A stretch of DNA of 32,000 bases from Candidatus Saccharimonadota bacterium. GTDB taxonomy: Bacteria > Patescibacteriota > Saccharimonadia > Saccharimonadales > Saccharimonadaceae. Under the pieces are notes generated by a model. It did no database searches, was not told the origin of the DNA, and worked only from the letters and a program-made list of their open reading frames with translations. The position numbers and the translations under genes are program-made. How positions within the stretch are numbered: the first letter of the stretch is position 1; the number at the start of each line of letters is the position of its first letter. Positions 1 through 32,000 of the stretch are shown in pieces. The stretch lies in assembly GCA_001897305.1 (NCBI GenBank), contig MKSO01000001.1, positions 480,001-512,000 of the forward strand, read 5' to 3'.

Positions 1-2
1 GT

Positions 3-431
3 ATAAGTAAGCTCGAAAACGGAACCATCACAACTATAAAAACGGTCGACAATACTTCTATCTACACAAAGCCAGGGTTAGAAGATGCCCTCGTCACTAT
101 CCTGGACCATTACCATCCTTCTCTCGTTCGCACTCAAGCGCTCAATAACCATAGCGAAAAGTTCTCAGACCACAACGATCATATAGTCGTCGGTCGAGTA
201 ACTGAACAAGCCTTCCAGCGCTACAAACAACAGCACGAAGAGAGCACCATTATTCATTACATTGGCTACCCCGTTAGAGAACAGCCGCAAAATGTCTCGG
301 GTGAGGACCTGCGCATAAAAAGAAGTATGTTTTACGCCTTTGCCCTCCATGATGGCGCCACCTGTATCAGCGATGAGGCCTGTTTGCACACTGCCTATAC
401 CTACTACCTGGACCGACAATACACCGAATAA
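3..431 (+). CDS. hypothetical protein, 5'-truncated by window edge (C-terminal 142 aa)
   Basis: Frame 3 is open from the window edge to TAA at 429-431 (...GRVTEQAFQRYKQQHEESTIIHYIGYPV...AYTYYLDRQYTE*). It is absent from the ORF track because it has no start codon inside the window. Composition is protein-like and it ends directly against the stop of convergent pyrD. Preferred over antisense ORF 165..419. Confidence 0.5.
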   Translation: MSKLENGTITTIKTVDNTSIYTKPGLEDALVTILDHYHPSLVRTQALNNHSEKFSDHNDHIVVGRVTEQAFQRYKQQHEESTIIHYIGYPVREQPQNVSGEDLRIKRSMFYAFALHDGATCISDEACLHTAYTYYLDRQYTE

Positions 432-1553
432 CTACACTTTATGAGCGTCGATGCCTATAGCATCCTCGATACTATCAAACCCGTCTCGGTCTAAAAGTTT
501 TACTAAGCCTCTGTTAATACTTCCTACTAAACTAGGGCCCTCATAAATAAGTCCTGTCAAAAGGTCGACAAGGCTAGCGCCTAGCCGTATTTTCCGGTAA
601 GCATCCTCGGCGGTAAATATTCCCCCGACACCTATAATAGTAAGCTTATCGCCATATTTTTGATACGTTTTAGCAATAAAGAGATCACTCGCCGCTTGTG
701 TCGGTAGGCCACTAATACCCCCTTTTACGGATGATGAAACGGCAATGCCTTGACGGTTCTTGCGTAGATTAGATACGGTAACGCCTTGTACCGAATGACG
801 AATAATGACATCAAGTAGGGAACAATACTTGCGCCACGGTACGTCACTCGGCATCTTTATATAAACTGGTTGCATAAGATTAAGTGCATCAATGGCACCT
901 AGAAGAGCGTCGAGCCTTGCGGGCGTTGTGAATGGTTCGCCGCCATACGTATTAGGGCATGAAATATTAATTTCGAAGTTATCAGCATACAAACGAAGTG
1001 TTTTTAGGGTTTGAACGTAGTCGTCAATACCTTCCTTATCCGTACTTGTCTCTTGGCTGTTTGTCCGAGCAACGGAGATCGTAACAGGTACTCTTGCCTT
1101 GCTCTGACTACCCTTGGCGTCTCGCAATGACGCGGCGATTGCTTCACGTCCAGTATTTGCCAGCCCTACATGCACAACGATAGCTTTTTGTTCGGGGATT
1201 CGATGAAACCAAGGCTTCGGGTTGCCTTCACAAACTTTACTCGTAATTGACCCGACCGTAATATGTCCAAATCCAATCGCTTGCATAATAGGAATAAGTC
1301 GAGCATTCTTGTCAAAGCCAGCCGACAGACCAACTGGATTGTCATACTCTAAACCATGGATTGTTTGTGAAAGACGTGGGTTTTTATATGCCCATGAAAG
1401 TGAAGCAAGTTGCCGTAGCGGACGATGCTTGCCCACTTTAGATCCAAGCTCAACTGCTTTAGAGTGCACCACATCAGGCGACTGCGTAAACAGTAACGGT
1501 TTAATGACTCCGACATAGGTTTGGTGTGTAAATACTCTTACAATGTTTCCCAT
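432..1553 (-). CDS. pyrD: dihydroorotate dehydrogenase, class-2-like scaffold
   Basis: 373 aa. GLSAGFDKNA, ITVGSIT...GNPKPWFHR, INISCPNT, GGISG and IGVGGI motifs align with PyrD. An N-terminal extension is present as in quinone-dependent class 2 enzymes. Confidence 0.85.
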   Translation of the reverse strand: MGNIVRVFTHQTYVGVIKPLLFTQSPDVVHSKAVELGSKVGKHRPLRQLASLSWAYKNPRLSQTIHGLEYDNPVGLSAGFDKNARLIPIMQAIGFGHITVGSITSKVCEGNPKPWFHRIPEQKAIVVHVGLANTGREAIAASLRDAKGSQSKARVPVTISVARTNSQETSTDKEGIDDYVQTLKTLRLYADNFEINISCPNTYGGEPFTTPARLDALLGAIDALNLMQPVYIKMPSDVPWRKYCSLLDVIIRHSVQGVTVSNLRKNRQGIAVSSSVKGGISGLPTQAASDLFIAKTYQKYGDKLTIIGVGGIFTAEDAYRKIRLGASLVDLLTGLIYEGPSLVGSINRGLVKLLDRDGFDSIEDAIGIDAHKV

Positions 1554-1589
1554 ACTCAGCTCAGTGTATCCTCAAAATGACAATAAATA

Positions 1590-1605
1590 TGTGATCTATA
1601 TCACA
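1590..1605. promoter_or_regulatory. CRP/FNR-type palindrome TGTGAtctataTCACA in the pyrD/ackA divergent region
   Basis: Perfect TGTGA-N6-TCACA. Its centre lies about 40.5 nt upstream of the ackA GTG, which is the predicted transcription start, so this is class-II geometry. Confidence 0.4.
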
Positions 1606-1622
1606 GAACACCAAACCGCTTC

Positions 1623-1637
1623 TGCTATAATAACGGG
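1623..1637 (+). promoter_or_regulatory. extended -10 promoter abutting the ackA start (predicted leaderless)
   Basis: TGcTATAAT (1623-1631), then 6 nt (aacggg), then GTG at 1638. No SD. Confidence 0.5.
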
Positions 1638-2825
1638 GTGATTGAGACGGACTATATACTGAGTATTAATGCTGGATCATCGAGCCTAAAAGTCTCGGTC
1701 GCTCCTTTTATTACGGACACAGACAACAGTGATACAGAGTTGCATTCAGTGACAGTTCCTACGTCAGGTAATTATACCGAGGCACTCGCCCAAGCCGTTT
1801 CTCAATTATCCTTACAAATACCAACCTTCTCCTTGCACAAAGTAAAAGGTATCGGACACCGCATCGTTCATGGCGGCACACAGCAACAGACTGCTCATAT
1901 TATTGATGAAGAGATTATGGCCGATATGCAGCGTTTCGCTCGATTCGACCCAGAACATGCACCCGCAGCTCTAAGTATCATAGCGGTTCTTAAAGAGCGC
2001 CTTCCTGATACGCCACAATTTGCTTGCTTCGATACGGCATTCTTTCACGATATCCCACGCGTAGCTCAACTCACTACCCTGCCTCGACGCTACGAAGCAA
2101 AAGGGCTGCGACGCTACGGCTTCCATGGTATATCGTACGATTATTTGCTAAAAGATATTATTCGCCGCTACCCCGAAGCGTCGCAAGAGAAAATCATCTT
2201 CGCGCACCTTGGCGGCGGCGCTAGTTTGGCGGCTGTCGAGAACGGAAAGCCGGTTGACATGACCATGGGCTTCTCACCAACTTCGGGTATTGTTATGAGT
2301 TCACGAACCGGTAACGTCGATCCTTCTATATTTGGATTCTTGTCTGAACTAGAGGGCATCAGCAGTGATGATTGGACGCGTATTACCAACCACGAATCCG
2401 GCCTATTAGGCATCTCTGAATTATCAAGTGATATGTACACACTTGTTGTCAACGAAGATTCCAACCCACTCGCTAAGGAAGCTATCGACCTCTTCGTCTA
2501 CCAAGTGCAAAAAGCCATTGGTGAATTAAGCGCAGCAATGGGTGGGGTTGATCGCTTGGTATTGTCGGGCGGCATTGGTGAAAAGTCGGCTATTCTTCGC
2601 AGCCGTATCGTTACAAAACTAGGCTATCTTGGTTTTTATATAGACGAAGCGGTCAATCAATCGTTTAATGCCGAGCACTACCCAGAGTCTCGTATTTCTG
2701 ACTGGTCCAATAAACCGATTAACGTCGTAGCGACCGACGAAAACGCCATCATTATTACACACGTTCAGACATTACTAAATCAGTCCGAAGGGCAAACTGG
2801 TTCCGAAGAACATAGGGAGGGATAA
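1638..2825 (+). CDS. ackA: acetate kinase
   Basis: 395 aa. [23 protein letters not shown] and SGGIGE motifs. GTG start. The stop overlaps the xfp ATG (TAATG). Confidence 0.9.
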
Positions 2826-5182
2826 TGGAAACACCACTAACACAAGATGAACTATATCGCATCAACGGCTATTGGAGAGCAGCTAATTACTTAGCCGTTG
2901 GACAAATGTACCTACGGGATAACCCCCTGCTGCGTCGACCGCTTGAATCAGGTGACATTAAAAACATGATCCTTGGGCACTGGGGAACAACACCTGGGCA
3001 AAACTTTATATATGCCCACCTCAACCGCGTTATTAAAAATAACGACCTGAATATGCTCTACATTTCCGGGCCTGGTCATGGTGGCCCAGCTTTGGTTGCC
3101 AATGTATACCTAGAAGGTGTTTTTAGTGAGTACTATCCAGAGATTCCACAAAATGAAGAAGGGATGCGAAAGCTGTTTCAAAGCTTTTCATGGCCGGGCG
3201 GACTCGCAAGCCACGTGTCGCCACAGATCCCAGGTTCTATGCACGAAGGCGGCGAGCTTGGATATTCACTAAGCCACGCATTTGGTGCTGTATTCGACAA
3301 CCCCAGTCTTATTGCAGCTTGTATTGTAGGTGATGGTGAAGCAGAGACGGGTCCACTTGCAACAGCGTGGCATTCTAATAAGTTCCTTGACCCCCAGACA
3401 GATGGCGCCGTCTTGCCTATTCTGCATTTAAATGGCTACAAAATTAGTAACCCTACCCTTTTAGCTCGCATCGAACACGAAGAACTTGAACAGCTACTTC
3501 GAGGCTACGGCTGGAACCCATTCTTTGTAGAAGGCGACGAACCCGAGCGTATGCACCAACTAATGGCTAGTAAAATGGATGAAGCTATTGCCGAAATTAA
3601 ACGCATACAATCGAATGCTCGCAACAATGGCGATACCACACGACCTCGTTGGCCTATGATAGTCCTTCGTTCACCAAAAGGCTGGACGGGGCCTAAAGTA
3701 GTCAACGGCAAGCAAATTGAAGATAATTTCCTTTCACATCAGGTACCTATCCTAGTTGATTCCGCTCACCAAGAAAATATCCCATTACTCGAAGCCTGGA
3801 TGCGTAGCTATAACCATGAAGAACTTTTTGAAGACGACGGGCGACTTAGGGCCGAATTTGCCGAACTAGCGCCAAAAGGCAACCGACGCATGGGAGCAAA
3901 CACCAACGCCAACGGCGGCGAAGCACTTCATGAACTTCACCTACCCGACTTCCGAGACTATGGTATTGAACCACACCGCGGTGCAAGTTCCAGCGAGGGT
4001 AACGTTCATGCCCTTGGCCCTTACTTACGGGACGTTTTGAAGCTAAACCAAGCGAGCAGTAACTTCCGTATTTTCGGCCCGGATGAGCTAGTGTCCAACC
4101 GGCTAGAGGCGGTCTTTGAAGTCGCCAGCAGGCAGTGGAACGCCCGCGTCCGCGAGCATGATGAATTCCTAGCTACAAGCGGCCCTATTCTCGACTCAAT
4201 GCTCAGCGAACACCAGGCACAAGGCTGGCTAGAAGGCTATCTTCTAACGGGTCGACATGGTATTTTACACAGCTACGAGGCGTTCATTCGTATCGTTGAC
4301 TCGATGGTAAATCAGCATGCCAAGTGGATCAAGATGTCCAAAGAGTTATCATGGCGCAAAGACATTCCGTCGCTTAACTACCTGCTCACCTCTCATGTTT
4401 GGCGTCAAGACCACAACGGCTTCACCCACCAAGATCCAGGTTTTATTGACCACCTCATCAACCACAAAGCCGATACGGTACGCGTCTACCTGCCGCCAGA
4501 TGCTAACACGTTACTTTCCGTTATGGACCACTGTTTGCGCAGCCGTAACTATATTAACCTTACCATTACCGGCAAACACGCCGCACCGCAATGGCTCACC
4601 ATGGATCAAGCCATCGAACATTGTACGCGTGGTATTAGTATTTGGGACTGGGCGTCAAACGATAACGGAGAGCCTGACGTCGTCTTGGCTGCAGCCGGTG
4701 ATATACCGACACTAGAGATAATGGCAGCTCGCTCAATTTTGGCTGAACATTTACCCGAGCTAAAAGTACGCGTTATAAACGTTGTCGATCTCATGCGTCT
4801 TCAAGATAAAACCGAACACCCTCACGGTATGAGCTCTCCTGAATACGACGAACTATTCACAAGAGACAAGCCGATCATCTTTGCCTATCACGGCTACCCA
4901 TGGCTGATTCACCGCCTTACCTACCGCCGCAACAACCAACGACTCCACGTTCGCGGCTACAAAGAAGAAGGCACTATTACTACCGCTTTCGATATGACTG
5001 TTCGTAACGATATGGATCGCTTTCATTTGGTGCTCGATGTTATCGAACGCGCCGAGCTTGCTAGTCCAGCCGCACTGAGCCTGAAAACACTCATGCAACA
5101 AAAGTTAGTTGAGCACAGCAATTACATTGTCGAAAATGGCATCGATATGCCCGAGATTGTTAACTGGGAGTGGAAAAGCTAA
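2825..5182 (+). CDS. xfp: xylulose-5-P/fructose-6-P phosphoketolase
   Basis: 785 aa. [31 protein letters not shown] and GDGEAETGP signatures. GGGAGGG SD upstream. Translationally coupled to ackA. Confidence 0.95.
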
Positions 5183-5207
5183 GAATAATTCAACCACGAA
5201 AGTAATT

Positions 5208-5236
5208 AAAATAGCCTCCATCTCGGAGGCTATTTA
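5208..5236. terminator. bidirectional intrinsic terminator between xfp and the small minus-strand ORF
   Basis: 9-bp stem ATAGCCTCC/GGAGGCTAT (5211-5219/5225-5233), 5-nt loop, A-run on one side and T-run on the other. Confidence 0.6.
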
Positions 5237-5329
5237 CTAGAAACGTTGCATCTTCTTTTTGAGTGCTTTGAGTTTCTTCTTACGTGCGCGCTTGATATCA
5301 GCGCCGTGCCAGTTGCGGTGTTTCGCCAT
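5237..5329 (-). CDS. small basic protein, 30 aa (MAKHRNWHGADIKRARKKKLKALKKKMQRF)
   Basis: ATG at 5329-5327, TAG at 5239-5237. An extended -10 lies about 58 nt upstream and the hairpin terminator immediately downstream. Below the ORF-track length cut-off. No family recognised. Confidence 0.4.
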   Translation of the reverse strand: MAKHRNWHGADIKRARKKKLKALKKKMQRF

Positions 5330-5386
5330 GTTCTATTCCAATCTTTTTTAATTCGTAGAAGTAACTTTCGAATAAGTATAGGGTTT

Positions 5387-5395
5387 ATTGTACCA
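5387..5395 (-). promoter_or_regulatory. extended -10 (TGgTACAAT) upstream of the 30-aa ORF
   Basis: The reverse complement of 5387-5395 reads TGGTACAAT. Confidence 0.35.
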
Positions 5396-5429
5396 TAAAA
5401 TATCTAATTTACCCTAGTTTATGTGCAAG

Positions 5430-6065
5430 CTAACTGTAGGCCTTAAATACTGCCTCTTCAGAACTTGCATCGAGCATTTCTAGCAATTCATGCAAAAAAG
5501 GGTATTCAGGGAAACGCTGTTTCAGCTCAGCTATCCATAACGAAGTTCGTTCGTGCAATTTTTCACGATCGTGCGCATTATAGTCATCAAGAAACGTTCC
5601 AGCTGCTCCACTCCAATAATTAATGATTGCCGGAAGTAATTTATCTACAAATCGTACAAAAACAGCCTCTATTTCAGTTTGATTCTCATATCTCTCAAGT
5701 AATTGTGCGGTATACGGTGGTAGTTCATGCACAAGGCGTTGGGTCGCTATTCTTTCGTTTTCTTCTTTCTTCGTGCGGTCTTCTTGGCTAATACCAAACG
5801 TCCATACATCGCCCACATACACCTCAGGGAGATCATGAACAACACTAAACTGCGCCACAAGACCAGCGTCAAGTTCAGGGAAGTAGGTAGCCGCAAGCTC
5901 CGTAGCTGACAAAGCTAGATGAAAGCTGTGCTCTACGTCACTCTCTCGAGTCCCATCAGGCATTCTTGGCGCCCTCGATATACGAGAAAACTTCGTTACA
6001 AGCTCACCGATAAAAAGCATGTAATCATGTGCTTCTTTAACGTCTGAATGAGATGCTCTCGACAT
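5430..6065 (-). CDS. HD-domain phosphohydrolase (YfbR-like 5'-deoxynucleotidase family)
   Basis: 211 aa. H...HD...D metal motif (VEHSFHLA, VVHDLPEVYVGD, FVDKL). Confidence 0.8.
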   Translation of the reverse strand: MSRASHSDVKEAHDYMLFIGELVTKFSRISRAPRMPDGTRESDVEHSFHLALSATELAATYFPELDAGLVAQFSVVHDLPEVYVGDVWTFGISQEDRTKKEENERIATQRLVHELPPYTAQLLERYENQTEIEAVFVRFVDKLLPAIINYWSGAAGTFLDDYNAHDREKLHERTSLWIAELKQRFPEYPFLHELLEMLDASSEEAVFKAYS

Positions 6066-6077
6066 ACATCAATAATA
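6066..6077 (-). promoter_or_regulatory. -10 box abutting the HD-gene start (predicted leaderless)
   Basis: Minus strand reads TATTAT, then tgatgt (6 nt), then ATG. Confidence 0.4.
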
Positions 6078-6117
6078 CACACTATCTTCTTAAGAAAAAA
6101 GTGCTGCTAAAAGTAAG

Positions 6118-6285
6118 TTACGTAGTCTGTATAAAGCTCGGCTCTTCAAAAGAATACAAGACCTGGAATCGAGGGCCATCATAAACATCAAGGTAGTCCT
6201 GGATCTTAAAACCTGCTTTTTCAAGCATACGATCCTTAGCGCTCTCAAACACACAAGCTGTCTCTATTCTCTCTTTGCTTTCGGT
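6118..6285 (-). pseudogene. GNAT acetyltransferase C-terminal remnant
   Basis: A 55-codon open frame bounded upstream by TGA: TESKERIETACVFESAKDRMLEKAGFKIQDYLDVYDGPRFQVLYSFEEPSFIQTT*. The ...RMLEKAGFK... segment is the typical GNAT C-terminal region. There is no N-terminal part and no usable start. Confidence 0.4.
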
Positions 6286-6322
6286 TCAAAGAGCTAAAAC
6301 TTGTGTCTGAAGAACTTAAAAA

Positions 6323-6625
6323 TTACCTGAATATTAAAATAGAAATCGCAATAGAAAACTCGACTATTACATAAAGAATATAGGAGACGATTAGAGGCCT
6401 CATTTTCTTCTTTATTCCATATATCAGCCAAGCTAATGACGAAATAGCTAAGTATCCCCAGGTAATTAAAGAGACGTTCTCCGCACTCCTCGCTGAAATA
6501 ATGCTAATGAGCTAGGGTAATTCAAACAAAGGCGTCGTGAATGCAAAAACATATATAAAATTATCGAATGCCGAGCGTTTTTGCTTTTTGGTAATGTGTT
6601 TGTGTGCTTGAGCGTGTCTAACCAT
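6323..6625 (-). pseudogene. SemiSWEET/PQ-loop sugar transporter with an in-frame TAG
   Basis: MVRHAQAHKHITKKQKRSAFDNFIYVFAFTTPLFELP*LISIISARSAENVSLITWGYLAISSLAWLIYGIKKKMRPLIVSYILYVIVEFSIAISILIFR*. This is a ~100-codon 3-TM layout with W..YG. The TAG at 6512-6514 sits where the Q of the PQ motif belongs. The ORF track shows only the upstream piece (6512..6715). Confidence 0.6.
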
Positions 6626-6668
6626 TAGCATAGTATAGCAAAAAGCCTCTAATGCAGGGACTTTTTTA
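6626..6668 (-). promoter_or_regulatory. terminator-promoter cassette (hairpin, then TTTTTGcTATACT, 6 nt, ATG)
   Basis: Minus strand: AAAAAGTCCCTgcattAGAGGCTTTTTGCTATACTatgctaATG. The hairpin follows the SGNH gene, and its U-tract runs into the extended -10 of the SemiSWEET gene. Confidence 0.45.
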
Positions 6669-6698
6669 TAATAACCATATTGAATAGGGTTAGAACTT

Positions 6699-7226
6699 TT
6701 AATATACAAGTTCACTCATTTTTTGAATAATCTTGTCGTATCCGAGCTTGTTCACATGAAGTCCATCGTCTTCGTGATATTCATCGAGACCCTCAAATAA
6801 TATGTTTGTCTCGATAACCCTGACACCGACTGATTCAAACATATTCTCAACACTGTGATAATAAGTTTTTAAAGAGCTGTTAAATTCATTCATTTGCTCT
6901 TTGTCATGAAGATCAACATCTGGGCATTTAAGCATTATTATTTTAGTTCCACTAAAAGAACTCAGTATCTTCTCTACGTTATCTGCGAATGCATCTATGG
7001 TAATGACATTCTTCCAGGGAGCTACGTCGTTGGCACCAAAAGATAACACTACATATTCTGGATGTAACCTCGATATATATTGAGCACGACTAACAAGATC
7101 TGAAGTATTCCAGCCTCCGGCTGCGCAATTATACACGGTAAAGTTATCTAGTTCATGCTCTAGCTGATCAATTAGATCCTTTCCGAATCTTCCGAGAAAA
7201 CTATCGCCATATAACACCATGTTCAT
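6699..7226 (-). CDS. SGNH/GDSL hydrolase
   Basis: GDS (MNMVLYGDSFLG), GG, GANDV and DGLH blocks. ATG at 7226 is preferred over the track's GTG at 7253 because the -10 box sits 6 nt upstream and the N-terminus is typical. Confidence 0.8.
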   Translation of the reverse strand: MNMVLYGDSFLGRFGKDLIDQLEHELDNFTVYNCAAGGWNTSDLVSRAQYISRLHPEYVVLSFGANDVAPWKNVITIDAFADNVEKILSSFSGTKIIMLKCPDVDLHDKEQMNEFNSSLKTYYHSVENMFESVGVRVIETNILFEGLDEYHEDDGLHVNKLGYDKIIQKMSELVY

Positions 7227-7241
7227 AGGTTTAGTATAACA
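7227..7241 (-). promoter_or_regulatory. extended -10 abutting the SGNH start (predicted leaderless)
   Basis: Minus strand: TGtTATACT, then aaacct (6 nt), then ATG. Confidence 0.5.
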
Positions 7242-7315
7242 AAAACAGACCACAATCTCGTAGTCTACTAAAGCATGTGCTTGATAGCATTCTCTACTGG
7301 ACGAACATAGAACTT

Positions 7316-7783
7316 TTAATCTTTTGCTATATAGCCTAAAACATCAAAATCAGGATGAAAAACTTCTAGCATCTCAAACTTCGGATGAGCTATCTCACGA
7401 ATAAATGGTGACTTACCCAAGTAAGTACTTTTAAATGCATTATAGTCTTCAACCACATAGTCACCACAACCAACCTGTGAGCGATATGGATCTGGCCTCC
7501 TAATACCTATAAGACTTATTCGACTATCATTGATTTCTATTGGCTTTGTTGGCTTAACATAATAGCTTGGTTCAGAAGTGCCGTCATTTTCTCCAATTGT
7601 ATCAATCCACTTTCTAAGGAAAGTATACTCTGCATCATAATGTGCAAATATCTTTAAGGTATCGATGGGTAAGTCGGTTTGAATCGCTACTTTAATAAGC
7701 ATCCCAAGCTGCGCGTTTATATAAAGTAACGCCTCTGAACATTGCTCGTCATTTGTAATAGGACTGAATCGGTACAACTGCAT
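7316..7783 (-). CDS. hypothetical protein (155 aa)
   Basis: Intact ORF with a promoter at its start. There are faint VOC/glyoxalase-like strings (CGDYVVEDYNAF, VFHPDFDVLGYI) but no confident family. Confidence 0.6.
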   Translation of the reverse strand: MQLYRFSPITNDEQCSEALLYINAQLGMLIKVAIQTDLPIDTLKIFAHYDAEYTFLRKWIDTIGENDGTSEPSYYVKPTKPIEINDSRISLIGIRRPDPYRSQVGCGDYVVEDYNAFKSTYLGKSPFIREIAHPKFEMLEVFHPDFDVLGYIAKD

Positions 7784-7829
7784 AGTTATATCATAACAAA
7801 AAGCCTCTAAATTAGAGCTTTTTGTTATG
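7784..7829 (-). promoter_or_regulatory. terminator-promoter cassette: ~18-bp palindrome plus extended -10 abutting the start
   Basis: 7792-7829 reads CATAACAAAAAGCcTCTAaatTAGAGCTTTTTGTTATG, a near-perfect palindrome with one bulge. On the minus strand its 3' arm reads TTTTTGtTATGAT, then ataact (6 nt), then ATG (7783). Confidence 0.5.
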
Positions 7830-7924
7830 CTTAAGTTTGGCTAAAGCAATTGTATAAACTTAGAACTTTATATGATTTCTATGGTTACGCCAAGACCCGA
7901 TGGATCAGAGACAATGCACTAAGA

Positions 7925-9514
7925 TCAAAATATCCAAGAAGAGAAATTCTGCACCAATCGCTTATACGCGGTAGTTACAGGGGCAAGGTTGAATTTAAGA
8001 GGAGGATTACTGAGCATCGTTAAATAAAGGCTCAGTACGCTCGGCACGGCAATCATAAGAATGGGGAGTACGCTCTGTACAGTAATGAGCGCAATAGCCA
8101 CGAGGCTTAGTGCAAATAGGAGCTCTCGATAGTTAAAGCGGATTGCATCGCTAAAGCTAACCGCCGTACTTTCTTTTGGCGTTACATGAAAGTGAGCTCT
8201 TGCACCAAGCATAGACTTTGTTGATGCGAGAAGACTAATATAAAACATTGAACCGTATAGTATAAAACTGTGCAGAAGATATGAAATAAGTCGAGAAAAA
8301 GGCATGCGCTTATAGTGATAAATAATATCGTTTAGCATTGGGGCTAGCAGAAATAATAGAGTCGGTATGATAAGCCACCCTGGGTAACTCAAGTGGTAGT
8401 TAAGGAGCGGCAGTGCGACAAGATTGATAACGATATAGAGCGCGAAAAATGCGGTGAGCGGCAGATTGTATGTAAATAGGACGATATCGAGCTTTTCGTA
8501 CCAGCTCATGTTTGATAGCATAATGCGCTTCGTATAGGTCTTAATAAACTCCATATTCCCCTGTGTCCACTTGGAATGCCGTTTTTTGAATGCTAGATAA
8601 TCCACCGGATATTCTTCTTGGCACCGAATGTTTTGCGCAAATGCCACATAGTAGCCTTTGGTACGAGCTTCAATACTGAAACACAGGTCTTCGGCTACGA
8701 CATGAGGAAATCAGCCGACCGCTTCATAACATTTGCGGCTTACCATTGCACCATGCCCAAGAAGCGACATAAAGCCATGATGGTGTTTTGTCATTTGGTA
8801 AGTTGGCCAGTGCGAGTTAACTCCCTTAGAGAAAATATGCATAAAGTCATTACGGTTGCGCGTTGCCACGTGATTTGCCTGTACGACGCCAATGTCGCTA
8901 AAGCGACTGAAGTATTTTAGTGCTGATGTAATGAAGGTACTTGGAATTACTTCATCACTATCAAGAATGACGAAGTAGTCGTAGTCAGTACGTCCTTTGA
9001 GGTAATTATTTAGGTTGCCTGCCTTGAACCCGGCACGATCTGTACGACGAATCACTTCAATGTCGTGACGCTTTGCAAATTGGTCTACCCGATCAAGATA
9101 CTCTTGTTTGCTAGAGTCATCCAAGATAACAGTTTTAAAGTTATCATACTTTTGCTTCATAGAGCGCTCGAGACTATGCTCGTTAAAGTCATTGGCCGTG
9201 CAGTACACGAGGACGATAGATGGGCTGCGCCTAAGCCGAGTGCTTGTTGCCGTTCGAATAAGCCTATTCATCTGACCCCGAAACAGATAGTAATAGATAA
9301 CGTAGGTGATATCTTTTACACCGTTTAGCCAAAAGTAGCTAATGAAAAGAGCGTTCAAAATAAGCAGCGCAATGAGAAGTGGCTCGTATGGACTATTACT
9401 ATTTCCGGCAAGAATAATTTCATGAATGAATGGATAGGCTGTAAACGAGATAAGGCCAGCCCACACAGTAAGCATTGCAATATATAGTCGGTTTGATTTG
9501 CGAATTTTGAACAT
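7925..9514 (-). pseudogene. membrane-embedded processive GT2 glycan synthase (OpgH/BcsA-like) with an in-frame TGA
   Basis: Track ORFs 8711..9514 and 7925..8647 are in the same frame and are separated only by TGA at 8711-8713: ...GHGAMVSRKCYEAVG*FPHVVAEDLCFSIEARTKGYYVAFAQNIRCQEEYP...KRHSKWTQGNMEF. Motifs are DDS, FKAGNLN, DSD, (G)GF..ED and a QxxRW-like segment, plus N- and C-terminal TM segments. Confidence 0.7.
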
Positions 9515-9795
9515 AATAAAAGCCCGAGTCCCCCGGGCGAAGTAAATATTGATTTTTACAATAGCATATAGTTAACAGAAATGCAAGTATAGTATGACTA
9601 ATACGATGGTCGAGAGAGCACCAAAATGCCATTATGTTAATCGAGTTCACCTCAGTAGGGGTACATGAAGTAGCTCCGCCATTTCGTCACGATTATAAAA
9701 AGCAAGCTTTTCTATCTCGCTCCTCATGTTCTAACGCACGATCTATCGCCAGCAAGCTGTCGCGATCGTGGCACAATTTCCAACAAACCGCAGCC

Positions 9796-9828
9796 AAAAA
9801 AATAGCCAACGCATTGGTTGGCTATTTT
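9796..9828 (-). terminator. intrinsic terminator downstream of clpC (bidirectional hairpin)
   Basis: AATAGCCAAC/GTTGGCTATT 10-bp stem with a 6-nt loop. On the minus strand it is followed by TTTTTTT. Confidence 0.65.
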
Positions 9829-9842
9829 CTTTGGCAGGGGCT
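9826..9842 (-). repeat. copy of the tRNA-Trp 3' end plus its 3' flank
   Basis: TTTCTTTGGCAGGGGCT here versus TTTCTT-GGCAGGGGCT at 12904-12919. There is a 12-nt exact core TTGGCAGGGGCT. The copies are in the same orientation and 3.07 kb apart. Confidence 0.5.
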
Positions 9843-9917
9843 GAAGGATGATTATCAAACGTACCGCGAGCTAAATAGTCTTCAGGGGGTTTATGGTAAT
9901 ATGATCCTCTTATAGTA

Positions 9918-12566
9918 CTATTTGCGTGACTTTACCTGATCAATAGTTACTCCATCTTTGGGTGAGTAATTAACGGTGACACGAGCACCTTCTTTGAGCT
10001 CTCCCGCAAGCAGTTTACGAGCTAACAAGTTTTCGATCTCGGTTTTGATGAGACGGCGTAGTTCGCGGGCACCAAATTCTGGTTGGTATCCACGCTTCGC
10101 AAGATCATCTACTAGTGCGTCACTAAACGTAATAGATACACCTTTTTCGGCAAGTAGCTGGGCGACTTTTTCGAGCTGCAAACGGACGATGTTTTTAATC
10201 TCGTCTTCATTCAGACTGTCAAAGACGATAATATCGTCGATGCGGTTTATAAACTCCGGACGGAAATGGCCGCGCAGCACTTCCATGAGCTCGGCTTTCA
10301 GCGCCTTTTTATCTTTCTTATCTTTGCCTGTGGCTTTATCGTTTTCGATAATTAGGGCACTACCAAGGTTGCTGGTAGCAATAATAATCGTGTTCGTAAA
10401 ATCCACTACACGACCCTTACCGTCGGTTAACCGACCATCGTCAAAAACTTGCAACAGAATGTTATAAACATCTGGGTGAGCTTTCTCTATTTCGTCAAGC
10501 AAAATGACGCTGTACGGGCGGCGGCGCACTGCTTCAGTGAGCTGGCCACCCTCATCATAGCCGACGTACCCTGGAGGCGCACCGACAAGACGACTAACAG
10601 CATGGCGCTCCATATATTCGCTCATGTCGATACGAATCATAGCATCTTCATTACCAAAGACTGACCAAGCCAAGGCTTTAGCAAGCTCTGTTTTACCAAC
10701 ACCGGTTGGGCCAAGGAAGAGGAAGTTTGCGATTGGACGATAACCCTGTGTCAGTCCAGCACGCGACAAACGAACCGCGTCGCTCACTGCCTGAACGGCT
10801 TCGTTTTGACCAACAACCCGTTGGTGAATCTTATCTTCAAGTGTTAATAGCTTTTGCTTCTCTTCTTCGGTGAGCTCAGTGACCGGCACACCGGTGAGTT
10901 TGCTAACAACCTGGGCGATGTCAGCACTAGTGACTACGGCTGTCGAAACACCTTTCTCGCGCTTCCAAGCTTCCATTAACTCATCTTTTTGCTTTGTCAG
11001 AGTCTCAATTTCTTTTTTCAGTTTCTCGGCTTCATCGGTTTTCTTGTGATTGCGAGCTGACTCTTCTTCGCGCGAAAGACGGGCAATATCATCTTCGTAT
11101 TTAGCAATTTCGGCTGAGCGTGTATCGCTGGCAATGCGTACGCGAGCTGCCGCTTGGTCAATCAAGTCAATGGCTTTATCAGGTAGGAACCGAGATGTAA
11201 TATAACGATCACTCAAATGAACGGCGGCAGTGACGGCTGAATCATCAATCTTAACTTTGTGATGGGCTTCATAGCTGTCGCGGAGGCCGCGAATGATCTC
11301 AATCGCTTGCTCAATCGTCGGCTCTGGCACCATAACGGGCTGGAACCGTCGCTCGAGAGCACTATCCTTTTCGATATATTTTTGATATTCATTCAAGGTT
11401 GTTGCCCCGATAAGATGCAGCTCGCCACGGGCGAGCGCCGGCTTCATGATGTTGCTGACATCCATGCCGCCCTCAGAACCGCCGCCACCCGCACCTACCA
11501 TAGTATGCACCTCGTCCACAAACACGATTAACTCGTCTTTGTGCTCGACGATCTCATCGATGACAGCCTTAATACGCTCCTCGAATTCACCCTTATATTT
11601 GGCTCCAGCAATCACACTCATAAGTGAAAGTTCAACGACGCGTTTACCCTCAAGCACCTCAGGTACTTCTTTTGCTTCAATTCGCTGCGCCAAGCCTTCG
11701 ACGATAGCAGTTTTACCGACGCCTGGCTCACCAATCAGCAAGGGGTTGTTTTTGGTGCGGCGACTTAAAATTTCGATAGTCGTTTGAATTTCATCGTTTC
11801 GGCCAATTACTGGGTCAAGTTTACCAGCCTTGGCAAGTTGCGTCAGGTCGCGCGAGTATTTATCGAGCTGTGGTGTGTTCGTCTGAGTTTCAACCTTACC
11901 ACCCTCAGCTCCTTGCCCGACCACTTTGGTTGTTTTGGCGCGGAGACTTTCAGGACTCAAGCCGTACTTTTCGAGCACTTCGTGTGCCAGGCCGTCAGGC
12001 TCGGCGGCAAGTGCAATCAAAAGGTGCTCTGGGCCGATGTAGCTGTGGCCGAGTTCGCGCGAAATTTGGTAGGCGCTTTGCAGTACGCTTTTAACACGCG
12101 GGCTGACACCCATCTCATCTTCAGTAGTAGTTTGCTTACCTTTTGGCGCATTAGCATCAATATAACCCTTAATGTCACTCGGTTTCAGCTTGTATTGCTT
12201 GAGGATTTCAGCAATGACGTCGTTGTCAGCGAGGGCATAAAGCAAGTGCTCAGTATCTACCTCCCTCCGGCCGAATTTGTGCGCCACACTACCGGCTTCT
12301 TGGATAATATCCTTGGCAGTGTCGGACAAGAGTGCTTCAAGGCCTGCAGCCTGTTGTCGCTCGGGGCGGGCAAAGGCTTGCTCAAAAGAATTGAATGGGT
12401 TACTGCCAGAAAATAATGACTCGAATGGTGAACTTGAGCCAGCTTGTTGCCGTAGCCTTTGGTAGTCAATGTCACAGACATTTAGTTCGGCCACCTGGCC
12501 ATTTTGCGTGACTTGCACTCGATGAGTGACTGGTCTGATGCCGCATATGTCACAAAGTTCATTCAT
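9918..12566 (-). CDS. clpC: ClpC-type AAA+ chaperone/unfoldase with an N-terminal Cys-containing extension
   Basis: 882 aa. Two Walker A sites ([16 protein letters not shown]), Clp_N repeats and a short coiled-coil middle domain. AGGAG SD upstream. Confidence 0.9.
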
Positions 12567-12592
12567 GTAAGGTCTCCTATTACATTACATCT

Positions 12593-12598
12593 ACTATA
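12593..12598 (-). promoter_or_regulatory. clpC -10 box (TATAGT)
   Basis: Minus strand: TTGTATgtcaaatgcaaagtagTATAGT...AGGAGaccttacATG. Confidence 0.4.
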
Positions 12599-12610
12599 CT
12601 ACTTTGCATT

Positions 12611-12660
12611 TGACATACAAAATATAAATGACATACATCTGACAGTATGTCATTTATATT
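12611..12660. promoter_or_regulatory. candidate operator: 16-bp perfect inverted repeat plus a third half-site over the clpC -35
   Basis: AATATAAATGACATAC (12621-12636), then N8, then GTATGTCATTTATATT (12645-12660). An extra TGACATAC lies at 12611-12618. Confidence 0.5.
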
Positions 12661-12908
12661 GGCAAGAGCTATCGGACAAATACCAAACCTTCTTTATAAC
12701 GATGCGCTCATAGTTCCAATTTGGATATCTATCTATTGCAAACGTTTCATTAACTTTCAACGGGTCTTTTTCGAACGACCACCCGCTGAAATCGAATGCC
12801 CATGTCCCGTTGCTCGTCTACATATGGTTGGCAGGTTGTTTATTGACAGGTTTAGGATAAATAAGAAAAAAGTCTACGCTCAACAGAGGTAGGCTTCTTA
12901 TAATTTCT

Positions 12909-12983
12909 TGGCAGGGGCTATAGGAGTCGAACCTATCTCTAAGCTTTTGGAGAGCTTTATTCTAGCCGATGAACTAAGCCCCT
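12909..12983 (-). tRNA. tRNA-Trp (anticodon CCA), CCA encoded
   Basis: AGGGGCT-TA-GTTC-ATCGGCTA-GAAT-A-AAGCT-CTCCAAA-AGCTT-AGAG-ATAGG-TTCGACT-CCTAT-AGCCCCT-G-CCA. Full cloverleaf. Confidence 0.9.
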
Positions 12984-13301
12984 TTGGTGAGTTCGCTCGG
13001 CGTGGCAGTTTGCACATACAACTTCACACTTTGCGATTTCTTGGTCTATTTTAACACGACTGTTGAAATTTACTAAATTCGCCAGTGAATACTTCTTATC
13101 CCGTAAATGGTCAAACTGCATAACGTAGTAAGGATATCGTATTCCGCAATCGGCACACGGCTTATCTTTTTGCTCTCGTAAATATATCCTCATGCGTTGT
13201 TTTGCTAACACGGCATTATCAATATACCTTTGTCTATTTTTCAAGTAATGCTTCTTCTTACTTAAAAATTGCCGAGGGTCATTAGGATCTTTATAAGCCA
13301 T
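12957..13301 (-). CDS. HNH endonuclease (free-standing)
   Basis: 114 aa. CADCG...QFDH...N...CANCH layout. AT-rich. The last 27 nt overlap the tRNA-Trp 5' portion. Confidence 0.75.
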   Translation of the reverse strand: MAYKDPNDPRQFLSKKKHYLKNRQRYIDNAVLAKQRMRIYLREQKDKPCADCGIRYPYYVMQFDHLRDKKYSLANLVNFNSRVKIDQEIAKCEVVCANCHAERTHQRGLVHRLE

Positions 13302-13313
13302 GCTTCCATTATG
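13302..13313 (-). promoter_or_regulatory. -10 box abutting the HNH start (predicted leaderless)
   Basis: Minus strand: CATAAT, then ggaagc (6 nt), then ATG. Confidence 0.35.
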
Positions 13314-13418
13314 GCGAGCGAATTTAAACTAGTTGTTAAATCTAAAGCTAATTTTCACAGATAGGTTTACCTTCAGCGGTTAACTTGTTACCATAAGGGT
13401 AATAAACAAGGACGGTAT

Positions 13419-14585
13419 ATGCATGTAGTTATCGTTGGTGGTGGCTTTGGCGGCGTGAAGGCTGCACTCGAACTTAGTAAACGTAAAGTTGGTAAAATTA
13501 CCCTCATTTCTAAAGAGCCCTATTTCTTACATCACGCTACGGTCTATGCCACGGCCACGGGCCAAAGCAGCGAGGAATCGGTCATACCCCTTCATGCCCT
13601 TTTTGCGGATCACCCATCGGTAACATTAGTAAACGATACTATCACCCACATCGATGCTGATCGATCCCGTATTAGCAGCGCTACTAGAGAGTATCATTAC
13701 GACAAACTCATACTGTCGCTTGGTTCGGTCACCTCTTTTAGCGGCGTCAAAGGTGCCGAAAAGTATAGTCACAGCTTAAAAACCTTGTCAGCTATTGAAG
13801 CATTCCAGGATCACATTCACGAAGAAGTAGTACGTAAAGAACTAGATAGCGAGTATGTCGTTATCGGTGGTGGCCAAACTGGCGTTGAATTTGCCGGTGC
13901 GCTTGATGTGTATATCAAAAATCTCAAAACCCTCTACCGACTAAAAAAGTCAAAAGCACACGTGACGATTGTCGAGCAAGAGCCACGACTGCTCCCAAAA
14001 CTATCCCATACGGCTTCATACAAAGTAACGCGCCAGCTAAAAAAGCAAGGTGTTCGCGTTATAACGGGACAACGGGTAGAAAACATCAGTAAAACGGCCG
14101 TTACAATTGGCGAAAACCTTCATCCGGATGCAACAGTTATTTGGACGTCGGGCTCGGAGCCAAACCCATTTTATAAGCAAAATACTCCCACATTTCACCT
14201 CGATGATCAAGGTCATGTATTTGTTAACCCCTACCTTGAAGCTTTCGATGATGTCTACGTTATTGGTGATAGCAACTCTGTTATTAATAACGACACAGCC
14301 TGGTCGGCAGTGGCCCAAGCTAAAGCCGTCGCGCGATCAATTACCCGCGAAGCCCAGGCTTTGCCGAAGAAGAAATTTCACCAAGGCCGTTACATACAAA
14401 GTAGCCCGGTGGGTTACAAATGGGCGTACGTGGAGTACTTCGGTATATATGTGGCCGGTGTAAGCGGTTGGGTGGTACGCCGTTGGATCGAACTTTACAG
14501 TTATTGCCAAATTATGCCGCTCAAAAAAGCGCTGCCGATTTGGCGCGCCCACGATCTCTCTGAAATTGACACCTCGCTCGACTAG
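13419..14585 (+). CDS. ndh: type II NADH dehydrogenase (NDH-2) / FAD-dependent pyridine nucleotide-disulfide oxidoreductase
   Basis: 388 aa. VVIVGGGFGGV and VVIGGGQTGVE dinucleotide folds, and VYVIGD. AAGGA SD. Confidence 0.85.
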   Translation: MHVVIVGGGFGGVKAALELSKRKVGKITLISKEPYFLHHATVYATATGQSSEESVIPLHALFADHPSVTLVNDTITHIDADRSRISSATREYHYDKLILSLGSVTSFSGVKGAEKYSHSLKTLSAIEAFQDHIHEEVVRKELDSEYVVIGGGQTGVEFAGALDVYIKNLKTLYRLKKSKAHVTIVEQEPRLLPKLSHTASYKVTRQLKKQGVRVITGQRVENISKTAVTIGENLHPDATVIWTSGSEPNPFYKQNTPTFHLDDQGHVFVNPYLEAFDDVYVIGDSNSVINNDTAWSAVAQAKAVARSITREAQALPKKKFHQGRYIQSSPVGYKWAYVEYFGIYVAGVSGWVVRRWIELYSYCQIMPLKKALPIWRAHDLSEIDTSLD

Positions 14586-15508
14586 AAGCGAATACGCCGC
14601 AGTATCATGTAGATGATAACAACCAGCAATACACTAAAGCCGGTAATAGCGGCATAGGCCCATGATTCATGCGAAAATGGCAATATAACGTTCATACCAA
14701 ACATACCAAAGAAGACATTTGGCAATGCCACTAGTAGCGTAAGAACCGTCAGCTTTTTCATGCGTTGGTTAAGCGTATTATTACTAATAGTGGTATAGGC
14801 ATTACGAATACTATCGATGGTACTACGGTGGCTGCCTGTCGCTACCAAAAGCTGATTCAAGTGAAGCACCATATCCTCAATGAACTCGCAGTCCTTGTCG
14901 TTAAAAATATCGTGCTTATTTTCGCGCAGGCGGGCCATCAAAGCTTGCAAAGCAGTCAGGTTGGTGTGATATTCGTTAATATCGTGTTCAACCGTTACAA
15001 ATTGAATAAAGTCATTGTTGTCCACTTCATGGGTGCGTAAGCGCTGCTCGGTATTGCGAATATAGTCACCGGTGGCATGAATAAAAGCTTCGTATTGCCC
15101 AATAACATGGTTAGTAAGCTGCAAAAATACATGCTTGGTACTTTTCATGTCGACTTTGACAGATTCGAACAACTCACTTGGCTGGACATACTCTTTTGTA
15201 GAAAGCGTAATAAGCACAGAGCCTTTCAACACAGCTAAAAAGGGCGTCGAAGCAATATTACCGCGTGAAGCCTGGTGGGGCGAGCGAATAAATACATACA
15301 GGTTGCCCTGACTATACTCGGCGCGTGGTAACTCATTAACGTCTTTGACATCTTTAACAATGCCCGGGTCTAGGCCATACAGATCAGTTACATGCGCTAA
15401 GTCTGTGTCGTTTACTTTTGCCCCATATACCCATCCACGCTCGGTGGGGGCATCATGAACCTGTTAGGGGTCTTCGTTAAACGATTTTTTAGCATAATAA
15501 TGTAACAT
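14582..15508 (-). pseudogene. corA: CorA-family Mg2+/Co2+ transporter with an in-frame TAA at codon 15
   Basis: The frame is continuous from ATG 15508 to TAG 14582 (309 codons, the usual CorA length) except for TAA at 15464-15466: MLHYYAKKSFNEDP*QVHDAPTERGWVYGAKVNDTDLAHVTDLYGLDPGIVKDV...FGMFGMNV (GMN motif) plus 2 C-terminal TMs. There is no ATG/GTG/TTG between the TAA and the track's GTG at 15232. Confidence 0.7.
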
Positions 15509-15597
15509 ACATAAGCAGTATACTCTATATATTTTATGAATAACAATGGTTTCTGTGGAGAACTCTTTGCTTGGGATTATTTTAAGCGTAAGAAGTG

Positions 15598-15626
15598 TTG
15601 TAAATGCCTACGCTTAGATCTATAAT
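15598..15626 (+). promoter_or_regulatory. sigma70-type promoter of the alpha-glucan operon
   Basis: TTGTAA, 17 nt, TATAAT. This leaves a leader of about 75 nt before ATG 15705. Confidence 0.5.
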
Positions 15627-15704
15627 CGGGACAGAACCCAAAGAGGCAAAAAATAAAAGGAGAAAACGACGCGCTTCCACATAAGCAGCTCGTAGCCGGG
15701 AGTT

Positions 15705-16928
15705 ATGAAAATATTAATGTTGGGATGGGAACTCCCGCCACACAACAGTGGTGGTTTGGGTGTAGCATGCTACCACCTATCAAAAGCCTTAGCGCTTAAG
15801 GGTACTTCTATCGACTTTGTCGTGCCTTATTCAGCGCCACACGATGACATCGACTTTATGACGGTGCATCACGCCACATCACTATCACCACTCCACAAAT
15901 TTGGTATGGGGGCTTACGATAGCTCTTTCTTACTGGAAACCGTCGAGCGTCCTAATACAGCCGAATCTATTAATATCCGCGCCATCCAAGCTCAATACGG
16001 GCGTTTCGTCGAGGACTTCGTCACCAAGAACGAGTTCGACACTATTCACGCTCACGACTGGCTCACTATGGAGGCTGGCATTCGGGCCAAGGAATTAACC
16101 AATAAGCCTCTCATTGTACATGTTCACGCTACCGAGTTCGACCGCGCGGGCGGTTCGGCTGGCAACCCAATCGTACATGAAATCGAATACCAAGGTCTCC
16201 TTATGGCCGACCGCATCATCGCCGTCAGTGCCGCAACCAAGCAAATTATTATTGAGAAATACCGTATTCCTGCTAGCAAAATTGAGGTGATGTACAACGC
16301 TATCGATACCCTCAGTTTCGACGATGGCTACCAATACGACCAACGTACCTACCGCTACCTTGAGGGCCTAAAGTCCGAGGGGTACACAATTATTAGCGCT
16401 GTTACACGCCTTACTATTCAAAAGGGGCTTGGTAACCTTGTGCGTGCCCTAGCAAAAGCCGTCGAGAAATACGATCGTCTGGTGTTACTACTAGCCGGCG
16501 ATGGCGAGCAACGTGACGAACTCATCCGCTTAGCAGCTGAACTCGGCATATCTGATAAAGTCTTCTTTACCGGCTTCGTACGCGGAAAACAATGGCGCGA
16601 CGCGTATAGTGTTTCAGACATATTCGTACTTAGTTCTGTTAGTGAACCTTTTGGCTTAACCGCCCTCGAGGCCGCCCATCACGATAACGCCGTTATCGTC
16701 ACTAAGCAATCTGGCGTTGGCGAAGTATTGAACAGTATCTTCCGCTACGACTTCTGGGATGTCGACCGCCTAGCTGACCAACTAGTCGGTATCGCGACTT
16801 CCCCGTCTCTTAAGCAGTCGCTTCGCGAAAACGTTACACGTGAGTACGCCCGCTTATCATGGCATGATATCGCTGCACAATGCGTCGCATTGTATCAGTC
16901 GGTACGCCCATTAGGAGTTGCTGTATGA
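15705..16928 (+). CDS. glycogen-synthase-like retaining GT-B glycosyltransferase (GT4/GT5-like)
   Basis: 407 aa. KILMLGWELPPHNSGGLGVA N-terminus and EPFGLTALEA (E-x7-E). The TGA stop overlaps the next ATG (ATGA). Confidence 0.85.
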   Translation: MKILMLGWELPPHNSGGLGVACYHLSKALALKGTSIDFVVPYSAPHDDIDFMTVHHATSLSPLHKFGMGAYDSSFLLETVERPNTAESINIRAIQAQYGRFVEDFVTKNEFDTIHAHDWLTMEAGIRAKELTNKPLIVHVHATEFDRAGGSAGNPIVHEIEYQGLLMADRIIAVSAATKQIIIEKYRIPASKIEVMYNAIDTLSFDDGYQYDQRTYRYLEGLKSEGYTIISAVTRLTIQKGLGNLVRALAKAVEKYDRLVLLLAGDGEQRDELIRLAAELGISDKVFFTGFVRGKQWRDAYSVSDIFVLSSVSEPFGLTALEAAHHDNAVIVTKQSGVGEVLNSIFRYDFWDVDRLADQLVGIATSPSLKQSLRENVTREYARLSWHDIAAQCVALYQSVRPLGVAV

Positions 16929-18154
16929 GCAAGCGTGGCATAACTCTTTACCTTCACGTTCACCAGCCGTACCGCGTCCGCGAATATAGCGTTTTCGATA
17001 CAGCCATAGATCACAATTACTTTACAGACCCCGACCCGCTCAGTAACCGTAATAACCAAAAAATCTTTAACAAAGTTGCCGACAAGTCATACCGGCCAAT
17101 GAATAGCTTGCTCGAAAAGCTATTAGCAGACCACCCAGAGTTTAAAGTATCGCTCAGCATTACCGGTACCTTTATCGACCAAGCGTCGGCCTGGGCACCC
17201 GATGTACTGGAAAGCTTCCAACGTCTTGTGCGTACCGGTCGGGTTGAAATTGTATCAGAAACTTATTACCACTCACTCGCCTTTTTCTACAGCCGCGCTG
17301 AATTTGAACGACAAGTCGAGGCGCACAAAGCAAAAATCAAAGAAATATTTGGCGTCGAAACATCAGTCTTTCGCAATACCGAGCTTGCCTACAACGACGA
17401 GCTGGCCCAATGGGCCGATGCGTATGGCTTTAAGGGTATTTTAGCCGAAGGCTGGGACCCCATTCTAGACTGGCGCAGCCCTAACTTCGTCTACCAACCA
17501 GAGGGCACTGAAAATATTGCACTCTTACTCAAGAACTACAAACTGTCTGACGACCTAGCCTTCCGTTTTAGCAACCAAGGCTGGCAAGAATGGCCGCTCA
17601 CCGTTGATAAATACAATTCGTGGGTAGAGTCATCCATTTACGACCAGCCGCTCGTCAACTTATTCATGGACTACGAGACATTCGGCGAACACCAATGGGA
17701 AGACACTGGCATCTTTAATTTCTTTGAAGAATTTGTAAACCGCTGGCTCAGCAACCCAGACAACACGTTCTATACTGTTTCTGAAGCGATCGACGCTAAC
17801 AAACCAGTTGGCACCCTCAGTATGCCACAAACCGTTACTTGGGCAGACAGCGAGCGCGACCTTACCGCTTGGCTTGGCAATAGCCTGCAGCACGAGGCGA
17901 TGCGCCACCTATACTCGCTTGAAGATGACATCCTACGCTCTGGCGATGGTGAGCTTATTTCCGACTGGCGCAAGCTACAAACATCCGATCATGCCTACTA
18001 CATGTGTACCAAGTGGTTTACTGATGGTGATGTCCACGCTTACTTTAGCCCCTATAGTTCACCGTACGATGCCTTTTTATACTACATGAATGCTATTCGC
18101 GATGTTCGTTGGCGACTGCACGAAACCCATAAAACCGGAGGACTGAGTGGCTAG
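16925..18154 (+). CDS. GH57 family glycoside hydrolase (alpha-amylase-like)
   Basis: LYLHVHQPYR N-terminal signature. ATG 16925 (ATGA coupling) is preferred over the track start at 16880. Confidence 0.85.
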   Translation: MSKRGITLYLHVHQPYRVREYSVFDTAIDHNYFTDPDPLSNRNNQKIFNKVADKSYRPMNSLLEKLLADHPEFKVSLSITGTFIDQASAWAPDVLESFQRLVRTGRVEIVSETYYHSLAFFYSRAEFERQVEAHKAKIKEIFGVETSVFRNTELAYNDELAQWADAYGFKGILAEGWDPILDWRSPNFVYQPEGTENIALLLKNYKLSDDLAFRFSNQGWQEWPLTVDKYNSWVESSIYDQPLVNLFMDYETFGEHQWEDTGIFNFFEEFVNRWLSNPDNTFYTVSEAIDANKPVGTLSMPQTVTWADSERDLTAWLGNSLQHEAMRHLYSLEDDILRSGDGELISDWRKLQTSDHAYYMCTKWFTDGDVHAYFSPYSSPYDAFLYYMNAIRDVRWRLHETHKTGGLSG

Positions 18155-20093
18155 ACCGATCGTTTTGTCGAATGGCGAATTACATGTTGGCCTAAACAAA
18201 TATGGGGTGGTGCACGATCTGTACTATCCTTATGTCGGTTTTGAAAATCACTCGGCCGGTGCCGGGTTGCGCCATAAGGTTGGTGTACTGATTGACGGTA
18301 CGTTGAGCTGGACCGATGACGATAGTTGGTCGTTTGATTTCAGCTATCCTCACACTTCCCTTATTGGTCATACGGTTGCCAAAAACGAAGCGTTAGGTAT
18401 CATTCTTGAATTCGACGACCTGGTTGATGCCGAGATGAGCGTATTCATCCGTAATATTCATATCATTAACCAACGCGATCAAAAGCGTGACGTTAAGCTG
18501 TTTATGTACCAAGCTTTTGCAATTGGTGATTCACGCAGTAATACCGATACAGCTCAGTATCTGCCTGACAGCGATGCCATTTTACACTACCGCGGCCGAC
18601 GCGCCTTTATTATTGGCGGTGCCCGTGTATCGGACTCAACACCTTTTGATCAATATTCGGTTGGCCTTTTCGGCGACCAAGAACACGAGGGTTCATTCCG
18701 TGATGCCGAAGATGGCGAGCTAGGCGGCAACAACGTTGAACACGGACGGGTCGACTCCATTCTCCGTTTCAGTCTTACACTCGAGGCGCACTCTTCGGAA
18801 CGTATTCACTATTGGCTGGCCGCTGGCTTGAATACCCGTGAAGCCCTCTACATTCACAAACAAATTCAAGAGCACGGCATTCATAACCGTATCAACGCTA
18901 CCGCAAGATGGTGGCACGAATGGCTACAACCAGGCTTCGACACCGCCCAACAGCTCCCCGAACACTACCGCGAACATTTCATCGAAAGCCTCATGATTAT
19001 TAAATCGCAGCTTGATAAGCGCGGTGCGGTCATTGCCAGTACCGACAGCACGCTCCTCAACTACTCAAAAGACGGCTACGCCTATTGCTGGCCCCGTGAC
19101 GGCGCCAATGTAGTGTGGCCGCTCATTCGCCTTGGCTACTACCAAGAGCCGTACGCCTTTTTCGAATTTTGCCGACGAGCCTTGCACCCCAATGGCTACC
19201 TTATGCACAAATACCGTGCCGATGGCGCCCTAGGTAGCAGCTGGCACCCTTACGTACATGGTGACATTATTGCGCCACCCATCCAAGAAGACGAAACGGC
19301 CTTGGTGGTATTTGTATTTATTCAATTCTACCTTACCACTAAAAACCCGGCTCTTATTAAAGATTTCTACGCCTCGATGATCAAACCAATGGCAGACTTC
19401 ATGGCTGAATACATCGACGAAACCACCGGGCTACCAAAACCAAGCTATGACCTCTGGGAAGAGCGATTCCTCATTAATACACACACCACCGCAGTCACCT
19501 ATGCAGCACTCGTCGCAGCTTCAGAGTTCGCCTCAATCGCCGGTGATAATACCAGTGCTGTAAAATGGCGCAGTGCCGCAGATGACATCCAAGCCGCTGC
19601 TCATACTCACTTGTTTAACGAAGAACGACAAGTCTTTTATAGGGGTCTTATTGTTAATGACGGTACGATCGTCCACGATGCGACAATCGACACTGCCGCC
19701 GTATTTAGTGCCTTTATGTTTGGCCTGTTCGCCAGCGATAGCCACGAAGTGAAGGCCTCAATACAAGCTGTTGAAACCCACCTTCAAACCGACGCTACCG
19801 CACCAGGTCTGCCTCGCTACGAGGATGACAATTACCGACGCGCTAACCCATCTATTAATGGAAATTGGTGGTATATTACTACCTTATGGAAAGCTCAGTA
19901 CGACCTTGAGACAAACAACGAGAAAGCAGCCCTATCAACCATTGATTGGCTCCAGCAGTTCATTCTTTCAACCGGTATGATGGGCGAGCAAATTGACCCG
20001 ACAAACTACCAGGTCATTTCCCCTGTTCCCCTAACATGGACCCATGCCGAATACGTCTCGACATTACTTGACCTTATCGGCAAGGATCACTAA
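18147..20093 (+). CDS. GH15 family glucoamylase-like hydrolase
   Basis: 648 aa. YCWPRDGA and an (alpha/alpha)6-type C-terminal region. GGAGG SD, GTG start overlapping the GH57 stop. Confidence 0.85.
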   Translation: MARPIVLSNGELHVGLNKYGVVHDLYYPYVGFENHSAGAGLRHKVGVLIDGTLSWTDDDSWSFDFSYPHTSLIGHTVAKNEALGIILEFDDLVDAEMSVFIRNIHIINQRDQKRDVKLFMYQAFAIGDSRSNTDTAQYLPDSDAILHYRGRRAFIIGGARVSDSTPFDQYSVGLFGDQEHEGSFRDAEDGELGGNNVEHGRVDSILRFSLTLEAHSSERIHYWLAAGLNTREALYIHKQIQEHGIHNRINATARWWHEWLQPGFDTAQQLPEHYREHFIESLMIIKSQLDKRGAVIASTDSTLLNYSKDGYAYCWPRDGANVVWPLIRLGYYQEPYAFFEFCRRALHPNGYLMHKYRADGALGSSWHPYVHGDIIAPPIQEDETALVVFVFIQFYLTTKNPALIKDFYASMIKPMADFMAEYIDETTGLPKPSYDLWEERFLINTHTTAVTYAALVAASEFASIAGDNTSAVKWRSAADDIQAAAHTHLFNEERQVFYRGLIVNDGTIVHDATIDTAAVFSAFMFGLFASDSHEVKASIQAVETHLQTDATAPGLPRYEDDNYRRANPSINGNWWYITTLWKAQYDLETNNEKAALSTIDWLQQFILSTGMMGEQIDPTNYQVISPVPLTWTHAEYVSTLLDLIGKDH

Positions 20094-20765
20094 ATGTCAC
20101 GCCCTTCGCTCGTAAGACAATTGCATAGAGCAATTTCGGTTGCTGCCCGACAGCGAGCCGCAGCCATAAAGCAATTCGGCCGCACCGTGGGGCTGGTGCA
20201 TTTTGGTAGCGTGGACCAACATACCGACGAGCACGAAGCAATTCATGGTTTTACTGCCTCTCTTAGCCACAACGATTCTCATTACATGGTAGGCACCTAC
20301 AACGGCTACAATATTCGTTTTGTTGACCGTTTTGACGTCATAAAGTCACACGGGAAACGCCACGAACAAACCTGGGCCTTATTAGAAATTGAACTCGAGT
20401 CACACTCTATCCCCCACACCCTTTTTATCCCCACAGGCAAAGAAGCGGGCGAATATTCACGTGTCTATGCCACCCAGCTACACCTCCACCCCCTTAACTC
20501 GATGATATTTGCCAACCATAGCCCAGAGTTTCATGGCCGTTTCCAAATTTTAGCTAACCCTACGCATGCCCAAAAAGTATCTGAGCTCTTTACTTCACCG
20601 CTTATTGTTGGCATAGCCAGCCGCTTTTGGCCCCACGCCATTGAACTCGAGCACAACAAGCTTATCGTGTACATAACAGAACACCGCCTTACAAAGACGG
20701 TGTTAGAGTCGACACTTGCTTCTGCCTTATGGCTGGCCGAAGCAATTGATTCAACCAGAGATTAG
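20094..20765 (+). CDS. hypothetical protein (223 aa), translationally coupled to GH15
   Basis: The ATG directly follows the GH15 TAA (TAAATG). No recognisable motif. Confidence 0.6.
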
Positions 20766-20968
20766 CTTTTGCGAGCTTTAACTTCGTTGCGACCAAGGTT
20801 CTTCTTGGTTTCGGTGTAGACTGCGTGCTTACGAGCAACTGGGTCGTATTTTTTCAAGCTAATTTTTTCAGTAGTGTTCTGAGTATTTTTAGTAGTGTAG
20901 TACGTACGGTGACCAGTCAATTCACTGACTAAACCAATCAACTTACGCTTCGTGTTCTTCTTTGCCAT
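20762..20968 (-). CDS. rpmG: 50S ribosomal protein bL33
   Basis: [16 protein letters not shown]...YYTTKNTQN...[18 protein letters not shown]. Cys-less form with a short basic C-terminal tail. Confidence 0.85.
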
Positions 20969-21014
20969 AACTTCCCTTATAAAATTGTTAGATAACTAGG
21001 ACTTTCAGGGGTTA

Positions 21015-21023
21015 ATTATAGCA
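21015..21023 (-). promoter_or_regulatory. extended -10 (TGcTATAAT) of rpmG, followed by a leader with an SD
   Basis: Minus strand: TTTTTTGCTATAAT, about 40 nt, AAGGGAAGttATG. Confidence 0.5.
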
Positions 21024-21046
21024 AAAAAGATACCTTAAAACAAGCC

Positions 21047-21448
21047 CTAGACTTTTTCAATATTATCGACAGTCATTTGGAGAAAATGATCGCGAGTATC
21101 CTTAGCGCCTTGAAGAAGGTCTTCTTTGGTAACCCACTTGTAATCGGCATGTTCCCAGCTTAAGGTGACTTCAGGGCTATCCTTTGCTAATACGGCATAT
21201 AAGGCAAACTGCGTGCCAACGCGTGAATAGCGCCTTGTCTTCTCAATAAGCCTGAGTTGATCGTGATCCAAGCGAATGCCGGATTCTTCATATACTTCAC
21301 GAATAGCCGCCTCTTCAAGCGTTTCACCCTTTTCCAACGTTCCACCGGGCAAATCCATAGCATTACCGAAGATAGGATGGTTATTCCTAAAAAGCACAAG
21401 ATATTTGCCCTCAGGATTTTTAAATAGAACCTTGGCGACTTTTAACAT
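21047..21448 (-). CDS. NUDIX hydrolase
   Basis: Nudix box GTLEKGETLEEAAIREVYEESGI. ATG 21448 is preferred over the track's TTG at 21460, which lies only 5 nt from the tRNA 3' end. Confidence 0.85.
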   Translation of the reverse strand: MLKVAKVLFKNPEGKYLVLFRNNHPIFGNAMDLPGGTLEKGETLEEAAIREVYEESGIRLDHDQLRLIEKTRRYSRVGTQFALYAVLAKDSPEVTLSWEHADYKWVTKEDLLQGAKDTRDHFLQMTVDNIEKV

Positions 21449-21465
21449 AATTTCAAACAAAAAAA

Positions 21466-21735
21466 TGGAGCCACGATCGGGGCTTGAACCCGAGACCTCA
21501 TCCTTCGCTTACACCTCTTCTTCTATGTCGCTAAAAGAGGGCTAGACTGTATCTTAGGCATATTACACATTGTAACGTAGCCTCCCTTGTCAGTCGTTCG
21601 GGCGATTGTATCGCCACGGTCTTACCCAGCGAGGGCTTTAACCGTAATTCGGGATTCACTCGTAAATTTCTCTACAAGTGGGCAGGGCCTTTGCGACCTA
21701 CCATGGATGCGCTCTACCAACTGAGCTATCGCGGC
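21466..21735 (-). tRNA. tRNA-Thr (anticodon GGU) interrupted by a group I intron; CCA encoded
   Basis: 5' exon 21735-21700: GCCGCGA-TA-GCTC-AGTTGGTA-GAGC-G-CATCC-AT-GGT. 3' exon 21505-21466: AA-GGATG-AGGTC-TCGGG-TTCAAGC-CCCGA-TCGTGGC-T-CCA. The joined exons give a 76-nt cloverleaf closely resembling bacterial tRNA-Thr(GGU). Confidence 0.85.
21506..21699 (-). ncRNA. group I intron (ORF-less, ~194 nt) between tRNA positions 36 and 37
   Basis: The exon ends in U, giving a U.G pair in P1 (GGU|AGG with CCUGCC). Other helices: P2 CACUUGUA/UACGAGUG; P3 UCCC/GGGA; P4 ACGGU/ACCGU; P5 GCCC/GGGU; P6 GGCGA/UCGCC; P7 GACUG/CAGUC; P9 CCUCUU/AAGAGG. The string AAGAUACAGUC resembles the conserved AAGAUAUAGUC. 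The intron ends in G. Confidence 0.75.
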
Positions 21736-22274
21736 ACACTTAATTGATCAACCAACCAGTTCCTAAGCTTCATGTTAAAAACATAAACCGTCAGTACACC
21801 ATAATGGTTTTTCATTTTGTACGTACCTATTTTACCACTTTTTATACAATTTATAGTAGGCATAACTTGGTTTTTATTAATCTTTAGAGTATTAACCCAA
21901 TAAGACAGAGCTATTTTAGGATCTATATCGCTAAAAATCTGCAAACTAAACTTAATTTTACTCCGATCTACGCCGCAGATTTTTACAAGGAAATCAATAA
22001 ATACAGCAAGCAATCTAGGGTCAGTATTGCCAACGCGAACTGTGTGTTTGTTTTTCTTGTTTCCTTCTCCCCAATAGATACCGAGACCAAGCCCAAATAG
22101 TATCCGATCGCTGGGCGATAGTTTACGAGAAATCATAAAACCATCATCAACGCCATGTTTTTTAGCAAAAATCGCTTCACTAATTGAGCGTTTTTGTATA
22201 TTAAACTTATTTAGCCAATAATCAACCTTGGATGACGAGTAGCCCAATGAGCGAGCTATATCACTGACCGACAT
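21726..22274 (-). CDS. LAGLIDADG-like homing endonuclease with an N-terminal HTH, free-standing
   Basis: 182 aa, AT-rich. HTH-like SVSDIARSLGYSSSKVDYWLNKF and a single motif FGLGLGIYWGEGNK. The stop codon lies inside the tRNA-Thr 5' end. Confidence 0.55.
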   Translation of the reverse strand: MSVSDIARSLGYSSSKVDYWLNKFNIQKRSISEAIFAKKHGVDDGFMISRKLSPSDRILFGLGLGIYWGEGNKKNKHTVRVGNTDPRLLAVFIDFLVKICGVDRSKIKFSLQIFSDIDPKIALSYWVNTLKINKNQVMPTINCIKSGKIGTYKMKNHYGVLTVYVFNMKLRNWLVDQLSVPR

Positions 22275-22354
22275 TCGCTTTTTACATACAAATCAACTAA
22301 AAGGTCTTTATCCACCTACACCATTGTAAATAAGAATTCTTAAATCAATTTAAA

Positions 22355-22624
22355 CTATTTCTTACGAGGCTTGCTCGATGGTACTTCAAGGCTAGGCACT
22401 ACAAACGTACGAATAATAGCCGTCATAACGCCATTAGCTATAAATGTTAGACCGGCAATAAAAGCAAAGAATAGAATAGTTTGACCTAAGTTGTAGTTAA
22501 TAAGGCTTACAATACCGGCGAGCAAAAACAACGCAACCGCTAATACAATATAGCCAGCCTGTTGTTTAGTAAACGCATCGGAACGCTTGTTCCAAGCCTG
22601 TAAAGATTTCTTAAACTCTTGCAT
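22355..22624 (-). CDS. small membrane protein (89 aa, 2 TM)
   Basis: MQEFKKSLQAWNKRSDAF... followed by two hydrophobic spans and a basic tail. ATG 22624 is preferred because a consensus extended -10 lies 6 nt upstream. Confidence 0.6.
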   Translation of the reverse strand: MQEFKKSLQAWNKRSDAFTKQQAGYIVLAVALFLLAGIVSLINYNLGQTILFFAFIAGLTFIANGVMTAIIRTFVVPSLEVPSSKPRKK

Positions 22625-22639
22625 ATTTATATTATAGCA
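22625..22639 (-). promoter_or_regulatory. consensus extended -10 abutting the start (predicted leaderless)
   Basis: Minus strand: TGcTATAAT, then ataaat (6 nt), then ATG. Confidence 0.5.
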
Positions 22640-22668
22640 TAATAGGTAAAATAATGCAATTGTCACCC

Positions 22669-23988
22669 CTATTTATCATATAGGTCAAGCACCACCAGGT
22701 GCTCAATATGTGGTGTGTGAGGAAAGAAATTGTAGCCCTTATGATGCTTTATGCCATAGGCAGTAGTCAGCAGGGCAACATCACGGGCTTGTGTCACCGG
22801 GTTGCATGACAAATAGATAATACGTGGTGGCTTTTCTTCGAGGAGTCGCTCTATGACGGCTTCGTGTAGCCCGGCTCGGGGTGGGTCTACAATGATAGTC
22901 TTCCCGGATGTAATATATTCGAGTGCCTGTTCGCTCGCCGCTAACACAGGCGTCGCCTTTTTACCCAACAATTCAACATTTCGCTGCATTTCTCGCACGG
23001 CGTGTTCGTTAATCTCCACCAGAGTAACATCATCGCCGCCAATCGTTAGGCCAATCGAACCAACACCGCTATACAAATCAACTACCGGCTTACCTTCTTC
23101 AACCCAACCGGCCATGTCGCGTAGTGCTTGTTCATAAACGGGCAGATTTACCTGGAAGAAGCCTTCTGTTGCGTAACGAAAAGGCACACCTAAAATCGTA
23201 TCAGTCAGGGTTGTTTCACCTACAGCTAAGATTCGCCGTGTAATGACACTGGCCGGAGATTTAGGGTTGCTGTAAATGACTTCACCACCCAAAGCACTAA
23301 ACTGCATAGCCTCCTGCTCATTCATAAAAGGAAGCTCATCATCTTTTATGTACAACTGCCACACACATTCGTGCTGAGCGTTGCACCGTATTAGTAATGT
23401 TTTAAGCGACCGAGCCTGTACGCCTTTTGCCTGGAGGAAATCACGAATTTCATGCGCCAGTCGCACCATTTCTTCGGGCAATAGGGCGCTGTCTTCTAAT
23501 GGGACCTTCCCCTTGCTGCCCCGCCGAAAAAAGGCCAAGTCAAGTTTGTCGGTATCAGTGCTATTTTCATTTACAGTATTGCTATACCAGCTAAATTCTA
23601 CCTTATTACGGTAATGATACTCATGGCCATCGGTATACACTTCGATTGGGTTGGGTAAAACGATATCGTGTAGCTCGAAAGCTTCTTCAATTAAGGCCGC
23701 CTTGTAGCGCCGTTCGGTGGTCATGGGCATAATTTGCCAAGGACTGGTCGATAGATAGCTTTCGGCGTCGCGTGGTTCAATGCGTTCCGGGCTCGCTTTT
23801 AGCACTTCTTTTACAAAGCCTTCCGCGTACGAAGCCTTTTTCTTTGTTAGCTGTACGCGAACTTGCTCATCGGGCAAACCACCCCAGACAAACACTTTAC
23901 GGCCATCTTCAAGCGTACCCAAAGCCTGCCCGCCACCAACAATTTTTTCGAGCGTTATAACAACTTCGGGTAAAGATTTTTTAGACAT
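22669..23988 (-). CDS. RumA/TrmA-family RNA (uracil-5-)-methyltransferase with a TRAM domain
   Basis: 439 aa. TRAM-like N-terminus, VVDLYSGVGSIGL SAM motif, VDPPRAGL and YLSCNP. Confidence 0.85.
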   Translation of the reverse strand: MSKKSLPEVVITLEKIVGGGQALGTLEDGRKVFVWGGLPDEQVRVQLTKKKASYAEGFVKEVLKASPERIEPRDAESYLSTSPWQIMPMTTERRYKAALIEEAFELHDIVLPNPIEVYTDGHEYHYRNKVEFSWYSNTVNENSTDTDKLDLAFFRRGSKGKVPLEDSALLPEEMVRLAHEIRDFLQAKGVQARSLKTLLIRCNAQHECVWQLYIKDDELPFMNEQEAMQFSALGGEVIYSNPKSPASVITRRILAVGETTLTDTILGVPFRYATEGFFQVNLPVYEQALRDMAGWVEEGKPVVDLYSGVGSIGLTIGGDDVTLVEINEHAVREMQRNVELLGKKATPVLAASEQALEYITSGKTIIVDPPRAGLHEAVIERLLEEKPPRIIYLSCNPVTQARDVALLTTAYGIKHHKGYNFFPHTPHIEHLVVLDLYDK

Positions 23989-24060
23989 CTGTATTAGTAT
24001 ATACTTTTTTAGCTTTCACCTCTAGCATGAGCCGTAAAATATGATAAAATAGAACATGTC

Positions 24061-24137
24061 GCCGCCTTAGCTCAGTTGGTTAGAGCGGCTGTTTTGTAAA
24101 CAGTAGGTCCACGGTTCGAATCCGTGAGGCGGCTCCA
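24061..24137 (+). tRNA. tRNA-Thr (anticodon UGU), CCA encoded
   Basis: GCCGCCT-TA-GCTC-AGTTGGTTA-GAGC-G-GCTGT-TTTGTAA-ACAGT-AGGTC-CACGG-TTCGAAT-CCGTG-AGGCGGC-T-CCA. Confidence 0.9.
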
Positions 24138-24161
24138 AATTTATAACTAGGTTACCCATAT

Positions 24162-24246
24162 GCAGGGGTTGTGGAGCGGTCAAACACAGCAGACTGTAAA
24201 TCTGCCACCTTCGGTTTCGCAGGTTCGAATCCTGCCCCCTGTACCA
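24162..24246 (+). tRNA. tRNA-Tyr (anticodon GUA), long variable arm, CCA encoded
   Basis: GCAGGGG...CAGACTGTAAATCTG...variable arm CACCTTCGGTTTC...GCAGG-TTCGAAT-CCTGC-CCCCTGT-A-CCA. Closely parallels bacterial tRNA-Tyr. Confidence 0.9.
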
Positions 24247-24255
24247 AACAAAAGT

Positions 24256-24280
24256 CCTCACGGTTATCGTGAGGTTTTTT
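24256..24280. terminator. intrinsic terminator after the tRNA pair (also faces the TPR gene end)
   Basis: CCTCACG/CGTGAGG stem, 5-nt loop, TTTTTT. Confidence 0.7.
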
Positions 24281-24298
24281 GTTTATCGTAATAAAAGT

Positions 24299-24970
24299 CT
24301 ACATCACCACGCGTCGTGGTTGTTTCACCCGGTTTTGACTTTGCGGAATAATCATTTTAGCAGCTCGCTCACGCAAACTAAGAGCCAAGTCAGTATCACC
24401 GATACGGTCGTAAGCATCCGCCAAAATAGTCAGCGTCTGTGGAATAGGGTCTAGTTCAACCGCTTTTTCAAGCGCTTCAATCATGCGTTTGTTATTGCCT
24501 AGCTTTTCTTGCACTTTCGCGTAAGCTATGTGACGGGCGGCGTGCTCGCTATCCATAGCCAGAGCCTGTTCAAAGGCAAGCGCAGCCTTATCGTAGTTTT
24601 GCGTTTCGAAGTAAATGAGGCCGACGTTATGGAGGCTACTGGCACTTGGCTCAAGGCTTTGGGCAATTTCAAAACACTCAATTGCCTCTTTAAATTGCTG
24701 CTGCTTGGCGTATAAAATACCTAAACGGTTATAGGCGCTGGCGTTGCGTTCATCGACACGCAAAATAGTCAGCAGCGCTTTTTCGGCCCGTAGATACTTA
24801 CGATCCTGTAATGAGGTCTGAGCAATGGACCACAGTTGATCCAATTTATCAGATAATTTCGAAGAAAGATCACTAGCCACTTCACCAACCGTTTGTTTTT
24901 GGTAAAGCGCCCAGATACCTAAAATAGCAATAACAACAAGACCTAGCATGTTCTTATTAGTATACCACAA
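24299..24970 (-). CDS. TPR-repeat protein with an N-terminal membrane anchor
   Basis: 223 aa. One TM (LGLVVIAILGIWALY) followed by several TPR-like repeats (A..YN.LG..Y). The start is uncertain: TTG 24970 or ATG 24949. Confidence 0.7.
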   Translation of the reverse strand: MWYTNKNMLGLVVIAILGIWALYQKQTVGEVASDLSSKLSDKLDQLWSIAQTSLQDRKYLRAEKALLTILRVDERNASAYNRLGILYAKQQQFKEAIECFEIAQSLEPSASSLHNVGLIYFETQNYDKAALAFEQALAMDSEHAARHIAYAKVQEKLGNNKRMIEALEKAVELDPIPQTLTILADAYDRIGDTDLALSLRERAAKMIIPQSQNRVKQPRRVVM

Positions 24971-24975
24971 ACACG

Positions 24976-25809
24976 TTATGTAGCGACAGCCACTGCACTC
25001 AACTGCAAGCGTACGTTGCCTTGTTCGCTAATACGGCGGTGTGCCTGCTCGAAACGCTCTAACACGCGCAAAGAGCTTTCCGAACCTTTTTCGGCTACCG
25101 TTCTTCGCAGGAGTTTCATGGCGTCCTCTAGAAGCAACAGTGCTGTACTGCGGTCATCCTTGTATTTTTTAGCCAAAAGTAGCTTTTGATAAGAAGATTC
25201 GCTTAATAATGAACGCGCATCTTTAATAATGGCAACCCTTGATGCAAAGTAGTCGCTATCCTTAATAAGCCGTATAAGCTCAGCTGGGCGTCCGCTAGCG
25301 ATAAAGAGGAGCTGCGTGCGAATTGTTGGGTCGTTCACGGCGTATTCATCAAGCAGTGCTTCAGACTGCTGGGGGGATATAGGTCGGATATCAACCCTTT
25401 GAGAACGTGAGGTAATTGTCGGCAAAAGAAGTTCCGGTTTATGGCTTAATAGCACAAACGTCGTGCCAGCAATGGGTTCTTCGAGTAACTTTAGAAAGGC
25501 ATTTTGAGCCGGAATAGCCATCCGCTCCGCATAATCAATTACAATCACCCGACCTTTTGGCTCAATGGTTTTAGTACTATCGTACAGGCGACGAATACTA
25601 TCAACGGTAATCGTCCCAGCCACAAGATCAACCGTATCATTTTTTTCTGGCAATACTACCCAAACAGTAGGGGCAATATCGTTGGCGTACGCCTTACCAA
25701 TTGTCGATAGACCAATACCCTCTGGACCAGTAAGTAACAGTGCGTGCGGAGCTGCTTTGCGGATGCTCTGTAATTCTCGCTCAGATTGGGCATTGATATA
25801 CAGGGTCAC
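24976..25809 (-). CDS. holB: DNA polymerase III delta' subunit-like AAA+ protein
   Basis: 277 aa. LLLTGPEGIGLST P-loop-like segment and SRSQ sensor. GTG start overlaps the upstream stop (GTGA). Confidence 0.75.
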   Translation of the reverse strand: MTLYINAQSERELQSIRKAAPHALLLTGPEGIGLSTIGKAYANDIAPTVWVVLPEKNDTVDLVAGTITVDSIRRLYDSTKTIEPKGRVIVIDYAERMAIPAQNAFLKLLEEPIAGTTFVLLSHKPELLLPTITSRSQRVDIRPISPQQSEALLDEYAVNDPTIRTQLLFIASGRPAELIRLIKDSDYFASRVAIIKDARSLLSESSYQKLLLAKKYKDDRSTALLLLEDAMKLLRRTVAEKGSESSLRVLERFEQAHRRISEQGNVRLQLSAVAVAT

Positions 25810-26972
25810 TGCACCATTTCCTCGAATAGCGATGGCACCGGTGCTGTGAAAGTATGACGGTGAGAACCCGGCAAGGTAAGCTCTAGGCTATGAGCATGAA
25901 GACATAAGCGAGGTGCCGATTGTGCCGAACCGTATACCCTATCACCTGCAATAGGAGTATGGATATACTGCATGTGAACACGTAGTTGGTGGGTGCGTCC
26001 AGTTTTAGGACGAAGCTCAACCAGTGTTTGCTTGCCATTTGATGACATAACCTCATACGAAGTAAGAGCTGGCTTACCTTTTGGATCAACCCTAAAAGTA
26101 CTGGGCGCCGAAGGATTTCGAGCAATCGGCACGTCTATAATAGCCTTTTCAAGCTTTGGCACACCGTCAACGACGGCCGTATAGTGCTTTTTGACTGTAC
26201 GATCAGCAAATTGCTTCTTTAATAGCGCGGCCGCTTCGTCAGTACGAGCACCGATAATAACTCCGCTGGTATCACGGTCTAGGCGGTGAACGATGCCCGG
26301 GCGGTTAGTTGTAATACCAAATGTAGTATACCGACGGAAGAAATCTGCAACGGTAAACTCGTCATTCATTACTCCCTTACTGTGGGTGAGCACTCCGGCT
26401 GGTTTATTTACGACAATCACATTGTCGTCGATGTACAAAATAGGCAATGTATCACCAGAGGTGTCTTGCTTCTCTGGGAGGGTCAGGGCTATTGTTGCCA
26501 TATCACTAACATCAGTACTGGCTTTAGTGACCGTTTCACCAGCTACCTGAACGTAGCCGGCTTTAATATACTTTTGAATGGTAGAGCGTGATAAATCAGG
26601 GTAACGAGCAGCCAGCTCTTTATCAAGGCGAACAAAGGTTGGCTCAACTTGAAATAAGTACGTATCACGAAATTTATGTCGTATACCGAAAGTAATAAAA
26701 TCGTTTTCACGAGGGTTGCGTAAAAAACGGCCTTTTAGGCCTGGACGACCAGAGCTAAGAATTTCTTGCAAAGGCACTGTGTCATCATCGATCGTGTTAT
26801 CTATGATCGCTAAATACACGGCATTATCAAACTGAATGGTCAGCTGGCGCGTAGCAGCCCTGAGTGACGTCTCTTTGACAGATTCAATATCGGCTGAGGT
26901 ATGTACTTCACCAGCAACCTCAAAGTCACGGAGAATTGCTAAAGCTTCACGTTTTAGGTTTTTTGTTGCCAT
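25806..26972 (-). CDS. RluA-family pseudouridine synthase with an S4 domain and a ~110-aa N-terminal extension
   Basis: HRLDRDTSGVII catalytic motif, S4-like LSRSTIQKYIKAGYVQV. TGA stop. Confidence 0.85.
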   Translation of the reverse strand: MATKNLKREALAILRDFEVAGEVHTSADIESVKETSLRAATRQLTIQFDNAVYLAIIDNTIDDDTVPLQEILSSGRPGLKGRFLRNPRENDFITFGIRHKFRDTYLFQVEPTFVRLDKELAARYPDLSRSTIQKYIKAGYVQVAGETVTKASTDVSDMATIALTLPEKQDTSGDTLPILYIDDNVIVVNKPAGVLTHSKGVMNDEFTVADFFRRYTTFGITTNRPGIVHRLDRDTSGVIIGARTDEAAALLKKQFADRTVKKHYTAVVDGVPKLEKAIIDVPIARNPSAPSTFRVDPKGKPALTSYEVMSSNGKQTLVELRPKTGRTHQLRVHMQYIHTPIAGDRVYGSAQSAPRLCLHAHSLELTLPGSHRHTFTAPVPSLFEEMVQ

Positions 26973-27067
26973 ATAGCCTTATTATACCTTAAAGCACTCG
27001 AAACACCGCACTGCCAACACCTTACATACATTCTTATATAATTGACTTTTTAATGTAAATATGATAA

Positions 27068-27079
27068 TATAATACTATA
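27068..27079 (+). promoter_or_regulatory. -10 box abutting the FHA-PP2C start (predicted leaderless)
   Basis: TATAAT (27068-27073), then actata (6 nt), then ATG 27080. TTGACT lies upstream at 27042-27047. Confidence 0.5.
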
Positions 27080-28444
27080 ATGACTTCGTTTAACGAGCGT
27101 GAAGGTGCGGACCCTATCCAAGCTACCCAGCAGCGCCTTCTTAATGATGCTTCGTCCGCAGAATGGCGGCGTATGGCACCTGGCTTTGTCGAACAGACCC
27201 AATTAGACGGCCGCTTGCCTCTATTTATAAATCTTGGACGAAGAGTTCTCTCTTCTGTGGCAGAGCCAGAGATGCTTGCTATTATCAACCCAGCGATACA
27301 CCTTTCAACTACGGAAAGGATAGGTCTTAACCCTGACGTTTCAACACTTCTTATTCAACCTTCTTCATTTAATCCTCTTACCGAACGCGGATACAAAGCG
27401 CTACGACCTGGCGACACCTTCGTCTTAGGGCGTCGATACAATACCGCCCCTTATTTAAAGCGTTTTTCAGACTTTGGCACACCCGTTTCAAGACATCATC
27501 TTGAAATAGGCTTAGGCGAAGACGGTTTAATATCACTCCAGGATCTTGGCTCAACCAATGGGTCATACATAGGAGAAAAGCCATACACTCCTTTATCCCC
27601 TTTTGCAGAAACCCCATCCATAAGCCAAGAGTTTCAAACCACACTCGAGATTAGTTCCCACGCACACTCAATTGCCTCGGAAAGACACCCTTTGCGAAAC
27701 GAGGACGCCTTTTTCCGCGACGATGAAACGCAGGTATATGGCGTCTTTGACGGCGTGAGTGAAGGCGGAGGTGGCGATAGGGCGTCAGCAATTGCCGCTT
27801 CTATACTAGAAGCCGAGTCCGCCTCCTTACCATCATCAGCTTCACCTAGGGAAATGGGTGTATACATGAAAGCTATACTACAAAAAGCAAACGCTGCCAT
27901 CCTCGAGCAACGTCACACCCCATCTATGGGCTCAACCGCAGTCATCTTGAAAGTACATACCAGCCGAGACGGCAAAAGCCGCATTGCTACTATAGCCTCC
28001 TCGGGTGATAGCCGAGCCTATATTTTTCGAGACGGAAGACTAGGGGCTATAACAACCGATCATGATGCCTACCGTGCCAGTCACGACAAAGAAGATTCTA
28101 AAATTCACCAAGAGAAACTCGCGGCTACGGAATCAATTAAGGCCCTGGTCGATGAAAGAGATCAGATGGATTTTAATTTCCGAAACCTTATTTCATCAAA
28201 ACTCGGTATGCAAAATGTGCCCATGGATATTGAATATGCCGTTATTGAACCGGGCGATATTCTCGTTCTTTCGACAGACGGCGTACACGACAACTTAAGT
28301 ACTGAAGAAATCCGAAGAATACTCCTAGGTGCTCGAAAAGGCAAAGCAGCCGAAGACTTAGTGTCATTCGCCAAGCGTCGCTCGTTAGACGCGCATGATC
28401 GCGCCAAACCCGACGACATGACAGCGCTTGTTGTCGAGCTGTAG
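27080..28444 (+). CDS. FHA-domain / PP2C Ser/Thr phosphatase fusion protein
   Basis: 454 aa. FHA: GRRYN...VSRHHLEI...LQDLGSTNGSYI. PP2C: NEDAF...GVFDGVSEGGGG, STDGVHDNL, DDMTALVV. Confidence 0.85.
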   Translation: MTSFNEREGADPIQATQQRLLNDASSAEWRRMAPGFVEQTQLDGRLPLFINLGRRVLSSVAEPEMLAIINPAIHLSTTERIGLNPDVSTLLIQPSSFNPLTERGYKALRPGDTFVLGRRYNTAPYLKRFSDFGTPVSRHHLEIGLGEDGLISLQDLGSTNGSYIGEKPYTPLSPFAETPSISQEFQTTLEISSHAHSIASERHPLRNEDAFFRDDETQVYGVFDGVSEGGGGDRASAIAASILEAESASLPSSASPREMGVYMKAILQKANAAILEQRHTPSMGSTAVILKVHTSRDGKSRIATIASSGDSRAYIFRDGRLGAITTDHDAYRASHDKEDSKIHQEKLAATESIKALVDERDQMDFNFRNLISSKLGMQNVPMDIEYAVIEPGDILVLSTDGVHDNLSTEEIRRILLGARKGKAAEDLVSFAKRRSLDAHDRAKPDDMTALVVEL

Positions 28445-28455
28445 CTTAAAGAAAA

Positions 28456-28485
28456 CAAAAACCCTCCATACTCGGAGGGTTTTTG
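28456..28485. terminator. bidirectional intrinsic terminator between the PP2C gene and rpsI
   Basis: AAAAACCCTCC-atactc-GGAGGGTTTTT. Confidence 0.65.
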
Positions 28486-28504
28486 ATGCGAATCTCGAGC
28501 GGTA

Positions 28505-28903
28505 TTAACGCTTCGAGAATTGTTCGCGCTTACGAGCCGATCGGAGACCGTACTTCTTGCGCTCTTTCTCACGTGAATCACGCTTAAGAAGTTCTGCCTT
28601 CTTCAAGGTTGAACGAAGGTCAGAGTGCGCAGTGGTAAGTGCCTTAGCAATAGCAAGCTTGATGGCGTCAACTTGACCGGCTACACCACCGCCTTGTACG
28701 CGGATAGTAACATCAAACTCTTTTTGCTTGTTTACAAGCGCCAGAGGGTCGGTAATTTCGGCAAGCAGTGTTTTGTTACCAGCAAGGTAGTCGGCAGCTG
28801 GCTTGTCGTTAATAGTTACCGTACCTTTACCCTTGTAAAGGCGTGCTCGAGCGGTAGCGCTCTTGCGGCGTCCGAGGCCGTAGAAGTAACTTGCGTCAGC
28901 CAT
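28505..28903 (-). CDS. rpsI: 30S ribosomal protein uS9
   Basis: 132 aa. GRRKSATARARL...GGGVAGQVDAIKLAIAKAL...KYGLRSARKREQFSKR. Confidence 0.95.
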   Translation of the reverse strand: MADASYFYGLGRRKSATARARLYKGKGTVTINDKPAADYLAGNKTLLAEITDPLALVNKQKEFDVTIRVQGGGVAGQVDAIKLAIAKALTTAHSDLRSTLKKAELLKRDSREKERKKYGLRSARKREQFSKR

Positions 28904-28904
28904 A

Positions 28905-29345
28905 CTACTTTACCTCAATTTTTTTAGGTTGCTGTGCGGTGTGAGCGTGCTCGGCACCTGGGAAGACCTTCAAACGAGCTATACGCTCAGCTGAAAGCTT
29001 GTTCTTTGGAAGCATACCTTGGACAGCTTTTTCGATGATTCGTTCTGGGAACTTTTCACGAACTTCTGCAAGGGTAGCATCCTTGATTCCACCAGGGAAT
29101 CCACTGTGACGGTAGTAAATTTTACCAGTCTCTTTGTTACCAGTAACTACCAGTTTTTCGGCGTTTATAACAACAACGTAGTCGCCAGCGTCAACGTGTG
29201 GCGTGTAGGTAGGCTTGCTCTTACCGATAAGCTTGTCAGCAACGATAGTAGCAATACGGCCGAGCGGAAGCTCGGTAGCGTCCACCAAGTACCACTCACG
29301 AGTTACGTCAGCAGGTTTTTGGCTGAAAGTTTTAGCGTTAACCAT
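28905..29345 (-). CDS. rplM: 50S ribosomal protein uL13
   Basis: 146 aa. REWYLVDA...LGRIAT..A..L.GK.KP.YTPHVD.GD.VVVINA. Confidence 0.95.
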
Positions 29346-29731
29346 TACTTAGCCTCCTTTGCGACTTCGCTGATTTCATCAACGAAAGCAATAGTTGCAA
29401 GTTGTGCGCCATCACCAACTCGAAGACGGGTACGTTCTACACGAACGTGGCCACTGGTACGACCCGTAAGCTGAGGAGCGATAACGTCAACAAGACGGAA
29501 GGCTGCAGCTTGGGTTGAAAGGCCGGCAATAACCGCACGGCGGTTAGCGAGGTCACCCTTCTTAGCTTTAGTAATGAGTTTTTCAATATAACGGACGAGT
29601 TCTTTGGCTTTTGGAAGCGTGGTCTCGATCTTACCGTGCTCTACGAGGCTTGTTGCCAAACCTTTGATGAGCGCGCGGCGTTGATCGCGTTCGCGGCCAA
29701 ACTTACGTCCTTGGTATCCGTGTCGATGCAT
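29345..29731 (-). CDS. rplQ: 50S ribosomal protein bL17
   Basis: 128 aa. [38 protein letters not shown]. The stop overlaps the rplM ATG. Confidence 0.9.
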
Positions 29732-29733
29732 CT

Positions 29734-30657
29734 CTAGACGTCCAATTCTGCCAATTTATCTTTGACTTCATCGAGCGCCTTGCTACCAAAGCCCTTCAAC
29801 TCGCGAAGATCCTGCTCGCTTAACGTGACGAGGTCACGAACGGTGCGGATTTCGTTGTTGATGAGCGCGTTGGCGGTGCGGGCACTCAGGTTTAATTCTT
29901 CAATAGGGGTGTTGAGCTCGTTGCCTTCGTCAACCAATTCTTGGCCGAGTGCAGGAGCGGCTTCAACAGTAGTGCTACCAGCAAGTGCAGTGTATTGGTT
30001 TACCAAAATAGCAGCAGCTTCTTCAAACGCTTCACGTGGGCTGATTGAGCCGTCGGTTTCAACGTTTACCTGGAGCTTATCAAGGTTGGTCTCTTGACCA
30101 ACACGAGTTGCGTCAACCTTGTAACGTACACGAAGGACAGGGCTAAACATTGCATCCAAGGCGATCATGTCGCTGTGGAGGCGGTTTACGCTAGCGTCTT
30201 CGATGGTTTGATACCCGCGACCAGCTTCAACAACGAGGTCAATAACGACAGACTTCTTTGGATCATCGATTGTAGCGATGATTTGGTCTGGGTTAATAAC
30301 TTCAACGTCGGCAGTAGTTTTGATGTCGGCAGCAGTAATAGCGCCGGCACCCTTCTTCTCGATACGGAGCTCAACCGGCTCGTCTGAAGAAGATTTTACA
30401 CGTACGTTCTTGAGGTTAAGCATGATGTCAACGACATCTTCTTTAATACCATCAACGGTTGTGAATTCGTGGCTTGCACCTTCAATACGGAAGGCGACAA
30501 TTGCTGCACCCTTCACGCTTGATAAAAGCACGCGACGGAGGCTGTTACCGAGGGTGTTACCATAGCCGGCTTGAAGCGGCTCAATAACGAACGATGCACT
30601 ATTTGCACCAGTTTCTTCAACTGCGGCAAGTGCTGGGTTGTGAATAACTTTTGACAT
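29734..30657 (-). CDS. rpoA: DNA-directed RNA polymerase alpha subunit
   Basis: 307 aa. GNTLGNSLRRVLLSS N-terminal domain and C-terminal-domain LNLSARTANAL...I.TV.DL. AGGAG SD. Confidence 0.95.
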   Translation of the reverse strand: MSKVIHNPALAAVEETGANSASFVIEPLQAGYGNTLGNSLRRVLLSSVKGAAIVAFRIEGASHEFTTVDGIKEDVVDIMLNLKNVRVKSSSDEPVELRIEKKGAGAITAADIKTTADVEVINPDQIIATIDDPKKSVVIDLVVEAGRGYQTIEDASVNRLHSDMIALDAMFSPVLRVRYKVDATRVGQETNLDKLQVNVETDGSISPREAFEEAAAILVNQYTALAGSTTVEAAPALGQELVDEGNELNTPIEELNLSARTANALINNEIRTVRDLVTLSEQDLRELKGFGSKALDEVKDKLAELDV

Positions 30658-30675
30658 ATCTTATCTCTCCTTACC

Positions 30676-31293
30676 CTATCGTGAGTAGTACTCAACAATT
30701 AATTGCTCGTTAATGTCTGCTTCAGCTTCTTCGCGCTTTGGAGCGCCGGTAATTGAAATAGTCATTTTCTTGGCGTCGCTTTTTAGCCAGCTAAGTGAAC
30801 CCTGAGTGCTTGCCTTTACAACATCGTCAAGAGTGGTAAAGTAACCAGACTTTTGGCTCTTTGGGCGAACAACCAGTTCGTCACCAGCTTTTAAGCGGAT
30901 TGATGGAATATCGACACGACGACCGTTTAGCATGAAGTGTCCATGTCCAACGAGTTGCCTTGCAGCACGACGACTAGTAGCAAAACCAGCACGGTACACT
31001 GCGTTGTCGATACGTTGCTCGAGCATACGAAGAAGGTTCTCACCAGTTAGACCTGGTTGACGAGTAGCTTCATTCATAAGCTTAGCGAATTGCTTTTCAA
31101 GAAGACCGTACAAACGACGAACCTTCTGCTTTTCACGAAGTTGTGTCAGGTAAAGACTTGGCTTACCTTGACGGCCGTGGGCGTGAACACCAGGAATACC
31201 ACTCTTACGAGCCATAATCTTGTGCGCCTTAGGGTGAAGTGCATAGCCTTCACGACGGCTTTGTTTAACGATAGGTGAATTATCTCGTGCCAT
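30676..31293 (-). CDS. rpsD: 30S ribosomal protein uS4
   Basis: 205 aa. YL.QLREKQKVRR.YG..E.QF and an S4 domain. Confidence 0.95.
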   Translation of the reverse strand: MARDNSPIVKQSRREGYALHPKAHKIMARKSGIPGVHAHGRQGKPSLYLTQLREKQKVRRLYGLLEKQFAKLMNEATRQPGLTGENLLRMLEQRIDNAVYRAGFATSRRAARQLVGHGHFMLNGRRVDIPSIRLKAGDELVVRPKSQKSGYFTTLDDVVKASTQGSLSWLKSDAKKMTISITGAPKREEAEADINEQLIVEYYSR

Positions 31294-31296
31294 AGC

Positions 31297-31692
31297 CTAT
31301 CCCCTTCGCACCTTACGTGGGCGTACGCCACCGTGTGGCACGCCAGTTACTTCTTTAATGCTATCGATGTTAATGTCAAACCCGTTCAACGCACGAATGG
31401 CTGAATCACGGCCTTGGCCAACACCTTTAACAAATACGTCAACCGACTTTAGGCCAAAGCCCTTAGCGGTTTCGGCTGCCTTTTCAGCAGCAACTTGGGC
31501 TGCATATGCAGTACCCTTTTTGCTTCCACGGAAACCAACTGCACCAGCACTACTTTGTGAAATAACGTTACCCTTCTTGTCAGAAAAGCTCACAATAGTA
31601 TTGTTGAAGGTTGCTTGAACGTGAAGTTGACCAGCGGGAACTGATCGCTTTTGCTTCTTTTTTGATGAAGCGCGTGATGTAGAATCTGCCAT
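31297..31692 (-). CDS. rpsK: 30S ribosomal protein uS11
   Basis: 131 aa. HVQATFNNTIVSFSD..GN...SSAG..GF.GS.K.T.YAAQ. Confidence 0.95.
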   Translation of the reverse strand: MADSTSRASSKKKQKRSVPAGQLHVQATFNNTIVSFSDKKGNVISQSSAGAVGFRGSKKGTAYAAQVAAEKAAETAKGFGLKSVDVFVKGVGQGRDSAIRALNGFDINIDSIKEVTGVPHGGVRPRKVRRG

Positions 31693-31707
31693 CTAATCGG
31701 TTCCTTT

Positions 31708-32000
31708 CTAGGTCTTACTTGCTGCTTTAGGTTGAGCACCACCAACGGCGATCGCGCGACCCTTACGAGTTCGTGCATTCGTACGTGTACGCTGACCGTT
31801 TACCGGCAGACCCGCCTTGTGGCGAAGACCGCGGTACGCGTTGATGTCTTTCAAACGTTTGATATTGTTAGTTACGAGACGCTGGAGGTCGCCCTCTACG
31901 GTGTAATCGGCGTCGATTACTTCGCGTAGTCGCTGTTCTTCAGCCTCGGTGAGATCTTTCACCCGAGTGGTCGGCTCAACTTTTGCCGCCGCAAGGATGT
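31708..32000 (-). CDS. rpsM: 30S ribosomal protein uS13, 5' end beyond the window
   Basis: The frame stays open upstream of the track's internal GTG (…[24 protein letters not shown]...[22 protein letters not shown]). The N-terminal ~25 aa are missing. Confidence 0.9.

Follow-up and report, generated by a model that had tools for sequence, protein, structure and literature searches.

Probable extended -10 promoters at start codons point to leaderless mRNAs alongside Shine-Dalgarno-led genes in Candidatus Saccharibacteria

In a stretch of 32,000 nucleotides from a member of Candidatus Saccharibacteria (TM7, Saccharimonadales), referred to here as the window, several start codons are located directly behind a hexamer resembling a -10 box, while other genes are preceded by Shine-Dalgarno (SD) sequences. 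This raises the question whether the hexamers are promoters at which the mRNA would begin with the start codon, so that these genes would be translated without a leader. The gene identities in the window agreed with Pfam wherever a family exists, and the relatives of xfp were all found in Saccharibacteria. The same genome is also present in public assemblies. Related Saccharimonadales DNA of ~2.4 Mb in total, consisting of a first set of 1.37 Mb and a replication set of 1.0 Mb, was surveyed in addition to the window.

The original prediction listed eight genes with a -10 box, exactly 6 nt and then the start codon. All eight strings were found letter for letter where they had been placed, and the spacing was correct in 8 of 8; the hexamer of the HNH gene, CATAAT, does not conform to TANNNT, however. 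Each of the eight genes is either divergent or separated from the gene upstream by at least 45 nt, and before none of them was an SD 4-mer identified. TANNNT was identified at spacer 6 in 7 of the 32 gene starts of the window, whereas other spacers averaged 0.97 (P = 4e-5 in a binomial test; 1.7e-3 when corrected for the 41 spacers considered), and TGnTANNNT in 5 of the 32 (P = 7e-10). At other short spacers, TANNNT was present at one start at 7 nt and at two starts at 8 nt. A PWM was trained on the relatives only and then applied to the 3,197 start triplets of the window, where ranks 1 to 5 were taken by five of the predicted starts. TGn is carried by five of the eight sites; the HNH, HD and FHA-PP2C sites are devoid of the extension and scored within the top 1% only.

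The first rank was obtained for the gene of an 89-aa membrane protein (22622..22639, ATG at 22624, reverse strand; TGcTATAAT, 6 nt, ATG), for which TGaTATAAT-attagt-ATG and TGcTATAAT-atagta-ATG were found in the orthologues L166 and L168, respectively. It is followed by the SGNH/GDSL hydrolase gene at rank 2 (7224..7241, ATG at 7226, reverse strand; TGtTATACT, 6 nt, ATG), where a hairpin at 7269-7244 with its T-run extends into the -10 box and overlaps an upstream GTG. For ackA, at rank 3 (1623..1640, GTG at 1638, forward strand; TGcTATAAT, 6 nt, GTG), TANNNT was found 5-7 nt before an in-frame start in 28 of 56 orthologous upstream regions; 19 of these 28 have exactly 6 nt, 17 are TG-extended and 18 use GTG. 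The hyp155 gene, at rank 4 (7781..7798, ATG at 7783, reverse strand; TGtTATGAT, 6 nt, ATG), has four orthologues in unrelated genomic contexts, all with TGnTATNNT followed by 6, 6, 8 and 6 nt and ATG. The SemiSWEET-like gene, at rank 5 (6623..6640, ATG at 6625, reverse strand; TGcTATACT, 6 nt, ATG), codes for a product with no Pfam match, and its reading frame is interrupted by an in-frame TAG at 6512-6514. Lower ranks were obtained for the HD-domain gene (rank 16; 6063..6077, ATG at 6065, reverse strand; TATTAT, 6 nt, ATG), with TGcTATCAT-6-ATG, TGcTATTAT-6-ATG and TATACT-8-ATG in orthologues, and for the gene of the FHA-PP2C phosphatase (rank 25; 27068..27082, ATG at 27080, forward strand; TATAAT, 6 nt, ATG), with TATAAT-tatata-ATG in the L168 orthologue. 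For the HNH gene with its weak hexamer (13299..13313, ATG at 13301, reverse strand; CATAAT, 6 nt, ATG), only one orthologue was found (L057, 66% identity), in which the ATG is preceded as TAAAAT-aagatc-ATG.

Three longer spacers that had also been proposed held on checking. The RumA-like methyltransferase gene (23986..24001, ATG at 23988, reverse strand; PWM rank 19) has TATACT, 7 nt and ATG, and a -10 hexamer was found 6-8 nt before the ATG in 11 of 11 orthologues, eight of them at 7 nt. The gene of the RluA-family pseudouridine synthase (26970..26986, ATG at 26972, reverse strand) has TATAAT, 8 nt and ATG, which is kept in the close relative L168 as TATAAT-aaatctat-ATG; an upstream AAGG, an SD 4-mer, is absent from L168. 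More distant RluA orthologues are operon-internal or SD-leadered, and 0 of 51 are of the leaderless type. In corA (15506..15522, ATG at 15508, reverse strand; TATACT, 8 nt, ATG), the hexamer was paired with TTGTTA at 18-nt spacing in a promoter scan. The frame of corA contains an in-frame TAA at codon 15 in the window (15464-15466); the orthologues in L166 and L168 are intact, code for 308 aa and have an identical TATACT-gcttatgt-ATG. Two more short-spacer cases, absent from the original list, were identified with TPR and pyrD. The gene of the TPR protein (24947..24967, ATG at 24949, reverse strand) has TGgTATACT, 9 nt and ATG, with an expected leader of ~2-3 nt, and a -10 hexamer lies 7-9 nt before the ATG in 46 of 48 orthologues, 43 of which are TG-extended. 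For pyrD, a weak case (1551..1568, ATG at 1553, reverse strand; TACACT, 9 nt, ATG), a -10-like hexamer was found 6-9 nt before the start in 7 of 9 orthologues. The spacers of 8-9 nt in RluA, corA, TPR and pyrD would imply leaders that are very short, but not zero.

A histogram of the distance from hexamer to start, which the original prediction had suggested as its check, was computed on the relatives and showed a peak at 6-7 nt. In this annotation-free analysis, distances were counted from -10-like hexamers to ATGs opening long ORFs. For near-consensus -10 hexamers in the 1.37 Mb set, 100 cases were found at offset 6, 67 at offset 7 and 37 at offset 8, over a background of ~12; for TGnTANNNT in the same set, 96 were found at offset 6 and 51 at offset 7, over a background of ~8. 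The peak was reproduced on the other 1.0 Mb. Control hexamers of the same composition gave a flat distribution, except for a small bump of TTATAA at 7-8 nt, which is attributed to its overlap with TATAAT. The matches at offset 6 comprise 178 distinct protein families, compared with ~50 in the background, so that repeated counting of orthologues does not account for the signal. In the relatives, TANNNT was present 6-7 nt before a candidate start in 369 of 1,122 genes, with ~96 expected. In third-party gene calls, 32 of 174 starts in the relatives had the hexamer at exactly 6 nt, versus ~5 at other spacings, and 6 of 43 versus ~1.3 in the same genome, where the sample is small (51 kb, ~45 genes). 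For ackA, HD, hyp155, the membrane protein, FHA-PP2C, HNH, RumA and TPR, the spacing is kept among orthologues, whereas the letters between hexamer and start drift. In this genome and its relatives, the share of genes with a -10 box 6-7 bases before the start is about a fifth to a quarter.

The logo of the clade, TnTGnTATAAT, shows T (0.58) at -17, T (0.60) at -15 and G (0.60) at -14, and, behind the TATAAT core, A at -6, C or T at -1 and a purine at +1. None of these positions was imposed by the search; together they correspond to a promoter of the extended -10 type, in which the start context, Y(-1)R(+1), is canonical. No recognisable -35 element was present in the clade logo. A generic -35/-10 scan was only weakly above shuffled sequences (~1.3-1.8 sd) and recovered almost none of the sites, as expected if the -35 element is dispensable; the sites are without support from any independent promoter caller. 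In 49 bacteria, the distance from the -10 element to the mapped transcription starts is centred on 7 bp (PMC12641261), and this distance, together with the Y(-1)R(+1) context, predicts a transcript start at the start codon. It is thus likely that these genes have extended -10 promoters with transcription starting at the start codon, giving rise to leaderless mRNAs alongside SD-led genes. The hexamers would be -10 elements of the housekeeping sigma factor, mostly of the extended type, and the usual transcription start, the seventh base after the hexamer, would be the first letter (A or G) of the start codon. With a spacer of 6 nt, the mRNA would carry no 5' leader, and with spacers of 7-9 nt a leader of 1-3 nt, in neither case with an SD sequence, so that the ribosome would have to initiate on a 5'-terminal AUG or GUG. 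We infer both the 5' end at the start codon and the leaderless translation.

The promoters might also be real while transcription starts a few bases upstream, giving short leaders, or downstream of the ATG, with use of a later in-frame start; strict leaderless translation would then fail for all of the genes or for a part of them. Spacers in the range of 7-9 nt are indeed common and conserved (9 nt for TPR, 8 nt for RluA and corA), and overlapping alternative -10 candidates at FHA-PP2C and the membrane protein would yield leaders of 2-9 nt; at FHA-PP2C, TGaTAATAT is located 9 nt upstream and paired with TTGACT at 17-nt spacing. However, leaders of 0-5 nt contain no SD sequence, and mRNAs with such leaders usually still count as leaderless, and the preference for a pyrimidine at -1 and a purine at +1 is centred on the start codon. 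In addition, the lengths of homologues match the motif-adjacent ATG for the membrane protein (89-93 aa in 7 of 7 homologues), for hyp155 (homologues of full length) and for the HD gene (~205-231 aa). This bears on the claim that the motif helps to choose start codons for the membrane protein, SGNH and SemiSWEET genes. The claim was borne out for the membrane protein, by its homologue lengths and by orthologues keeping TGnTATAAT-6-ATG, and for SGNH indirectly: in the 184-aa ORF, the Pfam GDSL matches start at residues 22-27, at profile positions 17-26, so that a longer N-terminus could hardly be accommodated, the 175-aa product of one public gene call starts at the predicted ATG, and the hairpin covers the upstream GTG. 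For starts inferred from RNA-seq in N. lyticus, the distance to the -10 element was more variable (PMC12641261), but the largest and sharpest peak in the relatives lies at exactly 6 nt, which corresponds to the modal geometry of -10 element and transcription start (PMC12641261). An offset start is therefore considered improbable.

The SD sequences reported for xfp, clpC, GH15, rpoA and rpmG were all as described. The xfp gene, with AGGGAGGG, 4 nt and ATG (2814..2827, forward strand), lies inside an operon, with an ATG that overlaps the stop codon of ackA; clpC, with AGGAG, 7 nt and ATG (12564..12578, reverse strand), has a leader of ~20 nt from a TATAGT promoter. In the relatives, SD motifs show a distance peak at 5-9 nt and rarely occur together with the -10 signal (SD in 10 of 100 divergent genes of the leaderless type). 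Among genes that are divergent or preceded by a gap of at least 13 nt, 24-33% have the -10 signal, compared with 4%, the background level, where the gap is at most 12 nt; 42% of the latter genes have an SD sequence. This distribution bears on an alternative view, in which the mRNAs are leadered and come from promoters farther upstream, and the TA-rich hexamer acts in translation, as a non-SD ribosome-binding element or an unstructured A/U-rich one, like in the Bacteroidota-type group B. The genes have no SD sequence and are A/T-rich ahead of the start, and non-SD motifs near starts are described for other phyla in PMC6028130, but such a signal should also precede operon-internal genes. A group B ribosome-binding motif was rejected, since the motif is at background frequency before operon-internal genes (gap of at most 12 nt), and operon-internal RluA orthologues were negative throughout; among the orthologue sets used as negative controls, holB (4 of 59) and GT4 (4 of 26) also had few members of the leaderless type. 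Furthermore, TG at -15/-14, T at -17 and the invariant T-A---T pattern are contacted by the sigma factor of RNA polymerase and not by the ribosome, terminator-like hairpins with T-runs are located directly upstream of several -10 boxes and merge into them, and the control hexamers gave no comparable peak. A translational signal is thus quite improbable. That the pattern arose by chance from A/T-rich intergenic DNA and motif-fitted start choice is hardly credible, although three of the eight starts (SGNH, SemiSWEET and the membrane protein) were picked with the motif in view and TANNNT is loose enough to match 1.9% of window positions, because this is contradicted by the P values within the window, by the top ranks from an independently trained PWM, by histograms peaking at 6 nt both annotation-free and on third-party annotation, and by the geometry kept in orthologues.

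The architecture of leaderless-type promoters matches group C of GeneMarkS-2 and is not new to biology. Start codons located at the 5' end of the mRNA behind such a promoter are well known in Actinobacteria and Deinococcus. The defining feature of group C is a -10 box that precedes the start codon by 6-8 nt, and the group consists of bacteria in which leaderless transcription is frequent, mainly Actinobacteria and Deinococcus-Thermus (PMC6028130). Like here, a Pribnow box precedes the start of first operon genes by 6-8 nt, and SD sites at similar distances serve the other genes. The predicted share of leaderless operons in group C, ~25-50%, is comparable with the 24-33% determined here (PMC6028130). 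In the text of that paper, Actinobacteria and Deinococcus-Thermus are named together with a few members of Proteobacteria and Firmicutes, and neither Saccharibacteria nor CPR are mentioned. No literature report of the leaderless arrangement was found for the phylum of Saccharibacteria.

In mycobacteria, both ATG and GTG 5' ends serve leaderless initiation, and GTG is used here by ackA and 18 of its orthologues. The mycobacterial -10 logo is plain TANNNT, in genomes of high G+C content with no prominent TRTG-type extension, whereas the promoter here is mostly TG-extended. Both share the TANNNT element, a weak or absent -35 element and a similar proportion of leaderless(-type) genes; in M. tuberculosis and M. 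smegmatis, about a quarter or more of the transcripts begin at the start codon (PMC3898074; Shell 2015, as cited in PMC6028130), with starts that were mapped experimentally there and are predicted from sequence here. For Deinococcus-Thermus, a -10 motif adjacent to ORFs, present at ~30% of ORFs, was shown to be a promoter for leaderless mRNAs and to require a specific distance to the start codon (PMC12340547), similar to the -10 region directly upstream of the ORF at a fixed distance described here. Function was demonstrated there by reporters, qPCR and dRNA-seq (PMC12340547; for D. deserti, de Groot 2014, as cited in PMC6028130), while the present evidence is from sequence analysis. The system described here also belongs to another phylum and to a reduced genome of ~1 Mb. 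The mRNAs of Firmicutes normally have a leader and depend strongly on an SD sequence, whereas here a promoter of a type known from Firmicutes abuts the start codon. With the TRTG-type extended -10 promoters that PMC12641261 describes for Firmicutes, it shares T at -17, TG at -15/-14, a TATAAT core and a dispensable -35 element.

Leaderless-type promoters beside SD-led genes, as originally predicted, are thus in agreement with every sequence test that was run, namely histogram, logo, context and orthologues. In these organisms, the leaderless mode would serve first or sole genes of transcription units, at about 24-33% of the genes with room for a promoter of their own, while operon-internal genes and many highly expressed genes, like xfp, clpC, rpoA and those for ribosomal proteins, would rely on SD-dependent initiation.

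At eight gene starts, the original prediction had placed a -10 hexamer exactly 6 nt before the start codon. All eight strings were found exactly as quoted, at ackA (start codon at 1638, + strand), the HD gene (6065, -), the SemiSWEET-like gene (6625, -), the SGNH gene (7226, -), hyp155 (7783, -), the HNH gene (13301, -), the gene for the 89-aa membrane protein (22624, -) and FHA-PP2C (27080, +). The three cases with a longer spacer between hexamer and start codon were also upheld (RumA, TATACT-7-ATG; RluA, TATAAT-8-ATG; corA, TATACT-8-ATG), and the Shine-Dalgarno (SD) sequences quoted for other genes are present in the window. TPR (TGgTATACT-9-ATG) and pyrD (TACACT-9-ATG), both absent from the original list, also fall into this class of short spacers, and just left of the window the same genome has an additional candidate, a GT2 gene with TATACT-7-ATG. 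The HNH hexamer, CATAAT, is weak, and overlapping alternative -10 candidates exist at FHA-PP2C and at the membrane protein. The -10 pattern TANNNT was present at a spacer of exactly 6 nt in 7 of the window's 32 gene starts, compared to a mean of 0.97 genes at the other spacers from 0 to 40 (P = 4e-5; 1.7e-3 when corrected for 41 spacers), and the TG-extended form, TGnTANNNT, was present at this spacer in 5 of 32 (P = 7e-10). A generic scan for -35/-10 promoters and terminators gave promoter-like sites weakly above shuffled sequences and missed most of the predicted sites, because these have no -35 element; this result is uninformative and does not contradict a promoter reading.

The starts of SGNH, SemiSWEET and the membrane protein had been picked with the help of the motif, and tests independent of start choice were therefore sought. 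In related Saccharimonadales genomes totalling 1.37 Mb (L001-L080), all -10-like hexamers were located, and ATGs opening ORFs of at least 100 codons were counted d bases downstream of them, using no annotation. For near-consensus hexamers, 100, 67 and 37 such ATGs were found at d = 6, 7 and 8, over a background of about 12, and for TGnTANNNT the counts were 96 and 51 at d = 6 and 7, over a background of about 8. The peak at 6-7 nt expected from the original prediction is thus present in the relatives without recourse to gene calls. Control hexamers of equal base composition (TAATAT, ATTATA, AATATT) gave a flat histogram with no peak, and TTATAA gave a small bump at 7-8 nt which was attributed to its overlap with TATAAT. 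SD motifs in the relatives peaked at 5-9 nt. Metagenome contigs amounting to an independent 1.0 Mb gave the same result, and the matches at d = 6 were spread over 178 distinct protein families, compared to about 50 at background offsets, which makes the signal independent of orthology. With third-party gene calls, TANNNT was identified at spacer 6 in 32 of 174 genes from the loci of nine relatives, compared to about 5 at other spacers, and in 6 of 43 genes of the same genome, compared to about 1.3. A weight matrix trained on the relatives only was also used to score all 3,197 ATG, GTG and TTG triplets of the window. The first five ranks were taken, in this order, by the membrane protein, SGNH, ackA, hyp155 and SemiSWEET, followed by the clpC promoter at rank 6; HD, RumA and FHA-PP2C were ranked 16, 19 and 25.

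The nature of the signal is seen from a logo conditioned only on T-A---T at spacer 6. At the positions left free, the hexamer showed T at -10 and A at both -9 and -8, and it was followed by A at -6; upstream it was extended by TG at -15/-14 (0.60 each) and T at -17 (0.58). A pyrimidine preceded the start codon at -1 (0.74), the +1 base was A or G, and at -35 there was no signal. These features are those of an extended -10 promoter of the TRTG type, whose canonical Y(-1)R(+1) start context falls on the start codon. Whether a gene carries the signal depends on room for a promoter: it was present in 24-33% of the genes which are divergent from their neighbour or have an upstream spacer of at least 13 nt, and in only 4% of the genes that follow the end of their upstream neighbour by 12 nt or less, 42% of which carry an SD. 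Co-occurrence of the -10-type signal and an SD was almost nil. At several sites, terminator-like hairpins were identified directly upstream, among them hyp155, SGNH and SemiSWEET (hairpins and T-tracts fused to the extended -10 box at 7798-7830, 7241-7269 and 6640-6670, all -; for example GGCTTTTTGTTATGAT) and YajQ in the relative L166 (upstream of 10457). The T-tract of these hairpins continues into the TG of the -10 box, so that read-through from upstream is unlikely, and the two T residues that the logo shows at -17 and -15 may double as a terminator tail. The whole unit of terminator, promoter and start codon takes up about 40 nt.

In the best-supported reading of the mechanism, the extended -10 element would be recognised by the housekeeping sigma factor without the need for a -35 element. 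At a spacer of 6 nt, transcription would begin with the A or G of the start codon, and at spacers of 7-9 nt, 1-3 nt upstream of it. In 49 bacteria, mapped starts are centred 7 bp past the -10 element (PMC12641261), which at a 6-nt spacer would be the first base of the start codon. These two steps are supported by sequence statistics and geometry. The resulting mRNA would be devoid of an SD, and the ribosome would initiate on the 5'-terminal start codon, as suggested by analogy to the leaderless mRNAs of Mycobacterium and Deinococcus (PMC3898074, PMC12340547, PMC6028130). The motif genes are likely to be leaderless or near-leaderless transcription units.

In orthologues the spacing is preserved, while the spacer sequence drifts. 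GTDB representative genomes (L001-L080) showed no synteny downstream of xfp and were unusable for the orthologues of HD, SGNH, SemiSWEET and hyp155, a problem solved by protein searches and contig look-ups. The signal was found in 28 of 56 ackA orthologues (exactly 6 nt in 19, TG-extended in 17, GTG in 18), in all 11 RumA orthologues, mostly at 7 nt, and in 46 of 48 TPR orthologues, 43 of them TG-extended, with spacers of 7-9 nt. Four hyp155 orthologues in unrelated neighbourhoods have TGnTATNNT with spacers of 6, 6, 8 and 6 nt. Spacers are 6, 6 and 8 nt in HD orthologues and 6 and 6 nt in those of the membrane protein, for which 7 of 7 homologues are 89-93 aa long. Single orthologues have TATAAT-tatata-ATG for FHA-PP2C and TAAAAT-6-ATG for HNH, and two intact corA orthologues have TATACT-8-ATG. 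The negative controls came out as expected, with the signal in 0 of 51 RluA, 4 of 59 holB and 4 of 26 GT4 orthologues. In most relatives RluA is operon-internal, or leadered with AAAGGAG, and it is the first gene of its unit with TATAAT-8-ATG only in this genome and one close relative. Its leaderless-type arrangement is therefore recent, which makes the orthologue set a negative control, and it follows that the initiation mode of one gene can switch as gene order changes. In the RluA-family protein itself (25806-26972, -), the S4 domain is preceded by about 110 aa of N-terminal extension, conserved in relatives with 46-70% identity.

The gene names of the original prediction were confirmed by Pfam scans for ackA, xfp, the HD_3 hydrolase, the GDSL/SGNH hydrolase, clpC, CorA, GT4, GH57, GH15, the RumA-like methyltransferase, the RluA-family synthase, FHA-PP2C and the cluster rpsM-rpsK-rpsD-rpoA-rplQ-rplM-rpsI. 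Among 185,579 species genomes searched, the nearest relatives of xfp are all from Candidatus Saccharibacteria/Saccharimonadales, with at most 83% amino-acid identity. The window sequence is 100% identical in several public assemblies with contigs of 0.9-1.3 Mb, by which the same-genome sample was extended to 51 kb. An Rfam scan of the window gave three tRNAs and nothing else, so that the leadered genes are not explained by known leader RNAs. The 3' end of the HNH ORF (12909-13301, -) overlaps tRNA-Trp (12909-12983) by 27 nt.

Several sequence elements were observed near the starts. Between the divergent genes pyrD and ackA, a perfect palindrome, TGTGATCTATATCACA (1590-1605), fits the TGTGA-N6-TCACA consensus of the CRP/FNR type; the extended -10 box of ackA follows about 18 nt downstream of it, and it may be an operator controlling ackA-xfp. 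Sites like TGTGA..TCACA were identified upstream of ackA or pyrD in L001, L002, L007 and L027, and a Crp-family regulator gene in the relative L173. Downstream of the clpC promoter, TATAGT (12580-12601, -), and separated from it by 7 nt, ATG-TAA forms a minimal start-stop ORF where the leader is predicted to begin, just before the AGGAG of clpC. A leader of about 50 nt is conserved in front of the glycogen-synthase-like GT4 (~15645-15704, +), with AAAATAAAAGGAG followed by a hairpin and then by GGGGT-ATG. It is common to more than 20 relatives (including L057, L088-L090, L100-L104, L112, L116 and L128), has no Rfam match and may act as a regulatory element of the 5' UTR. The NUDIX gene is directly preceded by a tRNA 3'-end-like sequence, GGTTCAAGCCCCGATCGTGGCTCCA (~21461-21500, -), which is kept in L090 and L168; it received no ARAGORN or Rfam call and may represent a fragment of a tRNA or tmRNA, or else an integration site.

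Some genes of the window seem to be disrupted. In corA (14582-15508, -), which starts with ATG at 15508, an in-frame TAA is present at codon 15 (15464-15466), where the orthologue in L168 has CAG (Gln); the frame is otherwise intact, orthologues are 308 aa long, and a frameshift was ruled out by orthologue alignment. The SemiSWEET-like gene (6319-6625, -) has an in-frame TAG (6512-6514) at the expected Q of the PQ-loop motif (FELP*LISI), identical in 4 of 4 public assemblies of this genome, after which the frame is open for 62 more codons. Within 32 kb, two transporter genes thus have an in-frame stop in the place of a Gln. Reassignment of TAG and TAA to Gln, considered for both, was rejected as the simplest reading, since these codons terminate 27 of 31 window genes and a change from CAG to TAG or from CAA to TAA is a single transition; the SemiSWEET-like gene is probably a CAG-to-TAG pseudogene. 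Two adjacent ORFs at 7925-9514 (-), coding for 267 aa (with the N-terminal half of a GT2 domain) and 240 aa of membrane protein, resemble a single family-2 glycosyltransferase interrupted by a gap of 63 nt, which may be a third disrupted gene.

The mechanism itself is not new. The same architecture, with a -10 box 6-8 nt before the start codon, defines group C of GeneMarkS-2 (PMC6028130), and was experimentally established in Actinobacteria and Deinococcus-Thermus (PMC6028130, PMC12340547). A full-text literature search found no paper tying leaderless mRNA to Saccharibacteria, Patescibacteria or the Candidate Phyla Radiation (CPR), and the text of a TM7x transcriptome preprint deals with neither transcription starts nor UTRs. 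For N. lyticus, 188 starts inferred from RNA-seq were used in a 2025 promoter survey, which does not comment on leaders (PMC12641261).

The value of the finding is practical. On identical DNA (L081-L084, the same genome), public pipelines assign different starts to HD (211, 196 or 177 aa), ackA (395 or 358), hyp155 (155 or 128), SGNH (175 or 173) and GT2 (267 or 254). Conflicts of this kind are resolved by the rule of a -10 box plus 6 nt, which is therefore of direct use in annotating CPR metagenome-assembled genomes. The promoter consensus for design is TnTGnTATAAT without a -35 element, and for the Saccharibacteria genetic systems under construction, cassettes can be designed without a leader and without a ribosome binding site.

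The evolutionary interest is moderate. As a tentative proposal, leaderless initiation from TRTG-type extended -10 promoters that lack a -35 element may be ancestral and pervasive in Saccharibacteria, and possibly in the wider CPR, serving about a quarter of the transcription units; the fusion of terminator T-tract, -10 box and start codon into some 25 nt would be a way of compacting the genome. If true, this would be a phylum trait so far unreported, would connect the CPR with Actinobacteria and Deinococcus-Thermus, the leaderless-rich Terrabacteria, and may be related to the pared-down CPR ribosome. With these likely leaderless genes, the range of leaderless-rich bacteria now reaches an ultrasmall, reduced-genome episymbiont phylum, which bears on the question whether leaderless initiation is ancestral or was repeatedly selected during genome reduction.

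Follow-up and report, generated by a model that had tools for sequence, protein, structure and literature searches.

The tRNA-Ile(CAU) precursor of Azoarcus sp. BH72 carries an IC3 group I intron ('Ile2.5Ug') that is ORF-less, about 200 nt long and inserted directly after U36, and this intron self-splices efficiently. The cyanobacterial and plastid tRNA-Leu(UAA) intron is also of the IC3 type, but it occupies another tRNA and another site (U34/A35), is found by standard models and is experimentally well characterized. It is reportedly widespread in one phylum, where it is said to be mostly vertically inherited and sporadically absent. Group I introns are also found in phage protein genes, and the orf142 gene of Staphylococcus phage Twort has three of them. 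The setting closest to the locus described here is found in a preprint by Williams (2020, bioRxiv 10.1101/2020.01.27.920355), which lists 21 tRNA/intron settings and includes the seed 'Rba53.Thr.5Ug', an intron located after ggU of tRNA-Thr. The statement in an earlier, sequence-only reading of this DNA that no Thr(GGU) host was known is thus outdated by this entry. Lui et al. 2021 (PMC8172020) briefly mention group I introns in CPR tRNAs, and a literature search on group I introns in tRNA-Thr, CPR, Saccharibacteria, Patescibacteria and Parcubacteria found only this remark and the Williams preprint.

The locus lies in a window of 32,000 nt (positions 480,001-512,000 of the Candidatus Saccharimonadota contig MKSO01000001.1, assembly GCA_001897305.1). 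It is, with high confidence, a functional Saccharibacteria tRNA-Thr(GGU) gene that is split at U36/A37 by a compact ORF-less group I intron, and all of its features are on the minus strand of the window. The 5' exon (21735-21700) holds the acceptor 5' strand, the D arm, the anticodon stem 5' strand and the loop nucleotides A32, U33, G34, G35 and U36, of which U36 (21700) is U(-1) of the 5' splice site. The 3' exon (21505-21466) supplies A37 and A38, the anticodon stem 3' strand, the variable loop, the T arm, the acceptor 3' strand, the discriminator U and an encoded CCA (21468-21466). Once the 194 nt between them (21699-21506) are excised, the joined exons form a 76-nt cloverleaf. For c[21466,21735], ARAGORN run with its intron option (-i) reports tRNA-Thr(ggt) and places an intron of 194 nt at tRNA positions 36/37, and the split gene with an intron directly after the anticodon, as proposed from the sequence, is therefore exact to the base. 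The junction is further determined by comparison with uninterrupted genes. The ligated exons are identical at 76/76 positions to 19 uninterrupted tRNA-Thr(GGU) genes from metagenomes, so precise excision restores the host gene. Further intron-free copies that are identical at 70-74 of 76 positions occur at syntenic Saccharibacteria loci, where the gene order is tRNA-Thr, rpmG, hyp223 and GH15 and where identity reaches 98.5% for L33 and is approximately 60% for GH15.

The neighbours of the intron-bearing tRNA gene are an HTH-like gene, NUDIX and rpmG. The upstream gene (21726-22274) is a conserved CPR gene of 182 aa that is HTH-like in some homologues, and its TAG stop codon is formed by tRNA nucleotides U8-A9-G10. 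The identical 10-nt overlap of gene and tRNA is found in relatives (in L002 the gene spans 3001-3549 and the tRNA starts at 3540). The overlap suggests that the 182-aa gene and the tRNA are co-transcribed. A promoter and terminator scan near the tRNA gene gave no signal above shuffle expectation.

The intron (21506-21699) was assigned to group I by ARAGORN -i, folding, covariation and the family model R1. All group I helices, including the P3/P7 pseudoknot, are found in canonical order. Covariation was examined in 117 distinct homologues that were aligned with MAFFT in a structure-blind manner. In this alignment 92.8% of the pair cells are paired, compared with 31-43% when the partners are slid, double (compensatory) changes occur at 32 of 50 pairs, and none of 500 shuffles attains any of the observed covariation measures. 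All pairings put forward for an ORF-less group I intron in the sequence-only reading are supported, most of them by covariation among these homologues, and each element that it named (P1, P2, P3, P4, P5, P6, P7, P9 and the terminal G) is in the sequence, as is AAGAUACAGUC, which it had placed ahead of P7.

P1 is formed by a 5' strand (21702-21697) that consists of exon GGU (21702-21700) and intron AGG (21699-21697), and by a 3' strand, the internal guide sequence CCUGCC (21686-21681). All 117 of 117 sequences have the U.G pair at the 5' splice site, and covariation is seen in the intron-side pairs of P1 (AU/GU/UA/GC and GC/AU). P2 (21680-21657) is a hairpin of 10 bp that is capped by a GAAA tetraloop, L2, at 21670-21667 and shows compensatory changes at 10/10 pairs. 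P3 is a pseudoknot of only 3-4 bp between UCCC (21654-21651) and GGGA (21586-21583). Its CCC/GGG core is kept in the 117 sequences, with a C>U change yielding G.U in 7 cells, and one C-G to U-A double change is found in a phage copy, L255. The P4-P5 domain (21645-21616) consists of P4, ACGGU (21645-21641) paired with ACCGU (21620-21616), J4/5 UAAA, the P5 hairpin (21636-21624) with strands GCCC/GGGU, and J5/4 AAG. P4 does not vary across the 117 cellular sequences, while P5 has compensatory changes at 3 of 4 pairs. P6 (21615-21601) is a GGCGA/UCGCC hairpin that is supported by compensatory changes at all five pairs.

The 5' strand of P7, GACUG (21595-21591), is invariant in every member and follows an A (21597) and a bulged C (21596). 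J8/7, UAAGAUA (21556-21550), and the P7 3' strand, CAGUC (21549-21545), were read in the sequence as one element (21556-21545) that equals AAGAUAUAGUC, the Rfam group I model consensus, at 10/11 positions. The sole mismatch is the 3' half of a P7 pair in which the 5' partner is changed too. Overall, A[C]GACUG pairs with CAGUCU and has UAAGAUA ahead of the latter, in agreement with the RF00028 consensus AGACUA...AAGAUAUAGUC. By analogy with known group I introns, the pair G21595-C21545 is the predicted guanosine-binding pair. Since P7 and most of P4 never vary, the case for these helices comes from their identity with the group I consensus and not from covariation. P3 and P7, which are backed by conservation rather than covariation, are the weak points of the core.

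The P8 hairpin (21582-21557) has closing pairs that covary in the 117 sequences, and it carries CUA(C/A)G...UAUG, a motif resembling the 11-nt GAAA-tetraloop receptor. The type of P8 is linked to the type of L2 (Fisher p = 9e-15). An L2 of GAAA accompanies a long, receptor-type P8 in 83 of 91 cases, and GUAA, GCAA or GGAA accompanies a short P8 in 20 of 21. A predicted tertiary contact between the L2 tetraloop and the P8 receptor is supported by this covariation. In the 3' domain (21542-21506), P9.0 pairs GC (21542-21541) with GC (21508-21507). It is paired in 98.3% of cells and both of its pairs covary (GC/AU/GU/UA and CG/UA/UG). P9 (21540-21514) is CCUCUU/AAGAGG with an AUAA/GAAAU internal loop and covaries at 6/6 pairs, and the terminal guanosine, omegaG, is at 21506. 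A convincing P10 was not found in the intron. The unconstrained minimum free energy fold of the intron alone recovers P2, P4/P5, P6, P7, P8 and P9 (z = -3.7), and that of the 270-nt precursor recovers the tRNA arms and P1 (z = -4.5; equalled by 0/200 shuffles).

The intron resembles that of Azoarcus in several respects. Both follow U36 directly and share size and lack of an ORF, P1 is short and includes three pairs with the exon in both, P5abc and P2.1 are absent from both, and both combine a GAAA L2 with a P8 that has a CCUAAG...UAUGG-type receptor. The sequences of P4, P6, J6/7 and P7 differ, however, with ACGGU and CGAACGACUG in the window and UUCGGCG and GUAGAGACUA in Azoarcus. Additionally, unlike in Azoarcus, P6 forms a simple hairpin, P5 is a hairpin of 4 bp without an obvious L9 receptor, and P9 has its internal loop in place of a terminal GAAA. 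The same picture is obtained from the IC3 class as a whole. The peripheral architecture is that of IC3 (P2 present, P2.1 and P5abc absent, L2 tetraloop/P8 receptor), although the second IC3 contact, between an L9 tetraloop and a P5 receptor, was not found and the internal loop of P9 is there instead. The IC3 core signature of the Williams seeds (AAAUUCGGGGAAA / CAAUCCCGAGCCAAG / GGUGUAGAGACUAGAC / AAGGGAUAGUCC) is replaced in the window intron by GAAUUACGGUUAAAG / AAGACCGUGGC / CGAACGACUGACA / AAGAUACAGUCU. A family profile that was searched with nhmmer against six accepted bacterial tRNA group I introns from the Williams seeds and shuffled controls gave a best E of 0.059, which is not significant, and no link to IC3 could be drawn at the sequence level.

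The seed Rba53.Thr.5Ug shares with the window intron a bacterial tRNA-Thr host, the site after nucleotide 36 (ggU/A), U(-1) and the terminal G. The locus is therefore a new, well-supported instance of the already listed 'Thr.5Ug' class. However, the published seed is GC-rich and IC3-like (AAAUUCGGGGAAA ... GGUGUAGAGACCAGAC ... AAGGGAUGGUCC), unlike the window intron, and it has no significant sequence similarity to the window family (nhmmer E = 3.3). A second comparison is provided by the introns in CPR tRNA-Asp(GUC) ('Asp.4Ug') and tRNA-Met(CAU), which share genomes and even contigs with the Thr intron (L028, L045, L080 and L114) and are likewise ORF-less, with sizes of about 200-240 nt. The window intron is collinear, element by element, with the RF00028-certified tRNA-Asp intron of L080. 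Unlike the Thr intron, the Asp and Met introns have a canonical GUAGAGACUA...AAGAUAUAGUCC core and occupy other positions of the anticodon loop, and R1 gives only weak local P7-P8 matches to them (E = 0.11 and 1.1).

The intron is present in 4/4 distinct syntenic relatives that were found via a neighbouring protein. A scan with a core pattern matched at least 119 species-representative genomes, the majority carrying the label of a Patescibacteria lineage, and in 125/125 parsable cases the host is tRNA-Thr, U(-1) is U36 of GGU and the intron ends in G. Family members range from 175 to 229 nt. R1 scores the window intron at 210.9 bits, which is the only R1 match in the window, and it separates full-length copies (96-211 bits) from background. 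These data establish the structure of the gene, its precise exon junction, the helices with their covariation and the conservation at one site across the phylum.

The standard models behave differently. RF00028 (Intron_gpI, gathering score 50 bits), the covariance-model check suggested in the sequence-only reading, which named a missing match as part of a refutation, matched nothing at E<=10, whether in the window, in 13 further family members or in the phage copies. As a control, the same model scores 38-81 bits on the tRNA-Asp and tRNA-Met introns of genomes that carry the Thr intron. We therefore take the miss as a limit of model sensitivity for a divergent lineage, and the null result is uninformative given the strong comparative and exon-junction evidence. 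Recognition by RF00028 is an operational criterion and not a defining biochemical feature of group I introns. The tRNA gene is found neither by ARAGORN in default mode nor by the Rfam tRNA model, as had been anticipated for routine tRNA finders, whereas ARAGORN with its intron option recovers it. The tRNAscan-SE 2.0 paper indicates that the tool was not built for detecting such introns. The anticodons that ARAGORN assigns to the homologues vary (Arg gcg, His gtg, Pro ggg and others). The existence of several different host tRNAs, as these calls would have it, was rejected because every homologue is Thr(GGU) with an ambiguous boundary.

Relatives of the family, with R1 scores of 96-122 bits, are found inside phage major-head-protein genes, with up to three copies per gene (compare the three introns of Twort orf142), and their removal restores the reading frame. 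These copies come from uncultured IMG/VR contigs and were found with a pattern that omits P7, whereas the P7-based cellular core pattern had 0 matches in viral contigs. A blastn search in 'distant' mode with the window intron and one phage copy found nothing in 50,697 GenBank phage records. An alignment of the window intron and the phage copies (A2, 12 distinct rows) shows that P7 is still invariant in all 12 rows and that the first pair of P4 changes from A-U to U-A in the phage copies. In these copies the guide sequence changes together with the exon side of P1 (GGU/GCC, GCU/GGC and GAU/GUC), and GGU ends 4 of 8 distinct 5' exon contexts. When three phage introns are cut out at the splice sites predicted from P1 and P9.0, a single major-head ORF of 442 aa results, and the restored protein matches PHROG 9953 collinearly across two junctions. 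The P9.0 rule gave in-frame 3' splice sites for two phage introns in which the model alignment was off. Pfam gave no match for the spliced phage protein or for a portal-like ORF. That the family has relatives in capsid genes of phages hints at a route by which phages and their hosts may exchange the intron.

These relatives raise the possibility of a different history, in which the intron, instead of having been passed on vertically in CPR since ancient times, would be a phage-borne mobile intron that repeatedly invaded ...GGU/A sites, including the anticodon of tRNA-Thr, by xGCC-guided reverse splicing. We regard this as a possible but less likely account. It would be in keeping with the phage copies themselves, with the half of their exon contexts that end in GGU, and with the coexistence at syntenic Saccharibacteria loci of intron-plus and intron-minus alleles, the exons of which agree at 70-76 of 76 positions. 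However, all 125 cellular copies are at one site of one tRNA, a homing endonuclease gene is absent, and the exact cellular core pattern occurs in no phage copy. In the alignment the intron sequence types also appear to track the exon and host types, which fits mainly vertical descent with losses.

We infer that the Thr intron is catalytic, needs guanosine and Mg2+ and works without protein cofactors. The precursor would be transcribed, probably together with the upstream 182-aa gene. The intron would then fold into P1-P2, a P4-P5-P6 stack and a P3-P8-P7 pseudoknotted core, with the GAAA tetraloop of L2 docking onto the P8 receptor. The CCUGCC guide would pair with exon GGU and intron AGG to place a U.G wobble at the 5' splice site, where exogenous guanosine, held at the P7 G-C pair, would attack after U36. 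P9.0 would bring the terminal G (21506) to the same guanosine site, and the 3'-OH of U36 would attack after G21506, ligating the exons into the anticodon loop AUGGUAA and releasing the intron. The spliced junction expected from these steps is ...CAUCCAUGGU joined to AAGGAUG...

It is conceivable, if rather unlikely, that an intron of this architecture splices only with a host protein cofactor (CYT-18-like or maturase-like) or under unusual conditions. The intron is very small, as is the family, its P3 has only 3-4 bp, it has no peripheral stabilising domains besides the L2-P8 contact and no clear P10, and it is divergent enough to escape RF00028. The Azoarcus tRNA-Ile intron, however, is of similar size and still self-splices efficiently, every catalytic-core element is present, and the L2-P8 contact covaries. 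The neighbours of the intron (the HTH-like gene, NUDIX and rpmG) include no candidate for a cofactor gene, and the same family works in phage capsid genes with presumably varied hosts.

That the locus is a decaying pseudogene, with a non-splicing insertion derived from an intron and with function supplied by another tRNA-Thr(GGU) copy, is very improbable. The search for other copies covered 32 kb of the genome, and a promoter-like site is absent directly upstream; ARAGORN found no second tRNA-Thr(GGU) in this 32-kb window, which is part of a 915-kb scaffold. Against this explanation, the exons show no damage and do not differ from uninterrupted alleles, purifying selection on the intron core is strong and is accompanied by compensatory changes in over 100 species, and the terminal G and U.G pair are universal in the family. 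Additionally, Thr is most often encoded by ACC in 28 window ORFs (167/512) and ACC and ACU together make up 58% of Thr codons, so tRNA-Thr(GGU) is needed, and tRNAs are usually single-copy in CPR genomes. Some other intervening sequence, be it a group II intron, an insertion element or a bulge-helix-bulge intron of the archaeal type, is hardly credible even though RF00028 does not recognise the intron. The insertion is at 36/37 and not at the canonical 37/38, and the junctions are in P1 with U.G and after a G positioned by P9.0 and not in a bulge-helix-bulge. A group II intron or insertion sequence would be much larger than these ORF-less 194 nt, cmscan of the window matched no other Rfam family, and only group I introns have the helix order P1-P2-P3-P4-P5-P6-P7-P3'-P8-P7'-P9.

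Beyond the single locus, there is about an even chance that the family is a distinct, undescribed minimal group I lineage (175-229 nt) that occupies GGU/A of tRNA-Thr across much of Patescibacteria, is shared with uncultured phages, where its copies invade major-capsid genes often at ...GGU/, and is invisible to RF00028 and default tRNA finders. If so, CPR annotations would systematically lack tRNA-Thr(GGU) or miscall it as Arg(GCG), His(GUG) or Pro(GGG), and the guide-sequence match that links the tRNA anticodon with the phage targets would be a sign that phages and their CPR hosts exchange the intron via reverse splicing.

In a phylum with reduced genomes, the tRNA that decodes the most frequent Thr codons escapes both default ARAGORN and the Rfam models for tRNAs and group I introns, and ARAGORN with intron options often misassigns the anticodon of family members. 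As a result, the tRNA complements of CPR, completeness checks and inferences of codon reassignment can be wrong, and a family-specific covariance model would remedy this annotation gap. The family is among the smallest natural group I ribozyme designs. With more than 100 diverse sequences, clear covariation that extends to P9.0 and to a swap of tetraloop and receptor types, and natural intron-plus and intron-minus alleles, it makes a good system for studying ribozyme structure, and it suits the question of why streamlined genomes keep an intron in an essential tRNA.

The tRNA-Thr(GGU) gene lies on the minus strand and is split into a 5' exon (21735-21700; GCCGCGAUAGCUCAGUUGGUAGAGCGCAUCCAUGGU), which holds the acceptor 5' strand, the D arm, the 5' strand of the anticodon stem and the loop through the anticodon GGU, and a 3' exon (21505-21466; AAGGAUGAGGUCUCGGGUUCAAGCCCCGAUCGUGGCUCCA). 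The joined exons form a normal 76-nt cloverleaf with an encoded CCA. The sequence-only reading had placed a group I intron directly after the anticodon, and its coordinates, as well as all of the helices that it listed, are correct in the sequence; ARAGORN with introns allowed, which it had proposed as a check, reports c[21466,21735] as tRNA-Thr(ggt) with a 194-nt intron between positions 36/37. Its forecast that routine tRNA finders may miss the gene was borne out, since default ARAGORN and the Rfam tRNA model did not detect the split locus in the window. tRNAscan-SE 2.0 is not designed to detect group I introns (tRNAscan-SE 2.0 paper). The junction predicted for the ligated exons was searched for in metagenomes, which gave at least 120 uninterrupted tRNA-Thr(GGU) genes, of which 19, among the matches listed, are identical to the ligated exons of the window at 76/76 positions. 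Uninterrupted genes that are 70-74/76 identical are also found in the gene order of the window (tRNA-Thr, rpmG, hyp223, GH15) at loci L217, L186, L227, L132, L166, L197 and L212, where the protein identity to the window is at most 98.5% for L33 and ~60% for GH15. By comparison with these syntenic intron-free alleles the insert is an intron in the classical sense, and its presence differs among Saccharibacteria.

Homologous introns are widespread in Patescibacteria (CPR). Four distinct relatives, identified by 59-75% identity in the neighbouring 182-aa protein, all have a tRNA-Thr(GGU) that is split at this position by an intron of 187-203 nt. A core-pattern scan (P7-J7/3-P3'...J8/7-P7') of one genome per GTDB species matched at least 119 species-representative genomes, whose labels include Saccharibacteria, Parcubacteria/Paceibacterota, Nomura-, Yanofsky-, Taylor-, Azam-, Wolfe-, Buchanan-, Andersen-, Doudna-, Uhr-, Portnoy-, Staskawicz-, Lloyd-, Moranii- and Peregrinibacteria. 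Among the matches listed, the 5' exon ends in ...(A/U)UGGU and the 3' exon starts with AA and the complementary anticodon stem in 125/125 parsable loci, a G directly precedes the 3' exon in all 125, and the intron length is 175-229 nt (median 200). ARAGORN with introns typed the hosts (L013-L131) as Thr, Arg(gcg), His(gtg), Pro(ggg), Leu(gag), Gln(ttg) and others; this apparent variety of hosts is a boundary artefact, because the intron boundary can slide over a repeated G, U or A, and every parsable locus is Thr(GGU). Such mis-typing of the interrupted gene is an annotation hazard. CPR-type interrupted tRNA-Thr genes were also observed on contigs named as Pedobacter, Gammaproteobacteria, Simkania, Kapaibacterium, Dongiaceae and Ignavibacteria (L015, L027, L031, L032, a 637-kb contig, L095, L099, L108 and L116), names that probably reflect mis-binning or mislabelling rather than true occurrence outside Patescibacteria.

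Minimum free energy folding of the intron alone recovers P2, P4/P5, P6, P7, P8 and P9 (z = -3.7), and folding of the whole precursor adds the four tRNA arms and P1 (z = -4.5). To compare homologous loci, 117 distinct intron sequences were aligned with MAFFT, blind to structure, and the helices of the sequence-only reading were scored together with P9.0, formed by the two bases 3' of P7' and the two bases preceding the terminal G. The covariation that this reading had put forward as a check is present, with changes on both sides in 32 of the 50 pairs; 92.8% of 5,848 cells are paired, compared to 31-43% after a shift of the 3' partners by 1-3 columns, and none of 500 shuffles reached any one of the observed measures. 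The splice-site U.G pair is kept in 117/117 sequences and the intron side of P1 covaries. Double changes occur in 10/10 pairs of P2, 3/4 of P5, 5/5 of P6, 3/3 closing pairs of P8 and 6/6 of P9, and both pairs of P9.0 covary (GC/AU/GU/UA and CG/UA/UG) while being 98.3% paired. P4 is invariant, as is P7; the invariance of P7, P3' and J8/7 is uninformative in this alignment because these elements were fixed by the search pattern.

The alignment also points to a tertiary contact between L2 and P8. Most members have a GAAA tetraloop in L2, combined with a P8 motif, CUA(A/C)G...UAUG, that is similar to the 11-nt GAAA receptor, whereas with GUAA, GCAA or GGAA in L2 the short P8 helix begins (U)CC...GG(A). 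Receptor-type P8 accompanies GAAA in 83 members and other P8 types in 8, as opposed to 1 and 20 for the alternative loops (Fisher p = 9e-15, a figure inflated by relatedness). Loop-receptor switching of this kind accords with the established rules by which GNRA loops and receptors pair up, and it matches the L2-P8 contact of the Azoarcus intron.

The Rfam group I model RF00028, which the sequence-only reading had proposed as a check, gives no match at E<=10 in the window or in 13 diverse family members, and nhmmer against six accepted bacterial tRNA introns returned nothing significant. RF00028 does identify introns in tRNA-Asp(GUC) (L080 2137-2427, 52.4 bits; L028 1513-1802, 46.3 bits; L045 6366-6680, 38.5 bits) and tRNA-Met(CAU) (L114 6857-7101, 81 bits) on contigs that also bear the Thr intron, so in some CPR genomes two or more different tRNAs with introns lie within a few kb of each other. 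The L080 Asp intron, aligned to RF00028, and the Thr intron of the window are collinear element by element: P3 is CCGG and UCCC, J3/4 GAUA and GAAUU, P4 UCGGU/ACCGA and ACGGU/ACCGU, P6 GG...CC and GGCGA...UCGCC, J6/7 with the P7 5' strand GUAGAGACUA and CGAACGACUG, P3' CCGG and GGGA, and J8/7 with P7' AAGAUAUAGUC and AAGAUACAGUC, respectively. A family covariance model built from the 117-sequence alignment gave only weak local matches to the Asp introns, in their P7-P8 region (E = 0.11 and 1.1). On the strength of its architecture, its covariation and its exons, the Thr intron is therefore classed with the group I introns, which supports the original reading; it is not placed in subgroup IC3. 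The intron is real and is very probably a functional group I intron, for which we infer catalysis. Elsewhere, ARAGORN called a tRNA-Ala(agc) with a 247-nt intron (L107 4883-5225), in which RF00028 has no match at E<=1; the call is either false or marks a further intron that escapes recognition. When the 5' end of a CPR 23S rRNA gene (L056 1-768) is aligned to the bacterial LSU model, large insertions stay unaligned (blocks of 142 nt and 46 nt, and one more of ~55 nt); they look like the rRNA insertions reported for CPR.

The window derives from the metagenome-assembled genome KANT15-1 (SAMN05389819; 915-kb scaffold), and homologues of the genes adjoining the split tRNA are labelled Candidatus Saccharibacteria or Patescibacteria. 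The neighbours include a NUDIX hydrolase, rpmG, GH15 and GH57 glycosidases, an RNA methyltransferase with a tRNA (uracil-5-)-methyltransferase domain (PF05958) and, upstream, the conserved 182-aa gene (21726-22274, minus strand), which is HTH-like in some homologues. The TAG stop of this gene is formed by tRNA nucleotides U8-A9-G10, a 10-nt overlap (21726-21735, minus strand) that is kept in relatives (e.g. L002 3540-3549). The stop codon inside the tRNA, together with a promoter scan that found no promoter-like site between the two genes, suggests that they may be co-transcribed and that RNase P would set the 3' end of the mRNA. Among the Thr codons of 28 long window ORFs, ACC is the most frequent (ACC 167, ACU 132, ACA 116, ACG 97), and the only other tRNA-Thr there is UGU (24061-24137), so a working GGU isoacceptor is expected to be needed. 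This need, the intact exons and the strongly constrained intron argue that the gene is expressed and spliced. The tRNA-Thr(UGU)-tRNA-Tyr(GUA) pair (24061-24246) lies ~2.3 kb from the split gene on the opposite strand and is kept in the relatives whose loci, as covered, extend that far (L002-L006, L010-L012), which makes this a small and stable neighbourhood of tRNA genes. An 89-aa ATG ORF (21276-21545, plus strand), which lies antisense to the beginning of the NUDIX gene, to the tRNA 3' exon and to the 3' portion of the intron, is almost certainly spurious.

Relatives of the intron were found in phages with a second pattern, J3/4-P4...P4'-P6, so that the viral set was not ascertained on P7. 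Ten uncultured viral contigs matched, the family model scores 96-122 bits with up to three copies per contig, and ARAGORN found no tRNA in the contigs with these matches. The copies have no match in GenBank phage records, nor to RF00028 at E<=10. In an alignment of the window and viral copies, P7 is still GACUG/CAGUC in 12/12 distinct rows, the first pair of P4 is switched from A-U to U-A in viral copies, and one sequence has U-A in place of C-G as the middle P3 pair. The exon bases of P1 covary with those of the guide sequence (GGU/GCC, GCU/GGC, GAU/GUC), and GGU, as in the tRNA-Thr anticodon, ends 4 of 8 distinct 5' exon contexts. In contig L254, three copies (6280-6469, 6746-6935 and 7569-7752; 5' splice sites from P1, 3' sites from the P9.0 rule) split a gene (region 6187-8080) that follows portal-like and scaffold-like ORFs. 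Their excision yields a single open frame of 442 aa, whose product matches PHROG 9953 'major head protein' (E = 1.1e-5) in a collinear stretch over the first two junctions. Homologues of this protein hold other viral copies (L253, L258, L260, L261; L259 is identical to L254), and uncultured phage contigs have one to three family introns inside the major-head-protein gene. Because excision restores the head-protein frame, the family behaves like a genuine intron in this second host gene as well, which is unrelated to the tRNA.

The sequence-only reading knew of no Thr(GGU) host, but this tRNA/intron setting is already in a preprint, which extends the four classical tRNA intron settings to 21, contains Thr.5Ug (Rba53, 'ggUA...UGcc'), Thr.3Ug, Thr.2Ug and Asp.4Ug in its seed alignment, and gives a rate of 0.49 interrupted tRNAs per genome for metagenomic assemblies from unnamed phyla (Williams 2020, bioRxiv 10.1101/2020.01.27.920355). 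Group I introns have also been reported in some tRNAs of circularised CPR genomes (Lui et al. 2021, PMC8172020). A literature search found no published description of the particular CPR Thr(GGU) intron family. New here are the exact junction proof and the phylum-wide distribution at one site, the systematic failure of RF00028 on the family, its covariation including P9.0 and the L2-P8 contact, and the occurrence of its relatives in phage capsid genes.
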